Part shown: in pieces, positions 1-64,000 of the stretch
How positions within the stretch are numbered: position 1 is the stretch's first letter
How the letters are laid out: the number at the start of each line of letters is the position of its first letter
From: an uncultured Actinomycetes bacterium
Lineage (GTDB): Bacteria; Actinomycetota; Thermoleophilia; UBA2241
Direction: 5' to 3'
NCBI GenBank assembly: GCA_963755025.1
Contig: CAVWIH010000013.1
Span: 1-64,000, forward strand
DNA: 64,000 bases
Made by a program: the position numbers and the translations under genes
Notes under the pieces: generated by a model
Databases searched by the model: none
What the model saw: only the letters and a program-made list of their open reading frames with translations
What the model was told of the DNA's origin: nothing

Positions 1-11
1 GCTGGCTCGGC

Positions 12-2015
12 TTGAGCCTGTTTCTGGTCTTGATCCTCGCCATCGCTCTCGTCGCGGCGCTTGGGGTGGCGGTCCTCTACCTGGCGCGCGGCACCCCAGC
101 CTTGGCGAGCCTTCTCAAGGCCGTACCCGCGCAGACGACCGTCATCTACGACAGCGCCGGCAAGCCCATCGCTGAGCTGCACGGCGCCGTCAATCGGGTC
201 ATCGTGCCGAGCTCGCGGCTGCCGCTCTCGTTAAAAGAGGCGACGGTCGCCGTCGAGGACAAGCGCTTCTACTCGGACTTCCACGGCATCGATTTGTCGG
301 GAATAGCAAGGGCGGCGCTTGCCGATCTCAAGGCGGGCAGCACGGTGCAGGGTGCCAGCACGATCACCGAGCAGTATGTCAAGAACGCCTATCTTGGTGG
401 CTACGACGGCAACCTCACGCTGAAGCTGCGCGAGGCGATCCTGGCCTGGGAGCTGACCGACCGCTGGTCGAAGGACCGCATCTTGACGGCTTACCTGAAC
501 ACCGTCTACTACGGCGACGGGGCCTACGGGGTGGAGGCGGCCGCCGAGACCTACTACCACAAAAGCGCCTCGCAACTCACGATGGTGCAGAGCGCCTTGC
601 TGGCCGGCCTGCCGCAGGACCCCAGCGGCTATTCGCCGGTCTACGATCCCGCCGCGGCGCTGGCGCGGCGCAAGGTTGTCCTGAGCGACATGGCAAGCCA
701 GGGCTACATCACCCCAGCCCAAGAGCGGCGCGCCCTGAAAAGCAGGCTGAACGTACATGACACGACACCTGCCGGCATGTCGCCCGCGGCGGCCTACTTC
801 GTCGACTACACAGAGCAGCAACTCGTCGCCCACTTTGGCGCCCGAGAGGTCTTCGAGGGTGGCTTGCGCGTTTACACGAGTCTCGATTCGACCTGGCAGA
901 ACGACGCACTGCGGGTCGTAAAGAGCACCGTCACGCCGCTGGACTTCGGCTTCAAGCCGTCGGCCGCCATGGTGGCCATCGACCCCGCCAATGGCTACAT
1001 CCGCGCCATGGTCGGCGGCCTCGACTTCGCCAGGCAGCAGTTCAACCTCGCCTCGCAGGCGCGGCGTCAGCCGGGATCTGCGATGAAACCCTTCGTGCTG
1101 GCCGCGGCCGTCGAGCGTGGCATGGACCCCTTCACCACCTACTACTCTTCGCAGAGCCCGGTGACCATCCCCATGGGGCCGTTCGCCGCGCCCTGGGTGG
1201 TCCACGGCGACGGCCCGGGCGGGCCCGAGACGGTCGCTCAGGCCATGACGATCTCAGACAACGCCGTCTTTGCCCGCCTCTCGGTCGATGTCGGGCCGGA
1301 GAACACCGTCAGGGTCGCGCACGCCATGGGCATCACCAGCCCGCTTGCGGCGGTGCCTTCGATCACCCTCGGCACCTCGTCGGTCACGCCGCTCGAGATG
1401 GCCGACGCCTACGCCACCTTGGCCGACGGCGGCATCCATCACTCACCGCAGGCGGTGGTCAGAGTCGTGGCCGCCGACGGCAAGCTGCTCTGGCGACCGT
1501 CGACTGTCGGCGACCGCGCCATTGCGGCCGGCGTGGCATCGACCGTCACGCAGGTCCTCGAGCAGGTGGCCAGCCGGGGTACTGGCTCCACCACTGCGGC
1601 GGCTTTTCCCTACCCACGCGCCGGCAAGACCGGCACCACCGAGAACAGCTGGGACGTCTGGTACGTCGGCTACACGCCGCAACTTGCCACCAGCGTCTGG
1701 ATGGGGGACATGGCGGCGAACCTGCCGATGAACGGCGCCTTCGGCGAGTACTACTGTGCGCCGATGTGGGCGCAGTTCACGGCGGCCGCTCTGGCTGACG
1801 ACGCACACCCCGACTTTCCCGTCGTCAGCTGGGGCTTCACGCCCTGGCACGGCGCTCATGCCACCGCATCGCCTCTGCCGAGTCCTTCGCCGTCGATGAG
1901 CGCTTCGACGAAGCCGTCGCCCACCCCGACCGCCACGATAACGGCCGCTCCGCCGACGCCGACGGTGACACCGTCGCCGAAGCCCACGACGAGCACGACG
2001 GCTCTGCCGCAGTAG
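12..2015 (+). CDS. class A penicillin-binding protein (transglycosylase-transpeptidase); true start may lie before the window
   Basis: EDKRF and GASTITEQYVKN transglycosylase motifs; SAMK, SDN, KTG transpeptidase motifs; Pro/Thr-rich tail. Confidence 0.93.
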   Translation: MSLFLVLILAIALVAALGVAVLYLARGTPALASLLKAVPAQTTVIYDSAGKPIAELHGAVNRVIVPSSRLPLSLKEATVAVEDKRFYSDFHGIDLSGIARAALADLKAGSTVQGASTITEQYVKNAYLGGYDGNLTLKLREAILAWELTDRWSKDRILTAYLNTVYYGDGAYGVEAAAETYYHKSASQLTMVQSALLAGLPQDPSGYSPVYDPAAALARRKVVLSDMASQGYITPAQERRALKSRLNVHDTTPAGMSPAAAYFVDYTEQQLVAHFGAREVFEGGLRVYTSLDSTWQNDALRVVKSTVTPLDFGFKPSAAMVAIDPANGYIRAMVGGLDFARQQFNLASQARRQPGSAMKPFVLAAAVERGMDPFTTYYSSQSPVTIPMGPFAAPWVVHGDGPGGPETVAQAMTISDNAVFARLSVDVGPENTVRVAHAMGITSPLAAVPSITLGTSSVTPLEMADAYATLADGGIHHSPQAVVRVVAADGKLLWRPSTVGDRAIAAGVASTVTQVLEQVASRGTGSTTAAAFPYPRAGKTGTTENSWDVWYVGYTPQLATSVWMGDMAANLPMNGAFGEYYCAPMWAQFTAAALADDAHPDFPVVSWGFTPWHGAHATASPLPSPSPSMSASTKPSPTPTATITAAPPTPTVTPSPKPTTSTTALPQ

Positions 2016-2083
2016 TGCCGCCAGGAACGAATGGGGAGCCCGAAACGCCGGAACCGTACACAAGTCACACAGGCTGTTGCCCG

Positions 2084-2190
2084 GATTGCCGACGAGACGC
2101 ATCGCCACGACCCGACACAGCTAGATACGCGCGAGCACCCGTGCCCGCCAGAACCTTGGACCGTGCAGCATGATCACGCACGGCCGACCA
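2084..2190 (+). repeat. att-arm region homologous to 61366-61480
   Basis: gccgacgagacgcatcgccacgacccgacac...ccagaaccttggaccgtgcagca aligns with gccgacaagacgcatcgtcacagcccggcac...ccagaaccctggactatgcagca. Confidence 0.85.
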
Positions 2191-2210
2191 CTGCCCGTCA
2201 CGCCTTCGCT

Positions 2211-2259
2211 AGGTTTCCTAAACCTGGTGTCGCTGGTTCGATTCCAGCCGGGGGCGCCA
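2211..2259 (+). pseudogene. 3' half of tRNA-Arg(CCT), att-site remnant
   Basis: anticodon arm aggt-ttcctaa-acct, T-arm gctgg-ttcgatt-ccagc, CCA end; no D-arm or 5' acceptor strand upstream. Confidence 0.85.
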
Positions 2260-2307
2260 GGTCATTTTAGCCTGCAAATGGGTCATTGGGCAGGAGCAAT
2301 CGTCTCC

Positions 2308-2329
2308 GTTTGTCCTCCGTTTGTACTCC
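2308..2329 (+). repeat. putative integrase arm-type sites, left end of element 1
   Basis: tandem 11-bp-period gtttgtcctcc-gtttgtactcc, matching 38877-38898. Confidence 0.75.
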
Positions 2330-2544
2330 GTCCGCAGCGCAGTTGCGTCGCAGATAGGCGCGGGAACAGTCTGTCTTGCCTTCCGTTGGCCGATACTATC
2401 TGCGGGGCTTGTCGGACCTTTGACGGTTTGAGGGGGTAGGGCTAGCGGCCGCGAATACGCGACAAGCGTTGCAGATGGGCTCGCTGGAGGACCTTCGGTC
2501 GGCTTGGGTGATTCAGAGACGACTCATGGTCCCAATTGCATGAC

Positions 2545-2754
2545 TCATAGCATGCCAAGATGCCGCATGGAGTCTTCAATGATGGGCTGCCATCTCTGAG
2601 GACACGGTTCGACGCGCCGTGCGGGAGATTGACGATTGTGTGCCACGCGAGGTCTCTGGCCGGTCAGCTCTTTAACATGCGCGATCCAACAGGTTTTGAC
2701 CGTCTTCCCATAGCGCACGCGAATGTCGTCCTGAATCTGTCGATATGTCGCCAT
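2545..2754 (-). CDS. 69-aa protein resembling the C-terminal extension of some RumA/TrmA RNA methyltransferases
   Basis: ATYRQIQ...YGKTVKTCWIAHVK...CP...IEDSMRHLGML pattern (recalled similarity). Confidence 0.65.
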   Translation of the reverse strand: MATYRQIQDDIRVRYGKTVKTCWIAHVKELTGQRPRVAHNRQSPARRVEPCPQRWQPIIEDSMRHLGML

Positions 2755-2792
2755 GACCCCTACTTGTCGCGGCTTGTGAGCGCGATCCGACT

Positions 2793-3530
2793 CTACTTCC
2801 TCGTCTGAGAACGCAGAGACTGGATTGAGTCGATCAAGCGGTCCGCGTATTCGTTCGCCGCCGACTTCACCCACTGCGGCCTCACAATGCGCCACCAGAA
2901 CCACCCGTCAATGATTGAGATACCCAGGCAGATGATCCACCGGGAGAACCAGGATGCTTCCGGCCATTTCGTGGCGAGACTGGCAATCGCTGTCGCAGCC
3001 GTCACAACGGCAATGACCAGTGCGACGCGGCGAAGCCCCAGCGCATTGCGCCGGAACCCGTAGTCGATATTCTCGGCGAATACGAGCGGGAAGGCGTCGT
3101 GATTTCGGGTGAGCTGCCTCAGTGTGCGGACAGCACGCTCGTACACTGCATCGGCTGCCTCCGGATGCGACAATTCGTCGGCGTCATTCGGCAGCACGTC
3201 GGTGATTAACGGCTGAAGATCTCTGTGTACTGCAGCCACCGCTGTGGTATCACTCGCATCACGCCAGCGAAGACGTTGCAGTGCAGGATTCCCGCCCCAC
3301 TCCAACCAGAGTTCGCTCTGGAGCTTCTTCCCTGCGTCTCTAACGACAGCACAGGCCGCGATTCCTGCGCAGCCGAGGACGAACGTCACAACCTGACCTT
3401 TGACTACGGACGAGAAGCCTCCCACAACCAGCAGAGCAATCGCGGGACCCGCCGCCAACACGGCGGGCGCAAGCCGAGCTTCAAGTACGTATCGATCGAA
3501 GATGCGCCTAGTCCTCGTCCGACTCGTCAA
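2793..3530 (-). CDS. four-TM conserved hypothetical membrane protein (start uncertain, TTG 3530 or 3581)
   Basis: two hydrophobic helix pairs; WGG-P and FAENIDYGFRRN blocks; overlaps the MBL gene end. Confidence 0.75.
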   Translation of the reverse strand: MTSRTRTRRIFDRYVLEARLAPAVLAAGPAIALLVVGGFSSVVKGQVVTFVLGCAGIAACAVVRDAGKKLQSELWLEWGGNPALQRLRWRDASDTTAVAAVHRDLQPLITDVLPNDADELSHPEAADAVYERAVRTLRQLTRNHDAFPLVFAENIDYGFRRNALGLRRVALVIAVVTAATAIASLATKWPEASWFSRWIICLGISIIDGWFWWRIVRPQWVKSAANEYADRLIDSIQSLRSQTRK

Positions 3531-4533
3531 GGGGTTCCATCGGAGTCGCGGGGCTGTAGCCAGGACGCTGAGCCGCGCCAAGACCGTGGTGAAGCTTCAC
3601 GCTGCCGGCCGTCTGGTGTACGTAGCAACCCCGCCGCATGAAGGCATTCACGACCCTTGGTGAGGGATGCTTCGGTGCGTCTTTGGTGACGCTGACGAAG
3701 GCAGTCCTGATCTTCTCCTGTCCCGGACCTCCGAGGAGTCGGTTCAACAAATCGGAGCTGACGTTGTGACGGCTTCCGTGGTGGGGTATCTGGATGAAGT
3801 TTGGCGGGCTAGTGTCACGCCCGCTCAATTCGAGGAATGTCCACGCCCTGTCGAGGGCTGGAACACCGGCATCGCCCGTCAGCAGCCATCTATTTTCGTT
3901 TCCGAGATCGACGAATGTGATGACTCCGGTATTGTTCCTTGGGCTGGTCCCGCCATCATCATCGAATGGGATCTCAATGGGGAGTTTGGTCAGGATTCGT
4001 TGACCGAGCATCTTCGCTGCTTCGGCAAGGCCAATACCCTGTTTCCGAGCGCGTCGACCAGAGTCTTCAACGGCCACCTGCTCAGCAACCAACGACTCGT
4101 ACCATTCCTCATCGGGACCGAGAATCGTGACAGCACCGCCGAAACCATTAGTTCCGGCGAATGGCTCAACCACCGACGTGCCGAGTTCGCTGGCCAAAGC
4201 GACGAGTTCGTCGACCGCCTTGGCCGCGGGAAGACTGGCTCCGCCATGAGCACCGAGTTGGTGTATGCAGAGCGTGCTCACCTCAAGGTTCCGGAGCACA
4301 TGTCCCATCCCACCAATATGGTCACCGTCGGGGTGGGTCACGATGGCCACGTCCACGGTGTCGACGCCATACTGCTCACGAAAATGATCGACGACAGCCT
4401 CACCAGTATCTTGGAAGCCGGCGTCAACAATGATGTGCACACGCTCGCTACCATTAGGCTGGTCGAATCGAGCCATGATTGCATCGCCGGATTGTCCAGC
4501 TTCTCCAACGGGAAGAAAATCGAGCTCGAACAT
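3508..4533 (-). CDS. ComEC/Rec2-like MBL-fold metallo-hydrolase
   Basis: THPDGDHIGG (HxDxDH), LLTGDAG, QIPHHGS, KHP motifs. Confidence 0.9.
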   Translation of the reverse strand: MFELDFLPVGEAGQSGDAIMARFDQPNGSERVHIIVDAGFQDTGEAVVDHFREQYGVDTVDVAIVTHPDGDHIGGMGHVLRNLEVSTLCIHQLGAHGGASLPAAKAVDELVALASELGTSVVEPFAGTNGFGGAVTILGPDEEWYESLVAEQVAVEDSGRRARKQGIGLAEAAKMLGQRILTKLPIEIPFDDDGGTSPRNNTGVITFVDLGNENRWLLTGDAGVPALDRAWTFLELSGRDTSPPNFIQIPHHGSRHNVSSDLLNRLLGGPGQEKIRTAFVSVTKDAPKHPSPRVVNAFMRRGCYVHQTAGSVKLHHGLGAAQRPGYSPATPMEPLDESDED

Positions 4534-4987
4534 CCCTGCCCCCCTGGTGAAGAGTTCCTAGTCGCGAGCTTATCCTGAACCAATAGGCTGGGAAAGAGCG
4601 GTGCAACTTTGTTATCGGAAGAGCGCGAGGCGGCTGAGCCTCAATAGGTTAGGTGCCAGCTGGTGTAGCCTCCACCAGTGCCTAGCACGCGGTCACATTC
4701 GCGCTCATCTTTAGCGACAGCCTCGTAACCGACCTCATCCGCGGTAGCGGCGCCGTCTGAGGCAGCGGCATTATCTTGCGCCTGAAGAACTTCGGGTCGG
4801 ACTACTTGTGCGTACAGTCCCGCTCGACCTCCTCGCGGCGCCTTCGCGAGTTCGACCCGCTGAGTTTCGGCTAGCCCGCTCGCAGTTCTAAAGCACCGTT
4901 GCCGCTCTGATCTCGTCGTTGCGACTTCTAAAGTAGCGGCAATCCCCGCGTGGAGACCTCGCATTGGGCGTACCGCTTGGCTCGGTC

Positions 4988-6316
4988 TCAGGTCCCGTCG
5001 ACGATCGCCGCGAGCCGCTCGGCAGCACCCACATGCAGCGACGGCGTGGTGTGGGAGTAGATGTCCAGCGTCTGGGAGATCGTCGCGTGTCCGAGGCGCT
5101 CCTGGACCACCTTGGCGTGGACGCCGGCGGCCAGCAGGAGCGTGGCGCAGGTGTGCCGCAGGTCGTGGAGGCGGATGCGAGGCAGGGTTGTGGCGGCCAC
5201 CGCCTCGCGGAATCGTTTGGTCACAAAGCCGGGATGCAGAGCCTCGCCGTCCTCGCGCGTAAAGACGTAGTCGCTGTCCACCCAGGCCGGGCCCCAGGCG
5301 AGCCGCTCGGCAGCCTGTTGAGCCTTCCAGGTCCGCAGCGTCGCGAGAGTCACGGCGTCCAGAGGCACGGCCCGTCGGCCGGTGCGCGTCTTGGGCGGGT
5401 GCTCGAGCACGTGGGCGCCGGCGATGACGCGCGACCGCTGGATCGAGACACGGGCTCCCGCGAAATCGACGTCCGCCCACTTCAGCCCCAAAGCCTCGCC
5501 ACGCCTCATGCCGGTCATGGCATACCAGCGCCACAGGGCATGGAGGCGATCCTCGTGAGTCGCGTCTAGAAACGTGCGCAGCTGCTCGGCCGACCAGGTG
5601 TGCAGCTCCCTGGTGTCGTGACGCTGGGGCGCAGTCGCGCGCGTCGTGGGGTTCACCGCGAGCAGCCCTTGGGCGACAGCGGCGTTGAGCGCCGTCACCA
5701 GGGTCACGTAGATGTGCCGCCGGGTGCCCTCAGCGAGTGGCTTGGGCGCCAGTCCAGTCGACTCTGCGGCCTCCGGGACGTCGCTGACCTCTGGCCGCTT
5801 CTTCGCCCCGCGTCGCGGCCTGCGCGGCTTTCGTGGCTCGCTGCGCAACGCCGCATTGAAGGCGTTGATGGCGGTGGGGGAGAGCCTGCGTAGTGGCACG
5901 TCCCCGAGCAGCGGTATGAGATGGCGCTCCACGTGGGCGCGGTAGGAGATCAGCGTCGTGGCTCGCACAGACTCCTCGATGCTCGGCAGCCAATGCGCTG
6001 TGAGGTACTCGCCCACGGTGAGCTTGTCGGGCTCGACGAAGATGCCATCGAGCTCGGCGTTGAGCTGCCTCGTGAGCGCCTCGGCTGCTGCCTTCTTTGT
6101 GCGGAAGCGTTCCGGCAGGATGACCTGCCGGCGCGCCGTGATGTCGGTAAGCGGGCCGCCGCAGGTCGGGCAGGTCTCAAGGCGACCGCGGTCGCTCCAG
6201 TAACGCGGGCCACGACCGCGAGCATCGACGCAGATCGGGCAACGTTGCGCCGGCTGCTCGCCGAGCTCCAGCATTACCTCCCAGAGGCTGCCGCGCTTGC
6301 GTGCGTGACCGTTCAG
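4988..6316 (-). CDS. tyrosine integrase of element 1 (ATG 6274; homology extends to CTG 6316)
   Basis: TGMRRGEALGL, HDLRH, RLGH, DIYSH catalytic motifs; N-terminal CxxC..CxxC. Confidence 0.95.
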   Translation of the reverse strand: MNGHARKRGSLWEVMLELGEQPAQRCPICVDARGRGPRYWSDRGRLETCPTCGGPLTDITARRQVILPERFRTKKAAAEALTRQLNAELDGIFVEPDKLTVGEYLTAHWLPSIEESVRATTLISYRAHVERHLIPLLGDVPLRRLSPTAINAFNAALRSEPRKPRRPRRGAKKRPEVSDVPEAAESTGLAPKPLAEGTRRHIYVTLVTALNAAVAQGLLAVNPTTRATAPQRHDTRELHTWSAEQLRTFLDATHEDRLHALWRWYAMTGMRRGEALGLKWADVDFAGARVSIQRSRVIAGAHVLEHPPKTRTGRRAVPLDAVTLATLRTWKAQQAAERLAWGPAWVDSDYVFTREDGEALHPGFVTKRFREAVAATTLPRIRLHDLRHTCATLLLAAGVHAKVVQERLGHATISQTLDIYSHTTPSLHVGAAERLAAIVDGT

Positions 6317-6967
6317 GTCGAGCCCTTTAGATGCGGCTGGTCGCCAGGCGACACGACGCCGCCGGGCTTGCGCTTCTCGGTCGGCCCGAGCAGGCCGATC
6401 TTGGGATCGCGGCAGCGCATGACGAGCTTGGCGACCGTGTCGCGGCTCAAACCAAGCTCGGTCGCTACATCCTTCGTTGGCGAACTACTTCCCCGCGCGA
6501 ACGCCCTGCGGTAATGCATCGCCACGTCTTCTAAGTCGGCTCGCGTGTACCTGGCGTGGCGGCCGACCTTGTGCTCCGGTGGGTTCATGAGCGCAGCCAT
6601 GCGTTCGTCGATCAGCGCCAGGATGCGGGCGTCATCGGGATCGACGACGACCTTGGCGCCGGCGGTGGAATCGGCGGCAACCTTGGCGCCGGGCGCAGGA
6701 AGGGTGCCTCCACCACTTCGCGCGCCCGGCGAGCGACTCTGCCTGTTCGCGACGCGCCATGGTCAAGACACTGGCGAACGGCAACTCCCTCACTGTGCCG
6801 GCACGAAGCGGCATCGGCGCGTCGTCTTCGGCTGGGCGGATGTCCATGCCGACGCACTCCAGGCGGCCTTCGATCTCGACCATGAGGAACGACACATACC
6901 ACCAGGGCCCGTCGTCGCGGGAGCGCCAGCGGCTTCCTACCCAGTGTGCTTCATCTTCCAGTCTCAT
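6313..6967 (-). CDS. putative regulator with C-terminal HTH (DUF6214-like), split by a frameshift
   Basis: ORFs 6632-7003 and 6313-6600 read as halves of one gene; PTKDVATELGLSRDTVAKLV HTH; coupled to integrase. Confidence 0.6.
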
Positions 6968-7103
6968 GGCGGCCACGGTACACGAACGGCAAAGAACAGT
7001 CAAGTGGTCTGTTCTTCGTCCTGACGCTATAAGGCATAGACAACAGTCTTGCCGAGTCTGTGCGCTAAGAATACCATTGCCCTACCGACGGAGCGGAGGG
7101 CAC

Positions 7104-7340
7104 ATGAATACGACACAGGCTTTGGAGTTGACGGAGGCGCGTCGGCTGCTGCAGACCGGCGAAGCACGGCGGATCCGCGAGGCGGCCGGCCTGTCGTTGC
7201 AGGAAGTGGGTGAGGTCGTCGGCACGTCGAGCGCGGCGCTGTCGCGCTGGGAGACCGGCCAGCGGCGGCCCACCGGCCGCGCTGCCTTGCGCTATGCACG
7301 GTTGCTCGCGCGGCTGTCGAGCTCGGGAGGGACGCCATGA
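7104..7340 (+). CDS. XRE-family HTH regulator
   Basis: IREAAGLSLQEVGEVVGTSSAALSRWETG; ggaggg RBS. Confidence 0.88.
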   Translation: MNTTQALELTEARRLLQTGEARRIREAAGLSLQEVGEVVGTSSAALSRWETGQRRPTGRAALRYARLLARLSSSGGTP

Positions 7341-7543
7341 AGGTCAAATCGGATCCACTCACCGAGGAGGAACTGCGGCGTCGGCATACAGTCACCGTTG
7401 CCGAGTACTCGCAGATCTTCTCGGTCTCCGAAGATCTCATCTACGAAGGCTGCGCCAGCGGCCAGATTCGCCACCTCCGTCTCGGGAAGCGCATCGTCTT
7501 TGCTGTGGCGCCCATCCTCGCCGAACTCGGATACGAACGTTGA
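7337..7543 (+). CDS. excisionase-like HTH protein
   Basis: VTVAEYSQIFSVSEDLIY...IRHLRLGKRI; ATGA overlap. Confidence 0.8.
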   Translation: MKVKSDPLTEEELRRRHTVTVAEYSQIFSVSEDLIYEGCASGQIRHLRLGKRIVFAVAPILAELGYER

Positions 7544-7659
7544 GCGGCCCGCGAAGCACTGCCACTCAGCAGAAAGTCCGGTCCATCGCCGGCTATGCAC
7601 TTCCCTGCGCCGGAACACTCGAGGGCGACCTGCGTCTCGCTAACGACGATCTCTCTGCC

Positions 7660-7926
7660 ATGAGCGACCTCGATCTCCACGACGAGGGGATGGCAGCGCG
7701 CCATGCTCTTCTCCATCTCTCGCGCAGAGGCGACCGCCTGCTGCGTTGCTACCCGCGGCCTATGAGCGTCGGAGACTGGCTCAGGGCACGGATCGCCGCG
7801 ATCAGCGAGCGACTGAGCGAGGTCGACCGTAGCCTCGGACCCTCTCGCGCGACGCACGTCGTTGGCTCATTCGCCGGCGAGTCGGAGCCCGACCTTTCCG
7901 GCGTCGCGGCAGGTGGCTCATTGTGA
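7660..7926 (+). CDS. hypothetical protein (start uncertain)
   Basis: ORF coupled to the primase by a GTGA overlap. Confidence 0.45.
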   Translation: MSDLDLHDEGMAARHALLHLSRRGDRLLRCYPRPMSVGDWLRARIAAISERLSEVDRSLGPSRATHVVGSFAGESEPDLSGVAAGGSL

Positions 7927-10163
7927 ACGGGGAGGCCGGCACACCGGCACTGCTTGAAGAGGTGCTGGGCCGTTTGCGCGGCGTCAAGCAGGCCGGCACC
8001 GGCTACATGGCGCGTTGTCCCGCCCATGATGATCGCTGCGCTTCGCTGTCGGTTGCGTCGGGCGAGGAGGGGCGTGTCCTGCTCTACTGCCAGGCCGGCT
8101 GTAAGACGGCAGACGTGGCGGCAGCGATCGGTCTGCCGATGGCCGGGCTGATGGGCGACGCCAAGGGCTCCGAGGGCGGCAAGGCCAGGATCGTCGCGAG
8201 CTACGACTACTGCGACGAGTCAGGCGAGCTGCTCTATCAGGTCGTCCGCTTTGAGCCCAAGGGGTTCCGCCAAAGGCGGCCCAAAGGCCAGGGGTGGGAG
8301 TGGAAGCTCGACGGCGTGCGACGCGTGCTGTACCGGCTCCCGGAAGTGCTCCAGGCCGTGAACAGTCGCGAGGCGATCTACATCTGCGAGGGCGAGAAGG
8401 ACGTCGAGGCGCTCGAGCGCGCAGGCTGTGCGGCGACCTGCAACGCAGGCGGCGCGGGCAAATGGCGACCCGAGTACAGCGAGGCGCTCGCCGGCGCCAA
8501 CGTGATCATCGTGGCCGACCGGGACGAGCCCGGTCGCAAGCACGCCGCCGTGGTTGCGGCCGCCTTGAGGGACGTGGCGGGCGCCCTGTGCGTCGTCGAG
8601 GCTCGTGTCGGCAAGGACGCCGCCGACCATCTGGCGGCCGGCCACGGTCCAGAGGAGTTCGTGCGGCTCGATCTTGCCGTCGACGAGGCGCAAAGCGAGT
8701 CCCAAAACGAGGGTGGTCCACCGGTCGCCGAGGCGGCTCACGCAGCGGTGCTCAGGGAGAAATGGCGCGACCTCTATCGCTGGTCGCACGCCGAGGACTG
8801 CTGGCGTCGCTGGAACGGCGCTGTCTGGGAGGAGACCCCGCGGGTCGCCGTGGTCTCAGCAGCGCAGAAGGCACTGCGTCGTCACTACGGTCACTGCTTG
8901 GCAGAGAGCCAAGGTGAGGCCGAGTACAAGCGGCTGCGCGACCTGCATGCCCACGCCTGTAAGCATGCCAACGTGGTGGCCGGCCTCGCCTTCCTGTCGG
9001 GCGAGCGAGGGTTTCTCACTCTGCACGCAGAATGGGACGCCGATCCTTGGGCGCTGAACTGCGCCGACGGCATCCTGGACCTGCGCAGCCAGACCCTGCG
9101 CCCGCACGACCCCGACGCCCTGTGCACCAAGATCGCGCGCTGGAGTTACGCAGACAGCGACAGTTCGGGGGCTTGGCAACGTCACTTGCAACTCTGCCTG
9201 CCGAGTGCCGAGGTGCGCCGCCAGGTACAGCGCGACCTCGGGCGAGCACTGGTCGCCGGCGACCTCGAAGAGGTCCTGCCGATCTGGTACGGCACCGGCG
9301 CAAACGGCAAGTCGACCACCGAGCGCGCTCTGCTTGGCGGCGTCGGCTCCTACGCCAAGAAGGCGGTCAACAATCTGCTGGTGATGGCCAGGTCCGAGCG
9401 CCACCCGACCGAGATCGCCCACCTGGCCGGCTCGCGCCTCATCTTCTGCGAGGAGATCCAGGACGGCAAGCACCTGGCCGAGGCGCTGGTCAAGGACCTG
9501 ACCGGCGGAGCGCCCAAGACCGCGCGCTTCATGAACAAGGACTTCTTCGAGTTCGAACAGACCTTCTCGCTGTTCTTGTTGGTCAACCACCGGCCCGTGA
9601 TCAGCGGCACCGACAAGGGCATCTGGCGGCGCATACGCCTTGTCCCCTGGACGGTGTCGGTCCCCGCTGCGCAACAACGGCCCCAGGACGAGATGGTCGC
9701 CGAGCTCGACGCCGACGGCGCCTGGATGCTGCGCTGGATGGTCGCGGGGCTCGCCGACTGGCAGGCTGACCACCACTGGATCGCAGAGGAGGTCGAGGTC
9801 GCGACCGCCGCCTACCGTGCCGAGCAGGATCGCCTCGGCGAGTTTCTCGCCGACGTCTGCGAGGAGAAGCCGTTCGCTGAGGTCTCGGCCGCCGAACTCC
9901 ACGCCGCCCACGCCCGTTGGTGCATCGGCTCCGGCGAGGAGGAGCTGACCAAGACAGCCCTGGGAAAGGCACTCAAAAGCAGAGGCTTCACGCAGAAGAG
10001 GGGCAGTGGCGGAGCGAAGCTGTGGCAGGGGCTTCGACTGGTCGGGACGCGTTGGGACGCGTTTCCCGTAAGTTCTTCAGAATGCACGATTCATGGGGAG
10101 GACCAGGATAACGCGTCCCAACGCGTCCCAGATGCCATCGGCTGGCTGTTTGGTGCCCCTTGA
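7923..10163 (+). CDS. primase-helicase (Zn-binding, TOPRIM, P4/D5-family ATPase)
   Basis: CPAHDD..CQAGC, CEGEKD, ADRDEPG, GTGANGKST, GIWRR. Confidence 0.93.
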   Translation: MNGEAGTPALLEEVLGRLRGVKQAGTGYMARCPAHDDRCASLSVASGEEGRVLLYCQAGCKTADVAAAIGLPMAGLMGDAKGSEGGKARIVASYDYCDESGELLYQVVRFEPKGFRQRRPKGQGWEWKLDGVRRVLYRLPEVLQAVNSREAIYICEGEKDVEALERAGCAATCNAGGAGKWRPEYSEALAGANVIIVADRDEPGRKHAAVVAAALRDVAGALCVVEARVGKDAADHLAAGHGPEEFVRLDLAVDEAQSESQNEGGPPVAEAAHAAVLREKWRDLYRWSHAEDCWRRWNGAVWEETPRVAVVSAAQKALRRHYGHCLAESQGEAEYKRLRDLHAHACKHANVVAGLAFLSGERGFLTLHAEWDADPWALNCADGILDLRSQTLRPHDPDALCTKIARWSYADSDSSGAWQRHLQLCLPSAEVRRQVQRDLGRALVAGDLEEVLPIWYGTGANGKSTTERALLGGVGSYAKKAVNNLLVMARSERHPTEIAHLAGSRLIFCEEIQDGKHLAEALVKDLTGGAPKTARFMNKDFFEFEQTFSLFLLVNHRPVISGTDKGIWRRIRLVPWTVSVPAAQQRPQDEMVAELDADGAWMLRWMVAGLADWQADHHWIAEEVEVATAAYRAEQDRLGEFLADVCEEKPFAEVSAAELHAAHARWCIGSGEEELTKTALGKALKSRGFTQKRGSGGAKLWQGLRLVGTRWDAFPVSSSECTIHGEDQDNASQRVPDAIGWLFGAP
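10044..10129. repeat. perfect 20-bp inverted repeat of tandem 10-mers, candidate origin
   Basis: gggacgcgttgggacgcgtt (10044-10063) and aacgcgtcccaacgcgtccc (10110-10129). Confidence 0.75.
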
Positions 10164-10363
10164 GACGGACGATCGACGGGACTACTCACTCCACCGTCAA
10201 TGGTATTCGGAATGTCGTGGCTCCCATACTGCTTCACGACGAAGACTGGAGAGCTGTCCGCTAGGCGCGCCGTAGCGGACTGCGCGCAGCAACCCCCCCC
10301 CGCACTCACGGTGCTGCTCATCATCTGCCTGAGTGTGCCCCTCGGCGACTAGGTCAAGGCGGT

Positions 10364-10397
10364 TTGACACCCTCGGGCTACATGATAATGTTTCTCG
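10364..10397 (+). promoter_or_regulatory. sigma70-type promoter with Fur-type box, upstream of hemA
   Basis: TTGACA-N16-TAATGT overlapped by TGATAAT-G-TTTCTCG. Confidence 0.7.
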
Positions 10398-10636
10398 GCT
10401 AGGTCTGATGCGCTGACGTGCTCCTGCGGCGTGGGCACGCGTGGATGCAACGCCCAAGCGGACTGGGATGAATGGCGAAGTGTTGACTCAGTTAGGAACG
10501 TCTCCCAACGTCGTCACGGCGCCGCTTCTTTCACCTAAGCCGCTACCGTCATCGGCGCCCTTGCCCGATTGTCCATCTGAACCCGGAGCCGCGCAGGCGT
10601 TGTAGCCTCAGCGCGGGCCAGAGGAAGGGACTCTGT

Positions 10637-11914
10637 GTGCATCCTGTCGTGCTCGGCATCTCTCACAAGACGGCGCCGCTCGAACTGCGCGAGAGGCTTG
10701 CCCTGCCCTGCGCCGACGCCGTCGCCCTGGCCGGCCGGCTCCTCGACTGCGAGACCGTCACCGAGGCCGTCGTGCTCTCCACCTGCAACCGCACCGAACT
10801 CTACCTGCTGGCCACCGATCCGGCCGCCGCCCGGCAGGTCGCCGTGGCGCGCCTGGCCGAGCGCGGCGGCGTGTCCGTGTCCGCGCTTGCCGGGGCCTCG
10901 TGCGCCGCCGACGGCGACGCCGCCATCGCCCACCTCTTCCGGGTGGCCGCCAGCCTCGACAGCCTGGTCGTCGGCGAGGCGCAGGTCCTCGCCCAGCTCA
11001 AGGGCGCCTACGAGGCCGCCCGCGCCGCCGGCTGCACGGGAGCGGTCTTCAACCGGCTCTTCCGTCAGGCGCTCGAGGTGGGCAAGCGCGTGCGCTCAGA
11101 GACGACCATCGGCGAACACCCGGTGTCGGTGAGCTCGGTGGCCGTCGACCTTGCTCGTGCGGAGCTGGGCGGTCTCGACGATCGCGTCGTGCTCGTGCTG
11201 GGCGCCGGCGAGACCGGCGAGCTCACGGTCAAGCACCTGAAGGCAGGCGGAGCGGGCGCCGTGGTGGTCGCCAACCGCACGCTGGCCGCCGCCCAGGCGG
11301 TGGCCGACCGCTGCGACGGGCGCGCCGCCTGCCTCGAAGCGCTCGACGCCGAACTGCTGGGCGCCGACATCGTGATCTCCTCGACGGCCGCTCCCGGCTT
11401 TCTGGTCGACCGCGACCGCCTGGCGGCCGTCATGGCCGCGCGCCACCGCCGTCCCCTGTTCCTGATCGACATCGCCGTGCCGCGCAACCTCGACCCCGCC
11501 ATCGCCGGCCTTGCCGACTGCTGCCTGTACGACATCGACGACCTGCGCGGCGTGGTGGCCGCCAACCGCGGCGAGCGCGAGCGTGAGGTCGTGCAGGCCG
11601 AGCGCATCGTGGGCGAAGAGGTCGCGCGCATGAGCGACTGGCTGGCCGGCCTTGCGGTGGTACCCACCGTCGCCGCCCTGAGGGGCTCGATCGAGCAGAT
11701 CCGCCAGGCCGAGATCGCCCGCCTCGACTGCCGCCTGGCCCGGCTTCCCGAGGCCCACCGCGCCGCGGTCGAGCAGCTCACCCAGGCGATCGTCAACAAG
11801 ATCCTGCACGTGCCCACGGTGCGCCTGAAAGAGCTCGCCGCCGAGCCCGAGGCCTACGTCTACGTCGAGGCCCTGCAGCGCCTGTTCGACCTGGGCGACG
11901 CCACAGGCCGGTGA
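10637..11914 (+). CDS. hemA: glutamyl-tRNA reductase
   Basis: LSTCNRTELY, GEAQVLAQ, GAGETG, DIAVPR. Confidence 0.96.
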   Translation: MHPVVLGISHKTAPLELRERLALPCADAVALAGRLLDCETVTEAVVLSTCNRTELYLLATDPAAARQVAVARLAERGGVSVSALAGASCAADGDAAIAHLFRVAASLDSLVVGEAQVLAQLKGAYEAARAAGCTGAVFNRLFRQALEVGKRVRSETTIGEHPVSVSSVAVDLARAELGGLDDRVVLVLGAGETGELTVKHLKAGGAGAVVVANRTLAAAQAVADRCDGRAACLEALDAELLGADIVISSTAAPGFLVDRDRLAAVMAARHRRPLFLIDIAVPRNLDPAIAGLADCCLYDIDDLRGVVAANRGEREREVVQAERIVGEEVARMSDWLAGLAVVPTVAALRGSIEQIRQAEIARLDCRLARLPEAHRAAVEQLTQAIVNKILHVPTVRLKELAAEPEAYVYVEALQRLFDLGDATGR

Positions 11915-12951
11915 ACGCCGCGCACATCGTCATAGGCTCGCGCTCGAGCACGCTTGCCTTGGTCCAGACCGAGACCGTGGCCGGTCTGCTGCGCGCCGCC
12001 CACACCGGTCTCGACCTGACCGTCGTCACGATCGCCACCACCGGCGACCGCAACCTCGAGTCGCCCTTGTCAGAGATCGGAGACAAGAGTCTCTTCACGA
12101 ATGAGCTCGAGAGCGCCCTGCTCGAAGGTGGAATCGACAGTGCCGTGCACTCTGCCAAGGACCTGCCGACCGCGCTACCCGCCGGTTGTGCCGTGGGCCC
12201 CATCACGCGCCGCGCAGACCCGCGCGACGTGGTGGCCGCCGTCGGTGCCGCGCAGCCAAGCGCAAGCACGGTCGGCGCGGCCCCAGGTGGGTCGGGCTCT
12301 GCTTCGCACCCCCTCGGCTTTGCTGCCCCGCCCGGCGGCCTAGCCGCCCTGCCAGCCCGCGCGCGTCTGGGCAGCTCGAGCCTGCGCCGACGCTCGCAGC
12401 TGCTCGCACTGCGCCCCGACCTTGAACTCGTCGATCTGCGCGGCAACGTCGAGACTCGCCTGCGCAAGGTCGTAGAGCAGGACTTGGACGGCACCGTACT
12501 GGCCGCCGCCGGCCTTGAGCGCCTGGGGCGCACCGATCTGGCCGCCTTTGCCTTCTCGTTCGAGCAGATGCTGCCTGCCGTTGGCCAGGGAGCCCTGGCC
12601 GTCGAGATCAGGGCCAGCGATGAGCGCGTCGCCGCCCTGCCTGCCTGCCTGCACGACGGCCTTGGCGCCTTGGCGGTGCACGCCAAACGCACCCTGCTGG
12701 GCGCACTGCAGGGTGGCTGCCAAATCCCCATCGGCGCGCACGCCGAGCTGCGCTCCGCCAAGCTCACCTTGCGCGCCTACGTCGGCTCGCTCGACGGCAC
12801 GCAGTCCGTACGCGACTCGCTGGCCGGTGCGGCGGCCGCGCCCGAGGCACTCGGCCGCGCCTTGGCCGAGCGCCTGCGCGCCGCTGGTGCCGGGGGGATT
12901 TTGGCGGAGGTGCGCGACGTGGAAGGCGCCGCACCAGGGAGCGGCCGATGA
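11911..12951 (+). CDS. hemC: porphobilinogen deaminase
   Basis: VHSAKD, SSLRR, LRGNVETR, GGCQIPIG. Confidence 0.95.
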   Translation: MNAAHIVIGSRSSTLALVQTETVAGLLRAAHTGLDLTVVTIATTGDRNLESPLSEIGDKSLFTNELESALLEGGIDSAVHSAKDLPTALPAGCAVGPITRRADPRDVVAAVGAAQPSASTVGAAPGGSGSASHPLGFAAPPGGLAALPARARLGSSSLRRRSQLLALRPDLELVDLRGNVETRLRKVVEQDLDGTVLAAAGLERLGRTDLAAFAFSFEQMLPAVGQGALAVEIRASDERVAALPACLHDGLGALAVHAKRTLLGALQGGCQIPIGAHAELRSAKLTLRAYVGSLDGTQSVRDSLAGAAAAPEALGRALAERLRAAGAGGILAEVRDVEGAAPGSGR

Positions 12952-14174
12952 CAACTGCCAAGCGAATTATCATAGTGCCTGACGGCATGGCCGATCATCC
13001 CCAGGATCGCCTCGGCGGCAAGACTCCGCTCGAGGCCGCGCACACCCCGCATCTCGACCGCATTGCGCGCGGCGGCCTGGTCGGTCTGGTCACCACCGTT
13101 CCCGATGGCATGGCTGCCGGTAGCGACGTCGCCAACCTGTCGGTGTTCGGCTACGACCCGGCTGCGGTCTTCACGGGACGAGCTCCCTTGGAGGCGGCCG
13201 GCCTAGGAGTTCGCTTGTCGGCCGTCGACGTCGCCTACCGCTGTAATCTCGTCACCATCGTCGATGGGGCCATCAGCGACGCGACCGCAGGCTACCTTCC
13301 GAAGGCGGAGGCGGAGGGAGTGATCGACCTCCTCAACCGTGGTATCGGGGCGCCCTTCGAGTTCTACGCGGGGACGAGCTTTCGCTGCCTCATGGTGTGG
13401 CGCGGCGGGCGCGAGGCGCGCACGACGCCGCCCCAGGACATCGTTGGGCGTCAGTTTGCTGGCTTTCTGCCGAACGGTGAAGGGGGCGCCTCGCTCCGCG
13501 ATGTCATGGTACGTGCCGGTGAGGTCCTGGACGGCGCGGACGCGCGGGCCACCGGCATCTGGCTTTGGGGCGGTGGTCGCGCGCCTTCGCTGCCCGCTTT
13601 CTCCGGCATGCGCGGTCTCTCGGCTGTCGTGGTGGCTGCAACCCAGCTCGTCAAAGGCATCGGGGTCTGCGCTGGCTGCGACGTGTCCAGTGTTCCCGGC
13701 GCCACCGGTTTTATCGACACCGACTATGCCGCCAAGGCGCGGACTGCGCTCGCCGCGCTGTGGTGCCACGACCTCGCCTTCATTCATATCGAGGCGCCCG
13801 ACGAGGCCAGCCACATGAGGAGTCTCGGCGACAAGCTTCGCGCCATAGAGGCCATCGACCGCGAGATCCTGGGTCGCATCGCGCGCGAGCTTCCCGCTGT
13901 CGCCATGCTCGTCCTCCCCGATCACTACACGTCGGTGGCGAGCGGCCTGCACGAGGCACTTGCCGTGCCGTTCGCCTACCGGGCGGCTGCGAAGCCTGTT
14001 CTACCCAACTTCGCCAGCAGGCCGTCGACCCCTGGCGACCGATGCGGCAGCCTAGCGCACGATCAGCGCGCGGCTTGCGTCTTCAGCGAAGTCGAGGCTG
14101 CTCGGACTGGTCTCGTACTGCCCAGCGGCGCAGCCCTCATGGACCTGTTCCTAGGCGACACGGTGACCTTCTGA
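12948..14174 (+). CDS. ApgM-type cofactor-independent phosphoglycerate mutase / proposed homoserine kinase family
   Basis: DGMAD..GGKTPLEAA, GSDVANLSVFGYDP, GRAPLEAA, RCNLVT, HIEAPDEASH, DH. Confidence 0.9.
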   Translation: MTTAKRIIIVPDGMADHPQDRLGGKTPLEAAHTPHLDRIARGGLVGLVTTVPDGMAAGSDVANLSVFGYDPAAVFTGRAPLEAAGLGVRLSAVDVAYRCNLVTIVDGAISDATAGYLPKAEAEGVIDLLNRGIGAPFEFYAGTSFRCLMVWRGGREARTTPPQDIVGRQFAGFLPNGEGGASLRDVMVRAGEVLDGADARATGIWLWGGGRAPSLPAFSGMRGLSAVVVAATQLVKGIGVCAGCDVSSVPGATGFIDTDYAAKARTALAALWCHDLAFIHIEAPDEASHMRSLGDKLRAIEAIDREILGRIARELPAVAMLVLPDHYTSVASGLHEALAVPFAYRAAAKPVLPNFASRPSTPGDRCGSLAHDQRAACVFSEVEAARTGLVLPSGAALMDLFLGDTVTF

Positions 14175-14457
14175 ACGTCCGCGGTCACGGCCCTCGTTGC
14201 GCTATTTGACAGGTGATTTCGACAAGCGATCGCACTTCGGCCAGTGGCTGGGTCGCTGTCGCACCCTGGCAAGTGTTTTCCGGTGAAGAAGCATTGACAC
14301 CCTCCACTCGAGAGTGTCGCTCGTGCGGCCTTTTGCCCGCTTGCTGAAGGTTCGCCTGCTATCTACTTCGGAACACAGGTGCAGGGCCTGAGAGGATTCG
14401 GACCGTCTCCCCGGACAGCCTGTCCCTCTCCACAGTCGTTGCCTGACTGGCGGCAGT

Positions 14458-14492
14458 TTGACGATGGCGAAGTCAATTGATAATCTTTCGCA
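14458..14492 (+). promoter_or_regulatory. sigma70-type promoter with Fur-type box, upstream of NiCoT
   Basis: TTGACG-N17-TAATCT overlapped by TGATAAT-C-TTTCGCA. Confidence 0.75.
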
Positions 14493-14657
14493 ACTAACGC
14501 GACCTATGGTCTCGAACCACGAGCGGTGCAATGCGTAATTGCACTGCTGCGACGCGAGAGACCGGGATTGGAGTTAGGAACATTCTCGTCTACTGGCAGC
14601 GTTGTGCCCTTGCAAGGGAGACGGAATCGTGGCAGTCCAACCACAGGGAGAGTGACG

Positions 14658-15794
14658 ATGACACGCAGGGTGGCACGGCTCAGAGGGGCCATGACGGCCG
14701 AGGAGTGGCTCCGCCTGGGCGGCATAGCAGCCGTGATCGTTGCCGTCAACATTCTCGGCTGGGCCGTGTTCGCGCTCGCCGTCCTGCCTCATCACTTTCG
14801 CTACGTCGGAGTCGGCGTGGGGTTCGGGGTGGCCATCACCGCCTACACCCTAGGCATGCGCCACGCCTTCGACGCCGACCACATCTCGGCGATCGACAAC
14901 GTGACCCGCAAGCTAATGGCCGAGAACAAGCGCCGGCCGCTGGGGACCGGCTTCTTCTTTGCTTTGGGCCACTCGACTATCGTCTTTGTGGTCGGCGTGG
15001 GCATCAGCATCGCGGCCAAAGCGGTCTTTGGCGCCGTGGTCGACCCCCACACCACCGCCTCGAGCGCCGCAGGGATCATCGGCACCGGCGTGTCGGGCGT
15101 CTTTCTCTACATCATCGCGGCCATGAATATCGTCATCCTGGTGGGGATCGTCCGAGTCTTTGTGCGGGTGCGACGAGGCATCTACACCCCTGAGGAACTT
15201 GAGGCCCAGATCCAGGCGAGCGGCATGATGTACCGCTTCTTCGGTCGCTTCATGCGTTCGATGCGACACTCCTGGCAGATGTTCTTCGTGGGCTTGGTCT
15301 TCGGCATCGGCTTCGACACGGCGACCGAAGTCCTGCTGCTGGCGGCCACCGCGGGGGCCGCCCTGCAGGGACTGCCGTGGTATGCGGTGCTCAGCCTGCC
15401 TCTGCTGTTCTGCGGTGGCATGTGCATCTTCGACTCACTCGATGGCATCTTCATGAACATCGCCTACGGCTGGGCGTTTGCTCAGCCGCTGCGCAAGGTC
15501 TACTACAACATCACGATCACGGGGCTGTCGGTGGCGGTCGCCCTGTTCATCGGCACCATCGAGCTGACCGGGCTGCTGGCTACCGAGATGCGCCTGCACG
15601 GCTGGTTTTGGGACCACATGGCCGGCTTCAACATCAACGAGGCGGGCTATGCGATCGTCGCCATGTTCATCATCGTGTGGACTGCCGCCCTGCTGATCTG
15701 GCGCTACGGAAGGATCGAACAGCGTTGGGCGGGTCAACTCGAGGTCAGCGTGGTGCAGGGCGAAGAGATCTCGGAGAGCCTGGCCGAGGGGTAG
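14658..15794 (+). CDS. HoxN/HupN/NixA (NiCoT) nickel/cobalt permease
   Basis: RHAFDADHI signature, FFALGHS, FGIGFDTATE. Confidence 0.95.
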   Translation: MTRRVARLRGAMTAEEWLRLGGIAAVIVAVNILGWAVFALAVLPHHFRYVGVGVGFGVAITAYTLGMRHAFDADHISAIDNVTRKLMAENKRRPLGTGFFFALGHSTIVFVVGVGISIAAKAVFGAVVDPHTTASSAAGIIGTGVSGVFLYIIAAMNIVILVGIVRVFVRVRRGIYTPEELEAQIQASGMMYRFFGRFMRSMRHSWQMFFVGLVFGIGFDTATEVLLLAATAGAALQGLPWYAVLSLPLLFCGGMCIFDSLDGIFMNIAYGWAFAQPLRKVYYNITITGLSVAVALFIGTIELTGLLATEMRLHGWFWDHMAGFNINEAGYAIVAMFIIVWTAALLIWRYGRIEQRWAGQLEVSVVQGEEISESLAEG

Positions 15795-16092
15795 ACCGCT
15801 ACCGCCACTGCGCCACAGACCGACTGCGGCTGCCCGGGAGTGCGGCCACGAAGTCGCCGTCGGGGTGCGACATTGGCTCTTGCATCACCTGCCGTTCTTG
15901 ACTGACGCCATTATCCTCGTCGACCCTGCCGCGGCCTCTGGAGTGCGCTACCACGACAGCGGTGAACATCGCCACGACGAGCTTCCGCCTTCATTCACAC
16001 TGAGGAGAGTTTCTTCGCTTGTAGGAGGTCTTGATGGATCCATCCGGCACAATATCGCCTGCGCTGGGGGCAATCCCCGCTGAGCCGACGGG

Positions 16093-16126
16093 TTGACCCT
16101 GACGAGCAGGATGATAATCTTTCGCA
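16093..16126 (+). promoter_or_regulatory. sigma70-type promoter with Fur-type box, upstream of the cob/cbi operon
   Basis: TTGACC-N16-TAATCT overlapped by TGATAAT-C-TTTCGCA, 15/15 identical to the NiCoT site. Confidence 0.75.
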
Positions 16127-16282
16127 TTCAGAGATTCGAATGGCTGAGCGCCATGCAGACAGGCTGCGAGCGGCGCGGGTCCAAGAGGAGTATCAGGTTA
16201 TGGGGCCCACGCGCTTAACGAGATTCCGATTCGGCTCAACTTTGCGATTAGGCTCGTCTTTCCGTGGGCGAGCTGCGAAAGG

Positions 16283-17473
16283 GTGCGTGCGGTGACTGGA
16301 CCGTATCGGCGCTTCTTCTTTCGCACTCTGACAGCGGCTGCGCACGGCGGCGTCGACCGCACGGCGCTGCGCGCCGAGGGCGCCAGCCTTGAGGGCCTAC
16401 TTGACTTCAGCTCTAACCGTGCGCCGCTCGGCGCGGCGCCTGGCGTCGCCGCGGCGCTCACCGCGGTCGATATTGGAGCCTACCCCGATTCGCGCGCCGG
16501 CGAGCTGGCCGGCGCACTTGCCGCTCACCACGGCGTGGCGGCCGGTCACGTGGTGGTCGGAAACGGCAGCACCGAGCTGATCCGCCTGATCGCCCAGCTC
16601 GCGCTCGGTCCCGGCGATGTCGCGCTGTCTTTAGCGCCATCGTTCGGTGAGTACGAGCTCGGCACTCGGTTGGCGGGCGCCGAGTTTGTCGAGGTGCGAA
16701 TGGTGCGTGCGGCTAGAGACGCGGCGGCCACCGTGGCGTGCGATGTGACGGCCGATCAACTAGCCGGTGACGCGAGCGGCACGACGGTCGGATTTGCCGC
16801 CGACGAGCCGGCCCTGCGCGGCGCGCTCGCGCGCCTGCGGCCGCGCCTGTGCTGGCTTTGCTCGCCCAACAATCCGACCGGCGCAGCCCTGCAACCAGCG
16901 CTTATCGAGGCTCTAGTGGGCGACCATCCCGACACGCTGTTCGTGCTCGACGAGGCCTACCGCGACCTGCTTGTCGAACCGCAGTGGAGCGCGGCACTAC
17001 TGGCCGCCGGGAATCTCGTCGTGCTGCACTCGCTGACCAAAGCTTGGGGCTTGGCCGGGTTGCGCCTCGGCTACGCACTGCTAGACGAAGGACTCGCGGC
17101 GGCGCTGCGCGCTGCCGCCCCACCGTGGAACGTGAACGCCTGCGCCCAGGCCGCTGGCTTGGCTGCGCTCGCCGATGTCGACCACTACCGATGCTCAGTC
17201 GAGCTCATGCGCCGTGGGCGTGATTGCTTGGGCGCCGCACTGCGCGAGCGCGGCTGGCAGGTCGAGCCCTCCGCCGCTGGCTTCTTTCTGGTTGACGTGG
17301 GCGACGCGTCCGACGCTCGCCGCGCCCTGCTGCGCGGTGGCTGCCTGGTGCGCGACTGCAGCTCGTTCGGCCTGCCCGCACACGTGCGCGTGAGTCCTCG
17401 CCTGACCGACCAGAACGAGCGCCTGCTAGCCGCCTTTGCGATTCTCGCTCCGTCGGCGCGACAGCCGTCTTGA
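16283..17473 (+). CDS. cobD: threonine-phosphate decarboxylase (PLP-dependent)
   Basis: HGG, DFSSN, PNNPTG, DEAY, SLTKAWGLAGLRLG, VRDCSSF; cob context. Confidence 0.85.
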   Translation: MRAVTGPYRRFFFRTLTAAAHGGVDRTALRAEGASLEGLLDFSSNRAPLGAAPGVAAALTAVDIGAYPDSRAGELAGALAAHHGVAAGHVVVGNGSTELIRLIAQLALGPGDVALSLAPSFGEYELGTRLAGAEFVEVRMVRAARDAAATVACDVTADQLAGDASGTTVGFAADEPALRGALARLRPRLCWLCSPNNPTGAALQPALIEALVGDHPDTLFVLDEAYRDLLVEPQWSAALLAAGNLVVLHSLTKAWGLAGLRLGYALLDEGLAAALRAAAPPWNVNACAQAAGLAALADVDHYRCSVELMRRGRDCLGAALRERGWQVEPSAAGFFLVDVGDASDARRALLRGGCLVRDCSSFGLPAHVRVSPRLTDQNERLLAAFAILAPSARQPS

Positions 17474-18906
17474 ACCTGCCGCGCCTCGCAATCGCCGCGC
17501 CGCGCAGTGGCGAGGGCAAGACGACTGTGGCACTGGGCCTCATGGCCGCCCTGCGGCGGCGCGGCTTGCGTGTGCAGGGCTTTAAGGTCGGTCCCGACTA
17601 CCTCGATACCGGCTACCAGCGCTTTGCCACCGGAGTCGCTGGCCGTAATCTGGATCTGTTTATGATGGGCGGCGAGGCCGTGCGCGAGGCGCTCGCCGAG
17701 GCCGGCGGCACAGCGGACCTGGCCGTGATTGAAGGCGTGATGGGTCTCTTCGACGGGCACAACGACGGCGTCACCGCCACCAGCACCGCAGATGTGGCCA
17801 AGTGCGCGAGCGCGCCGGTCGTCCTGGTGCTCGATGCCACGCGTCTGGCAGCCAGCGCCGGTGCGCTGGCGCTGGGCTTCAAGATGTACGACCCCAAGGT
17901 GCGTCTCGTCGGCGTGATCCTCAACCGCTGGAACCTGCGGCGCGACAAGAGACCGGTCGAAGCGGCGCTGGCCCGCGCCGGTGTCGAGATTCTCGGCTAC
18001 CTGCCGCCGGTCGACGCGGGAGTGATGGCCTCGCGTCACCTCGGGCTCGTGGTGGCCGCTGAGCTGGGCGCCGAGGCGCAAAGCGTCGTCGACTGCTTAG
18101 GCGTCCAGCTCGCCGAGCACGTCGACCTCGACCGCCTGCTTGACATCGCAAATTCGGCGCCGCCTCTACCGGCCTCTTCGGAGTTGCCCGCGGCGCCGCC
18201 CGCGACCGCGGCCTCGGCGACTGTCGAGCCCGCCGCGCACGCTGCCGGGGCAACTGGTGGGCTGGACCTGCGCATCGCCGTCGCCTGGGACGACGCCTTT
18301 GCCTTCTACTACGCCGACAACCTCGCGCTGCTGCGCGCCCGCGGCGCCGAGCTCGTGTTCTTCAGCCCCCTGAGTGCGGCCGAGCTGCCGGCCTGCGACG
18401 GTCTCTACCTGGGCGGCGGCTACCCGGAGCTGCACGCCGCCGGTCTCGCCGACAATGAGCCGCTGCGCCATCACCTGGCGGCCGCCCTGGGCGCGGGCCT
18501 GCCGACCTACGCCGAGTGTGGCGGCCTGCTCTACTTGTGCGAATCGCTCGTCGACCTGCAGGGCCGCACCTGGCCGCTGGTCGGCGCCGTGCCGGGCCGC
18601 GCCGTCATGCACGAGCGCCTGCAGGGCATGGGCTACCGGCGGGCGACGCTGGCCGGCGACTCGCTGCTCGGCGCGGCGGGCGCCGCGCTGCGCGGCCACG
18701 AGTTCCACTACTCGAGCTGCGAGCTCGACGAGCCGGGCGCGCCGGCCTATCTGGTCGACGGCCGGCCCGAAGGCCACGCCGTGGGCGACCTGTTCGCGTC
18801 GTACATCCACGTCCATTTCGCCGGCCATCCGGCGGCGCTCGAGCACTGGCTCGAGCGTTGCCGCGGTCGCGCCGGCGCCCACCGACCGGGAGGCCGCCCC
18901 TCATGA
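17470..18906 (+). CDS. cbiA: cobyrinate a,c-diamide synthase
   Basis: SGEGKTT, FKVGPDYLD, EGVMGLFDG, GGGYPE, AECGG, GHEFHY. Confidence 0.95.
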   Translation: MNLPRLAIAAPRSGEGKTTVALGLMAALRRRGLRVQGFKVGPDYLDTGYQRFATGVAGRNLDLFMMGGEAVREALAEAGGTADLAVIEGVMGLFDGHNDGVTATSTADVAKCASAPVVLVLDATRLAASAGALALGFKMYDPKVRLVGVILNRWNLRRDKRPVEAALARAGVEILGYLPPVDAGVMASRHLGLVVAAELGAEAQSVVDCLGVQLAEHVDLDRLLDIANSAPPLPASSELPAAPPATAASATVEPAAHAAGATGGLDLRIAVAWDDAFAFYYADNLALLRARGAELVFFSPLSAAELPACDGLYLGGGYPELHAAGLADNEPLRHHLAAALGAGLPTYAECGGLLYLCESLVDLQGRTWPLVGAVPGRAVMHERLQGMGYRRATLAGDSLLGAAGAALRGHEFHYSSCELDEPGAPAYLVDGRPEGHAVGDLFASYIHVHFAGHPAALEHWLERCRGRAGAHRPGGRPS

Positions 18907-19274
18907 GCACAGCGTTGATCGTCCTCGGCCACGGCAGCCGCAACCCGGTCGCCAGGGAGCAGTTCCTGGCGCTCGTGGCGCAGCTGCGGGCTGCACGGCC
19001 CGAGCCCGTCCATGCGGCGAGCATGGAGCTCGCCCCGCCCACGCTCGACGAGGCGGTGGCCGAAGCCGTCGCCGCCGGCGCCACCGAGATCGTCGTGCAG
19101 CCCTGTTTTCTGTTCGACGGCAACCACATCCGCCGCGACATTCCCGGGATGCTGCTCCGGGCGGAGGCCGAGTACCCGGCCGTGACCTTTCGCTGCGGCC
19201 GGCCCATCGGGGCCGACCGGCGCGTCGTCGAGATCCTGCTCGAGCGTGCCGAGGAGGCGCCGTGTCTGGGCTGA
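18903..19274 (+). CDS. cbiX: short CbiX sirohydrochlorin cobaltochelatase
   Basis: GHGSR, PCFLFDGNHIRRDIP. Confidence 0.9.
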   Translation: MSTALIVLGHGSRNPVAREQFLALVAQLRAARPEPVHAASMELAPPTLDEAVAEAVAAGATEIVVQPCFLFDGNHIRRDIPGMLLRAEAEYPAVTFRCGRPIGADRRVVEILLERAEEAPCLG

Positions 19275-19888
19275 GGCCGGGCGAGATCGAGGCGGCCAGC
19301 ATGGCCATCATCGACGGCTTGCTGCCGGCCGGCGACTGGACTCCCGGCGAGCTGGCCGTCGTCAAACGGCTGGTGCACACGAGCGGCGATCCCTCGCTGG
19401 CCGCCGCCGTGCGCTTTCACCCCCGGGCGGTGCCCGCCGGCGTGCGCGCCCTGCGCCGCGGCGCGCCCGTGTTCACCGACACGAACATGGCGCGCATCGG
19501 CCTGAGCGCCGACCGCATCGCGGCGCTCGGCGGCGCGATCGAGTGCCTGATCGGCGACGAGGCCGTGGCGGCCGAGTCGCGGCGCAGCGGGCTCACGCGC
19601 GCCGCCCTCGCCATGCGCGCCTTCGGCGCCCGGCTCGACGGCGCGGTCGTGGTCATCGGCAACGCGCCCACGGCCCTGCGCGAGGTGCTCGCCCTGGCGG
19701 CGGCCGGCGTGGCACGCCCGGCGCTCGTGGTCGGCATGCCGGTGGGCTTCGTCGATGCCGCCGAGTCGAAAGCGGCCCTGATGGATTCCGACCTCATCTC
19801 TATCGCCGTCGCAGGCACGCGCGGCGGCAGCCCGCTGGCCGCCACCACCGTCAACGCCCTCTTGCGCGTGCTCGAGGACGAAGCGTGA
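19262..19888 (+). CDS. cbiC: cobalt-precorrin-8 methylmutase
   Basis: IGNAPTAL, GMPVGFVDAAESK, RGGSP. Confidence 0.95.
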   Translation: MSGLRPGEIEAASMAIIDGLLPAGDWTPGELAVVKRLVHTSGDPSLAAAVRFHPRAVPAGVRALRRGAPVFTDTNMARIGLSADRIAALGGAIECLIGDEAVAAESRRSGLTRAALAMRAFGARLDGAVVVIGNAPTALREVLALAAAGVARPALVVGMPVGFVDAAESKAALMDSDLISIAVAGTRGGSPLAATTVNALLRVLEDEA

Positions 19889-21783
19889 CCGAGACGCGCC
19901 TCGAGCCGCGCACCGGGCTCACGACCGGCACCTGCGCCGCCGCGGCCGCCGCGGCCGCCGCGGCGGCGCTCGCCGGTCGCACGCACGAGTCGGTCGAGGT
20001 CGAGCTGCCCGGCGGTGACCTCGTGACCCTCGACGTTGCTTGGCTGGAGCGGCCGGCGCCGGAGCGCGCCCGGGCCGGCGTGGTCAAAGACGCAGGCGAC
20101 GACCCCGACCTGACCGACGGCGTGACCGTGGTGGCCGAGGTCGAGCGCCTCGAGGGGGCCGGCGCCGGAGTGACCTTTGTCGCGGGGCCGGGCGTCGGCA
20201 CTGTGACCCGCGCCGGCCTGCAGCTCGCCGTGGGCGAGCCCGCCATCAACCCGGTGCCCCGGGCGATGATCGCCGCCGCCGTGCGCGCGGCGCTGCCCGT
20301 GGGCTGCCTGCGCGTCACGATCGCCGTTCCCGGCGGCGACACACTCGCCGCCCGTACCTTCAACCCGCGACTGGGCGTGGTCGGCGGCCTCTCGGTGCTG
20401 GGCACCTCGGGCCGCGTCATCCCCAAGTCCGAAGACGCCTGGCTGCGCTCCCTGCTGCCCCAGGTCGACATCGCCGTCGCGGCCGGGCTGCGCACCCTGT
20501 ACCTGACCCCGGGGCAGTTCGGCGAGCGCGCCGCGCGCGCGAGCTTCGACGCCGCCGAGACCGCCATCGTGCAGTGCGCCAACTTCGTCGGCGAGGTGCT
20601 CGACCACTGCGTCGCGGCCGGCGTAGAGCGCATCGTGCTGGTCGGTCACGTGGGCAAGCTGCTCAAGGTCGCGGCCGGCATCTGGAACACGCACAGCCGC
20701 TTCGGCGACGCACGCCTCGAGACGCTGGCGGCGCTGGCCGGCGCCGCCGGGGCGCCGCCCACGGTCATCTGCCGCCTGCTCGAGCTGACCACCGCCGAAG
20801 CCGCGGTCGAGGTCCTGGGCGCCGCCGGTCTCGATGACGTGTGGAACGACGTCGCCCAGCGCGTCGCCCAGCGAGCGGCGGCGCGCGTTGCGCAACAAGC
20901 GGCCGGCCTCGACGCGCCGATCATCGACTGCGCCGTCGTCGGCTACGGGGGTGACGTGCTCGGTCGTTCGGTCGGGCTGCGTGGTGCGCGGTTGACCGGG
21001 CGCAGCGGCACGCCGGCGGGTGTGGCTGCTTCCGTGCTCGGCGCGCCGGCCGGAGCGCCCGCGACTGCGCTCGGCGGCCCCACGTGCGCCCCCAGGAGCG
21101 CCCCCGACCAGCCCGTCGCCTTGCAGGCGCTCGAGATCGCCGTCGTGGGCGTCGGCCCCGGCGCCGAAGAGTGGCTGACGTCGGCCGCCTGGCGGCGCAT
21201 CAGGGCCGCGGAACTCGTGGCCGGCGGCCGCCGCCAGCTCGCCCGCTTCGCGCCGGCCGGCGCGGAGCAGCTCGCCGTGGGCGGCGACGTCGCGACCTTC
21301 GCCGCCGTCCTAGAAGCCCATGCCGGCAAACGCATCGTCGTGCTGGCGAGCGGCGACCCCGGCCTGTTTGGCATCGCCGCCTCGCTGCGCCGCCTGCTGC
21401 CCGAGGCCGCGATCACGACCCTGCCGGGGATCAGTTCCGTTCAACTGGCGATGGCTCGGCTGAGCCTGCCGTGGCACGACGTCGTCTTCGCGAGCGCGCA
21501 CGGCGCCGGCATCGAGGCCGTGCTGACCGCCACGCAAGCCCACCCCCGGGTCGTCGCCCTCACCGACGCGCGCACCACGGCCCAGACCATCGCGGAGGCC
21601 CTGCTCGCCGCCGGCGAGCCGGTCGCGATCACCGTGTGCGAACGCCTCGGCGAGCCCGACGAGCGCGTCACTCACGGCAGTCCCGAAACCCTCGCCGCGG
21701 CCGCCTTCGACGGCCTCGCCGTGGTCTTCGTCGAGCGCGACGCCTCGCGCCCGGGGCCTGCTTCAGCAAGAGGAGAGAGATGA
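19885..21783 (+). CDS. cbiD: CbiD fused to C-terminal CbiE methyltransferase
   Basis: TTGTCA, KDAGDDPD, AINPVPR, TFNPRLG; then VGVGPG, ASGDPGLFG, PGISS, CERLG. Confidence 0.92.
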   Translation: MTETRLEPRTGLTTGTCAAAAAAAAAAALAGRTHESVEVELPGGDLVTLDVAWLERPAPERARAGVVKDAGDDPDLTDGVTVVAEVERLEGAGAGVTFVAGPGVGTVTRAGLQLAVGEPAINPVPRAMIAAAVRAALPVGCLRVTIAVPGGDTLAARTFNPRLGVVGGLSVLGTSGRVIPKSEDAWLRSLLPQVDIAVAAGLRTLYLTPGQFGERAARASFDAAETAIVQCANFVGEVLDHCVAAGVERIVLVGHVGKLLKVAAGIWNTHSRFGDARLETLAALAGAAGAPPTVICRLLELTTAEAAVEVLGAAGLDDVWNDVAQRVAQRAAARVAQQAAGLDAPIIDCAVVGYGGDVLGRSVGLRGARLTGRSGTPAGVAASVLGAPAGAPATALGGPTCAPRSAPDQPVALQALEIAVVGVGPGAEEWLTSAAWRRIRAAELVAGGRRQLARFAPAGAEQLAVGGDVATFAAVLEAHAGKRIVVLASGDPGLFGIAASLRRLLPEAAITTLPGISSVQLAMARLSLPWHDVVFASAHGAGIEAVLTATQAHPRVVALTDARTTAQTIAEALLAAGEPVAITVCERLGEPDERVTHGSPETLAAAAFDGLAVVFVERDASRPGPASARGER

Positions 21784-22526
21784 CCGCAGACTACGCCTCC
21801 GGCACGATGCGCGCCGTCGACCTGGTGCCGCCGGGCCTGGCCGACGAGCTCTTCGTGCGCGGCGAGGCGCCCATGACCAAGGCCGAGGTGCGCGCCGTGA
21901 CCATGGCGGGGGCGCGCCTGCGGCCCGGCGAGCGCGCCCTCGACATAGGCGCCGGCACCGGCAGCCTGACCGTCGAGGCGGCGCTGCTCTGCGCGCCGGG
22001 CGAAGTCGTGGCCGTAGAGCGAAGCGCCGCCGCGCGCGAGCTGCTGCGCGCCAACCTGGAGCGCTTTCGTCTTGACGGCGTGACCGTCGTCGCCGGCGCG
22101 GCGCCCGCGGCGCTCGCCGGCCTGGGCGACTTCGACGCCATCTTCGTGGGCGGCAGCGGCGGCGACCTCGCAGCCATCCTGGCGGCGTTGCCCGGTCTGC
22201 TGCGGCCCGGCGGCCGCGTGGTCTTCAACACCGTCTGCCTGGAGACGACGGCGACCGTGACCGCGACCCTGCGGCGGCCGCCGTGGGCGGCGTTTGCCTG
22301 CTCGCAGGTCGCCGTCGCGCGCGCCGTGGCGGCCGGACCGTTGCTGCGTTTTGAGGCGCTCAATCCCGTGTGGGTGAGCTCGGCCCGGCTTGCCGAGACG
22401 ACCGGCGACCGTCTGCCCGCCGGCGATCCCGGCGCGTCAGTGGGCGAGCCGGGTACGCGTACGGCACAAGCGAGCGCGGCGGCCCCGGCAGGATCGACTC
22501 CGTCGAACCTAGGCGGCGCCCCGTGA
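21780..22526 (+). CDS. cbiT: cobalt-precorrin-6B C15-methyltransferase
   Basis: PMTKAEVR, DIGAGTGS, FVGGSGG, NPVW. Confidence 0.93.
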   Translation: MTADYASGTMRAVDLVPPGLADELFVRGEAPMTKAEVRAVTMAGARLRPGERALDIGAGTGSLTVEAALLCAPGEVVAVERSAAARELLRANLERFRLDGVTVVAGAAPAALAGLGDFDAIFVGGSGGDLAAILAALPGLLRPGGRVVFNTVCLETTATVTATLRRPPWAAFACSQVAVARAVAAGPLLRFEALNPVWVSSARLAETTGDRLPAGDPGASVGEPGTRTAQASAAAPAGSTPSNLGGAP

Positions 22527-23227
22527 TCGCGACGATTTACGGCGTGGGCATCGGCCCCGGCGACCCCGGCCTGCTCACGCTGAACGCCGTCGAGGTGCTG
22601 CAGGCCGCGAGCGCGGTCGTGGCGCCGGCGCCACGCGCCGGCGCCGAGAGCCTGGCGTTGCGCATTGCCGCGCCGCACCTGCCGGCCGCCTGCGAGGTGC
22701 ACACCGTGCGCCTCCCGATGACCGAGGAACGCGCCGCCCTGCAGGTCGCCTGGGACGAGGCGGCGACCCAGCTTGTGCGTCTCGCCGAAGCCGGGCCGGT
22801 CGCCTTCATCACGCTCGGCGACGCCCTGCTCTACAGCACCTGGAGCTACGTGCTGGCATCTCTGCGGCGCCTGGCTCCCGAGGTCGCGACCGCGACGATC
22901 CCCGGCATCACCGCCATGGCGGCCTGTGCCGCGGTCGTGGGCCGGCCTCTGGCCGAGGGCCGCGAGCCCCTGCTGCTGTGGCCCGACGCGCCGCCGAGCG
23001 ACGCGGCCGCGCTCCTCGCCCTGGCGCCCAACGTCGTCTTCATGAAGGCCGACCGTCACCTCGCGGCGCTCGCCGCGCTGGCCGAGAGCTGCGGCGCCGA
23101 AGCGGTCGCCGTGCGCCGCGCCTCGCAGCCCGACGGCTGCAGCACCGACGACCTGCGCGCCTGGGCCGGCGCTCCCCAACACGACTACCTGACCACCGTC
23201 CTCATGCACCGCAAGGAGCGCACATGA
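22523..23227 (+). CDS. cbiL: cobalt-precorrin-2 C20-methyltransferase
   Basis: YGVGIGPGDPGLLT, TLGDALLYST, PGIT. Confidence 0.92.
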   Translation: MIATIYGVGIGPGDPGLLTLNAVEVLQAASAVVAPAPRAGAESLALRIAAPHLPAACEVHTVRLPMTEERAALQVAWDEAATQLVRLAEAGPVAFITLGDALLYSTWSYVLASLRRLAPEVATATIPGITAMAACAAVVGRPLAEGREPLLLWPDAPPSDAAALLALAPNVVFMKADRHLAALAALAESCGAEAVAVRRASQPDGCSTDDLRAWAGAPQHDYLTTVLMHRKERT

Positions 23228-24077
23228 TCTGGTTCGTCGGCGCCGGGCCGGGAGACCCGGAGCTCATCACCGTCAAGGGGCGGCGCCTGCTCGAGGCGGC
23301 CGACGTCGTGCTCTACGCGGGTTCGCTCGTGCCCGTCACCCTGCTCGACTGGACGCCCCCCGGTTGCGCCTGCCACGACAGCGCCGGCATGCACCTTGAC
23401 GAGCAGGTGCGCCTGATGGCCGCCGCCCACGGCGCCGGCCGCCGGGTCGTGCGCCTGCACACCGGCGACCCCAGCCTGTACGGCGCCATCGGCGAGCAGA
23501 TGCGCGCCCTCGACGGGCTGGGCATCGTCTACGAGGTCGTGCCGGGAGTGAGCTCGTTCGTCGCCGCCGCCGCCGCCCTGCCGACCGAGCTCACGCTGCC
23601 TGGCGTCTCGCAGACCGTGATCATCACCCGCCAGGCGGGGCGCACGCCGGTGCCGGCGGGTCAGGACTGGCGTCGCTTGCCGGTCATCGCGCCACGATGG
23701 CCGTGTTCCTCTCGGCCAGCCGGCTCGAAGAGACCGTCGCCGCGCTGCGCGAACACTACCCCGGCGAGACGGCGGCGGCGATCGTGCAACGCGCCTCGTG
23801 GCCACAGGAGAAGGTGCTGCGCGGCACGCTCGCGACCATCGCCACCGCGGCGCGGGGCGCCGGCATCGAGCGCACTGCGATGATTCTGGTGGGCGATGTG
23901 CTGCGCAACGAAGGCGAGGCCTCGCTGCTCTACGACAGGACGTTCTCGCACGGCTACCGGCGGGGCGAGAGCCACTCGGCCGCCAACGACGATCGCCAGG
24001 GCGAGGGTCGGGCGCCGGACGACGGCTTCGAGCCCGCGGACGCGCCAGCCGCCGAGGGCCCGGGCAGAGCGACGTGA
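23224..24077 (+). CDS. cbiF: cobalt-precorrin-4 C11-methyltransferase, frameshift near 23666
   Basis: VGAGPGDPELITVKG, YAGSLV, RLHTGDPSLYG; continues in another frame ASWPQE..SLLYD..FSH. Confidence 0.9.
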
Positions 24078-24907
24078 TCACGTTCGAGCGCGCCGGCGCC
24101 GTGGCCCTCGTGGCCGCCTCGCCCGAGGGCGCCGGCCTCGCCCTCGGCCTGGCGCGACGCTTTGCCGAGCCCGAGCGGGTCACCGTGTGGGCGGCGAAGC
24201 CCTACCTGCCCGGCCTGCGTGTTGGCGAGGGCTCGCTGACCGAGCTCGTGGGCACGTTGTGGCCCGACCACGCCGCCATCGTCGGCGTGATGGCGAGCGG
24301 CATCATGGTGCGCCTCGTCGCGCCCTGGCTGCGCAGCAAGCTGAGCGACCCCGCCGTGGTCGTGGTCGACGACGCCGGGCGCTTCGCCATCAGCCTGCTG
24401 TCGGGCCACGAGGGCGGCGCCAACCGCCTGGCCGAGCAGATCGCCGCCGAGGTGCGCGGCCAGGCGGTCGTGACCACCGGCAGCGAGGCGCAGCGCCGCG
24501 TGGTGGCCGGCGTGGGCGCGCGCAAGGGCGTGAGCGAGCAGCAGGTGCTGGCGGCGCTCGACGAGGCGCTGCACGCCGCCGGCCACACCCGTGCCGACGT
24601 GCGCGCCCTGGCCACCATCGACCTGAAGAGCGCCGAAGCCGGCATCCTGGCGGCCGCCCAGCGGCTCGGGGTGCCGGTGCAGATAGTCGACCGGAAGCGC
24701 ATCCGCGTCTTGCAAGACGCGCTGCGCGAGCCAGGATTCGTGGAAGAGATCACAGGAGTGGCAGCGGTATGCGAACCGGCAGCGATGCTGAGCGGCCCAC
24801 AGAACCGGCTTTTGGCGCCGAGACTGGCGCGCAACGGGGTGACGGTGGCCCTGGCCAAGGACGGCTGTGGCTCGTCGGCCTGGGACCAGGCGGACGCGAC
24901 CACCTGA
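24074..24907 (+). CDS. cbiG: cobalt-precorrin-5A hydrolase
   Basis: DPAVVVVD, SLLSGHEGGAN, GVGARKG, AVCEPAA. Confidence 0.92.
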   Translation: MITFERAGAVALVAASPEGAGLALGLARRFAEPERVTVWAAKPYLPGLRVGEGSLTELVGTLWPDHAAIVGVMASGIMVRLVAPWLRSKLSDPAVVVVDDAGRFAISLLSGHEGGANRLAEQIAAEVRGQAVVTTGSEAQRRVVAGVGARKGVSEQQVLAALDEALHAAGHTRADVRALATIDLKSAEAGILAAAQRLGVPVQIVDRKRIRVLQDALREPGFVEEITGVAAVCEPAAMLSGPQNRLLAPRLARNGVTVALAKDGCGSSAWDQADATT

Positions 24908-25584
24908 CGCCGGCCGCGGCGGCGGCCCTGGCCGCCGCCGAGGTCGTCGTGGGCTACAAGCCCTACCTGGCGATGGTCGCCGACCTGGTGGCCGGCAAGC
25001 GCTTGGTGGCGAGCGGCATGCGCCAGGAGGCGGCGCGCGCCGAGGCGGCGATCGCCGCCGCCCTGAGCGGCGCCCGCGTGGCCGTGCTGAGCACCGGCGA
25101 CGCCGGCATCTACGGCATGGCGGGACTGGTGCTGGAGCTGCTGCCCGAGGACTCGGATGTGGCGGTCGAGGTCGTGCCCGGAGTCACGGCGGCGAGCGCC
25201 GCCGCGGCGTGCCTGGGCGCGCCGCTCATGAACGACTTCGCCGTGGTCAGCCTGAGCGACCTGATGACGCCGCTCGCCCTCATCGAGCGCCGCCTCACGG
25301 CGGTCGCCGAGGGCGACTTCGTCGTGGTGCTCTACAACCCGCGCAGCGCCAGGCGTCACGAGCCGCTGCGCCGCGCGCTCGCCATCTTGCGCACGCGTCG
25401 TGCGCCGCAGACGCCGGTCGGTCTGGTGCGCAACGCGCTGCGCGCCGAACAGCGCGTGCTGATCACTTCGCTCGCCGAGCTGCGCGAAGAAGACGTCGAC
25501 ATGATGACCGTGCTGGTGGTGGGCAACGGAACGACGGTGGTGCGCGACGGCCGCATGGTCACGCCCCGGGGCTACCCCTCGTGA
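24769..25584 (+). CDS. cbiH: cobalt-precorrin-3 C17-methyltransferase (start uncertain; may be fused to CbiG)
   Basis: VGLGPG, GDAGIYGMA, DFAVVSLSDLMTP, YNPRS, TPRGY. Confidence 0.9.
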   Translation: MRTGSDAERPTEPAFGAETGAQRGDGGPGQGRLWLVGLGPGGRDHLTPAAAAALAAAEVVVGYKPYLAMVADLVAGKRLVASGMRQEAARAEAAIAAALSGARVAVLSTGDAGIYGMAGLVLELLPEDSDVAVEVVPGVTAASAAAACLGAPLMNDFAVVSLSDLMTPLALIERRLTAVAEGDFVVVLYNPRSARRHEPLRRALAILRTRRAPQTPVGLVRNALRAEQRVLITSLAELREEDVDMMTVLVVGNGTTVVRDGRMVTPRGYPS

Positions 25585-26972
25585 TCCTCATCTTGGGCGG
25601 CACCAGCGACGCGCGCCTGCTGGCGGGCGAGCTGCAGGCGGCCGGCTACGACGTCCTATTGAGCGTGGTCGGCGACTACGCGGCGCGCCTGGCGGCCGGC
25701 GACGGCCTTGCCGTGCGCAGCGGCGCGCTCGACGAGGCCGGCCTCGAGCGCCTGCTCGACGAGGCCGAGGCCGTCGTCGACGCTACCCACCCCTTTGCCC
25801 AGGAGATCTCGGCCTCCACGGCGACGGTCGCCGGCCGCCGCGGCAGGGCGCTGCTGCGCTTCGAGCGTGGCGCCGGGGCGCTGCCCGAGGGAGTGCTGGG
25901 TGCGGCCGACGCCACCGCGGCGGCAGCCCTGGCCGTGGCGCAAGCCGGCGCGGGCGTCATCTTCCTGACGGTCGGCAGCAAGACCTTGGCGCCTTACGTG
26001 AGCGCGGCGCGGGCCGCGAATCTGCGTCTTGTGGCGCGCGTCCTGCCCACCGTGAAATCGCTGCAGGCCTGCGCCGCCGTCGGCCTGGAGCCGCGCGACG
26101 TCGTCGCCTTGCAGGGGCCGACGAGCGTCGGCTTAGACGCGGCCCTGCTGCGCCACCTCGGCGCCACCGTGCTCGTGACCAAGCAGAGCGGCGCCGTGGG
26201 CGGCCTCGACGAGAAGCTGCGGGCCGCCGAGGTCGCCGGGGCGACCGCCATCGTCGTGCTCAGGCCGGCTGCTGTCGCGGGCGGCGCGCCCGGCGCCGCC
26301 GCCGCCGGCGGCGGCGCAGAGCCTACCCGTGCCACGACGTCGGCGCAGGTGCTCGACTGGCTCGCAGCGGCCGGCGTGGCGCCGGCCGGCGCCGCGCTTA
26401 CCGGCGGGCCGAGCGCCTCGCCACGCCGCTTGTCGGGCGCCGCGACGCGCCGCCTGCCGCGCGGCCTGCTGCAGCTCTACGTGGGCGACGGCAAGGGAAA
26501 GACGACGGCCGCCGTCGGTTTGGCGCTGCGCGCGCGTGGCGCCGGCCTGCGGGTCGTGTTCGTGCAGTTCGTCAAGGGAGGCCGCGAGAGCTCTGAGCTC
26601 GCCGCATTGCGGACTGCGGGGGTCGAGGTCGTGCGTCCGGCCGTGGCGCGCAGCGGCGTGCTGCGCGGGGCGCCCGGCGACGACGACCGGGCCGCCGCCG
26701 CGGCCGCCTGGGCCGCGGCCGCCCGGGCGCTCGGCGACGACGACTGCGACCTGCTGGTGCTCGACGAGCTGCACGCCGCGCTGCGCCACGGCCTGGTCGC
26801 GTTGCCCGACGTGCTGGCTTGCCCTAGCCGCCCGGTCGGCTCACTCGAGGTCGTCGCCACCGGCCGTGATGCCGCGCAGGAGTTGCTTGACACCGCCGAC
26901 CTGATCACCGAGATGAAGGCGGTGCGCCACGTCTATCCGGCCGTCGCGGCCCGCAGAGGAGTGGAGGCCTGA
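25581..26972 (+). CDS. cbiJ: CbiJ precorrin-6 reductase fused to CobO/BtuR-type corrinoid adenosyltransferase
   Basis: LGGTSDAR, DATHPFA, TKQSG; then YVGDGKGKTTAA, QFVKG, LDE, ADLITEM. Confidence 0.9.
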   Translation: MILILGGTSDARLLAGELQAAGYDVLLSVVGDYAARLAAGDGLAVRSGALDEAGLERLLDEAEAVVDATHPFAQEISASTATVAGRRGRALLRFERGAGALPEGVLGAADATAAAALAVAQAGAGVIFLTVGSKTLAPYVSAARAANLRLVARVLPTVKSLQACAAVGLEPRDVVALQGPTSVGLDAALLRHLGATVLVTKQSGAVGGLDEKLRAAEVAGATAIVVLRPAAVAGGAPGAAAAGGGAEPTRATTSAQVLDWLAAAGVAPAGAALTGGPSASPRRLSGAATRRLPRGLLQLYVGDGKGKTTAAVGLALRARGAGLRVVFVQFVKGGRESSELAALRTAGVEVVRPAVARSGVLRGAPGDDDRAAAAAAWAAAARALGDDDCDLLVLDELHAALRHGLVALPDVLACPSRPVGSLEVVATGRDAAQELLDTADLITEMKAVRHVYPAVAARRGVEA

Positions 26973-28636
26973 TGACCGAGCCTGCGCCCACGAGCCCGAG
27001 ATCAAAACGTCGCCGACCGCGACGCTCGCGCCGACGGCACCCCCGCCAAGGATGTCGCCGCCGCGACGCTCGCGCCGGCGCCCCCACCCGCGCCGCCCGC
27101 GTGCTCATGGTCGTGGGCACCGGTTCGCACGCGGGCAAGAGCGTGCTCGCCGCCGGGCTGTGTCGCATCTACGCCCGCCGCGGCTACCGTGTCGCGCCCT
27201 TCAAGGCGCAGAACATGGCGCTCAACTCCTTCGTCACCCCCGAGGGCGGCGAGCTCGGCCGCGCGCAGGCCTATCAGGCCCGCGCCGCCGGCGTCGAGCC
27301 GCACGTCGACATGAACCCTGTGCTGCTCAAGCCGAGCTCGCAGACCGGCAGCCAGGTGATCGTGCTGGGCCGGGCGGTGGCGCACATGTCGGTGCGCGAG
27401 TACCACGCCTACCAGGCCGAGGTCTGGCCCACCGTCACGGCCGCCTTTGCGCGCCTGCGCGCGGCCAACGACCTAATCGTCATCGAGGGCGCGGGCAGCC
27501 CGGCCGAGATCAACCTGCGCGACCACGACATCGTCAACATGAAGATGGCGCTCCACGCCGGCTGCCCGGTGCTGCTCGTGGGCGACATCGACCGCGGCGG
27601 CGTGTTCGCCTCGCTGGTCGGCCACATGGAGCTCTTCACGCCCGCCGAGCGCGCCCTCATCAAGGGCTTCATCATCAACAAGTTCCGCGGCGACGCCAGC
27701 CTGCTCGACTCCGGCCTCGAGTTCCTGCGCGAGCGCACCGGTGTGCCCACCCTGGGCGTGGTGCCCATGCTGGCCGACTGGCGCGGCGACGAAGAGGACT
27801 CGCTGGGCATCGACGACCGCGTGCGCCGGGCCAAGCCGCAGGCGCCGTTGCAGGTCGCCGTCGTGCGCCTGCCCTTCATCAGCAACTTCACCGATCTCGA
27901 CGCGCTGGCCGACGAGCCCGACGTCAACGTGCGTTACGCGACCAAACCCGACGAGCTGGCCGGCGCCGCGGCAGTCGTGCTGCCCGGCACAAAGAGCACG
28001 ATCGCCGACCTCGAGTGGCTGCGCGCTCGCGGTCTCGATGCGGCGATCGTCGCGGCGGCGCGCGCTGGCACGCCGGTGGTGGGCGTCTGCGGCGGCTACC
28101 AGATCCTGGGCCGCCGCATACTCGACCCCGGCCACGTGGAGTCGCGCCGGGAGGCCGTCGAAGGCCTGGGGCTGCTCGACGTGGTGACCACCTTCGCCGC
28201 CGCCAAGCGCACGGTGCGGGTAGAGGGCGAGCTGCTGGGCGGTGCGCTCGGTCCCGCGGGCACGCCGCTGCGCGGCTATGAGATCCACATGGGCGAGTCG
28301 GTCCCCGGGCCCGGGGCGGGCTCGTTGTTGCGACTGCGGAGCGCCGGCGGCGTGGCCCACGACGACGGCGTCGTGTCGGGCGACGGCGTCGTGTGCGGCA
28401 GCTACGTGCACGGCCTGTTCGACGACCCCGAGCTGCGCGGCGCGTTTCTGAACGGCCTGCGCAGCGCCCGGGGGCTGCCGGCGCGGCCGGCGAGCGCGCC
28501 GGAAGGCGACGACATCGACCGCCTCGCCGATCACCTCGAGGCGCACCTCGACGGCGCCCTGCTCGAGCGCATCGTCGGGCTGGAGCGCGGTGGTGCATGC
28601 GCGCCGTCGGGGCGCATGAGGCTGGAGCCGCGGTGA
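26972..28636 (+). CDS. cobQ: cobyric acid synthase
   Basis: PFKAQNMALNS, EGAGSPAEINL, GDIDRGG, SNFTD, CGGYQ, GYEIH. Confidence 0.96.
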   Translation: MTEPAPTSPRSKRRRPRRSRRRHPRQGCRRRDARAGAPTRAARVLMVVGTGSHAGKSVLAAGLCRIYARRGYRVAPFKAQNMALNSFVTPEGGELGRAQAYQARAAGVEPHVDMNPVLLKPSSQTGSQVIVLGRAVAHMSVREYHAYQAEVWPTVTAAFARLRAANDLIVIEGAGSPAEINLRDHDIVNMKMALHAGCPVLLVGDIDRGGVFASLVGHMELFTPAERALIKGFIINKFRGDASLLDSGLEFLRERTGVPTLGVVPMLADWRGDEEDSLGIDDRVRRAKPQAPLQVAVVRLPFISNFTDLDALADEPDVNVRYATKPDELAGAAAVVLPGTKSTIADLEWLRARGLDAAIVAAARAGTPVVGVCGGYQILGRRILDPGHVESRREAVEGLGLLDVVTTFAAAKRTVRVEGELLGGALGPAGTPLRGYEIHMGESVPGPGAGSLLRLRSAGGVAHDDGVVSGDGVVCGSYVHGLFDDPELRGAFLNGLRSARGLPARPASAPEGDDIDRLADHLEAHLDGALLERIVGLERGGACAPSGRMRLEPR

Positions 28637-28647
28637 GCGGGTGCGCG

Positions 28648-29295
28648 CTAGCGGGCGCTCGACAGCGCGTCGTCGAGCACGGCCTGCGCCTGGCGGCGGG
28701 CGCCCACTTCGTCGCCCGAGCGCAGCAGCTCGAGCAGCGGCAGGTCGAGCACGCGCTGCCAGGCCGCGCGCCGCGAGTCGGGGGCCACGCCGGCGGCGAT
28801 GGCCGCCGGCTCCCAGGCGCGGCGCAGCTCGCCGAGCAGCGCCACCAGGGATTCGTAGGCCGGTTCGAAGCGCTCCTCGAGCTCGGCCCGCAGGCGCGCG
28901 GCCAGCGCCGGGCTGGCGCCGCCCGTGGAGACGGCCACCTGCAGGGCGCCGCGGCGCAGCGTGGCCGGCACGGTGAAGTCGCCGGACGCGGGGTCGTCGA
29001 CCACGTTCACCCAGACGCCCCGGCGGCGAGCCTCGGCGGCCAGCGTGGCGTTCACCAGGCGGTCGCCGGTCGCGCACACCGCGAGCGCGGCGCCGTCGAG
29101 GTCGGTCGGCTGCACGGCGCGCCGCTCGACGGCGATGCCGGCCGGCAGGTCGCCGACCTGCGGCGCCACCACGAGGATTTCGGCGCCGGCCGCAAGCAGG
29201 CCCAGGGCCTTGCGCCGGGCGACGGCGCCGCCGCCGGCAACCAGGCAGCGGCGGCCTCGCAGGTCGAGCGCGGCTAGGTAGAAGGGCGCGCCCAC
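28648..29295 (-). CDS. precorrin-2 dehydrogenase (SirC / CysG N-terminal type)
   Basis: GGGAVARRK, NVVDDP, VSTGGASP. Confidence 0.9.
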   Translation of the reverse strand: MGAPFYLAALDLRGRRCLVAGGGAVARRKALGLLAAGAEILVVAPQVGDLPAGIAVERRAVQPTDLDGAALAVCATGDRLVNATLAAEARRRGVWVNVVDDPASGDFTVPATLRRGALQVAVSTGGASPALAARLRAELEERFEPAYESLVALLGELRRAWEPAAIAAGVAPDSRRAAWQRVLDLPLLELLRSGDEVGARRQAQAVLDDALSSAR

Positions 29296-29342
29296 GGGCG
29301 CTTTGTTGCTTCATCGGACATACGCGAGAAGGATAGACCGCC

Positions 29343-30894
29343 ATGGCACTCGACCACCACCTTGCAAGCGAGCGCGGCCGGCGACGGCACCGGCCGGGAC
29401 TCCCCGCTGAAGCCCGGCCCGGCATCGTCTACCTGGTCGGCGCCGGGCCCGGCGACCCCGGGCTGCTCACGCGCCGCGGCGCCGAGGCCCTGGCCGCGGC
29501 CGACGTGGTCGTCTACGACCGCCTGGCCGACAACAGCATGCTGGCGCTGGCGCCGCCCGACGCCGAGCTCGTCTATGTCGGCAAGCAGGCGGCGGTGCAC
29601 GCCGTACCGCAGCGCCGCATCAACGAGCTCCTCGCCGAGCACGCCCTGCGCGGGCGCTGCGTCGTGCGGCTCAAGGGCGGCGACCCGTTCGTCTTTGGCC
29701 GCGGCGGCGAAGAGGCCACGTACCTGCGCGAGCGCGGCGTGCCCTTCGTCGTGGTGCCGGGGGTGAGCTCGGCGGTGGCCGTGCCGGCCTACGCCGGCAT
29801 ACCGGTCACCGACCGCCGCTACGCCTCGTCGTTTGCCGTCATCACCGGCCACGAAGACCCCACCAAGAGTCAGTCGCGGCTCGACTGGCGCGGCATCGCG
29901 CACGGCGCCGACACGCTCGTCTTCGTGATGGGTTTGACGCACCTCACGCTCATCGCCGAGCGGCTGGTCGCTGAGGGCCGCGCGGCCGACACGCCGGCGG
30001 CGGTGGTGGAGCGCGGCACGACGGCCGGCCAGCGCGTGGTCACCGGCACGCTGCTCGACATCGCCTCCCTGGTGGCCGCGGCCGGGTTGCACCCGCCGGC
30101 CCTGGTGGTGGTCGGCGAGGTCGTGCGCCTGCGCGAGAAGCTGGCCTGGTTCGGCTCGCAGCCGCTGGCCGGCCGGCGCGTGCTGGTGCCGCGGGTGCGG
30201 CAGCGGCCCAGCGAGCTGGTGCGCCTACTCAAGGCCGCTGGCGCCGAGACCTGTGAGGTGCCGGTACTGCGCGCCGCGACCCTGCCAGCCGCGGCCGACC
30301 TGTTTGAGCGCCTGGCGGCGGCCGATTGGCTCGTGTTCACCTCGCCGGCCTGCCTTGAGGCGACTGCTCGAACAGCTCGCCGGCCTGGGCCGCGACGTGC
30401 GCGCCCTGGGCGCCGCGCGACTCGGCGCGCTTGGTCCGGCGACCGCCGCGCAGCTCGAACGTTACGGGCTGCGTGTCGAATACGTGTCCGCTGAGGCCGC
30501 CGGCTTTCCCGAGCCGCGCGGGCGCGGCGTGCTGCTGGTCGGCGAGGCCGGGGGCGAGGGCCACGCGGTCGACGGTCTGGTCGCGCGCGGCGCGACCGTA
30601 GCGCAGCTTGCGGTGATCGAGCTGGCGACCGACGAGCTCGCTCCGCTGCCGCCCCTCGACGACTTCGACGCGGTCGCCTTTGCGAGCTCGGCCACCGTGC
30701 GCCGCTTTCTCGAGGCCTACCCGGCCGGCCCGACAGCCGGCCAGCTCACGGCAAGCATCGGCCCGTCGACCACGGCGACGGCCCGCGGGCTGGGCATGCG
30801 CCTGGACTGCGAGGCCGCCGACCCCACCTCGGCGAGCCTCGCTCACCTGGTCGCCGCGCGCCTGGGCTCGACGGCCGTCACGAGCGATGGTTGA
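29343..30894 (+). CDS. cobA: uroporphyrinogen-III C-methyltransferase / synthase (CobA-HemD) fusion, frameshift near 30362
   Basis: VGAGPGDPGLLT, RLKGGDPFVFGRGGEE; HemD motifs FTSP, LGPATA, FASSATV, IGPST. Confidence 0.9.
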
Positions 30895-31369
30895 CAGGGG
30901 CACGGCATCTGAAAGACTTCTCGGCATGGAAGCATCGGCGCCCCGCCTACATCTCGATATCGAGGCAGTCTTCGCGGAGCGCGGCATACCGTACACGCGA
31001 CAGCGGCGGCTGATCTGGGAGTTCCTCTCGTCGTCGAATCGCGCCGCGAGCATCGCTGAGGCCGTCGCGGCGTTGCAGCCAGAGAGCATCGGCCAGTCAA
31101 CCGTCTATCGCACCATCGCCCTGATGATCGACCTCGGGTTGGTCAGCCGCGTGCAGCTGCGCAACGGCGAGACCTGTTACACGGCGACCCGGATCGGCCA
31201 CAGCCACCCGCTGATCTGCGGTGTCTGTCGCAAGGTCGTCGACTTCGACGGCGCCGGCGATCTCTCGTACCTCGAGCGCCAGCTCGAACGAACGACCGGC
31301 TTCAGCATCTACGGCCATCATCTCGAGGTCTACGGCGTGTGCTCGGACTGTCGCGCGCACGAAAGCTAA
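30887..31369 (+). CDS. Fur-family metalloregulator
   Basis: TRQR, STVYRT, HSHPLICGVC, GHHLEVYGVCSDC. Confidence 0.92.
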   Translation: MVDRGTASERLLGMEASAPRLHLDIEAVFAERGIPYTRQRRLIWEFLSSSNRAASIAEAVAALQPESIGQSTVYRTIALMIDLGLVSRVQLRNGETCYTATRIGHSHPLICGVCRKVVDFDGAGDLSYLERQLERTTGFSIYGHHLEVYGVCSDCRAHES

Positions 31370-31599
31370 GGTAAACGCCACGGCGTTTCCACCTAGTCTC
31401 ACCGGGCAGTCTACGGGCGGCCGCCTCCGCTGCGGTGGCGGCTCATCGTCGAGGCACCACGGTGGGTGGGGCGGATTCATCCGTGGAAGCGCCACCATCC
31501 GACCCTGCCCGCCCGGCGCCCGTGCGAAGTCCCGAAAATGGAGTTTCTGCAGCGTTACGACTGCAGATCAAGGCGTGACGTAATTCCTACACTTGGGGC

Positions 31600-31938
31600 A
31601 TGTCTATGAGATGCCCTGTCTGCAACGTTGAGGTGGGCCTGCGTTCCCGCGGCCGGCCTCGCCACTACTGCTCGCCGCGCTGCCGTCAGACGGCCTACCG
31701 TCAGCGCAGGGCGTCGTGGTCGCTCGACCCCCTACCAGCGGAGCCCGCCGTCTCAATCCCGCCTAGCAAGACCGCGGGCACTGCCGACCAGGTCGCGCAG
31801 GCGATCCTCGAGGCGCGCATGGTGACGGGTGGCCTGCTGCGCCTCGGCACGGTGGCTCGTCCGCAGTTCGCTTGGCGCTGCGCCAAGGCCGGCGCCGAGC
31901 TGCGCGAGGCGCTCGAGAAGTACTTCCCCTTCGGCTAG
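31600..31938 (+). CDS. hypothetical Zn-finger protein
   Basis: CPVC...RGRPRHYCSPRCRQ. Confidence 0.65.
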   Translation: MSMRCPVCNVEVGLRSRGRPRHYCSPRCRQTAYRQRRASWSLDPLPAEPAVSIPPSKTAGTADQVAQAILEARMVTGGLLRLGTVARPQFAWRCAKAGAELREALEKYFPFG

Positions 31939-32013
31939 GGACCTCGACGTCCGCTCACACGGTGTGCCGAAGCCAACGCCGAAAGTAGCGATGGCGGAGC
32001 ACTCGAGGCCATC

Positions 32014-32613
32014 ATGAGCGTTCAGAATCCGGCCGGCTCAAATGCGAGACTACGTGGTGAGACTACCGTGAGCCGACCCTGGACAAGCAAGGAGATCGCG
32101 CGCCTGAGGCGTGAAGCTGAGCTCGGCGCCGCCGAGCTTGCCCGCCTTCTCGGGCGCTCGGTCAGCTCCGTGAAGACTGCCGCCTACCGCCAGCGCATCA
32201 CGCTGCGCCGACCCGGTGAGCGCAGCGGTCACCTGCTAGGCCAGCCGCGCAAAGCCTCCCTGCCGGCCGAGGAGCGCGCGCGGGCCATCGCCGATCCCGC
32301 GTTCCTTCACCGGGCCGCCGCGGCTCGCGCTGGCACGCTGTGCCCCGAGTGCGGACACCGACCAGTCGAGGTCGCCACGACCGGGTTCTGCGGCACCTGC
32401 ACCACTCGCTTCATCGATCGCCTCGCCAGTGACCGCGGCTACGAGCTTGAGACCGCGCGCGCGGTCGTCGATCTGCTTGTCGACCTTCATGGCGCGACGC
32501 TGGTCGCGACGCACGTCGATCGCGCGTTGGTCGCGGCGCGCCAGCGTCGACACCGCCAGCGCAGTCGCGGCCAAGGCGATCTCCGCCGACGTGGAGGCGG
32601 TCGAGTACCATGA
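32014..32613 (+). CDS. hypothetical HTH plus Cys-motif protein (start uncertain)
   Basis: WTSKE..AAELARLLGRSVSSVK; CPEC..C..C. Confidence 0.6.
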   Translation: MSVQNPAGSNARLRGETTVSRPWTSKEIARLRREAELGAAELARLLGRSVSSVKTAAYRQRITLRRPGERSGHLLGQPRKASLPAEERARAIADPAFLHRAAAARAGTLCPECGHRPVEVATTGFCGTCTTRFIDRLASDRGYELETARAVVDLLVDLHGATLVATHVDRALVAARQRRHRQRSRGQGDLRRRGGGRVP

Positions 32614-32766
32614 CCTTGCTCCACGCCGTGGGCCTGCCCCGAACAATCGAGCGACGCACGCAAAGGCGCTACGGCTGTTCCTCGGGGCGACTGGTCGCGC
32701 TCTTCGGTGGGCATGGGAGCTGATGGCTGCTCCTTAGGGCAGCCCGACACGAGACGGGAGGTCGCC

Positions 32767-33117
32767 ATGATCGGCGCAGCTCACGTAATCCTTTTTGCAA
32801 CCGACGCCGAGGCGGCGCGCAGGTTCTTCTCAGAGACGCTCGCCTTAGACTCCGTTGATGCTGGCGACGGCTGGTTGATCTTCGCCCTGCCGCCGGCCGA
32901 GCTTGCCACCCATCCCACCGACGGCGAAGTCCGTCATGAGCTCTATCTGATGTGCGACGAGATCGAGGTCACGGTCGCCGAGCTACGGGCCAAGGGCGTC
33001 GAGTTCGCCGGCGAGATCAGCGAGCACAACTGGGGACGGCTGATCACCATGCGCGTGCCGGGTGCCGGCGAGCTCGGTCTCTATCAGCCAAGTCATCCCA
33101 GCCCGCTCGTCGGCTGA
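32767..33117 (+). CDS. VOC/glyoxalase family protein
   Basis: AARRFFSETL, ELRAKGVEF, NWGR, LYQP; ggagg RBS. Confidence 0.85.
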   Translation: MIGAAHVILFATDAEAARRFFSETLALDSVDAGDGWLIFALPPAELATHPTDGEVRHELYLMCDEIEVTVAELRAKGVEFAGEISEHNWGRLITMRVPGAGELGLYQPSHPSPLVG

Positions 33118-33283
33118 GTGCGGACATCGTCACTCAGTCGATGGCGTTGCAGCCTTCAGACCGCTCAGTCGGCGTGGCTGAACGGTGCGCCCAGGGGGCA
33201 GTGTCTCCGGCACCGGTGAGGACGGCGCACTCTGGCCCGTTCGTGGGCTGGAACGAAACCCAGCCCGAACGTAGCATGACCTC

Positions 33284-34216
33284 ATGCCCTGGCCGCCACC
33301 ACACTCATCGTCGCACGCGGAGGCGAGAGACGCGCGGCGGCGTCGCCTCCTGCCGCTCGTCCTCGCCACCGTCGCGCTGATCGCCGTAATCGGCGTGGTA
33401 GTGGCCGTCGAAGCTTCACACAAGCCTGCCCACCCAGATACGGCGGTCCTGCCCTCAGACACACCCTCGGCACATCCCGCTCACAGCCACTCCCGTCGCC
33501 ACCACGGCCGTCCTGTCGCCGTTCCCGTCCTCATGTTCCACCATGTCGCGCCACGTGCTGAGGGCTCACCGCTGCTCTGGGTCACGCCTCGCCAGCTGGC
33601 CGCCGAACTGGCCTGGCTTGGTCACCACGGCTACCACACCGTCACGCTGGCTCAGGTCTACGCCCGCTGGACGACGGGCAGCCCGCTACCCGTACATCCC
33701 GTGGTGCTCAGTTTCGACGACGGCTATCTCGATCAGTACCGCTACGCCGCGCCTGTGTTGCGCCACTACCGTGACGTCGCCGTGCTCAACCTGATTGTCG
33801 ACAACCTCGGCCGCGCCCTGACCGTCGCCGACGTCTCACGCATGGCCGCCTGGGGCTGGGAGATCGACTCCCACACGATCACCCACCGCGACCTGGCCCT
33901 GCTGCCCGCGCGCGTCGTGCGCTACGAGCTGCTCGGCTCGCGCAACCTACTGCGCCGCTACCTGCATCTGCCGATCGACTTCTTCTGCTATCCGGGTGGC
34001 GCCTACGATGCCGCCGTCGTCCGACAGGTGCGCGAGGCGGGATACCTCGCCGCGACCTCGGTCATCTACGGTCTGGCCCGACCGGCAGAGCTCTTCACCC
34101 TGCCCCGCATCGTCGTCTTCGGCGGCGAGCGACTCCAGCTGTTCGGCGAGAGCCTCGGGGGTTCGGAAGAGGCTGGCGATGCGATCGACCGGGCCGTGAA
34201 CGGCGCGGGGCTCTAA
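33284..34216 (+). CDS. membrane-anchored polysaccharide deacetylase
   Basis: PVLMFH, SFDDG, DSHTITH, FCYPGG. Confidence 0.92.
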   Translation: MPWPPPHSSSHAEARDARRRRLLPLVLATVALIAVIGVVVAVEASHKPAHPDTAVLPSDTPSAHPAHSHSRRHHGRPVAVPVLMFHHVAPRAEGSPLLWVTPRQLAAELAWLGHHGYHTVTLAQVYARWTTGSPLPVHPVVLSFDDGYLDQYRYAAPVLRHYRDVAVLNLIVDNLGRALTVADVSRMAAWGWEIDSHTITHRDLALLPARVVRYELLGSRNLLRRYLHLPIDFFCYPGGAYDAAVVRQVREAGYLAATSVIYGLARPAELFTLPRIVVFGGERLQLFGESLGGSEEAGDAIDRAVNGAGL

Positions 34217-34234
34217 GCGGCCAGTGCCGGCATC

Positions 34235-34441
34235 CTAGAGCAGCTCGATGCGCTCGAGGTCGACCCCGCTGACCTCGATGAAGTGCGGGGCGAGGGTGCC
34301 CTCGACGCGGATCGTGACAGAGCGGCCGCGCGCGGCGGCCATCGCGTCACGACCACTCAGTGTCGGCTCGTTGCGACCGACGACGACGCCCGTCTCGCCG
34401 TCGTAGCGCACGCGCTTGCCGAGCAGATCGAGCGTGTTCAT
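34235..34441 (-). CDS. small hypothetical protein
   Basis: 68-aa ORF with typical codon usage. Confidence 0.5.
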   Translation of the reverse strand: MNTLDLLGKRVRYDGETGVVVGRNEPTLSGRDAMAAARGRSVTIRVEGTLAPHFIEVSGVDLERIELL

Positions 34442-34565
34442 GCACGCACTGTACGACAGGCACCCCCGACGACCCTTTCGGAGAAGGTCGCGGCGTCTGC
34501 TTGCCCGCCAGGGTGGTCGGAGACGCCCGAGGGGCGTCTCGCTCGTGCTGCTGTATGGGCGGGCC

Positions 34566-34698
34566 AGCGGCGGGCACAGATCCGCGAGGTTTGCTCGGCG
34601 GTTCGCCCTGGCCCGCCATGCCGCTACATTCTGAGTGCGACCAGCGCAGGGAGCTGGCGTGACACACCCAGACACCAATGAGCGGCACCAGCAGCTGC
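34566..34698 (+). repeat. ~135-bp dispersed repeat, copy 1
   Basis: aligns with 37469-37609; first 25 bp identical. Confidence 0.9.
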
Positions 34699-34946
34699 TG
34701 TCCACGGACGGCGCGACGGTGCAGCGGGCCGACGCCGCCTGAGCGTCGCGGACTCTCTCGGCGGTCGGCGTCGAAGACTCGATCAGGCGCGCCCATGACT
34801 TCGCACCGGGTGCTCGCCGCAGCGCGAATGCGTGGGCCAATCACCGCTTACCAACCGAGGCGAGTCGGGTGGGTTGAGGGTCCGCAGTCGCAGGGTGCTC
34901 CCGCGACGCCGGCCGCGTCCGAAGCACCGTTGGGTCTGGTCCGAGG

Positions 34947-35855
34947 CTATCCGCCTCGCAAATCGGCCGCCAGGCCCGCCACGCCCTGGCCGCGCTCGAT
35001 CTCGAAGCGGTCAAGCTGGAAAGGATCACTCCTCGTGGCGTAACCTGCGTTCTCGGTCGTCGCGTTCGTGTAGCCGGCCGCGCTCACTGCCGCGATCACC
35101 GCAGCGTCGTACTTGCTCGACGGATAGCAGAAGCTGTTCACAGGGACGCCCAGTAGGCGCTGCAGGTAGCGGCGGCTTGCGACCACCTGGTAACGCAGCT
35201 GAGAGGGGCTCAGAGTGGTCAGGTCGGGGTGACTCACCGAGTGCGAGTCGACCTCCCAGCCGAGCGCGACGAGGCGGCGCAGCTGGGCCGGGTGGAGGTG
35301 ACCTGCGGTGATCTCGTTGAGCACCCCAGGCCAACCGTAATGACCCAGCACCTCAGGGGCGAAGGTCGCCTGCTCGGGGTAGCCGTTGTCGAAGGTGATG
35401 ACGATCGGCTTGGCGGGTAGCGTGCCTTCCGCAAACCAAGAGCGCATGACCTCGTCGAGGGTGACCGCCTGGTAGCCCTGGTCGGCAAGCCAGCGCATCT
35501 CAGCCAAGAATTCTGATTTCGCCACGTAGAGGCCGGGGTAGGGCTCGCTTGGCGGCGGCGTGCCCAAGGCGTGGTAGACGAGGATGGGGACAGGTCCCGT
35601 GTGGCGTCGCCAGTCGGGCTGCGGGCGGGCGTTGCGGACGAGGTGCGCGGTCGGTCGGCTTGCCGGCCGCGACGCCGCGACGTGCGTTGCGCTCGGCGAA
35701 GGTGAGGCCGCGGCGCTCGGCGTGGCTGACGGGTGGCTGTGAGCGCCGAGCGCGCCCGTCAGGGCGAGCGCGACGACGACCACCGCCGCCAGGAAGACGC
35801 CCAGGACGGCCAGGCGACGGGACAGGATGCGGCGGCGTTGTGCGCGACTAGGCAT
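34947..35855 (-). CDS. membrane-anchored polysaccharide deacetylase
   Basis: PILVYH, TFDNG, DSHSVSHP, FCYP. Confidence 0.9.
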   Translation of the reverse strand: MPSRAQRRRILSRRLAVLGVFLAAVVVVALALTGALGAHSHPSATPSAAASPSPSATHVAASRPASRPTAHLVRNARPQPDWRRHTGPVPILVYHALGTPPPSEPYPGLYVAKSEFLAEMRWLADQGYQAVTLDEVMRSWFAEGTLPAKPIVITFDNGYPEQATFAPEVLGHYGWPGVLNEITAGHLHPAQLRRLVALGWEVDSHSVSHPDLTTLSPSQLRYQVVASRRYLQRLLGVPVNSFCYPSSKYDAAVIAAVSAAGYTNATTENAGYATRSDPFQLDRFEIERGQGVAGLAADLRGG

Positions 35856-36090
35856 GGTGAACGAACTCCCGCCCGCTCCAGACCCTCTTGCCCGCCACGA
35901 CCACCGGCACGGGAAGAGCGTCTCGGGCCACCCGGATGGTGCGCCCCGACCTCGTGGCCGGGAGGCTGCCGCGCATGATCTGTTGGTAGATTGCCTGTGG
36001 GCTCACCCCGGGGTAGGCGGCCACGACCTTGACGCTGATCTGCTCGGGCAGATCGGCGTAGGCGGGGGTGGTGTCAAGACGGTAGGGCAT
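35848..36090 (-). CDS. excisionase-like HTH protein
   Basis: ISVKVVA..GVSPQAIY..GSLPATRSGRTIRV. Confidence 0.6.
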   Translation of the reverse strand: MPYRLDTTPAYADLPEQISVKVVAAYPGVSPQAIYQQIMRGSLPATRSGRTIRVARDALPVPVVVAGKRVWSGREFVHHA

Positions 36091-36302
36091 CACACCTCCA
36101 TTGGGGCCGCGTGCCGCTTGTGCCGCCGAGGCGACCTCGCAACCACCGACCATACCGGACCGACCGACAACTCGCACATTGTGAAGTCGCATTAGGGGCT
36201 CGACGACTGTACCTCGCATTCGGCTATGATCAGCGCCGCCGGCACGACGGATCCCTGGGCCGTCGCGATGCAAGCTCTCAAACAGGACGTCTGACAGCCG
36301 AC

Positions 36303-37358
36303 ATGCACCACCACGTCTACCACATGAGCTTTCTCCAGGCGATCGTGATCGGCATCGTCCAGGGCATCGGCGAGCTGTTTCCGGTGTCGAGCCTCGGGCA
36401 CACGGTGCTGATCCCGTCCTGGTTCGGTGGCAGCTGGGCGAAGCTCGTCTCCCAGGAGTCGATGCCCGAGAGCCCCTACCTCGCCTTCGTCGTCGGCCTG
36501 CACCTGGCGACCGCTCTCGTGCTGGTCGGCTTCTACATCCGCGAGTGGGCTCGCATGGCGGTCGGATTCGCGCGTAGCCTGGGCCGGCGCCGCATCGCGA
36601 CCGACGCCGAGCGACTGGCCTGGCTGATCGTGGTGGCGACGATCCCGGTCGGCATTCTCGGGTTCGCCTTCGAGCACGAGTTCCGGGTGCTCTTCGCCAA
36701 GCCGCTCGCCGCCGCGCTGTTCCTCATGGCAAACGGGGTCATCCTGCTCGCCGGCGAGACCTACCGGCGACGCAACGCGGCGGCCGCAACGGCGCGGCAG
36801 ACCGCAACATCGGCGCTCTACGTCGAAGAGCGTCCGGGCTTCACAGCCGGGTCGCGGCCGGCAGGGGCGACGGTCGGCGGTGCGTCAGCCGGGGCGTCGG
36901 CAACCGCGACCATCTCGGCAGCGCGCTTTCGCGACCAGGCCATCGTGCCTATGGACGCCGCAGCCGAGCATGACCTAGCCCGGATCGGCTGGGCGAGCTC
37001 CGGCATTATCGGCGCCGCCCAGGCGCTGGCGCTGCTCGCGGGCATCAGTCGCGAGGGCGTCGCCATGGTCGGCGGTCTCTTCCGCGGGCTCGACAACGAG
37101 AACGCCCTGCGCTTCTCGTTCTTGCTGTCCACGCCGGTGATCTTTGCGGCCGGCATTCTCAAGGTGCCCGACCTCACAGGGCCGCTCGGTGCCGGCATCC
37201 GTGGACCGGTGCTGGCCGGCACGGTCGCCGCGGCCGGCGCGTCGCTCTTTGCGGTCGTCTTCCTGTCGCGCTACTTCAAGACGCGCACGCTGTTGCCGTT
37301 CGCCGTGTACTGCCTGGCCTTCGGCTCCATATCGGCGCTGCGCTTCGGCATCTTCTAG
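36303..37358 (+). CDS. uppP: undecaprenyl-diphosphate phosphatase with Ala-rich insertion
   Basis: QGIGELFPVSSLGH, GISREG, FSFLLSTP. Confidence 0.92.
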   Translation: MHHHVYHMSFLQAIVIGIVQGIGELFPVSSLGHTVLIPSWFGGSWAKLVSQESMPESPYLAFVVGLHLATALVLVGFYIREWARMAVGFARSLGRRRIATDAERLAWLIVVATIPVGILGFAFEHEFRVLFAKPLAAALFLMANGVILLAGETYRRRNAAAATARQTATSALYVEERPGFTAGSRPAGATVGGASAGASATATISAARFRDQAIVPMDAAAEHDLARIGWASSGIIGAAQALALLAGISREGVAMVGGLFRGLDNENALRFSFLLSTPVIFAAGILKVPDLTGPLGAGIRGPVLAGTVAAAGASLFAVVFLSRYFKTRTLLPFAVYCLAFGSISALRFGIF

Positions 37359-37468
37359 GCGGAGTAAGCCGGAATCTACCGGGACACTGTGGCGGCTGGC
37401 CTGGGCGCCTCTTCGCGCGGCCCTACCGACCGCAGACCAACGGCAACGCGGAGGCCATCACAACAACG

Positions 37469-37609
37469 AGCGGCGGGCACAGATCCGCGAGGTGTCCTCG
37501 GCGGTTCGCCCGGACTCGCCATGCTGGTACATTCTGAGTGCAACCAGCGCAAGGACCGGCGTGACGCGCCCAGACACCGAGACCAGCAGCGAGCGACACG
37601 AGCAGCTGC
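37469..37609 (+). repeat. ~135-bp dispersed repeat, copy 2
   Basis: aligns with 34566-34698; its GTG (37561) is in frame with the radical SAM gene. Confidence 0.9.
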
Positions 37610-38831
37610 GCGCCTACCAGCTCGGCGACGGGGTGGTCGACTCGGTCGACTTGAAGACCCTGCTTGTGAGCAGAGGGCTGCGCGTGCCCGCCGAGGTCTA
37701 CCGGCGCCTGTCCGGCAGTGCCCGGCTCTCGCCGGACCCGCTTGCCTGCAACTGCCTGATCCTGCCCGACGGCACTATCGTGCAGCTCACGGACCTCGCC
37801 CTGCATATGGGCTACGTGCGCTCGGCGATCTCCTGGGACCTGCTGCGCCAGCTGCGCTACCTGCGCCAGCTTTCCACGCCGTTCAGCCTGAGCGTGACGC
37901 CCGCGGGCCGGGCGTGGCTACTGCACACGGACCGACCTGTGACCGAAGTCACGTTTCCGTCGCCGTCCGCCTTCTACGACCAGCACACGAGCAGCGGCCT
38001 GCCGTGTCGCGGCAACGCCGTGCTCCAGGGCCGCGAGTGGCTCTCGTTCCAATGCCTGTGGCCCTGCGCCTACGCCTGCGCCAGCAAGCCCTGTCAGTAC
38101 TGCTACTCCGGCGGCGTCTTTGCCAGCCTGGCCAAGAGGGGCAAGCCGCTGCCGTCGTTTCCTACGCCGCAGGACGCGGCCGAGATCGCAGCCTGGGCCT
38201 TCGCCCACGAGGAGAGCCTCAGCAGTATCCAGATAACCGGCGGCTCGACCTACGACAGCGACGCTGAGTGCGAGCTCATCACGAAGTACCTGCAGGCGAT
38301 TGATCATCGTGTCGGTCGCGAGAACATAGGCGGCGAGATCGTCGTCTGTGCGACGCCGCCCAAAAGGCCGCAGTCGCTGGACCGCGTCTTCGCCGCCGGC
38401 GCCGACCGTGTCTCGATGAGCTTCGAGATCTGGGACGAGAAGATCGCGCGCCGCAGTCATGCCGGGCAAGGCTGAGGCGATCGACCGAGCTCGTCACCTG
38501 GAGTGCCTTGAGTACATTGTTGCCACCCATGGCTCGAGTAGTGCCTGCAGCAACTTCATCATCGGGCTCGAGTCGGCGGAGAGCTGCCTCGAGGGCGCCG
38601 AACAACTCGCCGCCCGCGGCGTCGTGCCGATCGCCTCCGTGTGGATCCCCATTCGGACGTCCCGTGCTCGGCTCGATGCGAGCACCGGGCCTGTCCTACT
38701 TCCGGCGCATCAAGGCGGGCCTCGCCCGCATCTACGAGACCTGCGGTCTTGAGCCGCCGGGCGGCAGCGGCCTCAACGTCTGCATGTGCAAGGATGTGCA
38801 TCGGCACCGCCGGGGGATTCTCGTCGCCTGA
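37561..38831 (+). CDS. radical SAM protein, frameshifts near 38450 and 38650
   Basis: CAYACASKPCQYC, ITGG, SFEIWD, MPGK, NFIIGLES, C-terminal CMC. Confidence 0.8.
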
Positions 38832-38876
38832 GCAGCGTCCCGGTTCCCCCCTCGTCTATTCATCGCGACCGCCGCG

Positions 38877-38898
38877 GTTTGTACTCGGTTTGTACTCC
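38877..38898 (+). repeat. putative integrase arm-type sites, right end of element 1
   Basis: gtttgtactcg-gtttgtactcc, 11-bp period. Confidence 0.75.
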
Positions 38899-39016
38899 CT
38901 ATTGGCGCCGAATGCGCCGAAGCGAGCCCACTGCCGCCGACCCCGGCTCCGCATCTTCCCTGCAAAGAGCCGATATCCGCCGAGATGGGCCGACAGCCGC
39001 CGATGGCTCGATGAAA

Positions 39017-39047
39017 TCGCTGGTTCGATTCCAGCCGGGGGCGCCAG
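39017..39047 (+). repeat. att repeat (tRNA-Arg 3' end) at the element 1/2 junction
   Basis: identical to 2230-2260. Confidence 0.95.
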
Positions 39048-39238
39048 AAATACCTGCTCAGGGCTGTTTCCTATTGTGCGGTTCGCGCACGATACTTCCG
39101 AAGCGGCAGAACTGCCGACATTTTGCCGACGAGACTCCTAGTAATGCGTCGGCATGGCGCAGTATCCCTGAGCACGAATCGCTGATGCAGCCTCCGCATG
39201 TGACTCACCTGTTGTCCGAGGCGTAGGCTGACCGAGTC

Positions 39239-39583
39239 ATGGCCTTCAACGAACTTGAGCTGAAGCGCATCGACCACTCGGTCGGTGACCTGTGCCGGCG
39301 ATGCTCGCCTCCAGAGCACGCCGACGAGCTCCGCGTCGTCTGCCGTATCGACGGCCACGCTGTGAGCATCTACGAGGAACGGCCGCCATGGCGTGGCAGC
39401 GGCCCCTGGACAAGCCACGGCATCGCCCGCTTTCGCTTCTCCCGCGCCCAAGGCACCTGGTCGCTCTTCTGGATGCGCCAGGACCTGAAGTGGCACCGCT
39501 ATGAGCCCGAACCGCCGTCGCCAGATCTGGCCACGCTGGTCGCTGTCATCGAAGCCGAAGAGTTCGGCGCGTTCTTCGGGTAG
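39239..39583 (+). CDS. DUF3024-like protein
   Basis: IYEERPPW, IARFRF, WSLFWMRQDLKWHRYEP, GAFFG. Confidence 0.85.
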   Translation: MAFNELELKRIDHSVGDLCRRCSPPEHADELRVVCRIDGHAVSIYEERPPWRGSGPWTSHGIARFRFSRAQGTWSLFWMRQDLKWHRYEPEPPSPDLATLVAVIEAEEFGAFFG

Positions 39584-39679
39584 TCTGGCGGCAAGCTCGG
39601 CGGGCGATCTCGATCGACGTGTTGGGCAGCGCCGCCGCCTGGCGATCGTCCACACGAGATCCCATGGAGAGAGGATGCT

Positions 39680-39892
39680 GTGAGTCCGGCTTGGTTTGGA
39701 CGAAGGCGCAACGGTTGGAACTTCCGGCCGGCCTCCTGGCAGGGGTGGGCGGTGACCGCGCTCTACGGTCTGCTTATCTACGTGGCTGCACGCGCCTTCA
39801 GAGTGCATCACACAGTGCTCTTCATCGCCGCGCTGCTCGTGCTTACGGTGGCGTTCGGCGTCGTTGCTGTGGCCACCAGCCGCAGCCGCTAG
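39680..39892 (+). CDS. small two-TM membrane protein
   Basis: WFGRRRNGWNFRPASWQGW plus hydrophobic helices; paralog at 42499. Confidence 0.75.
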   Translation: MSPAWFGRRRNGWNFRPASWQGWAVTALYGLLIYVAARAFRVHHTVLFIAALLVLTVAFGVVAVATSRSR

Positions 39893-39987
39893 GAACCCAG
39901 GCGCCTGGACTGCGGCCTTCGGTATACAGCTTCACGGAACTTGCCGCCGGCTACCTTCGTGGCACTCTTAGACCACGGAGGGGGTAC

Positions 39988-40401
39988 ATGGCGTTCATCG
40001 ACAAGACCATCGCTGTGACGGCAGACGTGCGCGACGTCTACGATGCCTGGGCGGCCTTCGAGCACTATCCGAAGTTCATGAAGACTGTCGAGGCGGTGAC
40101 GCTCGTCGAGGAGGACCAGCTGCACTGGGTCGCCGTGATCGAAGAGGACACCGTTGAGTGGGACGCCGACTTAGTCGAGCATGTGGTCGACGAGAAGATC
40201 GCCTGGCGGGCCATCGACGGCCGTGAGACCGGTGAGGTGCGCTTCGAGAAGCTCGCCGCAGGCAAGACGATGGTCACCTACCAGCTTGAGTACGACCCGG
40301 CGGCCTGGGAAGGCGAACCCGACGCCGTGCGCCGCTGGATGAACCGCCGGGTCGACAGGGACCTCGATGCGTTCAAGAACATGGTAGAGGCCGCCGAATA
40401 G
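39988..40401 (+). CDS. SRPBCC/polyketide-cyclase family protein
   Basis: VYDAWAAFEHYPKFM, IAWRA, DLDAFK. Confidence 0.88.
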   Translation: MAFIDKTIAVTADVRDVYDAWAAFEHYPKFMKTVEAVTLVEEDQLHWVAVIEEDTVEWDADLVEHVVDEKIAWRAIDGRETGEVRFEKLAAGKTMVTYQLEYDPAAWEGEPDAVRRWMNRRVDRDLDAFKNMVEAAE

Positions 40402-40951
40402 GGAGCAGAAGCCCGTTCGCCGACCGAACGATTAAACGGGCAGTCGAGGAGCCACGACATGAGTCACACAGACCTTGCGGTAGCTGTGGCCGGGATCCTG
40501 ATCGCGGTCGGCTCCGTCGTGCTTGGCGCGTGGCTTGACCTGCGGCCATCAAGAGGCCGCGACAGGGAAGATCGCTAGCTCGACCAGCGCCGGATCGTCG
40601 TCTGGGCGACTCGACCAACGGATGCCGTCAGGACGACGCTGGGCCACCATGGATCCGCACCCGGAGCTCCCCTCCTCGGTGCCACGCCCTCGGACCCGGC
40701 AACGATCGCGAGGGCATCTTCGCGCGCAGGGGGCCGCCAGCCAGAGCCGGGACGGCCTCTGTTCTTTTCGAGGGGGCAGCGCCCGTTGCACCGTCAAGTC
40801 GTTGCCAGCGCCGGTGATGCTTTCTGGCGGCCGCACCTTGTCACGGGCTCGCCAGCTGCCGAAAGCAAGTGCTGACGCGGTGCGCCGTGGCGCGCCGCGT
40901 CAGCCTCTCCCCGAGGCGCGGACTTGCGGCAGCGAAGCGATGGAGGTCTTC

Positions 40952-42260
40952 ATGAAACGGTCGATTGTCGTCCTGGCGGTGGCTCTGGCATGTCTGCTTT
41001 TGGCTCCCGTCGCGCTCGCCCAAAGCCGCGTCGGTTGCGACCCCGGCGGCAGCACCGGCTTCCACGCCTGCGGTACCGTATCGAGCGTCGACGTCGCAGA
41101 CAACCTGCTCACCCTCAACGTCACGGCCGGCTCCGCTGGCCTTCCCAGCCCCCTCACAGTGGCCATCACTCCCGACACGCAGATCAGCGGCGAAACACCC
41201 ATCGCCCCGCAGGCTTCGCCTGCACTGGGTTGCGGCGACAACACGGTCACCCTCGATCAGGTCGCAATCGGCGAGCAGATCCGCGTCGGCGGCACGATCG
41301 ATGCAAGCTCTGGCACGCCGGTCTACGATGCGCTGCGCATCAGCGTGCATCAGCCGCGCTTTTCCTGCCAGGGCACAGTGAGCGCCGTCGATGTCACCGA
41401 CGGCCTGCTGACAGTCGACTTCACCAATGGCTCAGACGATCTCGTCAGTCCCCTCATCGGTGACCATCACCGCCGACACGCAGATCACCGCCGATGCGGC
41501 GTCTGTCGCCCAGCCCTGCTCAGCCCTTGGCTGCGCCGACAACACGATCACCTTAGACCAAGTCATGGTCGGCGAGCAGGTCTCAGTCCGCGGTACGATC
41601 GACGCAAGCTCCGGCACGCCGGCCTACGACGCCCTGCGCGTCCGCGTGCATCAGCCGCGCTTCTTCTGCGAGGGTGCGGTCAGCGCCATCGACACCACGA
41701 ACAACATCCTCACAGTGGACGTGGCGCACGGCTCGGCCGGGCTTACCGGCACGATCGCGCTTACCATCACGCCCGACACGCGCCTGTTCTCGTTTGCCGA
41801 CTTCGCCTGCAGCCAGCTCGACCTGAGCCAGGTCGCCGTAGGCGACCAGGTGGCAGTCTGCGGCGTGATCGACGCAAGCTCCGGCACACCGGTCTACGAC
41901 GCGCGCGTGGTCTTCGACTGCGGCGCGATCACCTTGCCAGCTCCCGCCAGCCAGCCGACCGCGCTGTCGACGGGGGCAAAGAGCGTGACCCGGGGCAAGA
42001 GCCTCAAGGTCCACCTTCGCATCAGCGACGCCATGCCGGGCTCCTCGACGGCCAGCGTCTCGGTCGCCGTCGTCAATGCAAAAGGCGCGAAGGTCGCCGC
42101 AGGGACGGTCAGTGGCGTGGCGCTCAACAAAGCAGTCACCCTCTCCCTGAAGCTGCGCAAGAGCCTCATTCGCGGTACCTACCGCGTCGTCACCAAGGCG
42201 ACCGACGACGCCGGTAACCGTCAGCTGCGCGCCGGCAGCGCGGTACTGAGAGTGCACTGA
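40952..42260 (+). CDS. secreted protein with three OB-fold-like (DUF5666-like) repeats and C-terminal Ig-like domain, frameshift near 41450
   Basis: signal peptide; three GTIDASSGTPxYDA repeats. Confidence 0.8.
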
Positions 42261-42336
42261 TCACAGCCGCCTTGCGGCGGCAGGGCAGTAGCGTCATGTG
42301 GCGAGGGCGGTGTCAGGTTACTTGGCGCCGCCCTCG

Positions 42337-42401
42337 CTAGTTGCGAACAAGCCTCGCGATCAGCGCTGCCGTTTCTGCCTGCATCGCCGGGATGGCGTGC
42401 G
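42337..42401 (-). repeat. degenerate copy of integrase-2 3' end (D)
   Basis: 24-bp exact match cctgcatcgccgggatggcgtgcg; reads HAIPAMQAETAALIARLV. Confidence 0.9.
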
Positions 42402-42498
42402 CACGTCACAGTGGCACTCAGGCCATACGGCAGGAGACCGTTCGCGCCAGTGGAATAGACGCGGAGACGAGCATCACTCCTGTTCGGAGCGTTCCCGC

Positions 42499-42783
42499 AT
42501 GCCACACGATCAGCCTCACATAGCAGATTCCGCGGCCACGGACCGCCGCGAAGCGAAGGCTCCCGGCTGGCTCGGCACGCCCTGGTTCGCCCGCCGGAGG
42601 CTGGGCTGGGGCTACCGCCCGGCGAGCTGGCAGGGCTGGGCGCTGACCGTGCTGTTCGTCCTATTTGTCTTCTCGGCCAACGGCATGCTGCGGACCCATC
42701 ACGTCGATCTCTTCGCGGGCAGCCTGGTCGCGCTCTGCGTCGCCTACATTGGGGTGGCGGCGATGACGAGTCGCGCGTTGTAG
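42499..42783 (+). CDS. small two-TM membrane protein
   Basis: WFARRRLGWGYRPASWQGW; paralog of 39680. Confidence 0.75.
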   Translation: MPHDQPHIADSAATDRREAKAPGWLGTPWFARRRLGWGYRPASWQGWALTVLFVLFVFSANGMLRTHHVDLFAGSLVALCVAYIGVAAMTSRAL

Positions 42784-42796
42784 TTGCCCCGAGGCG

Positions 42797-43330
42797 ATGC
42801 GCAGGCCGTCGCTCATACTGGTTATCTCCGTCGTCGGGGGCTGGGCTTTCGGCCTGCTCGACTCGCGCATCCCAATGCCGAGCAGTTCGACTGTCTTCTG
42901 GACCGGCAACCTGGGCGCTCCCTGGCTCGTGCTGCCCTTTCTGGCCGGCTGGACCCAGCCCTCCAGACGGCGGGCTCTCCTGGGAGGGGCGCTCACCTGC
43001 GTCGCCGCTATGGTCGGCTTCTTCGGTCCGGGATCGGGCTGGGGACCGGCGTCCATCGCCTTCGTCGCCGGCTGGATTGCAGCCGGTGCGCTCGCCGGCG
43101 GGCTCTATGGTCGGTTCGGGTTCGCCTGGGGCCGCTCGCGGGCGCTGCCGGAAGGTCTGGCTCTGGCCGTGCCCTTCATTCTCGAGCCGCTGGCCTGGTC
43201 GTGGGGTTTCGGCTACTCGCAGGGCCGCCTGCCCATCTGGTATGCCGAACTGGCCTTCGGTCTGGCGCTCCTGGTCTGGGTGGTCGCGTCGAGCCGTGGT
43301 TCCTCGTCGAGCAAGACCGCGGAGCGCTGA
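42797..43330 (+). CDS. multi-TM protein (DUF6518-like)
   Basis: GNLGAPWLVLPFLAGW and several TM helices. Confidence 0.7.
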   Translation: MRRPSLILVISVVGGWAFGLLDSRIPMPSSSTVFWTGNLGAPWLVLPFLAGWTQPSRRRALLGGALTCVAAMVGFFGPGSGWGPASIAFVAGWIAAGALAGGLYGRFGFAWGRSRALPEGLALAVPFILEPLAWSWGFGYSQGRLPIWYAELAFGLALLVWVVASSRGSSSSKTAER

Positions 43331-43364
43331 GTTCGCTTCTCGGGTTGCGGGTGCCGCTTGACCG

Positions 43365-43400
43365 GCGAACGCCGCCATGGCGACTGCGCTCTCCTCTTCC
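43365..43400 (-). repeat. highly degenerate copy of integrase-2 3' end (E)
   Basis: gcgaac..gcga..gcgc..cctcttcc blocks in the expected order and position. Confidence 0.4.
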
Positions 43401-43529
43401 GACAACTCCCTGGAGCGCAACGTGTGCTGGCACGCGGCTTGGCCACGAGCGTATGCTTCGTGACGGCTTCGGCGTGCCTGGTTGCCTTCGCCGGACCACG
43501 GAAGGCGCCTGCGACCTGGGGGTTGTGTC

Positions 43530-45470
43530 ATGAGGAAGGTCCTGATCTGTCTCGCGCTCGTTTCCCTCTCCTTCCTTGCTTGGGCAGGAGCCGCCTCTGC
43601 CGCAACTTCCCGGCCGTCCGGCACCGTGGCCGTCGCTGCGCAACTGAGGAGCACGGTGCCGGTGACTTTCCTCTCTGACAACTTCGAGGGCGGGCAGAGG
43701 TGGGACCCCCGCTTCTCTGGCTGGATGATCACAACCGACCAGGCATACAGTCCAAGCCACTCGGTCCACGCTGCGGAGTACGGCTCGCCGATGCTGGTCT
43801 ACGGGCCGTTTGATCTCAGCCAGGCGACCGCCGCTACCCTTTCTTTCGAACTGTGGTACGACTCGCCCACGCTCACCAGCCCGCCGAGCTCGACGACCTG
43901 CGGCGCGTTTCTGACCGGCTACTCGACAGACGGTTCGCATTTCACCTTCCCGACACAATGGAGCGGCTCCACGGGGGGCACCTGGCAGGCGCAACGAGTC
44001 GACCTGGGCAGCTGGTACGACCAGGCAAACCAGGCCACGGTCAGCCTGCTCGGCGACGCCAAGGTCTGGATCGCCCTCTCAAGCTCGGTCACCTCGGACC
44101 TTGCCAGCTCCACCGAGGGGAGCTACGTCGACGACCTGACTCTGAGCGCCACCGTCGCCGACACAACGCCACCTACGACCAGCGTCGCCGGCTTGCCCGA
44201 CGGCTGGACGAACCAGCCGGTCACCCTCAGCTTCACGGCCACCGACAACGGCGGCGGCTCCGGTGTCGCCTACACCGAGTATTCGACCGACGCCGGAAAG
44301 GACTGGACCGAGGGCACCTCCCTCGTTGTCGCAGCGCCCGCCGACCACACGGGCGACGGCGTGCACGCCGTCCTCTATCGGTCCGTCGACAACGCCGGCA
44401 ACATAGAGACCGCCAAGAGCTGCTACGTGAGGATCGACACCCGGCGGCCGACTACGAAGGCGCCCGATCAGGCCTATGTCGCCCATGGCGAGACGGTCCG
44501 TCTGAAGTACACGGTCGCAGACCCGCGCCCGGGAAGCCCGACGGCCGACGTTGTGATCGCGGTCAAAAACAGCGCCGGCACGGTGGTCAAGACGCTCACG
44601 CGCAGTGCGATAGCGGTGAACAAGCCGCTCACGGTCAGCCTTGCGGTGCCGCACGCCTGGAAGCCGGGTGCCTACCGGTTCACGGTCTCGGCCACTGACC
44701 AGGCCGGCAACGGGCAGACCGTTCCTGCAGGCAAGAACAAGCTGACCGTCAGGCTGACCGACCAGGAGCTGGCGACGATCCTCGCAGGCAGGCTTGCCCG
44801 CCACACGGGCCATCTGGCCGTCGGCGTCCTTGACTGCACGAGCGGCGCCAGGGTCCTCTACAACGGCGGAGGCAGCTTCCACACGGCCAGCATCGTCAAG
44901 GCCGACATCCTGGCGACCCTCATGCTGCAGCATCAGACCGCCCGGCGCGCGCTCACCACAGCAGAGAAGGCGCTGGCCACGCGCATGATCGAAGACAGCG
45001 ACAACGCCGCCGCCACCGCGCTGTGGAACGACGTCGGTGGGGCGTCCGGCGTTGCCAGGGCAAACGTCCGCCTGGGCCTGCGCCATACCGTCATGAGTGT
45101 CGCTTGGGGTCTGACCGGCACGACGGCAAGCGATCAGCTGACGCTGCTGTCCGACCTCGTCTCAGTGCGCTCTCCCCTGAGTGCCGCCTCGCGGTCCTAT
45201 GAGCTCGGCCTGATGCGCCACGTCGAGCCCGGTCAGGCATGGGGTGTGACTGCGGCGGCGACGCCGGGAACGCCTTCTGCGGTCAAGAACGGCTGGCTCC
45301 CCGACCCGAACCTTTGGGTGATCAACAGCATCGGCGTGATCCACAACTCGGGACACGTGCTGCTCGTGGCCGTGCTTTCCAACGACCAGCCCGGCGAGGT
45401 CAGCGGCATCGCTCAGGATGAAGCAGCCGCGCTTAGCGCGGTACACGTGGCCACCGCGCTCGATCCCTGA
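43530..45470 (+). CDS. secreted protein: beta-sandwich and Ig-like domains plus class A beta-lactamase-like serine hydrolase
   Basis: signal peptide; SIVK (SxxK), SDN, KNG. Confidence 0.85.
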   Translation: MRKVLICLALVSLSFLAWAGAASAATSRPSGTVAVAAQLRSTVPVTFLSDNFEGGQRWDPRFSGWMITTDQAYSPSHSVHAAEYGSPMLVYGPFDLSQATAATLSFELWYDSPTLTSPPSSTTCGAFLTGYSTDGSHFTFPTQWSGSTGGTWQAQRVDLGSWYDQANQATVSLLGDAKVWIALSSSVTSDLASSTEGSYVDDLTLSATVADTTPPTTSVAGLPDGWTNQPVTLSFTATDNGGGSGVAYTEYSTDAGKDWTEGTSLVVAAPADHTGDGVHAVLYRSVDNAGNIETAKSCYVRIDTRRPTTKAPDQAYVAHGETVRLKYTVADPRPGSPTADVVIAVKNSAGTVVKTLTRSAIAVNKPLTVSLAVPHAWKPGAYRFTVSATDQAGNGQTVPAGKNKLTVRLTDQELATILAGRLARHTGHLAVGVLDCTSGARVLYNGGGSFHTASIVKADILATLMLQHQTARRALTTAEKALATRMIEDSDNAAATALWNDVGGASGVARANVRLGLRHTVMSVAWGLTGTTASDQLTLLSDLVSVRSPLSAASRSYELGLMRHVEPGQAWGVTAAATPGTPSAVKNGWLPDPNLWVINSIGVIHNSGHVLLVAVLSNDQPGEVSGIAQDEAAALSAVHVATALDP

Positions 45471-45531
45471 ACCGCATCAGTTTCACCGTCGATGGTGGGC
45501 GTTGGATGTCACCCTGCCGTCTCGTCTGCCC

Positions 45532-45593
45532 GCGAACACCGGCCCCGCGATTGCCTGAGCGGGCTCTTCCTGCATTCGCCGCGATGGTGTGAG
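45532..45593 (-). repeat. degenerate copy of integrase-2 3' end (C)
   Basis: reads HTIAA/MQEEPAQAIAGPVFA. Confidence 0.8.
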
Positions 45594-45622
45594 GTTGCCT
45601 ACGGTCGGTTGGTGAATGAAAC

Positions 45623-45665
45623 TTGCGGCGCAAGGGTATGACTGCTACCATGCGTCACATGGCAG
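45623..45665 (+). promoter_or_regulatory. probable leaderless promoter with PadR-type operator
   Basis: TTGCGG-N17-TACCAT; imperfect palindrome ctaccatg-cgtca-catggcag over the start. Confidence 0.55.
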
Positions 45666-46015
45666 TCGACTCCCAACGACGAACAGAGCTCCTCCGCGGC
45701 GTCCTCGATCTCTGCCTGCTGGCTGTGGTGAACGAGGGGCCGGCCTACGGCTACGAGATGACCAAGCGGCTGCGCGAGCGCGGCCTGGCGATCGTCGGCG
45801 AGGGGTCCATCTACCCGTTGCTGGGACGGCTGGAGCGCGACGGCCTGGTCGAGACCTATCGGGCTCCAAGCAACGGAGGACCGATGCGCAAGTCCTACCG
45901 GCCCTCCGCCGCGGGTCGACTCGCGCTGGCGATGGGCGTGTCCGAATGGCGAGCCGCCCGCGACGCCGTCGACGGCGTGCTCGCCTCTGTCAAGGTCGAG
46001 GTGCTTCATGACTGA
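45659..46015 (+). CDS. PadR-family regulator
   Basis: LLRGVLDLCLL, YGYEM, EGSIYPLLGRLE. Confidence 0.93.
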   Translation: MAVDSQRRTELLRGVLDLCLLAVVNEGPAYGYEMTKRLRERGLAIVGEGSIYPLLGRLERDGLVETYRAPSNGGPMRKSYRPSAAGRLALAMGVSEWRAARDAVDGVLASVKVEVLHD

Positions 46016-46547
46016 CTACGTCGGGCGCTGCCGCGCCGAGTGGCGCCGTCTCGCTGTCCCCGATGCGCTCGCCGAGGAGATGGCGGCCGACCTGGCCTCC
46101 GACCTCTCAGAGGCCGAGGCCGACGGGATCTCGGCCGAGGAACTCTGGGGAAGCGATGCACGTTCGTTTGCGGCCTCCCTGGCCGCCGAGCGCGGCATCA
46201 TCCCGGCGCCGCTCAGCCCAGCGAAGACCCGCCGCAGGCCGCTCGTCTTGGTGGCCTTCACCGTCATCGCCGCGCTCGTGCTGATCTTCGCGGCACGGGC
46301 GCTCCTGACAGGGCAGCCCAAGGCGACACTCGTCGCCAACGTGTCCGGAACGCCGGGACATCACCTGCCATCAGCAACGCCGTTCCCCTTCGCACCACCC
46401 GGCGGGGCCCAGCGCGTCTTCGACCTCGGCAACCTGGCCGCCCCGATCGAGTGGATCCTGCTCGTCTTCGCGATCGTCGCGCTCGGCTTCGCCCTCTGGT
46501 TGTGGTCGAGTTGGGCCCGCTCGCGACCGCCCAGCATGCCAGTCTAG
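46008..46547 (+). CDS. PadR-associated membrane protein
   Basis: helical N-terminus (ELWGSDARSFA) plus two TM; overlaps padR. Confidence 0.8.
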   Translation: MTDYVGRCRAEWRRLAVPDALAEEMAADLASDLSEAEADGISAEELWGSDARSFAASLAAERGIIPAPLSPAKTRRRPLVLVAFTVIAALVLIFAARALLTGQPKATLVANVSGTPGHHLPSATPFPFAPPGGAQRVFDLGNLAAPIEWILLVFAIVALGFALWLWSSWARSRPPSMPV

Positions 46548-46587
46548 CCAGCTTTCGCGGCCGTTCGCTGCGGACCTGAGTTTGCGG

Positions 46588-46702
46588 CTACTTGGCAAAC
46601 ACGAGCCCCGCGATCAGCGCCGCCGCCTCCTCCTGCGTCGCGGGGACGGGGTGCAAGGAGGGGTCGAGGGTGATGCCAGTGTGACGTCCTGAGGCGCTCT
46701 CG
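46588..46702 (-). repeat. degenerate copy of integrase-2 3' end (B)
   Basis: 32-bp exact match aacacgagccccgcgatcagcgccgccgcctc; reads ITLDPSLHPVPATQEEAAALIAGLVFAK*. Confidence 0.95.
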
Positions 46703-46760
46703 CCACAAGGTGCAGACCGCCGTGCACGAGGCTTCCACAGAGCGCTATCATGGGCAGCAG

Positions 46761-47726
46761 ATGGCTGTGCCAGAGCAAGACGACACGATCACTCCAGAAG
46801 ACTACGCGTGGAAGTGGGCCTGGCTGGACGGTCCGGCTCCTTTTGACGGCGATGTGGCAGTTCTCGAGGAGCTCTGCTTCGCCCTCGCCGAGCGACCCCA
46901 GGCCGTCTTGGCTTGCGGCGAGTGGCGCTGTCTGCTGCAGCGCAAGGAGAGTCCGACGCCAGCCGGGCTGCTGCGCCACTACGAGCTCGGCTTCTTCGTG
47001 CGCGCAAGGGCGCCTCACGCCGGCGAGAGCCTGACGGCGCCCGCCCCGCTCGTCACATCGGCCTCGCTTTTGGCGGACGGCTCCGATACCGCGCGGCGTG
47101 CCGCTCAGAGCGCCGTCGCCGTTCTCCTTCGGCAGGTCGCAGCGACCCTCGACTGCAAGGCTCCTGCGCCCGTCGCCATGAGGCCTCAAGGTGCGGTCGC
47201 AAACGAGCGCGTGGCCACGGCCAGAAGCCGAGGCCGACTGGTCCCCGTGCTCGTTGCCGCAGCGATCGTCGTCGCCTGTCTGTTCGGCCTGCGGGCCTTC
47301 GTTCTTGGCCCCTACCTAGTCCCGCCAAGCTCGCAGGCCAGCCCGCTGCAGCACAGTCGTCGCGTGCTCGTCGACCGCGCCGTCTACCATCTGCGGCCGG
47401 TGGGCCGCGGTAATCTGGTCGTGCTGCGCGACCCGGATGCTCACAACGAGCTTGAGATCCGCAAGGTGGTCGCCTTGCCGGACGACCTGATCGTGCTGCG
47501 CGCCGGTCGGCTGCTGGTCGACGGGGCAGCCATCGCCCGAGACCAAGCCCAGGGCGGGTCTGCGACGGGGGTGGCGCCGTTCGACTCTTGGCGGCTTTCC
47601 GCAGGTAGTTACGCTGTAGCCGTTCTGCACGACGGCGCGGCCACCTCGCTGGAGATCGTGCCACGCCGGGCGATCGTGGGCGAACTCCTTCTCACCTTCT
47701 GGCCTCCGCCGCACCTTCCGTTCTAG
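46761..47726 (+). CDS. unknown N-terminal domain fused to degenerate S26 signal-peptidase-like domain
   Basis: RAFVLGPYLVP, RVLVDR, IRKVVALPDD, AIVG..FWP. Confidence 0.7.
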   Translation: MAVPEQDDTITPEDYAWKWAWLDGPAPFDGDVAVLEELCFALAERPQAVLACGEWRCLLQRKESPTPAGLLRHYELGFFVRARAPHAGESLTAPAPLVTSASLLADGSDTARRAAQSAVAVLLRQVAATLDCKAPAPVAMRPQGAVANERVATARSRGRLVPVLVAAAIVVACLFGLRAFVLGPYLVPPSSQASPLQHSRRVLVDRAVYHLRPVGRGNLVVLRDPDAHNELEIRKVVALPDDLIVLRAGRLLVDGAAIARDQAQGGSATGVAPFDSWRLSAGSYAVAVLHDGAATSLEIVPRRAIVGELLLTFWPPPHLPF

Positions 47727-47767
47727 GATGCCGAAGGCAGGCTGCCCGCCTTCCCCGGCATCTTGTC

Positions 47768-47827
47768 TGCAAAGATCGACCCCGCAATGAGCGACCCGCC
47801 TCCTCTTGCATCGCCGGGGTGGCGTGC
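47768..47827 (-). repeat. degenerate copy of integrase-2 3' end (A)
   Basis: reads HATPAMQEEA/SLIAGSIFA. Confidence 0.85.
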
Positions 47828-47886
47828 CGCGGCGACGTCTGCTGGTGCTGGCCGCGCCTCATCAAACTGCTCGACCGCAGGAAACG

Positions 47887-48066
47887 ATGCTGGATGACCC
47901 TAGGGCGCAGTCGGCCGTCGATCGAGTGGCAGAAGCCCTGGCTGAAAGAAGGACGCTGAGCATGCTTGAGGTGCTCGGGCTGCCGGCGGTCGAGCATCTC
48001 GTCGGTTCCGAAACGATGTGCTCCATGTCGGCGAGCTGGCTGTACGGATGGCATGGGGCAGGATGA
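47887..48066 (+). pseudogene. short ORF or gene remnant
   Basis: 59-aa ORF between repeat A and the integrase end. Confidence 0.3.
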
Positions 48067-48089
48067 GGGGCCATCGCGAAGGCCAGGAG

Positions 48090-49328
48090 CTACCTTGCGA
48101 ACACGAGCCCCGCGATCAGCGCCGCCGCCTCTTCCTGCATCGCCGGGATGGCGTGCGAGTAGGTGTCGAGCGTTATCGACACGGTGGCGTGGCCAAGGGG
48201 CTCGGAGACGGCCTTGGGATGGACGCCGGCCTGCAGGGCGAGGGTGGCGTGGGTGTGGCGCAGGTCGTGCAGTCGGATCGTGGGCAGCATCGACTTCCTG
48301 ACGGCTTGGCGGAACCAGCGCGTCACGGCCTCGGGGTTGAGGTGCTGGCCGTCTTCGGCGGTGAAGACGTAACCAGAGTCGGTCCAGCCTTCCTGCCGCT
48401 GCGCCTGCTCGTCGAGCTGGCGGGCGGCTTGCCTTTCAGCACCGAGACGGTCTCGGCGTCGAGGGCGATCGAGCGCCGGCCCCGAGCCGTCTTGGGCTCG
48501 GAGACCACGACCTCGCGCCCCGAGGGGATGAGGGCGCGACGAACGGAGAGCCGTCCGGCCTCAAGGTCGAGGTCGTCCCAGCGCAGACCGAGAGCCTCGC
48601 CGCGGCGCATGCCGGTCATGGCGAGCACATGCCAGAGGTCGTGGAGCCTCTCGTCTGCGGTCGCCTTCAGGAACCCCCCGAGCTGCTCAGCCGTCCAGGT
48701 CTTCATCTCGCGGCGCTCGGTGCCGCGCTGATGAGGCGGGTCCGCTGCGTCGACGGGGTTGCGCTGCAGGTAGCCCCAGCGCGCGGCGTCGCGAAAGGCG
48801 CGGTGCAGGCAGGCGTGAACGTGGTGGATGGTGGCGGGGGAGAGGCCGCGGTTGCCGTTCTTGCGGCCCGACTCGGCGAGCTTCGCGTAAAGCCCGTTCA
48901 GGGTGGCGCCGGTGACTTTCTGCAACTTCACGGTGCCGATGAAGGGCACGACGTGGCAGACGACGTGCTGGACGTAGGAGTTGTAGGTCGAGTCCCGGAT
49001 CGTCGACTTGGCTGCCGGTAACCACTCGTTCTTGAGGTACTCTTTGACCGTGGCCTTGGTGGGCGCCACGTAGGTCTGCTCCTCGACCGCGACCATGAGC
49101 TTGTTCATGGCGGCGAGGCACTCCTTGCGGGTCGCGAAGCCGCCCTTGATGGCGCGCCGGCGCTCCTCGGTATCGTTGAGCTCGCCGGCGCACTTCGGAC
49201 AGGACTCCGCGCTGCTTGCGTTCCACCCAGAACCGTCCGTTGCAGGTCGTGCACCGCTGGGCGGCGGCCACGCCGACGTCGACGTTGTACTCCCAGCTCT
49301 CACCACGACGGCGGATGGAGCCCCTCAT
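48090..49328 (-). CDS. tyrosine integrase of element 2, several frameshifts
   Basis: MRGSIRRRG.., CTTC..CPKC, TGMRRGEALGL, HDLRH, LGH, DTYSH over three frames. Confidence 0.92.
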
Positions 49329-50452
49329 GGTGTGGCCTCCTTCTCTCTGCCGCGTTCCTCTTGGCGTGAGGTGGCCTGTAGATAGCTCGAGCGAATCGCG
49401 CGCGGGTTGCCGTGGGGGTGCTGCGGGTACAGCTCGTTCCAGTGCGCGAGTAACTGGCCCCAGCTGGGCAAACGCGCTCCCGGCGCCGGCTGGCGACGCT
49501 CGCGGGCCACGAAGCGCACAAGCTCTGCCGACCAGATCGTCTGACGTGCGGAGGGATCGGTCGGAAGCCCGTAGTCGCGGTTGCGCGCCCGGCGGTAGAT
49601 GGAGGCCACTTCATCCGGTGATATCAGCCCTGAGCTCACCGTGATCACGTAGCGGCGCGATACGTCTGACGGGCACGTCGGCTCGCCTTCGGGATCTCGT
49701 GCGAACTCGACGAGCGAGGGGTAGGAGGTGACGAGCAGGGTCGAGGGCAGCTCGGGGCGGATGTCGGCAAGGAGCCATTCCACGGCCTCGCTCTCGCGGC
49801 ACCCCGATGCCCCTGCCAAGTGGCGCGCGAGATCGCGGAGATTGCGCAGCGGATAGCAACTCGCCGGGAAAGGCAGAGCGACGTCCTCGCCCGTGAGCCC
49901 GCGCCAGAGCAACACCTCCGCACCGCCCGAGTCGCCCTGAGCGGCGATGTATTCGGCGAGCCACCAGGATGCCGCTTCGCGGTCCATGAGCGGCTCAAGT
50001 TCCTCGTCGGTGCCGTCCGCCTCGAGGGCGCGCGTATCGCCGGTCAGCCATGCCCAGGCGGCTCGACGGGTCGACGGCGCGCCGGGGTTGATTGGCCGCA
50101 GCGCGAGCTTGAGACGGGCGTCGTCGCGCAGCCAGGTGAAGCCCAAAAGCACGCGTCCGAGGTGACCCTCTAGGTAGGCGCGCCACTGCGGCCCGGCAAG
50201 CGCCGAGTCCCCTGGCGGCTGCTCGGCGCGGGGCTCGTTGCGCAAGGTGCGGCGTTTCCTCGGGCTGAAGGTCGCACGTCCCTCCGCGACGTCACCAACG
50301 GCATCGACGAAATCCCGCGCATCGAGCTCCTCCAGGGGCTGCCCGTTCTTGTCCTCCAGCCAGGTGAGCTCCACGTCCGTGAGGCGGCCCTCACCTCGCG
50401 CGGCCAGGGCCTGATCGAAGCGGCTTCGCGCTGCCTTCTTCTCGTCTGCCAT
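49325..50452 (-). CDS. putative regulator coupled to the integrase
   Basis: ATGA overlap; same position as 6313-6967 in element 1. Confidence 0.65.
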   Translation of the reverse strand: MADEKKAARSRFDQALAARGEGRLTDVELTWLEDKNGQPLEELDARDFVDAVGDVAEGRATFSPRKRRTLRNEPRAEQPPGDSALAGPQWRAYLEGHLGRVLLGFTWLRDDARLKLALRPINPGAPSTRRAAWAWLTGDTRALEADGTDEELEPLMDREAASWWLAEYIAAQGDSGGAEVLLWRGLTGEDVALPFPASCYPLRNLRDLARHLAGASGCRESEAVEWLLADIRPELPSTLLVTSYPSLVEFARDPEGEPTCPSDVSRRYVITVSSGLISPDEVASIYRRARNRDYGLPTDPSARQTIWSAELVRFVARERRQPAPGARLPSWGQLLAHWNELYPQHPHGNPRAIRSSYLQATSRQEERGREKEATP

Positions 50453-50464
50453 GACATAACTCCA

Positions 50465-50695
50465 GTGAGACAATGCGTAAGTATAGTGGCACCATACATT
50501 AAGGTCGATGACGACGAGTTGCGCTCCTACCTTCGCGCTCACCACGTCGTGTCGAAGTGGCCGTTCACAGGCAAGGCGCTGTCACTGAGTCGTTCCACAA
50601 CCTTTGCGTGCAGGGACATCCCGACGCTGCGCCTCGGCCACCTCCTGAAGGTGCGCTCTGCCTGGCTCGATCAGACGCTGTTCGGCGCCGAGTGA
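50465..50695 (+). CDS. excisionase-like small protein (start uncertain)
   Basis: DIPTLRLGHLLKVR resembles the xis wing; divergent from regulator. Confidence 0.45.
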   Translation: MRQCVSIVAPYIKVDDDELRSYLRAHHVVSKWPFTGKALSLSRSTTFACRDIPTLRLGHLLKVRSAWLDQTLFGAE

Positions 50696-51063
50696 TCGTG
50701 GACGAGGCAGTCCTTGACCCCTGCCAGTTTGCAGCGCGCTTTCGAGCGATTGTGCCGCTTACGCAGGAGCGCGAGCTCGACGTGCGCCATGCGGAGTTCC
50801 AACGGCAGATGTACCGACGCGTCGCCGAGAGCCTGCCCGACATGAGCATCACCGCCGCGATGGCGCGTTTGGCAGAGGAGATCGCGGTGCTGCCTCGAGC
50901 CGAACAGTTGCGCCTCCGCCTGCAAAAGGTAGCCGTGCTCGAAGGGCTCGGCTACGCAAACGCCGAGGAGCTAGTGGAGGCCGCTCTGACGCTTGCCGAC
51001 CAACTCGGCGAGCAGGCGGTCTCGATACTTTGCTCGGCGGGGGGCCATCGTCGTGGCCACTGA
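50692..51063 (+). CDS. hypothetical protein
   Basis: GTGA-coupled ORF in core operon. Confidence 0.5.
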   Translation: MIVDEAVLDPCQFAARFRAIVPLTQERELDVRHAEFQRQMYRRVAESLPDMSITAAMARLAEEIAVLPRAEQLRLRLQKVAVLEGLGYANAEELVEAALTLADQLGEQAVSILCSAGGHRRGH

Positions 51064-52070
51064 ACCCACATCCGACAGACCGTGCCCGCACTCGTACTCT
51101 GGTCCCGAGATCGCCCTGATGGTGTTCCCCCCGTCGATCCTGTGGTCCATTACGCTAAGCGGGGCTCGATCTTCGATCTGGTCGGCCAATCCAAGAAGGG
51201 CAAGACCACCTTCACGCTGCTCGCCTGCCGGGCCGTGCTCGCCGGCGAGCCCTTCCTCGGCACGCAGACCACGCGCGTCCCGGTGCTGTACCTGACCGAG
51301 CAGACGCGACCCAGCTTCCACGACAAGCTCGAGAGCGTCGGGTCCCTCCTCGAGCAGTCCGATTTCCGCGTACTGTTCATCGCCGACGCCACGGGCCTGG
51401 CCTGGCCCGAGATCTGCGAGATCGTACGCGCGGAGGTGCGCCGCCACGGCGTCGGTCTGGTCTACATCGACACGCTTACCGACTGGGCCCGCATCGAGAA
51501 TGAAAACGATGCCGCCCAGGCGCTGGCCGTGATGCGCCCACTTCGCCAGATCGCCGAGGATGGCGTGGCCGTGGTCACCGTCCGCCACTCTGGTAAGGGC
51601 AACCACGACGAGCAGGACGTGATCGACGCGGGCCGCGGCTCCTCGGCCTTCGCCGGCGTCGTTGACACGCTCTGCGTGATGGGCGCCGTGAGGGGCCAGG
51701 GCCACGCTAACCGACGCCAGCTTCGCCTGGTGAGCCGCAAGGACGGCATCCCCGCCTCGCTCACTGTCGAGCTCGAGGCGGGCGAGTATCGCTGCCTCGG
51801 CGACCGTGCCGACGTCGAGTGTTACTTGGCCAAGGAGGTTGCCCTCGACAATCTTCCCGATCGCTAGAGCAGGCCTGGACCGAGCAGCAGATCCTCAAGG
51901 CGGCTGGCAAGGCGTTATCGCGCTCGACGCTCAAGCGCGCCCTCACTGACCTCATGCGCGAGGGCTGCGTCTTCGGCAAGAAGGGCGCCGGTGCCGCGAG
52001 CGCCAAGGCCATCGGCTACTGGCTCAGTGACGGCCCGGGAGAACAGATGGGGCTCGGTCGTAATGAATAG
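51053..52070 (+). CDS. RecA-like AAA ATPase/helicase with C-terminal wHTH, frameshifted
   Basis: GQSKKGKTT, YLTE, YIDTL, RHSGK, GRGSSAFAGVVD. Confidence 0.8.
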
Positions 52071-52604
52071 CCTCCCCGCGACGCCTCTGCCGGCGGCCGG
52101 CCGCCAACTGTCCATATATAGAGAACTAGTACTGGACAGTTGCCGGCCCGGTGTCTTCCTTGACTCTCGGTTGGCTGCCCGGCCCCCGGCCGAAGGCCTT
52201 GGGGGCCGGGACAGCAGACACTCGAAAGCAGTCAAGGCCCTCAATGAGCGGTGGGGCCGGGCAAGCAGAGCGTCGTCGTGAGCCAAGTCCCGCCGGGCCG
52301 CTGGCAGGCCTTCACCGCCGTCGCCGCATTCTCGAGGACTGAAAAGGTGCTTGTGGTCTGCGAGTCACAGACGGTGCGCCGCCAGTATGAGCGCGCCGTT
52401 CTCAGACTCGGCGGCAACCTCGACAACGTGATCTTCCGCGTCGTCCCGGGTGTGTCCGCAACCAGGACTACGTCCTGAGCGTCTTGCGCGAACGCGTCAT
52501 CGTCCAATCACGGCATCCACCGTCAGCCGATCGCGCCGAAACCAAGAGGCGTGCCGTCGATGCTCGTCGGATCACAGCTTTGCTCACTACCGAAAGGAGA
52601 TCTC

Positions 52605-53980
52605 ATGTCCGTTGAGTCCATCACCTTGGCGTCTATCGTCGTCGCCGGGCTTCACCGTAAGGAACTCGGCGACATCGAGGCGCTGGCCGCCTCGATCGAC
52701 GAGCTCGGCCTGCTGCAGCCGATCGGGGTGACGCCCGATCGACAGCTGCTCTTCGGCCGGCGCCGCCTCGAGGCTTGCCGACGGCTCGGCTGGGAGGAGC
52801 TTCTTGCGGTTGTGCTGCCCGATCTGGGCACGGCGGTAGATCGCCTGAAGGCCGAACGAGACGAGAACGTCTGTCGCAAGCAGATGACGCTGAGCGAGCT
52901 CATCGCTGTCGGCAGGCGGCTCGAGGAGATTGAAGAGCCGGAGGCACAGGCGAGGAAGCGGGCCGGCAAGGCCTTAGCGTCATTTGACGCCAAGGTCGGC
53001 AAGACCGACAACCTGGTGGCCGCCTGCCTCGGCATGAGTGAGCCGAACTACCGGCGGGCGAAGCGAGTCGTCGAGGCTGCCGAGAACGAGGCGGCCTCCG
53101 AGGACGTGCGCCGCGTCGCGCGGGAAGCCCGGGAGCGGATGGATGCGACCGGTCGAGTCTGGGGTTCCTTCCGCAAGGTGCGCGAGGCGAGCAGCGAGCC
53201 AACGGTGACCGGGCTAGCGATGAGACTTTCCCCCCGAACGGGGCTCAGCGCCACGGGCACAGTGACACGCCCGACCGCTTCGTAGCGCGCATCGTCAGGC
53301 AGCTGGGCCCCGTCCTTGACGCCGCCGGTGTCTCGAGTCTCGAACTTGGTGGTTACGAGGCGACAGAAGAGCAGCTGGCGACGATCGCAAAGGCGATCAC
53401 TCTGCTGCAGGCGCTGCGGCGGCGGTTGACAGGGGCGACCGGCACGCCCGAGGCCGAGACGGATGCCGATACCGAGCCCGATACCGAGCCCGATCTCGGG
53501 TCTTCGCCGAATCTAGACGCAGGCGCTGCTGCCACCGTTGCGACCACGTCTGCGACGCCGGTCAGCGACGTGCGGGCCGTGACCAGTGCCACGGGCGGCG
53601 AGATTGGCGCAACGACGCCCATCCAACCGACTGCCGAGGCCGCTCCTGCGCTCTACCCCCGCGATGAATTCGAGCGGTCGCTGCTGCAGTCCGCGGCCGA
53701 TCAAGCGGCCGAGAGGGCCGTCCTCGGTGCCGATGAACTGGCGGCCGCGCTCTTTATGCCCCGTGCTCGCGCGGAACGCTTGCTTGAGATGCTGAGCGGT
53801 GCCGGGATCTGTGAGAACGAGGGCCAACGCCGTCGGGTGATCGTCGACCCTGAAGCCGTGAACGCGAAGCTGACCGTGTATCTGGACCGGGCGAACAGCG
53901 AACTCGTCGCGAACGGCCCGCAGTCTACGGCCCTCGTGGAGGACCGCCAGCGCGGCACCGTCGAAGGACGGCAGCTATGA
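52605..53980 (+). CDS. ParB-like protein, probably continuing across a frameshift into an FtsK-gamma-like domain
   Basis: LAASIDELGLLQPI..GRRRL..ENVCRK; C-terminal RARAERLLEMLSGAGI..RRVIV. Confidence 0.7.
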
Positions 53981-55283
53981 AGGATCCGACTCCGGATCGC
54001 TGGCGGAGCCGCATCACCGGGAGCGGCGCCGTCAAGGTGGGCGAGGCCAGACCCCACGCCCTCAACTTTCGCATCCACCCGGCTCACCAGTCCGCCGCCC
54101 TTGCGGCCTCACTCGACCAGGTCGGCTGGGTCCAGCAGGTCGTGGTCAACACGACGACCGGCAACATGATCGACGGTCATCTGCGGCTCGAGCTTGCCCG
54201 CCAGCGCGGCGAGTTCGAGTTGCCCTGCCTGTTCGTCGAGCTCTCCGAAGACGAGGAGCGCCTCGTGCTGGCGAGCCTCGACCCGATCGCCGCCATGGCA
54301 GAGGCCGACCGCGCCAACTGCAAGAGCTGCTGACCTCGATCCAAGGCGAGGGCGAGCAGGTGCGCGGCCTGCTTGAGGCGATCGCACGGCAGGAACGCAT
54401 CGAGCTTCCAGGGGTTGGGGGTCTGGTCGACCCCGACGAGGTACCCGAGGTGCCTGAAGAGGCCGCGACCAAGCTGGGTGACCTCTGGCTGCTCGGCCCC
54501 CACCGGCTCCTTTGCGGCGATTCCACGACGGCCGAGGACGTGCGGCGTCTGATGGCCGGCGAGCGCGCCGCTCTGATGGCCACTGATCCACCGTACCTGG
54601 TCAACTACCAGGGCGGCGCCCATCCGACAAGCGAGGCCAACAGGGGCGCCGCCACCAAAGACAAGCTCTGGGACACCTACATCGACCACGAGCACTCGGT
54701 CGAGTTCTACGTCGAGTTCCTGCGTACCGCCCTGGATTGCGCCCTGACCGAGGACGCTGCCGTCTACCAGGCCTTCGGCATCATGCGCACCGAGGTCATC
54801 TGGCAAAGCTGGCGGGAGGTCGGCTTGCTGCCCCATCAGGTGCTCATCTGGCTAAAGAGCCGCAGCGTGCTCACCTACAGCCGCTACATGTGGAACTACG
54901 AGCCGCTGATGTACGGCTGGCGCGAGGGCCACATGCCGGCCACCAAGCCGCCGGCCGACGCCAAGGCCGTCTGGGAGATCGGCAGCGCGATCGAAGACGG
55001 CGCCGGCTCGATCCATCCCACGATGAAGCCGGTCGAGCTCATCCGTCGGCCGATCGGCTACCACACCACGCCCGGCGGGCTGATCTACGAGCCCTTCTCG
55101 GATCCGGCACCGCGATCGTCGCCGCCGAGACAGCGGCCGGCACTGCTACGCGCTCGAGCTCTCGCCCCGGCTTCGTCGATGTTGCCGTGTCCGTGCACGG
55201 TTCACGGTGGCCAGGCGACCCTCGAGGGCGACGGCCGCAACTTCGCAGAGATCGCCGCCGAGCGTCTCGCAGGCTCCAACTGA
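53977..55283 (+). CDS. ParB-N plus N6/N4 DNA methyltransferase, frameshifted
   Basis: IDGHLR; GDLWLLGPHRLLCGDST, TDPPY, HPTMKPVEL, YEPF(x)GSGT. Confidence 0.88.
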
Positions 55284-55299
55284 GGTCCGGTGAAGGTCC

Positions 55300-55687
55300 A
55301 TGACCGTGCGCACAGGACAGGGCCGCAAGCGCAGCCTGGCGATCGCCGCCCTGCTTAACTTCCCGACGATCGCCTACGCCGCCCAGAGTGCTGGCATCAG
55401 CGAGTCCACTTTGTCTCGCTGGCTGCGCGAGGAGAGCGTCGTTACCGAGTATCGCCTGGCGCAGCGCGAGGCCCTGCGCCAGGCGATCGCCACCCTGCAG
55501 GCCGCAGCCGGCTCGGCGGTCACCGTGCTGCGCGCCGCCATGCTTGACCAAAGCGCCACGTGCGCCTCGCGGGTGGCCGCGGCGCGCGTCGTGTTGGAGT
55601 TCTCCTTCCGCGGCGCCGAGATCACCGACCTCGAGGAACGTCTCGCCAGCGGCGCCGACGGCGATCTCGACCTGTCGGCCCACCTAG
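55300..55687 (+). CDS. terminase-small-subunit-like HTH protein
   Basis: AAQSAGISESTLSRWL, RVAAARVVLE, DLEERL; after methylase. Confidence 0.6.
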
Positions 55688-56400
55688 CTGTTCAGCTCCA
55701 TGACCTTGTTGACGGCTTCGAGCCGCGCCATCGGCGTCAGGCCACCCAAGCCGCCATGCGGACGATAGCCATTGTAGTAGGCGAGGAAGCCCGGTAGGGC
55801 TGCGATCCGTTCAGCCGTGGAGTCGTAGGGCCGCCGGTAGGCCCAGCCGTTCTGCACGATCTTCACGAAGGCCTCGGCCTTGCCGTTGGTCTGCGGATGA
55901 TAGGGCCGCGTGTAGAGCTGTCTCAGCCCGTGGCCGGCTGCAGCCGCGCGGAAGAGGTGCGAGTGGTACTGCATGCCGTTGTCGGTGAGCAGGCGCCGCA
56001 CCTCGATGCCGTGGGCCGCAAAGAAGGCCAGGGCGCGCTCCAGGAAGGCCGCCGTGCTTGTCGGGCGCTCGTCTGTGAGCTCCTCGGCGTAGGCCAGACG
56101 AGTGGTGTCGTCGACGGCCACGTGCACGAGGTCCCAGCCGATGCCGCGGTTCCTGCGGCTGCGCTCGGCAAAGCGCCAGCCGCCGCCCTCCCCGATGCGC
56201 CCCAGGCGCTTGGTGTCTATGTGCACGAGGTCGCCGGGGACCGGCCAGCAGTAGCGCACGGCGGTCGCCCTCGCGCACAGGTCGCGCAAGCGACCAAGCC
56301 CCAGGCGCCGCAGGGTGCGGTAGACGGTCGAACCGGCCAGTCCCAATCGCCAGGCGATCGGCGCTGGCCCGAAGAGGCGCAGGCGCAGCGAGATCACCGG
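55684..56400 (-). mobile_element. IS481-family transposase, 5'-truncated
   Basis: HIDTKRLG, AVDD, LTDNG, PQTNGKAE, YNGYRPHG; end gtcaacaaggtcatggagctgaacagctag. Confidence 0.88.
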
Positions 56401-56414
56401 TCGCAGCGAGGCGC

Positions 56415-57295
56415 CGCTCAGACGTGGTCAAAGCTGGGCCAGAGTCGCCGGCGGCGACAGCAACGCCATCGCCGCAAGCGATGCCGACCACGTCTGGGCA
56501 TTCGGCGACGGCATCGTCTCCACGGTGAACGGCCCAAGCGGCGATACAGCGCCGCCCCAGACCCTCGATGATGCCGACGGGGATTGGCACCGTACGTCGG
56601 TGACGATCACCCTCTCTGCCAACGACACCGGTGGCTCCGGCGTCCAGACGACGCAGTACTCGCCAGACGGCGGTGCGACCTGGCAGACGGGCACGAGCAT
56701 CTCGGTGCCGGCCCCGGCCGATCACACAAACGACGGCCTGCACACCTTCCTCTACCACTCGACCGACAAGGCCGGCAACGTCGAGGCCACCGAGATCTGC
56801 GGGGTGGGCATCGACACCCTGGGGCCGGCTTGCGGCGCGCCCAAGGAGCCCGTGGCGGGCACCGACAAGTCGGCCATCATGCGCTTCAAGGCAAGCGATG
56901 CCACAAGCGGCGTGGCCGAGGCCACGATCAAGATCGAGAGGCGCAGTGGGCACGTCCTGAAGACTCTGGTCAGCCGCTCTGGCGATTGGGGCGGGGGTTC
57001 GATCCCTTACTACTGGCTGCGCTTCACCTGCAAACTGAAGCCCGGCCTCTATCGCGTCGTCGTGCAAGCCAAGGACTTCGCCGGCAACAGCCAGGTGACC
57101 ATCGGGCGCAGCTGGCTGCGGGTCAAAGCGAAGGCTCCCAAAGCCGAGGCGCCTGATTGGCCGGCGGGACTTCCCCAAACCGGTCAGGAGGGCGACACGC
57201 CCGCTGCGGCCGGGCTGCACTTTGCTCCCGGCACCCTCCAGCTACTCCGCCACGAGCCGTGGGAGGCATGGCGCGCGGCAGCCGCGAGACCGTGA
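56415..57295 (+). pseudogene. C-terminal fragment of a YCF48-repeat/Ig-like secreted protein
   Basis: starts mid-repeat (GQSWARV..HVWAFG), no signal peptide; Ig-like domains like 43530 protein. Confidence 0.75.
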
Positions 57296-57551
57296 ACTTT
57301 GACAGAAGCCCCGGTCGCAAGTAAGGCGCCGCACGTCGACCGAACGTAATCGACGGGAGGCGACGCCCAGCTCATTAACGGCGTCGGCAACCCGGCCGGC
57401 TCAAGAAGGCGCACCGCGTCCGAAGGTGCCGACTCCGGCGCTCATCGGGTGACCGGTGATCCGGTAATGGACGCTGAACGGCGTTGCTTCTGGCTTCCGA
57501 TAAGCGCGACGTATCGAAGCCAGCGACGCCTCTTCGTCACGCTGGTGTGGT

Positions 57552-58319
57552 TCACTCGGACCGCTTGCTCGCGCTGACCAGGGGCGAATGATGGCCCGGC
57601 AGGCCGTACCAGGTCCGCCAGTCGAGCCTGCGTACAGAGACGTCTGTGCCTCCGGCGAGACGCAGCGTCTCGACGTAGCGCTCAGCGCCGGGGGGGTCGA
57701 CCAGGCGCAGCCGGCCACCGGGCCGCAGCACCCGGACCATCTCGCGCAGGGCTTGGTCGCGGCCCTCGCGGTCTGGGATGTTGTGAACCGTGAGGTTGCT
57801 CACCACGACATCGAAGGAGTCACATGGGAAGGGCAGGTCTCGCGCGTCTGCCTCGACGATCTCGACCTGCTGCTGCACACCCTCAAGAAGCGCATTGCGC
57901 TCGGCTGCGGCGCGGCTGTTGCCGTTCTGGTCGCGGCGCCGCCAAATGTCGGCACCGACGGCGCGGCCCTGCGGCAGGCGGTGGGCTGCGAGGATAAGGA
58001 CCGCGCCACGCCCGCAGCCGACGTCGAGAAGCTGCTCGTCGCCGCGCAGGCTAAGTTCGTCGAGCAGTTCGGCCCAGAGCGCGCGTTTGCCCGGGCCGGT
58101 CGAGTAGAGGAAGCTGGCGGCTGAACCGGCGACCACGCCGGTGGCGAGCCCGGACAGGGCGGCCGTGACGAACCGGCGGCGACGCAGGGCCCACAACGCG
58201 CAGCCCCCGAGCAACGTCCCGACGGTCGCAAACACCGAGACGCCGATGAATCCGCCTTCGATGCCGTACCCGGCGCGTTTGGTGCGACCCAGCGCCGCCC
58301 CTCTTACGAACTTCAGCAT
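57552..58319 (-). CDS. class I SAM-dependent methyltransferase with N-terminal TM
   Basis: LDVGCGRG, DARDLPF, VLRPGG. Confidence 0.9.
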   Translation of the reverse strand: MLKFVRGAALGRTKRAGYGIEGGFIGVSVFATVGTLLGGCALWALRRRRFVTAALSGLATGVVAGSAASFLYSTGPGKRALWAELLDELSLRGDEQLLDVGCGRGAVLILAAHRLPQGRAVGADIWRRRDQNGNSRAAAERNALLEGVQQQVEIVEADARDLPFPCDSFDVVVSNLTVHNIPDREGRDQALREMVRVLRPGGRLRLVDPPGAERYVETLRLAGGTDVSVRRLDWRTWYGLPGHHSPLVSASKRSE

Positions 58320-58642
58320 GAGGTCAGCCTAGCATCCGGTGGGGGCGAGGTCGACGGTACCGTGTAGCAGCGTCCGTGTATCAGAGCGTGGGTGTCCTGG
58401 TCAGCTCCCGGTGTCGGCCGTTGGTGGCCCGCGGCGAATGCGAGAGGCGAAGTCGGCCGGGCCCACTGACCCGATTGGGGAGCGGCCGCAGGCAGCGATT
58501 TCAGCGCTTAGGGGCCGCGAGGCTGTCGTAAATCCGCCCCACGCCGCGACGGCGCGCTGCTGGCCGCGTGGGGCGAGCGGGTCATCGGTGGAGTCGTCTC
58601 GCCCCGGCCGGCTGACGTTCACAAAAGGCGATTTGTCCGTCG

Positions 58643-59161
58643 TCAGAGTGTGGGCGTATCTGTCATCAGACGCACATCCTGCATCGGCATGAACAGGTGG
58701 AGAGGGTGCGTCGGCGACTCCTCAAAGCCGTAGCGCTCATAGAACCCACGAACGTGATCATCCTTGGCGTGAACCAGCACGGCTCGTGCTGCAATCGTGT
58801 CTGCTACTTGCGCGCAGCGTAACAAGGCGTTGACAAGCATCGCCTCTCCAGGCCGCTTACTTTGTTCCGACCGATCGACAGCCAGGCGCCCAATCAAGAA
58901 AACAGGGATAGTCGAGTAGCTCGGCGTTTCGGCCAAGCGGGGAGTGACCTCTGCCCGGTCGACCGACGATGCGGCAAGACTGTAGAAGGCAACGACTCGA
59001 CTGCCGCGGGGGGCGACGAACGTCCGCGCATTGTCGGCCTCCTGGTCAAGAACAGCTCGGCCCGTGAGGTAGCGGTTCAGGGCGTCGACACTGCAATCAA
59101 ACTCTCGGACGTCGTGACTGTTGTTTAGAGGCTCCGGTTCGAAAAGCGCTTCAGCGCTCAA
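58643..59161 (-). CDS. GNAT acetyltransferase toxin (TacT/AtaT-like)
   Basis: FDC..LNRYL, IGRLAVD, VHAKD, FYERYGF; follows a DUF1778-like C-terminus. Confidence 0.88.
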   Translation of the reverse strand: MSAEALFEPEPLNNSHDVREFDCSVDALNRYLTGRAVLDQEADNARTFVAPRGSRVVAFYSLAASSVDRAEVTPRLAETPSYSTIPVFLIGRLAVDRSEQSKRPGEAMLVNALLRCAQVADTIAARAVLVHAKDDHVRGFYERYGFEESPTHPLHLFMPMQDVRLMTDTPTL

Positions 59162-61178
59162 CGAACGGGCTCGGCCTAGAGGCGGCTGCCCTCAGGGCGT
59201 CAGGGACGCGCGCCGGCCGTTCCAACAGCGCCGTGAACTCGCTCCACTTGTCGGGCGGAAGAACAAATCGCGTCTGGTCTGCCAGAACGTCCTCAGCCGA
59301 GCGAAGCGCAGCCTGCCGCATGAACTGGCTAACCGGCACCTGGCTCGCCTTGCTAGTCGCCCAGATGCCATCGCCGCCGACCCAGCCCTGGCTTGCGTCG
59401 AGGAAGTGCACACAGGTCGGGTAGGCGCCAGCAGGCAGTGAGGAAACGGTCTTCCAGGTCGAGCCGCCGTTGGTGGTTTGCAGCACGGCTGGCGTGCTGG
59501 AGCCTTGGGCCACGGCCCAACCGTCGCTTGCGTTAAGGAACTGCAGGGCGCTGACGTCCTGCACGCCGGCGGGCAGCGTCTCGGCGCTCCAGCTCTGGCC
59601 GCCGTCGGTGGTCCTGTAGATGGCCGCCACCTCGGCACCGGAGTTCGTGCTGTAGTTGCCGCCGACCCAGCCCGTCGTATCGTCTGAGAAGCTGATGGCC
59701 GTCAGGCTGGGGTTGTCGGGCACGTACCCGGCGGCCCAGGCAGCACCGCCGTCGGTCGTGCGCTCGATGGCAGCGTTGGCCCCCGAGCCGAAGCCGAAGG
59801 GCATGTCGCTGATCGCCCAGCCATCGTTTGCGTCGGCGAACTGCACGCCGGTGAGCTCGCCGGCCAGGACCGAGGGCTGTGGCGACCAGGTCGTGCCGCC
59901 GTCGCTTGTGTGGAAGATCACGCCACTGGGTGGCTCAGCGATAGAGTTGGTGGCGCCCACCAGCCAGCCGTCGTTAGCGTCGGGGAAGCTCAGCGCGCTG
60001 AGCTGCTGGGACCACCTCAGCGGGCTTGCCTGCTCTGACCAGGTGGCGCCGTCTGTGCTGTGCAGCAAGGCACCGTTTTGATCGGCGGCCCACAGATCGG
60101 AAGATGTGACGGCGACACCGTCTTGCAGCCAGTAGAGCTGACCGGAGCTTTGCGCCTGCCAGGTGGCGCCATCGTCTGCGGAGGTCAGGATGCCCCGGCC
60201 GACGGCGCACAGCGAGGCGCCACTGCCGGCGACCGCCACGGGCTCGACAGACACCCCGACGTGGGCCATCGTCCAGTGAGTGCCGCCGTCGGTCGTGGTG
60301 GCCAGGGTGGAGACATATTGGGCGTTCTCGGGCAGGGCGCCTGCACTGCCGGAGACGATGCCGATCAGTGCACAGGACGAGCGACTCTGGGCGTACAACG
60401 CTCCGAGCCCCTCGTTGGGAAAGCGGCGGACCACCTTCCACTGCCGGCCGCCGTCGCTGGTCGCAAGGACGCTGGCGACCGTCTCGTTGCCGCTACTGTT
60501 CGCGAAGGCCCAGCCATGGTCTGCGTCGACAAACCTGCAGCCGGCGCCTTCGGCGAAGTGGCGCGCGACGAGGCTCCAGCTTGCTCCGCCGTTGGTCGTG
60601 CGCCACAGATCCCCCGTCAGCAGGCCACTTGCCCAACCGTGACTGGCATCGACGAAGTCGACGACGAGGTAGTCCTTGGAGGTGCCGACGTGCACGGCGC
60701 TCCAGGAGCTGCCGCCGTCTGTCGTGCGATACACATAGCCGCCGCTGCTGCCCAGCCAGCCGTGGAGGTCATCGACGAAGGAGACGCTCATCAGGTAGCG
60801 GCTCAGCCCCGCCGGTGTGCAGCTGCTCCAGGTGGAGCCGCCGTCGCTCGTTGTAACGACGGCAGAGGGGCCGCAGGCCCAGCCGTGCTGGGTGTCGGCA
60901 AAGCTCACTGAAGCGAGATCGGCGAGCGTACCCGACTGCTGCGCGCTCCAGGTCACACCGGCGTCGGTGCTGTGCAGGATCTCGCCGCCGGACCCCACCG
61001 CCCAGACATCGCTCGGGCTTGCGAAGGTGACATCGTTGAGATCGCCTGCCGGCTGCGGCGTCTGCCAGAACCAGCCCTGGGTGCCATCGTGGACAGAGGC
61101 GTGGGCCGCAGGAGCGGCCACTGCCGCCAGGCAGACAACGAGAATCGCGACGCAGACCGCAGACCAGAACCGCTTCAT
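59151..61178 (-). CDS. secreted YCF48/BNR-repeat protein fused in frame to the C-terminal part of a DUF1778-type antitoxin
   Basis: signal peptide, many TxDGGxxW repeats; from ~59350 VSQFMRQAALRSAEDVLADQTRFVL. Confidence 0.85.
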   Translation of the reverse strand: MKRFWSAVCVAILVVCLAAVAAPAAHASVHDGTQGWFWQTPQPAGDLNDVTFASPSDVWAVGSGGEILHSTDAGVTWSAQQSGTLADLASVSFADTQHGWACGPSAVVTTSDGGSTWSSCTPAGLSRYLMSVSFVDDLHGWLGSSGGYVYRTTDGGSSWSAVHVGTSKDYLVVDFVDASHGWASGLLTGDLWRTTNGGASWSLVARHFAEGAGCRFVDADHGWAFANSSGNETVASVLATSDGGRQWKVVRRFPNEGLGALYAQSRSSCALIGIVSGSAGALPENAQYVSTLATTTDGGTHWTMAHVGVSVEPVAVAGSGASLCAVGRGILTSADDGATWQAQSSGQLYWLQDGVAVTSSDLWAADQNGALLHSTDGATWSEQASPLRWSQQLSALSFPDANDGWLVGATNSIAEPPSGVIFHTSDGGTTWSPQPSVLAGELTGVQFADANDGWAISDMPFGFGSGANAAIERTTDGGAAWAAGYVPDNPSLTAISFSDDTTGWVGGNYSTNSGAEVAAIYRTTDGGQSWSAETLPAGVQDVSALQFLNASDGWAVAQGSSTPAVLQTTNGGSTWKTVSSLPAGAYPTCVHFLDASQGWVGGDGIWATSKASQVPVSQFMRQAALRSAEDVLADQTRFVLPPDKWSEFTALLERPARVPDALRAAASRPSPFVER

Positions 61179-61505
61179 GGTGTCCCCCCCAACTGGCTCG
61201 AATGCTGATGTCGATAGTACAGCCTTGCCGCTGGAAAGACAGAGCGCAGCCCAATAGCCAGACAACCAGCCATGGTGAACGACTGTGATGTCGTCATCAG
61301 GGGCGCCAACACCCCGATCGGCGGCAGAAAGCCGATAGTCATGAGCGCCAGCCGCTTGAAGTCGAGATTGCCGACACGATGCCGACAAGACGCATCGTCA
61401 CAGCCCGGCACGGCTCGATGCCTGTGAGCACCAGGCCACGCCAGAACCCTGGACTATGCAGCACAATCGCGTCCAGCCAAATACCGCCGGGCACTGTGAA
61501 GTCAC

Positions 61506-61551
61506 GTCTGCAAAACCTTAATCGCCGGTTCGACTCCGGCCGCCGCCTCCA
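61506..61551 (+). pseudogene. 3' half of tRNA-Cys(GCA), att-site remnant
   Basis: ctgcaaa anticodon loop, gccgg-ttcgact-ccggc T-arm, CCA; no 5' half. Confidence 0.85.
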
Positions 61552-61746
61552 AGAAAACACCTGCTCAGGGCGTTTTCTCTGCTCCGTGACCTCCCTCCCG
61601 AAGCCGTGATCGGCACCGCCGGCCCTTCGTGCAGCGCGGGCTTGGCGTGGCGCACCCGGTTCCCACTTGTCCTGCCGGCAGAAGCGAGTATGGTGCGCCC
61701 AGGCGGGCCGTCTTCACCCGCGCCCCACTTTCCGTAAGGAGGCAAC

Positions 61747-62283
61747 GTGACAGGTGAGGCAGGGCGTGTCGTGATGGGCGGCAGCTCCGGCATCGGCGAA
61801 GCGACGGCCAAGCTCTTCGCCGCGCGCGGCGCCGAGGTGGTCATAGCGGGTCGCGACGAGAGCAAGCTGGCGCGCGCCCAGGCAGCGTGCGGCGCGAGCA
61901 GGGCCGAGGTCGTCGATGGCACCGTGCCGGCCGCCCTCAACGCGTTCTTCGCGAAGCTGGGATCCTTCGACCATCTGGTGCTTTCTCAGAGCGGCGGCAA
62001 GGGAGCGGGAGCGTTCGGTCGACTCGAGCTTGGTGGGCTGCGCGCGGCCTTCGAGGCCAAGTTCTGGGCCTACGTGCAGATCCTCCAGGCGGCGCTGCCG
62101 ACGCTGCGTGCCTCGGCCACGCTGGTGAGTGCGGGCTCGGCCCGCGCCGCCTTGGCCGGCACCAGCGGTCTGGCGGCCATCAACGGCGCCCTTGAGGCGA
62201 TGGTCGCTCCCCTGGCCGGCAACGGCTTCATGATCGCTACCGTGGTCGAGGTCGACGGTGGGGGGCACCTCGCCCGGGGCTAG
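61747..62283 (+). pseudogene. SDR oxidoreductase with internal deletion
   Basis: GGSSGIG, VDGG; the RVNAVSPG segment is absent. Confidence 0.75.
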
Positions 62284-62538
62284 TGACCGTCAAGCGGCGC
62301 CAGGCGGGGCAAGGCGTCGCTGCCTGACTGCGAACACAGGCTCGGCGATCTGCACTGCCGCTTCGTCCTGAAGCCGTAACGTGTGGTGCAGCGCGGGCCC
62401 GCTCCGCACCAATTGAGCCTGGCTAGAGGTCGCTCCCGCTGCCGCAGCACCCTGCCTCGCGACCGGGACCGGTCGGCGTTCCCTTGTCCGGGGCAAAGAA
62501 ATGATCTACGGTACTATCGTCATGGTCTCGGAAGTCGA

Positions 62539-63438
62539 ATGGCAAGGCTGATCGGGATTGTCGAGCCCACCGCACAGCGGTCAGCGCCGCGCCTGCGGCT
62601 GCGCACCAAGCTGTTCGCCGGCCTGCTGGGCTTCGTCGCCGTGATCGTGCTCGTGCAGTTCGGCGCGTCGTTGCTGGCCGTGTCGCACAGCGTCCCCAGA
62701 GTCGATCGCGGGCCCACCGACCACCGCCTCGTGCTCGCCCTCTTCGTAGGTCTGGCGTTCGCGCTGCTCGCCGTCCTTGCGACGGGCGCCGTGTTCGGGC
62801 GGCCCGCGCAGCGCCTGCGCGCCGCGCTCGCAGGCCTGCTGAACGGCTGGTTCGCACGCCTGGCCCGACCGGCCCGGCTCACCGAGGTCCTCAACTGCAC
62901 GATCGAGCGCGCCGAGACCACTCACCAGCCGCTGTCCGAGGCCGTCATCTACGACACCGACACCGGCATCCTGGTGCACGCCAACGAGTTCGACCGGCGT
63001 CTCTCGCAAGAGTCCGCCCGTGCTGCGCGAGCGGGCCGGCCCCTTTCGCTCCTGCGCTTCGACATCGACCGCTTCGAGGCTCTCGTACGCGCGGTCGGCC
63101 ACCCCAGGGCCATGGACGCACTGCGTGAGGCGGCCCACATCTGGCGAGAGGGCGTGCGCGAGGGCGACGTCGTGTCGCTTTACGCAGGCGATGAGTTCGC
63201 CATCCTCCTGGCCGGCGTGACCTGCAGCCAGGCCGTCGCAGTCGCGGAGCGCCTGCGCGTTGCGGTCCATGCCGTGAACGCGACCCTCGCCTTGCCCACC
63301 GACCGGTCGTTCACCGTCTCCTTCGGCGTGAGCGCGCTCGACCCCGCAGGCTACGGCCCCGACGAAGCGACGCGGGCCTCTAAAGAGGCCCTGCGCCGCG
63401 CCAAGGCCGACGGTCGCGACCGCGTCTGCGTGGCCTGA
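62539..63438 (+). CDS. membrane GGDEF-domain protein with degenerate motif
   Basis: DIDRF, LYAGDEF, TVSFG, AKADGRDRV; two TM. Confidence 0.85.
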   Translation: MARLIGIVEPTAQRSAPRLRLRTKLFAGLLGFVAVIVLVQFGASLLAVSHSVPRVDRGPTDHRLVLALFVGLAFALLAVLATGAVFGRPAQRLRAALAGLLNGWFARLARPARLTEVLNCTIERAETTHQPLSEAVIYDTDTGILVHANEFDRRLSQESARAARAGRPLSLLRFDIDRFEALVRAVGHPRAMDALREAAHIWREGVREGDVVSLYAGDEFAILLAGVTCSQAVAVAERLRVAVHAVNATLALPTDRSFTVSFGVSALDPAGYGPDEATRASKEALRRAKADGRDRVCVA

Positions 63439-63749
63439 TACCGACCGGTCCGGCGGCCCGGCAAGCGCGCCGCCTTGTCTCGCGGCGGCGTGGCGCGGCC
63501 GGCTCGGGCAGGGTTGGCGTGGCCGACACGGGCAGCGTAAGGCGCTGCGACGACGGTCTTGCGGCGGCGTTCTCCTGACGATGCGGGTTCGCGGTCGCCG
63601 TGCGCCGATACTTTTCGGCGAAAGTCCCGTCTAATCGAACGGCAATGGCCAACCGATCGAGCCGGGACGGGACAGTGGCATCTGCGGAACAGGCTCTCGA
63701 GCCGGGCGCAACCCTCCCGCACAGCCGTCAGCTGTGGGAGACTGGCCTG

Positions 63750-64000
63750 GTGGCGGAGACCGCTGAGACCGACGCTCACCCGAAGGCCGCCAAAGGGGGA
63801 AACGGCGACGAGTTCGTCGACCTCTTCATGGCGCACGAGCGTCGCCTTCGACTGCTGGCGTTCGGTGTGCTGCGCGACCCCGACCTGGTCGACGATGCGC
63901 TCCAGGAGACCGCCTTGCGCGCCTTTCGCTCGCTGGGCAAGTTCCGTGGCGAAGCCCGCGTCGGCACCTGGCTGCACCGCATCGCTCTCCGCGTCTGCTT
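63750..64000 (+). CDS. ECF sigma-70 factor, runs off the window
   Basis: DDALQETALRAFRSLGKFRGEARVGTWLHRIA region 2. Confidence 0.85.
   Translation, partial: MAETAETDAHPKAAKGGNGDEFVDLFMAHERRLRLLAFGVLRDPDLVDDALQETALRAFRSLGKFRGEARVGTWLHRIALRVC

Follow-up and report, generated by a model that had tools for sequence, protein, structure and literature searches.

The window, a stretch of 64,000 nucleotides at the start of contig C13, belongs to a metagenome-assembled genome (MAG; 84% complete, 5% contamination) of an uncultured peat/soil actinobacterium. Between two copies of a 31-bp direct repeat lie 36.8 kb of DNA (2261–39016) that carry an integrase gene, divergent regulators, a putative xis, a primase-helicase gene, about 21 kb of hem, cbi and cob genes and then small genes, a content that agrees with the preliminary description of this DNA. 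The ends of the element are marked by the following features:

2074–2210, plus strand: right end of an upstream island, outside the element and setting its left junction; conserved before 50-nt tRNA-Arg fragments in relatives
2211–2260, plus strand: 50-nt 3' fragment of tRNA-Arg(CCT), ending in the 31-nt attL core (2230–2260)
2304–2331, plus strand: left arm-type repeat, tandem doublet of CGTTTGT(C/A)CTC, putative integrase arm site
38873–38898, plus strand: right arm-type repeat, a second copy of the tandem doublet, oriented like the left one
39017–39047, plus strand: attR core, right copy of the 31-bp repeat, followed by DNA that in the sister-species genome G004 comes after the intact tRNA-Arg

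The perfect att repeats reported earlier were confirmed. The two copies (2230–2260 and 39017–39047) are identical at 31/31 positions and represent the 3' end of tRNA-Arg(CCT); with up to three mismatches allowed, they were the only two matches in the window, which holds no third att copy, and 100 shuffles gave none. Both are fragments, the intact gene being on a different contig (C14 c[616-691]). The 12-mer [CG]GTTTGT[AC]CTC[CG] occurs five times in the 3.37-Mb genome, and four of these occurrences form the two doublets, inside the repeats and in equal orientation, so that putative arm-type sites are matched at both ends of the element. Among 89 genomes of the family the arm doublet was found in nine, and the reversed control in none (0/89).

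The tRNA-Arg locus is a hotspot for tandem arrays, with six tRNA fragments plus the intact gene in genome G010 and two fragments in G003. Sequences 75–84% identical to 2074–2210 are present in G010 (six places) and G003, always directly 5' of a tRNA fragment, and the last ~90 bp before the right repeat (38928–39016) are 81% like an arm beside a different integrase type in G003. Further to the right, a neighbouring integrase gene (48102–49306) is split. On contig C47 of G004, which ends 84 bp upstream of tRNA-Arg, the intact tRNA-Arg(CCT) abuts DNA matching window positions 39017–39588 (83%) and 39987–45551 (96.5%). Because the intact gene is joined straight to the right flank of the element, the site is unoccupied in G004. 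The empty site that the preliminary description had proposed to look for therefore exists and, with the matched ends and the intact integrase, it upholds the view of one integrative unit.

The backbone comprises these genes, together with a defence-like gene in the left arm:

3508–4533, minus strand: MBL-fold protein, candidate anti-phage defence component PDC-M48B (PADLOC, E 1.2e-60)
4988–6274, minus strand: tyrosine integrase, 428 aa (Pfam Phage_integrase, profile positions 5–169 of 172; SAM_3)
6313–6600, minus strand: excisionase-like small HTH protein, HTH_17 (Pfam, 23.5 bits, below the cut-off of 27)
6759–7340, plus strand: XRE-family regulator, divergent from int-xis
7923–10163, plus strand: primase-helicase of D5 type (Toprim_3, D5_N, DUF5906; PHROGs phrog_6088 DNA primase, 1e-113)
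31600–31938, plus strand: backbone small gene 1
32014–32613, plus strand: backbone small gene 2, phage-like HTH protein resembling viral HTH proteins by features

The integrase is full length, and the catalytic R, K, HxxR, H and Y are visible in its translation (RRGE, KTR, HDLRHT, GH and IYSH). The MBL-fold gene lies in a left-arm segment (2261–4987) of 59–60% GC. What had been described as iterons is a 10-mer present twice at 10044–10063 and, as its reverse complement, twice at 10110–10130; nothing more was found, and both doublets are inside the 3' end of the primase gene. These inverted doublets are a possible origin candidate.

Relatives of the backbone were found at tRNA-Met in G023 (C51), tRNA-Glu in G082 (C1), tRNA-Arg(CCG) in G001 (C183) and tRNA-Met in G015 (C13). 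Identities to them are 45–49% for the integrase, up to 70% for Xis (reached by its positional counterpart in G001), up to 69% for the XRE regulator and 44–63% for the primase. The G023 element, the sole relative with both ends seen, measures ~9.0 kb, has a 38-bp repeat, is bracketed by the arm doublet and encodes an integrase 46% identical to the present one. The doublets of G001 and G015 have a tRNA gene on one side and the related integrase gene on the other. The small relatives thus resemble our element in having an arm doublet beside a tRNA-derived repeat, but they carry no cbi genes and use other tRNA genes as targets.

Pfam and PHROGs scans detected no packaging, capsid-redirecting, terminase or own-capsid gene among the backbone ORFs, and no FtsK/Tra translocase, relaxase or type IV secretion gene was found in the 56 ORFs of window positions 12–42780 (Pfam, E ≤ 0.001). 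We class the element as an island integrated at a tRNA gene and built on a core that resembles those of phage satellites. Of the earlier assignment to a satellite type, the backbone family (int, xis, XRE, primase and small genes) stands; with no packaging gene identified and a size of 36.8 kb, far above that of usual satellites, the label would refer to backbone resemblance only.

In the elements of G082 and G015, a homologue of the gene at 32014 directly follows the primase gene; another precedes a capsid gene on C16 of the same genome as the window. As 21 kb separate the two genes here, the cargo is an insertion into the backbone. Its G+C content is 72–77% between 18 and 31 kb, against 59–70% in the backbone and 64–70% in the flanks. 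This module of about 20 genes extends from hemA to a Fur-family gene, in the gap between the primase gene and the small genes:

10364–10389, plus strand: promoter/operator-like motif TTGACA-N9-TA(C/G)ATGATAAT, left edge of the module
10637–11914, plus strand: hemA
11911–12951, plus strand: hemC
12948–14174, plus strand: apgM-like gene of TIGR02535 type, 'CbiU' candidate L-threonine kinase
14526–15794, plus strand: nicO, NicO/NicT-type Ni/Co transporter
16283–17473, plus strand: cobD, threonine-phosphate decarboxylase
17470–18906, plus strand: cbiA
about 18930–19274, plus strand: cbiX, cobaltochelatase
about 19283–19888, plus strand: cbiC
to 21783, plus strand: cbiD-cbiE, single frame
to 22526, plus strand: cbiT
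to 23227, plus strand: cbiL
23224–24077, plus strand: cbiF, with a 1-base gap near 23667
to 24907, plus strand: cbiG
to 25584, plus strand: cbiH
to 26972, plus strand: cbiJ-cobO, single frame
to 28636, plus strand: cobQ
28648–29295, minus strand: precorrin-2 dehydrogenase, CysG N-terminal type, sirC-like
29343–30894, plus strand: cobA (uroporphyrinogen-III methyltransferase)-hemD fusion, hemD part in a second frame
30980–31369, plus strand: Fur-family regulator, its stop codon being the right edge of the module

SUMT, precorrin-2 dehydrogenase, CbiX/K, CbiL/H/F/G/D/J/E/T/C/A, the adenosyltransferase and CobQ were all matched by NCBIfam and Pfam profiles, a ring set with early cobalt insertion and every step up to adenosylcobyric acid. 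The reach claimed for the cluster is thus correct, with the previously overlooked CbiX, placed at 18930–19241, now included, save that two reading frames are split. Profile positions 1–151 and 158–247 of cbiF are in separate frames, a base that G004 has being missing at 23667; in the hemD domain the break falls near 30363, where there is 1 extra base in comparison with G004. Frame-breaking indels separate these MAGs at other places too, and the apparent frameshifts in cbiF and the hemD domain may reflect either a broken pathway or consensus errors. The operons of cbi genes are usually under the control of a cobalamin riboswitch. None was detected in the window at the Rfam gathering score, nor in 10000–32000 at E ≤ 1, and the one in the genome is outside the window, at C20:95179. 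The promoter/operator-like motif is also found 5' of hemA in G004 and of a cobQ remnant in G002, the genome of a second sister species.

To the right of the small backbone genes is a second cargo block (32707–38475):

32707–33117: glyoxalase-fold protein
33284–34216, plus strand: polysaccharide deacetylase
34947–35855, minus strand: polysaccharide deacetylase
36111–37358: UppP/BacA
to 38475: radical-SAM-like ORF

Of the genes said to be missing from the window, hemL and hemB were located on C12 of the genome, and cbiB, with cbiZ, on C17. No match to cobS, cobU or cobT was found in this 84%-complete MAG, which also has 17 matches to the B12-binding domain. In the other genomes of the genus, cobS is present in 10 of 11 and cobU likewise. 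Long matches to the ring genes are confined, among these 11 congeners, to G004, and G002 retains cobQ alone. The genus baseline is one of late-step and salvage genes without corrin-ring genes.

The preliminary description had stated in advance that the same cluster at a fixed locus without the element in close relatives would speak against it, and this is literally what we observed: two conserved chromosomal genes flank the whole module in G004 and its remnant in G002, a fixed site, and no element genes lie beside either copy. The homology of the module to these copies ends precisely at the stop codon of fur. In the genome under study, the corresponding chromosomal site (C22:8158–8208) is empty, being plain intergenic DNA with no recognisable scar. 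In a DNA tree of cobQ (15 rows, 4 short rows excluded), the three copies from the module cluster together (100/100) and join other genera of the family (97–98), apart from the cobQ genes resident in the genus, among them the genome's own C12 copy. By this tree and by its distribution among the congeners, the module has a foreign origin in the genus, and its cobQ is xenologous to the resident one. The module cobQ is as diverged among the three species (92.2–92.6% identity) as their chromosomal loci (88–95%). The module would accordingly have been already in their common ancestor, or have arrived about then. Given this age, the element houses the module here but is not necessarily the bringer of de novo synthesis. 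Of the idea that a mobile add-on could turn a salvager into a de novo producer, a genus without ring genes and an inserted module remain; the role of the element as deliverer does not necessarily follow.

Taken together, we regard 2261–39016 as one site-specific, phage-satellite-like integrative element whose cargo includes an older 21-kb cobalamin module, with a probability of about 0.68. The element would sit at an att site derived from tRNA-Arg(CCT), within a tandem array of islands, and the arm repeats of both ends would guide its integrase in recombining the 31-bp core. Among assembled contigs of public runs, compared over 1500–13500, neither an excised circle nor a restored site was seen. 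The module appears self-contained, with its own promoter/operator-like motif, Fur-family regulator, cobalt importer, hemA and hemC. It would encode the route from uroporphyrinogen III to adenosylcobyric acid and the aminopropanol-phosphate branch (CbiU-like protein and CobD), the host chromosome supplying hemL, hemB and cbiB; a host supply of cobU, cobT and cobS is suggested only by analogy with the congeners, because these genes were not found in the MAG itself. The module probably came from another genus within the family, entering the ancestor of the three sister species, and would be older than its present tie to the element, element-borne in this lineage and chromosomal in the two sisters. 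Such an element shows a possible route for a whole vitamin pathway between bacteria that otherwise only scavenge B12.

The order of these events might also have been the reverse, the module being ancestral in the element, which as the original vector delivered it to the three-species clade, and becoming chromosomal later in the G004/G002 line. The xenologous cobQ and the scarless chromosomal site are compatible with this history, and the three species are nearly equidistant, which places the order of events beyond parsimony. We nevertheless consider it rather unlikely: element genes are absent next to both chromosomal modules, and neither the 89 family genomes, searched by primase and arm pattern, nor one metagenome scan yielded another genome in which such an element holds the module.

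It is less probable still that the region is an immobile composite island, built of elements piled up at the tRNA-Arg hotspot, with internal att sites lost and the cbi genes gained by ordinary recombination. The outer repeats could then be leftovers of different elements, as the arrays of G010 and G003, the G003-like arm at 38928–39016 and the split neighbouring integrase would allow, and the position of the integrase 2.7 kb inside the left end and the two frameshifts in the cargo would fit as well. Against this are the single integrase, the identity of the repeats, the lack of a third att copy, the arm doublets at both ends in the geometry of the 9-kb G023 element, and backbone genes that are arranged on either side of the cargo as in the small relatives.

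An assembly chimera, in which C13 misjoins an element and a chromosomal cbi cluster, for instance through the duplicated hemA (10622–11899 repeats the resident hemA on C19 at 96.6–96.8% identity), is very improbable even in a MAG with 5% contamination, with the module at another site in G004 and G002, no independent copy in two metagenome scans and no short public contig over 1500–13500 that bridges 10163 or 10622 under a 31-letter rule, as it needs two misjoins, both at gene boundaries and exactly in the gap between the primase and 32014-type genes, the chromosomal site of this genome is empty, near-identical short contigs from four sequencing runs tile 9723–10643, and 10164–10621, left of the hemA repeat, is unlike the C19 flank and has the module-specific promoter motif. 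Moreover, the module and C19 hemA genes are each ~88% identical to that of G002, falling to ~82% at the hemA stop, a pattern that points to gene conversion or recruitment in this lineage and indicates that the module belongs to this genome.

The preferred reading, an element carrying an older module, can be set beside several known systems. P4-like and PICI satellites and related tRNA islands have a backbone of int, an AlpA/excisionase-like HTH gene, a divergent XRE gene, a D5/P4-alpha-type primase-helicase gene and some small phage-like genes, and integrate at tRNA 3' ends with direct repeats. The element shares this backbone, the tRNA 3'-end repeats and a defence-like gene in the left arm by the integrase. 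Satellite genomes that fit a reduced capsid are roughly 10–20 kb; the element, which exceeds characterised satellites in length by a factor of two to three, has no identified terminase, capsid or size-redirection genes, and its cargo is a 20-gene biosynthetic pathway instead of defence or virulence genes. We know of no helper phage for it. The cob/cbi(-pdu) islands of Salmonella, Limosilactobacillus reuteri and Streptococcus sanguinis were horizontally acquired and are similar in their large cobalamin cluster, patchy occurrence among close relatives and distinct composition; to our knowledge, they have no bounding att repeats, cognate integrase or replication module.

Plasmid pSZ77 of Geobacter lovleyi (77 kb) carries 15 of 24 anaerobic cobalamin genes, namely the corrin-ring part, plus cobalt transport, with cbiB, cobU, cobS and cobC on the chromosome only and some genes duplicated between replicon and chromosome (PMC3403914). 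Both cases combine a mobile replicon bearing corrin-ring and cobalt transport genes with last steps on the chromosome, but pSZ77 is a plasmid of a deltaproteobacterium and ours a tyrosine-recombinase element integrated into an actinobacterial chromosome, with a small satellite-like backbone and a module that additionally has hemA, hemC and its own Fur-type regulator. In Dehalobacter restrictus, an apgM/TIGR02535-type gene inside a corrinoid operon was proposed to be the L-threonine kinase 'CbiU', and a lesion in the methyltransferase gene cbiH interrupts a pathway that is complete in other respects (PMC4285132); the apparent lesion here is in cbiF, also a methyltransferase gene. The operons of this Firmicute are chromosomal and riboswitch-associated, with no mobile element involved.

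We consider the stretch from 2261 to 39016, with a probability of about two in three, to be a single integrative, satellite-like element that now carries a corrin-ring synthesis module as cargo. A script search of the window found a perfect 31-bp direct repeat at 2230–2260 and 39017–39047; with up to three mismatches allowed, the window holds just these two copies and 100 shuffles gave none, and the att repeats claimed in the preliminary description are indeed identical at both ends. A third, degenerate att copy within the element was rejected, as none was found at the same threshold. The backbone was annotated with Pfam, PHROGs and NCBIfam, and the features outside the cargo are:

2261–4987: left arm, with a G+C content of only 59–60%
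2307–2328: tandem doublet (CGTTTGTCCTC CGTTTGTACTC), 47 bp inside the left repeat
3508–4533, minus strand: MBL-fold protein that matches PDC-M48B, a candidate component of anti-phage defence (PADLOC E 1.2e-60), and, more weakly, LmuA and Avs1a-type MBL proteins
4988–6274, minus strand: full-length integrase with the arginine, lysine, HxxR, histidine and tyrosine motifs
HTH_17 protein, 95 aa, below the Pfam cut-off
XRE regulator, divergent (Pfam/PHROGs/NCBIfam)
Stop at 10163: primase-helicase, 746 aa (Toprim/D5_N/DUF5906; phrog_6088, 1e-113)
After the cargo: 112-aa ORF, then a 199-aa protein
34566–34652 and 37469–37555: 87-bp direct repeat (90% identical) in a second cargo block, flanking deacetylase/UppP genes
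38876–38897: second doublet, near-identical to the first and oriented like it, 120 bp inside the right repeat

No terminase, capsid, conjugation or relaxase families were found in the element by the Pfam and PHROGs scans, and a conjugative element was rejected because the Pfam scan gave no transfer genes. Judged by its gene content, the backbone is satellite-like. By feature-based clustering, the 199-aa protein lies closest to viral HTH proteins. The iterons of the preliminary description exist as repeats but are modest, with one 10-mer present twice at 10044–10063 and its reverse complement twice at 10110–10130. The MBL-fold gene beside the integrase is a putative defence-like accessory gene, a kind common next to the integrases of many satellites.

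Primase matches at E <= 1e-30 were found in 15 of the 89 genomes of the family, including the host's. The xis, XRE and primase products on contig C183 of another family member, G001, are 70, 69 and 61% identical to those of the element. Contig C1 of G082 carries, in order, tRNA-Glu, integrase, XRE, primase (63%), a homologue of the 199-aa protein and three small ORFs, and in G015 (contig C13) such a homologue (45%) is again directly 3' of the primase. Homologues of both small backbone genes also lie directly before a capsid gene on C16 of the host genome. The region concerned (C16:34287–46500, at tRNA-Met) holds an integrase, XRE, an AAA_25 protein, the two small-gene homologues, and capsid and tape-measure genes, and resembles a prophage or a satellite; the part scanned shows neither terminase nor portal. 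A primase scan of metagenomes returned 17 loci, the best with 62% identity over 116 residues and the others with at most 49%, and none of the 17 is a close relative. Among species-representative genomes, the same scan returned 5 loci at 31–36% (Rothia and one deltaproteobacterial MAG).

The two doublets are putative arm-type integrase sites. Their degenerate 12-mer occurs five times genome-wide on both strands, four of these being the two doublet sites, and with one mismatch allowed the doublet is present in 9 of the 89 family genomes, the host included, against 0 of 89 for the reversed control. Contig C51 of G023, also of this family, has two doublets 8.75 kb apart, in the order tRNA-Met, doublet, integrase (46% identical), xis-like gene, XRE, doublet and a 38-bp repeat of the tRNA-Met 3' end. 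This element of about 9.0 kb has the same geometry as the one described here, which at 36.8 kb is about four times as long as this one relative with both ends seen. On the G001 and G015 contigs, too, the doublet is flanked by a tRNA gene on one side and a related integrase on the other.

The 31-bp repeat is the 3' end of tRNA-Arg(CCT). Neither ARAGORN nor Rfam found a tRNA gene in the window, and an intact tRNA at either element border was rejected, none being found; the intact tRNA-Arg(CCT) gene lies on C14 of the host genome (c[616-691]), 615 bp from the end of that contig. The tRNA match extends over 50 nt at the left copy (2211–2260, 100%) and over 31 nt at the right, because the neighbourhood is, judged from the arrangements in relatives, a tandem-array hotspot of the genus at tRNA-Arg(CCT). 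The congener G010 has one intact tRNA-Arg(CCT) and six 50-nt fragments, each between sequence like 2074–2210 (before) and sequence like 39048–39137 (after), and in G003, another congener, 50-nt and 31-nt fragments are 6.5 kb apart (C238 at 9368 and 15859). The G010 fragments are on C3 near 43.5, 82, 113.6, 142.5 and 161.7 kb and on C5 near 25.6 kb, with a spacing of 19–39 kb; a conserved "right end" precedes each 50-nt fragment, and a conserved "left end" (DUF3024 gene) follows it. The C14 DNA after the intact tRNA is 77% identical to 39017–39587, and the layout would be: tRNA-Arg (C14), an upstream island ending at 2210, the 50-nt fragment, the element, the 31-nt fragment and a further degenerate island.

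An empty site, for which the preliminary description had proposed looking in relatives, is present in the sister species G004. There, on C47, the intact tRNA-Arg(CCT) is followed at once by the DUF3024 gene (83% to 39017–39588) and, further on, by 5.6 kb at 96.5% identity to 39987–45551. Since the tRNA joins the right flank directly, the DNA between the two is extra in the host genome relative to G004. To the right of the element, a second integrase (48090–49306, minus strand) is 37–55% identical to that of the element and split over two frames, and 60–80-bp copies of its 3' end region recur upstream (repeats 42341–42401, 46587–46668 and 48089–48170); together these look like a degenerate island. 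Three tandem copies of about 300 bp (41159–41902, 73–79% identical) lie within a long ORF (40523–42217) that appears to encode a repeat protein.

The cargo module, of about 21 kb, was called with Pfam and NCBIfam between the primase stop at 10163 and 31369. Its features are, in order:

10364–10389: promoter/operator-like motif, TTGACA-N9-TA(C/G)ATGATAAT
hemA and hemC
12948–14174: apgM-like gene (TIGR02535, "proposed homoserine kinase")
NicO/NicT transporter gene, between the apgM-like gene and cobD; then cobD and cbiA
18930–19241: cbiX, from a whole-genome family search, confirmed by Pfam
cbiC
19246–21783: cbiD-cbiE
cbiT, cbiL, cbiF, cbiG and cbiH
24867–26972: cbiJ-cobO
cobQ
CysG-N-type dehydrogenase gene, divergent
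cobA-hemD and a Fur-family gene

To our knowledge, the L-threonine kinase activity of "CbiU" has not yet been demonstrated; it was proposed for the apgM-like gene of the Dehalobacter restrictus corrinoid operon (PMC4285132). Here, a putative CbiU with CobD would give the aminopropanol-phosphate branch. With CbiX and this pair included, the gene set thus spans the steps from uroporphyrinogen III to adenosylcobyric acid plus the linker, and the end point assigned earlier to the cluster stands. Both cbiD-cbiE and cbiJ-cobO are single open frames with no stop codon between the genes, and may encode CbiD-CbiE and CbiJ-CobO fusion proteins. Relative to G004, the window is 1 base short at 23667, with the cbiF profile spread over two frames, and 1 base too long near 30363, with the hemD domain split there. 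These frameshifts may reflect decay or consensus error; frame-breaking indels between these assemblies are also present in other regions.

No cobalamin riboswitch was found in the window with Rfam, and the one in the genome is on C20. The TTGACA motif is conserved upstream of hemA and of a cobQ remnant (G004:C14:1332, G004:C300 and, in the sister species G002, C12), and would mark module promoters. The combination of a Fur-family regulator and a conserved motif with no riboswitch suggests metal-based rather than product (B12)-based control.

The window is the first 64 kb of C13 in a 3.37-Mb genome of 39 contigs, rated at 84% completeness and 5% contamination, and therefore a metagenome-assembled genome. 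A family search gave 17 matches to B12-binding domains, by which B12 use by the host is heavy. A tRNA-Pyl (CTA; C10:71096–71168) and a tRNA-Sec (TCA; C24:14507–14604) were predicted by ARAGORN, consistent with heavy corrinoid use. Among the genes that the preliminary description listed as absent from the window, a genome-wide search recovered hemL and hemB on C12 and cbiB, together with cbiZ, on C17, but no member of the cobS, cobU or cobT family turned up in this 84% complete genome. Ten of the 11 congeners, all except the 61% complete G002, carry both cobS and cobU. Resident copies of two module genes are also present: a genus-type cobQ on C12 (26531–28068), whose alignment to the module CobQ is spread over three frames, and a fragment of cobO on C26 (9090–9594), whose open frame is limited to the C-terminal half. 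With both functions now provided by the module, these resident copies may be in decay, or the breaks may be assembly errors.

An 11-kb probe from cbiA to cobQ was compared with 40 relatives. Among the matches listed (149 weaker ones lay beyond them), the 11 congeners gave a whole-length match only in G004 (86–91%), cobQ alone in G002 (91%), a 71–80% cobQ plus cobO-like part in six and short cobO-like parts in three; G015 and G020, of two other genera of the family, hold most of the cluster at 69–77%. The G004 module aligns from 12902 to 31358 (88.5% over 14.7 kb), and its right end adjoins DNA syntenic with C22 of the host genome at 8158. A second G004 contig has the hemA start, about 250 bp with the promoter motif, and then a gene from the other side of C22:8208. 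At the corresponding C22-type site, all that G002 retains is the promoter motif, cobQ and the final 150 bp of fur, and on C22 itself the site is ordinary intergenic DNA of about 70 bp. Given these chromosomal copies, and that window-G004 homology ends exactly at the fur stop codon, the module is one discrete unit from promoter motif to fur, with a chromosomal location in both sister species and an element-borne one in the host genome. Relatives with the cluster at a fixed locus and no element, which would have spoken against mobility in the preliminary description, were thus found, with a whole module in G004 and a remnant in G002. G003 was dropped as a clean empty reference for this site; its flank matches are 1.09 kb apart with unrelated DNA between.

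Over four chromosomal segments, the host genome, G002 and G004 lie at much the same distance from one another (88–95%), and their three module cobQ copies are 92.2–92.6% identical to each other. As the two sets of distances are similar, the module is about as old as the trio. The suggested tree comparison was run on cobQ DNA, with 15 rows (four others, below 900 nt, were excluded) and a single row from another class as root. In it, the three module copies cluster together (100/100), and their clade groups with other genera of the family (97/99, 98/99) and not with the genus-resident cobQ, including that on C12. This points to acquisition from outside the genus. The module hemA shares 96.8% identity with the resident copy on C19, and each of the two is about 88% identical to the G002 gene; at the hemA stop, identity drops to about 82%. 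This pattern points to gene conversion or recruitment in this lineage and ties C13 to its own genome. The element may have captured a chromosomal module, or the chromosomal copies may derive from the element-borne one, the three-way near-trichotomy giving no order.

Public runs sharing part of 9600–10700 comprised 14 rows from 9 studies, at least half of the words being shared only in X1. Near-identical public contigs tile 9723–10140, 10150–10300, 10238–10553 and 10356–10643. Contigs from runs X1–X4 (three peat metagenomes and one soil metagenome, one of which may be the source sample) were compared over 1500–13500; among those listed, none covers 31 letters to the left as well as to the right of the primase stop at 10163 or of the hemA repeat start at 10622, no piece spans the stretch, and a 30-nt junction string had 0 matches in the metagenome scan. 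The rival readings are an assembly chimera and a fixed composite island. Against both stand the matched arm repeats at the two element ends, the single integrase in the element, the backbone gene order kept on both sides of the cargo, and the empty chromosomal module site on C22.

A single integrative element with the module as cargo is consequently the reading we prefer. A bolder version, which we find unlikely, is that a helper-phage-dependent satellite took over from the host chromosome an entire corrin-ring pathway with its own regulation, about 20 genes together with precursor genes and a cobalt importer, and that a single tRNA-gene integration makes late/salvage-only relatives B12 producers; if true, a mobile element could switch vitamin auxotrophy within peat and soil communities. 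In such habitats only a minority of microbes produce B12, and many others rely on those that do. A ring-synthesis module held as a unit in an integrase-bounded, replication-competent element would offer a concrete route for the gain, loss and movement of producer status. Three close species in three states (element, chromosome and decayed remnant) would also be a natural system for the capture of a large cluster by a small mobile backbone.

Islands integrated at tRNA genes with metabolic cargo are a well-known kind. At the level of listings, our literature search found no cobalamin ring cluster described within an att-bounded integrase element or satellite. The nearest functional precedent is the Geobacter lovleyi plasmid pSZ77, a mobile replicon that holds 15 of 24 cobalamin genes while last-step genes (cbiB, cobU, cobS and cobC) are chromosomal (PMC3403914). 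What is new here is that an entire vitamin pathway with its own regulation lies within a backbone for which the only relative bounded at both ends measures about 9 kb, and that sister species hold the same module in chromosomal and decayed states.

Follow-up and report, generated by a model that had tools for sequence, protein, structure and literature searches.

We have analyzed a 64,000-nucleotide stretch of DNA (the window) from an uncultured member of the Thermoleophilia, in which copies of the 3'-end of an integrase gene (tails) separate a series of cargo genes. The tails are probably the stumps of small elements that integrated serially at tRNA-Arg, from which the integrase body and the internal att copy were deleted and whose units were shuffled by recombination between tails. 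The arrays look like the leftover stumps of tRNA-anchored islands of a known type and not like a new integron-like cassette system. As a whole, the window is best read, with somewhat better than even confidence, as a set of tandem integrative elements that target the 3'-half of tRNA-Arg(CCT).

Results

Integrase Tails and Cargo Units in the Window

The 3'-end of integrase 2 (48090-48176) was found by repeat search, blastn, and nhmmer to be repeated directly in the window. All of the copies share the orientation of integrase 2 (minus strand) and correspond to the last 60-110 nt of the gene. The E-values given below are from an nhmmer search of the window alone.

42340-42401, minus strand: tail 4, integrase 3'-stump (nhmmer E = 1e-12; blastn); its 5'-start is the His codon after Tyr-Ser
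43365-43440, minus strand: possible very degenerate stump, below nhmmer detection; unit boundary from comparison only
45528-45592, minus strand: tail 3, hybrid integrase stump (nhmmer E = 1.5e-6; three-way alignments)
46588-46699, minus strand: tail 2, integrase 3'-stump up to the ITLD codons (nhmmer E = 2e-20; blastn)
47760-47827, minus strand: tail 1, integrase 3'-stump (nhmmer E = 1.5e-11; blastn)
61604-61649, minus strand: weak integrase stump (nhmmer E = 0.06), preceding a short-chain dehydrogenase fragment
62321-62374, minus strand: degenerate integrase stump (nhmmer E = 4e-6, and 2e-4 in a separate nhmmer search; sequence read), abutting the start of a GGDEF gene

The original prediction, made from the sequence, of degenerate same-strand copies at about 42340, 45528, 46588, and 47760 was confirmed by all three methods. 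A 27-nt core pattern with up to 3 mismatches is found at 3 places in the window and at none in 100 shuffles. The tails had been placed some 35-80 bp after the stop codons of plus-strand cargo genes, and the measured gaps are 80, 58, 41, and 34 nt for the tails at 42340, 45528, 46588, and 47760, respectively. The tail at 47760-47827 is followed by 262 nt with no open reading frame. The copy that extends furthest upstream, and is the longest orphan tail of the window, is that at 46588-46699 and not the one at 45532 as proposed. The weak copy proposed at 43365 was undetected by nhmmer in the window even at E ≤ 50. Comparison with other sequences suggests a unit boundary near this position: the flanking units are 49 kb apart in the related genome G010, and one contig from public run X4 departs at 43366. 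The tails at 61604-61649 and 62321-62374, on the opposite side of integrase 2 from the array, are additions to the original prediction, as is the tRNA-Arg context described below. The cargo units are as follows.

39239-39583, plus strand: DUF3024 protein (Pfam), cargo adjoining the att site
39680-39892, plus strand: small membrane protein, cargo adjoining the att site
40003-40401, plus strand: SRPBCC protein (Pfam), cargo adjoining the att site
about 40952-42260, plus strand: secreted repeat protein, in cargo block 39239-42260
42499-43330, plus strand: unit of a small membrane protein and a DUF6518 membrane protein (Pfam)
43482-45470, plus strand: 662-aa protein with Big_13 and Beta-lactamase2 domains (Pfam)
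45623-46547, plus strand: PadR regulator and membrane-anchored partner (Pfam)
46710-47726, plus strand: 338-aa protein with a Peptidase_S26 domain (Pfam)
61747-62283: short-chain dehydrogenase (SDR) fragment (Pfam)
62383-63438: GGDEF gene

Integrases, tRNA-Arg Fragments, and att Sites

Fragments of tRNA-Arg(CCT) and two paralogous integrase genes define two elements in the window.

2212-2259, plus strand: 3'-half of tRNA-Arg(CCT), anticodon stem-loop to CCA; left att of element 1 (nhmmer E = 9e-7; sequence read)
4988-6274, minus strand: integrase 1, intact, 428 aa, paralogue of integrase 2 (Pfam Phage_integrase and Phage_int_SAM_3; tblastn)
39016-39160, plus strand: T-arm/acceptor fragment of tRNA-Arg (39016-39046) with a conserved arm of about 110 nt; left att of element 2 (nhmmer E = 1.9e-45; sequence read)
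48090-49340, minus strand: integrase 2, tyrosine recombinase (tblastn alignment; open reading frames)
49325-55283: element 2 backbone (Pfam), including a 406-aa protein with no family assigned
51082-51867: AAA_25 (Pfam), element 2 backbone
52551-53285: ParB_N-like (Pfam), element 2 backbone
54360-55283: N6_N4 DNA methylase (Pfam), element 2 backbone
61521-61577, plus strand: diverged tRNA T-arm/acceptor fragment with the start of the arm; right att of element 2 (nhmmer E = 7e-6; sequence read)

The array had been described as a cassette array with no attC sites. It was found to sit inside element 2, between the tRNA-Arg(CCT) fragments at 39016 and 61521, and the arm is conserved in 8 aligned copies from 5 genomes. 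The fragment at 2212-2259 agrees with the full tRNA-Arg(CCT) of relatives, and a P-arm-like flank at 61440-61520 is similar to the flank left of 2212. There is no full tRNA-Arg(CCT) gene within the window; one is present at a contig start in this genome (G000:C14:616-691), and others were located by ARAGORN at the heads of arrays in G004:C47, G007:C22, and G014:C1.

In relatives, tRNA fragments alternate with tail clusters (15 fragments and 62 tails in 8 stretches), with interleaved fragment copies in G010, G014, and G003. The tails are opposite in strand to the tRNA fragment in 35 of the 36 sequences that contain both, some of which overlap in origin. In this family the integrase gene points to the att site, with the cargo between att and the stop codon of the integrase gene. 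In G003 and G010, 100-500 nt separate the start of the integrase gene from the next tRNA fragment, and the distance between integrase 1 and the att copy at 2212 is about 2.7 kb. At locus L089, an integrase fragment whose first profile position is 88 directly adjoins a truncated att arm that begins at arm position 82; this junction is the integrase-to-arm deletion that is predicted if the tails are stumps. The decay of tandem whole elements, each tail accompanied by att remains, had been named as the finding that would speak against the cassette proposal. This is largely what was observed, although not fully, as att remnants persist near only about a quarter of the tails.

Integrase 2 is 59% identical (tblastn) to an intact integrase of the same family in this genome (C22:22523-23830) and is spread over three frames in the assembly, with shifts near 49208 and 48428 that are due either to pseudogene formation or to assembly indel errors. 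Only the generic Pfam domains Phage_integrase and Phage_int_SAM_3 were identified in these proteins. Orphan tails are confined to the integrase 2 subfamily: none were found for integrase 1 and the paralogues on C16, C11, C33, and C24, and a search with the tail of integrase 1 matched only the other family at about 70% identity. Conjugation genes are absent from the element of the window. The element 2 backbone gave DNA matches of only 65-68% in 5 of 25 other genomes, and mapping of the element ends through a shared backbone was given up on this account.

Contigs from four public runs (short Logan contigs) list no tail-to-tail joint, and these contigs are too short for junctions. Of the 485 loose contig ends in the public runs, two fall at 43366 and 48097, and these prove little. 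A joint that appeared to go back 5756 was an artefact of the query stretch having been cut at 42401.

Tail Family in Thermoleophilia

The tail repeat is present in 33 of 41 related genomes of uncultured Thermoleophilia, one of which contains about 30 copies in 100 kb. The predicted unit of cargo gene plus integrase tail is real and family-wide. The tails were compared using a profile of 493 positions that covers the last ~480 nt of the integrase gene. There are 175 distinct copies, of which 48 run past the 5'-end of the profile and 127 are truncated. The 3'-ends pile up at profile positions 470-490, and the 5'-ends are scattered between position 18 and about 425 without forming a sharp class. 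Approximately 55% of the truncated copies begin at positions 360-425, and these retain the last ~60-125 nt of the gene. A sharp class of "minimal" tails that might mark a crossover was considered and rejected; the bin at 414-419 has 10 copies compared with 4-9 in neighboring bins, and the 5'-ends are spread about evenly over 360-425. The smeared 5'-ends and the 3'-end fixed at the integrase stop codon are as expected of deletion stumps. In the stumps, the codon for the catalytic Tyr is relaxed (0.94 bits at the middle base versus 2.0 in full genes).

The units between tails are compact and lack an integrase. The median distance between tails is 1005 nt, and the gene is antisense to the tail in 52 of the 68 units with a called open reading frame. 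Lone tails at L017, L019, and L020 were considered as naive target sites and set aside, L017 being an internally deleted integrase.

Linkage of Cargo to Stumps and Recombination between Tails

The units recur in other genomes with other neighbors and in another order. At G010:C3:116628-118386 a homologue of the DUF6518 unit occurs by itself, and the SDR unit forms a unit of its own at G007:C22:25011-26682. Cargo block 39239-42260 is, from 39987 on, 96% identical to G004:C47. The PadR unit, present in three genomes, has counterparts in G007 and G010 with 85% identity over about 1050 nt and unrelated left neighbors. The beta-lactamase-like unit comes before PadR in this genome (G000) and after PadR in G010. 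Near-identical units (97-98%) are found at two places in the G014 array, and their order differs.

Two cargo genes were also found to be linked to their own integrase stump across genomes, and this argues against pure cassette exchange, which would break the linkage. In both G004 and G010, the same stump comes after the beta-lactamase-like gene, with a CAAC variant in common and a continuing integrase fragment. For PadR, the integrase allele that follows is shared between G007, where it is a stump, and G010, where it is at full length with a 13-kb backbone.

The tail at 45528-45592 is a hybrid in which the 3' ~22 nt go with the beta-lactamase-like unit and the 5'-part goes with the PadR unit. 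The crossover in this tail lies in the last 22 nt or less of a much longer shared homology, and that in G014 copy 500425 lies in the last 15 nt or less of a similarly longer one. The location of both resolvable crossovers near the tail end corresponds to roughly p = 0.03 under uniform homologous exchange. An apparent junction at or beyond the 3'-edge of the tail, from comparison of G000 with G004, was rejected after three-way alignment with G010, as the G004 copy is merely mutated and the crossover is inside the tail. A pairwise screen for tails that share one flank was uninformative; integrase genes swamp the upstream side, and only 2 pairs share the downstream side alone.

It had been proposed that the array is fed serially by recombination inside the integrase gene, with each event supplying a new C-terminus. 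The recurrence of the units, their variable neighbors and order, and the crossover inside the tail at 45528-45592 support this proposal in part. A cassette array fed in this manner, with a supply of new C-termini, is unsupported, as tRNA-Arg fragments enclose the array, the stumps are of variable length with a fixed 3'-end, and the cargo keeps its own stump.

Discussion

Proposed Origin of the Arrays

In the proposed sequence of events, a new element would integrate at the tRNA-type site beside a resident one. A single deletion may then take the integrase body of the newcomer together with its P arm and the internal att copy. This deletion would fuse the two elements and leave behind the cargo of the newcomer followed by the 3'-stump of its integrase, and repeated rounds would generate the sequence of cargo, stump, cargo, stump, and ultimately integrase. 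Later deletions would trim the stump from the 5'-side only, if neighboring genes are spared, and the fixed 3'-end with a ragged 5'-end would follow because further deletions can shorten only that side. Recombination between the stumps, which are direct repeats of 60-110 nt that are about 90% alike, could delete, duplicate, and reshuffle units. We infer the use of a tRNA-type site by this integrase from the architecture only, since no excision product and, among the relatives, no empty site was found.

Several of the observations do not sit easily with serial integration. The att fragments are about 4-fold rarer than the stumps, and nearly every fusion must therefore have lost att cleanly while keeping both flanking genes. 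The stump lengths are skewed toward short ones, which requires repeated erosion rather than one random deletion. The compact units and the strand bias look cassette-like, and the two resolvable crossovers, both close to the tail end, also count against this reading. Finally, the stump core (positions 421-465) is as close to the consensus (0.92-0.94) as it is in full genes (0.91), whereas upstream of the core the stumps have drifted (0.84 versus 0.88; n = 19 for the unbiased subset).

If serial integration is correct, these Thermoleophilia from soil and peat would show very clearly how a small integrative element collects cargo: newcomers land beside the element and lose their integrase and internal att, and islands of tens of kilobases result in which gene and stump alternate. 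The stumps could then be used as a marker to count integration events and to delimit accessory genes in an uncultured class. If the stumps are instead active sites, they would represent a second route to integron-like gene capture.

Alternative Explanations

It is possible, but unlikely, that the 3'-end of the integrase gene serves directly as a site of recombination and that integrase-less circles, each of one tail and one cargo gene, are cut out and put in at the edge of any tail by an integrase supplied in trans, the stumps having arisen once by deletion and moved as cassettes from then on. The reappearance of the PadR and beta-lactamase-like units, and of the near-identical units in G014, with different neighbors and order would be explained in this way, as would the ratio of one att fragment to about four tails, the compact, mostly single-gene units with their strand bias, and the crossovers within the final 15-22 nt of the tail in both of the resolvable cases; the intact integrase on C22 could act in trans. 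In a specific version, to which we give marginally less credence, a second recombination site would be formed by the final ~20 nt of the gene (…CTGGTGTTCGC, by the stop codon), and the array would be an attC-free platform inside a tRNA-targeting element. The family architecture, however, is that of a tRNA-targeting integrase with the att site beside its gene, and the tail shows no significant likeness to the tRNA or to the arm (its scores are reached by 1595 and 863 of 2000 shuffles). Conservation drops sharply right after GTGTTCGC, near the stop codon, and a conserved right half-site is absent. Folding of four tails as single-stranded DNA, with both strands used for one of the tails, gave no attC-like fold (z from +0.28 to +1.06, no better than shuffles). 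In the three PadR-linked tails the 3' 22 nt are preferentially conserved, which is not the general pattern of old stumps; in the most degenerate stumps this segment scores 0.74 compared with 0.86 for the rest. The 100-kb array of G014 has no integrase open reading frame that is free of stops or frameshifts, and the linkage of cargo to its own stump also points away from exchange of this kind.

A second alternative, which we regard as quite improbable, is that the tail is kept for a role as DNA or RNA, for example as part of an attP arm bound by the N-terminal domain of the integrase, or in terminating or insulating convergent genes, the orphans being by-products retained by selection. In L061, L068, and L047, only ~25-60 nt separate the end of the att arm from the 3'-edge of the tail, which could place the tail close enough to be reached by an arm. 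Conservation at third codon positions is somewhat higher in the tail (1.30 bits) than upstream of it (1.09 bits), and the core is undegraded in stumps. On the other hand, the tails form no stable fold, the codon periodicity of the gene is still present in the orphans, as it would be in recent fossils, and old stumps, for example those linked to PadR, decay at about the rate of their surroundings. The repeats could also have been produced by mis-assembly or mis-binning of metagenomes, given that this draft genome is 84% complete with 5% contamination, that several tail copies are at contig ends (C15, C21, and C24), and that single-base indels occur between the window and public contigs. This explanation is highly improbable: this architecture recurs in numerous assemblies made independently, contigs of 0.5-1 Mb among them, the units are covered by public contigs of four studies, and orthologous units are 81-96% identical between genomes. 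Serial integration at tRNA-Arg followed by decay of the integrase is the reading that we prefer.

Comparison with Known Systems

No description of integrase-tail arrays was found in the open-access literature searched. Integrons have attC hairpins and an IntI-type integrase with attI at its 5'-end; the cassettes are upstream of and divergent from the integrase gene and move as circles. On the surface the array is similar, with one integrase beside a one-directional series of mostly single-gene units and a repeated separator. Unlike in integrons, the repeat is a piece of coding sequence with no attC-like fold, the whole is enclosed by tRNA att sites, the array is located past the 3'-end of the integrase gene and antisense to it, and the Pfam domains are generic.

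The gene order in elements of the pSAM2 type is xis-int-attP, whereas here the cargo intervenes between att and the stop codon of the integrase gene, and conjugation genes are missing from the element in the window. Cis-mobilizable elements (CIMEs) are units without a recombinase that are flanked by att sites; here, integrase stumps lie on either side of most units, and the internal att copies are missing. The actinomycete elements pSAM2, SLP1, and pMEA300 (reviewed in PMC2440964) share the actinobacterial host, the tRNA target, and an int gene near att. The site-specific accretion of streptococcal ICEs and CIMEs (PMC7563491 and PMC5704250) is likewise comparable, with tandem elements at one att and repeat-flanked derivatives that have lost the recombination module and ride with a neighbor.

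In phage Mx8, attP is inside the int coding sequence and integration alters the 3'-end of int (PMC6070905). Together with the SSV-type integrases (PMC7253208), Mx8 is a precedent for a recombination site in the 3'-part of an integrase gene. The present family differs from both in that no tRNA-like or att-like sequence could be demonstrated in the tail and in having tRNA-type att copies outside of the reading frame. An Mx8-like att within the integrase tail was an early working idea that was dropped after the tRNA-Arg fragments were found and the tail proved to be unlike them.

The closest likeness is to tRNA-anchored islands. The tycheposon preprint (10.1101/2020.12.28.424599) describes fragmented integrases and partial tRNAs in such islands as the result of successive integrations. 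Relative to the tycheposon islands and to Islander-type tandem islands (PMC4383910), our arrays differ in that stumps outnumber tRNA fragments by ~4:1, in their regularity (up to about 30 stumps in 100 kb, with mostly single-gene units), in having at most one full-length integrase between two att copies, and in the host, an uncultured lineage of Thermoleophilia. What is shared with the Prochlorococcus tycheposon islands and the Islander-type islands is a tyrosine integrase, displaced 3'-fragments of a tRNA in the orientation of the tRNA, and the manner in which newcomers push older elements inward and leave fragmented integrases and partial tRNAs behind.

Results

Copies of the Integrase Tail in the Window

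The gene for integrase 2 (int2), a tyrosine recombinase on the minus strand, ends with its stop codon at 48090, and in this assembly its reading is split over three frames. By repeat search, blastn, and profile search, the last 60-110 nt of this gene were found to be repeated at four other positions, all on the minus strand. These copies, and the genes that precede them, are as follows.

Tail copies (with E values from the profile search of the window) and Pfam matches of the cargo genes found before tails
42340-42401, minus strand (as int2), tail copy, E 1e-12
45528-45592, minus strand (as int2), tail copy, E 1.5e-6
46588-46699, minus strand (as int2), tail copy, E 2e-20
47760-47827, minus strand (as int2), tail copy, E 1.5e-11
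plus strand, DUF5666/Big_13 repeat protein
plus strand, Big_13 and Beta-lactamase2 protein
plus strand, PadR regulator with a membrane-anchored partner
plus strand, Peptidase_S26-domain protein

The original prediction that copies of the int2 3' end lie shortly 3' of plus-strand cargo genes was borne out at these four places, where ORF calls put the tail start 34-80 nt after the gene stop; a weak copy claimed at 43365 was undetectable by profile search of the window. A 27-nt core of the tail was found at three places in the window with at most three mismatches, versus none in 100 shuffles. The profile search identified two extra copies past int2, at 62321-62374 and, weakly, at 61604-61649.

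Single-base indels between the window and contigs from public metagenomes are located at 45575, 45493, 45629, 62017, and 55099-55204. The base at 45575 is missing in the contigs of all four runs examined, and in runs X2 and X3 at only about half of the depth. Indel errors may be present in the draft, a point relevant to the int2 frameshifts.

Distribution and Anatomy of the Tails

Using a 96-nt query, the tail repeat was detected in 33 of 41 related genomes, the source genome included, and many of the 33 hold at least 10 copies among the matches listed (the best 22 per genome). In one relative, G014, 29 matches lie within a 100-kb stretch, 28 of them on the same strand and mostly spaced by 0.7-1.4 kb; the sole full-length integrase of this array has two internal stops. 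A degenerate 26-letter tail motif, searched against one genome per species, returned 72 stretches, 69 with titles from Thermoleophilia or another actinomycete group and 3 from other phyla. Adjacent tails are co-oriented in 122 of 127 pairs. Of 75 distinct short units (cargo plus tail; median 1005 nt), 52 had their best ORF on the strand opposite the tail, 16 had it on the strand of the tail, and 7 had no ORF, a tally that rests on a crude GC3-based ORF call.

The summed contig depth over the int2 tail (48090-48160) was 80-296 in three of the four public runs and 18-23 in X4, compared with about 1-8 in the flanking bins, which indicates a high copy number of the repeat in the communities sampled. 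A lone tail match of 40-60 nt with no adjoining integrase was observed at 1497-1536 of L019 (G022:C5) and at 1501-1561 of L020 (G006:C8), two loci extracted from related genomes; these matches may be final remnants.

Integrase sequence of 480 nt or more is retained by 48 of 175 distinct tail copies; the other 127 are truncated. The 3' ends bunch at profile positions 470-490, and the 5' ends are scattered from 18 to about 425 with no sharp class. Conservation stops just past GTGTTCGC, a few codons short of the stop codon; the conservation profile of the tails contained no conserved sequence or second half-site beyond this point. Folding of four tails gave no stable structure, and comparison of the tail with the tRNA and the arm described below gave no resemblance. 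The catalytic Tyr codon is relaxed in the truncated copies (stumps), and 18 of 22 long integrase matches are free of internal stops. Orphan tails are confined to the int2 subfamily; none were found for five other integrase paralogues of the source genome.

tRNA-Arg(CCT) Fragments and Element Boundaries

A search with the left flank as query revealed a second repeat, which alignment showed to consist of a tRNA-Arg(CCT) 3' part and, after it, a conserved arm of about 110 nt. ARAGORN and Rfam gave no matches across the whole window because the tRNA is present there only as fragments. From the positions of these fragments, the window was divided into two att-bounded elements in tandem, followed by relics.

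tRNA-Arg(CCT) fragments and elements in the window
2212-2259, fragment, anticodon-loop type
2259-39016, element 1, carries integrase 1
39016-39160, fragment with arm
39016-61521, element 2, carries the array and int2; backbone genes AAA_25, ParB_N-like, and DNA methylase
~61521, fragment, diverged form

Full tRNA-Arg(CCT) genes are found at the head of arrays in G004, G007, and G014, and at the start of contig C14 in the source genome. In 35 of 36 sequences with both features, some of which overlap in origin, every tail is on the strand opposite the tRNA fragment. Fragments alternate with tail clusters in G010, G014, and G003; 8 non-redundant stretches hold 15 tRNA fragments versus 62 tails.

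The segment of about 110 nt at 39047-39160 is conserved as strongly as the tRNA part in the copies from G003, G004, G007, and G010; it may represent either an att arm or, before the DUF3024 gene, a small RNA or regulatory sequence. The att fragment that closes element 2 on the right (61521-61577) has a T-arm (GCCGGTTCGACTCCGGC) unlike that of tRNA-Arg(CCT), as if this fragment came from another tRNA or a diverged att variant. Further tails and the intact tRNA-Arg(CCT) occur at contig ends of the source genome (C15:1210-2378, C21:933-1048, C24:75021-76274, and C14:62-691); the full island probably extends past the window and has been fragmented by its own repeats.

Within element 2, an IS of the rve family is located at 55684-56397. 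In contigs of all four public runs, 56424 is joined to 59350 on opposite strands, which suggests that other populations carry a ~2.9-kb inversion next to the end of the IS. The minus-strand ORF at 59151-61388 (745 aa) has BNR/PSII_BNR repeats and, at its C terminus, a match to the TacA1 antitoxin family. Because the inversion joint at 59350 separates these two parts, the fusion may be secondary.

Modular Units and Hybrid Tails

Units with 85% identity to the PadR unit (45525-46587) over about 1050 nt occur in G007 and G010, where their left neighbors are unrelated. In G010, 49 kb separates the beta-lactamase-like unit from the membrane pair, which adjoins it in the window. Contig G004:C47 is 96.4% identical to 39987-45551 and then wholly different in content. 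In both G004 and G010, the same stump comes after the beta-lactamase-like gene; after PadR, G007 and G010 share an integrase allele, present as a stump in G007 and at full length with a backbone in G010. Because the same allele or stump accompanies its cargo across genomes, we infer that the cargo and the integrase on its right were once one element.

The tail at 45528-45592 is a hybrid, with ~22 nt at the 3' end that carry on from the beta-lactamase-like unit, as they do in G010, and a 5' portion corresponding to the degenerate stump found alongside PadR in three genomes. G014 copy 500425 shares its upstream part and tail with copy 473077 and its downstream flank with copy 531034, with the crossover within the last ≤15 nt. 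In locus L089, a truncated att arm is fused to an integrase fragment. Paralogous small membrane proteins (motif RPASWQGWA) are encoded at 39680-39892 and 42499-42783, in separate units of one array, and their homologues adjoin tails in G003 and G004.

Discussion

The simplest account, which requires only known processes and which we hold with moderate confidence, is serial integration at a tRNA-type site followed by decay. Elements would integrate one after another, and a single deletion, which would begin inside the newcomer's integrase and take out its P arm together with the internal copy of att, would fuse the neighbors and leave cargo plus a 3' integrase stump. Later deletions would shorten the stump solely from its 5' side, unless they damaged a gene; with trimming tolerated only from that side, the 3' end would be fixed and the 5' end ragged. 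Units would then be reshuffled through recombination between stumps.

Four features are not well explained by serial integration and decay: there are four times as many stumps as att fragments, stump lengths are strongly skewed toward the short end, units are compact and strand-biased and mostly hold a single gene, and the two crossovers lie at the very end of shared homology. Together they keep alive an integron-like alternative in which the integrase would use the tail end as a second site, with units moving in trans. We consider this unlikely, since a second half-site is absent, the tail is unlike the tRNA core, old stumps do not preferentially conserve the tail end, and the largest array examined has no intact integrase.

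No description of integrase-tail arrays was found in a search of open-access article texts. The closest precedents for recombination inside the int gene, as originally predicted, are the integrases of Mx8 (PMC6070905) and of the SSV type (PMC7253208), which have attP within the integrase gene; this defining feature was tested for here, and comparison of the tail with the tRNA and the arm revealed no such site. The tycheposon preprint presents islands of this type, in which integrases are fragmented and tRNAs are partial (10.1101/2020.12.28.424599). The pattern is real and striking, and it most likely represents an ordinary process at unusual regularity, namely, a tRNA-anchored island shaped by tandem integration and decay.
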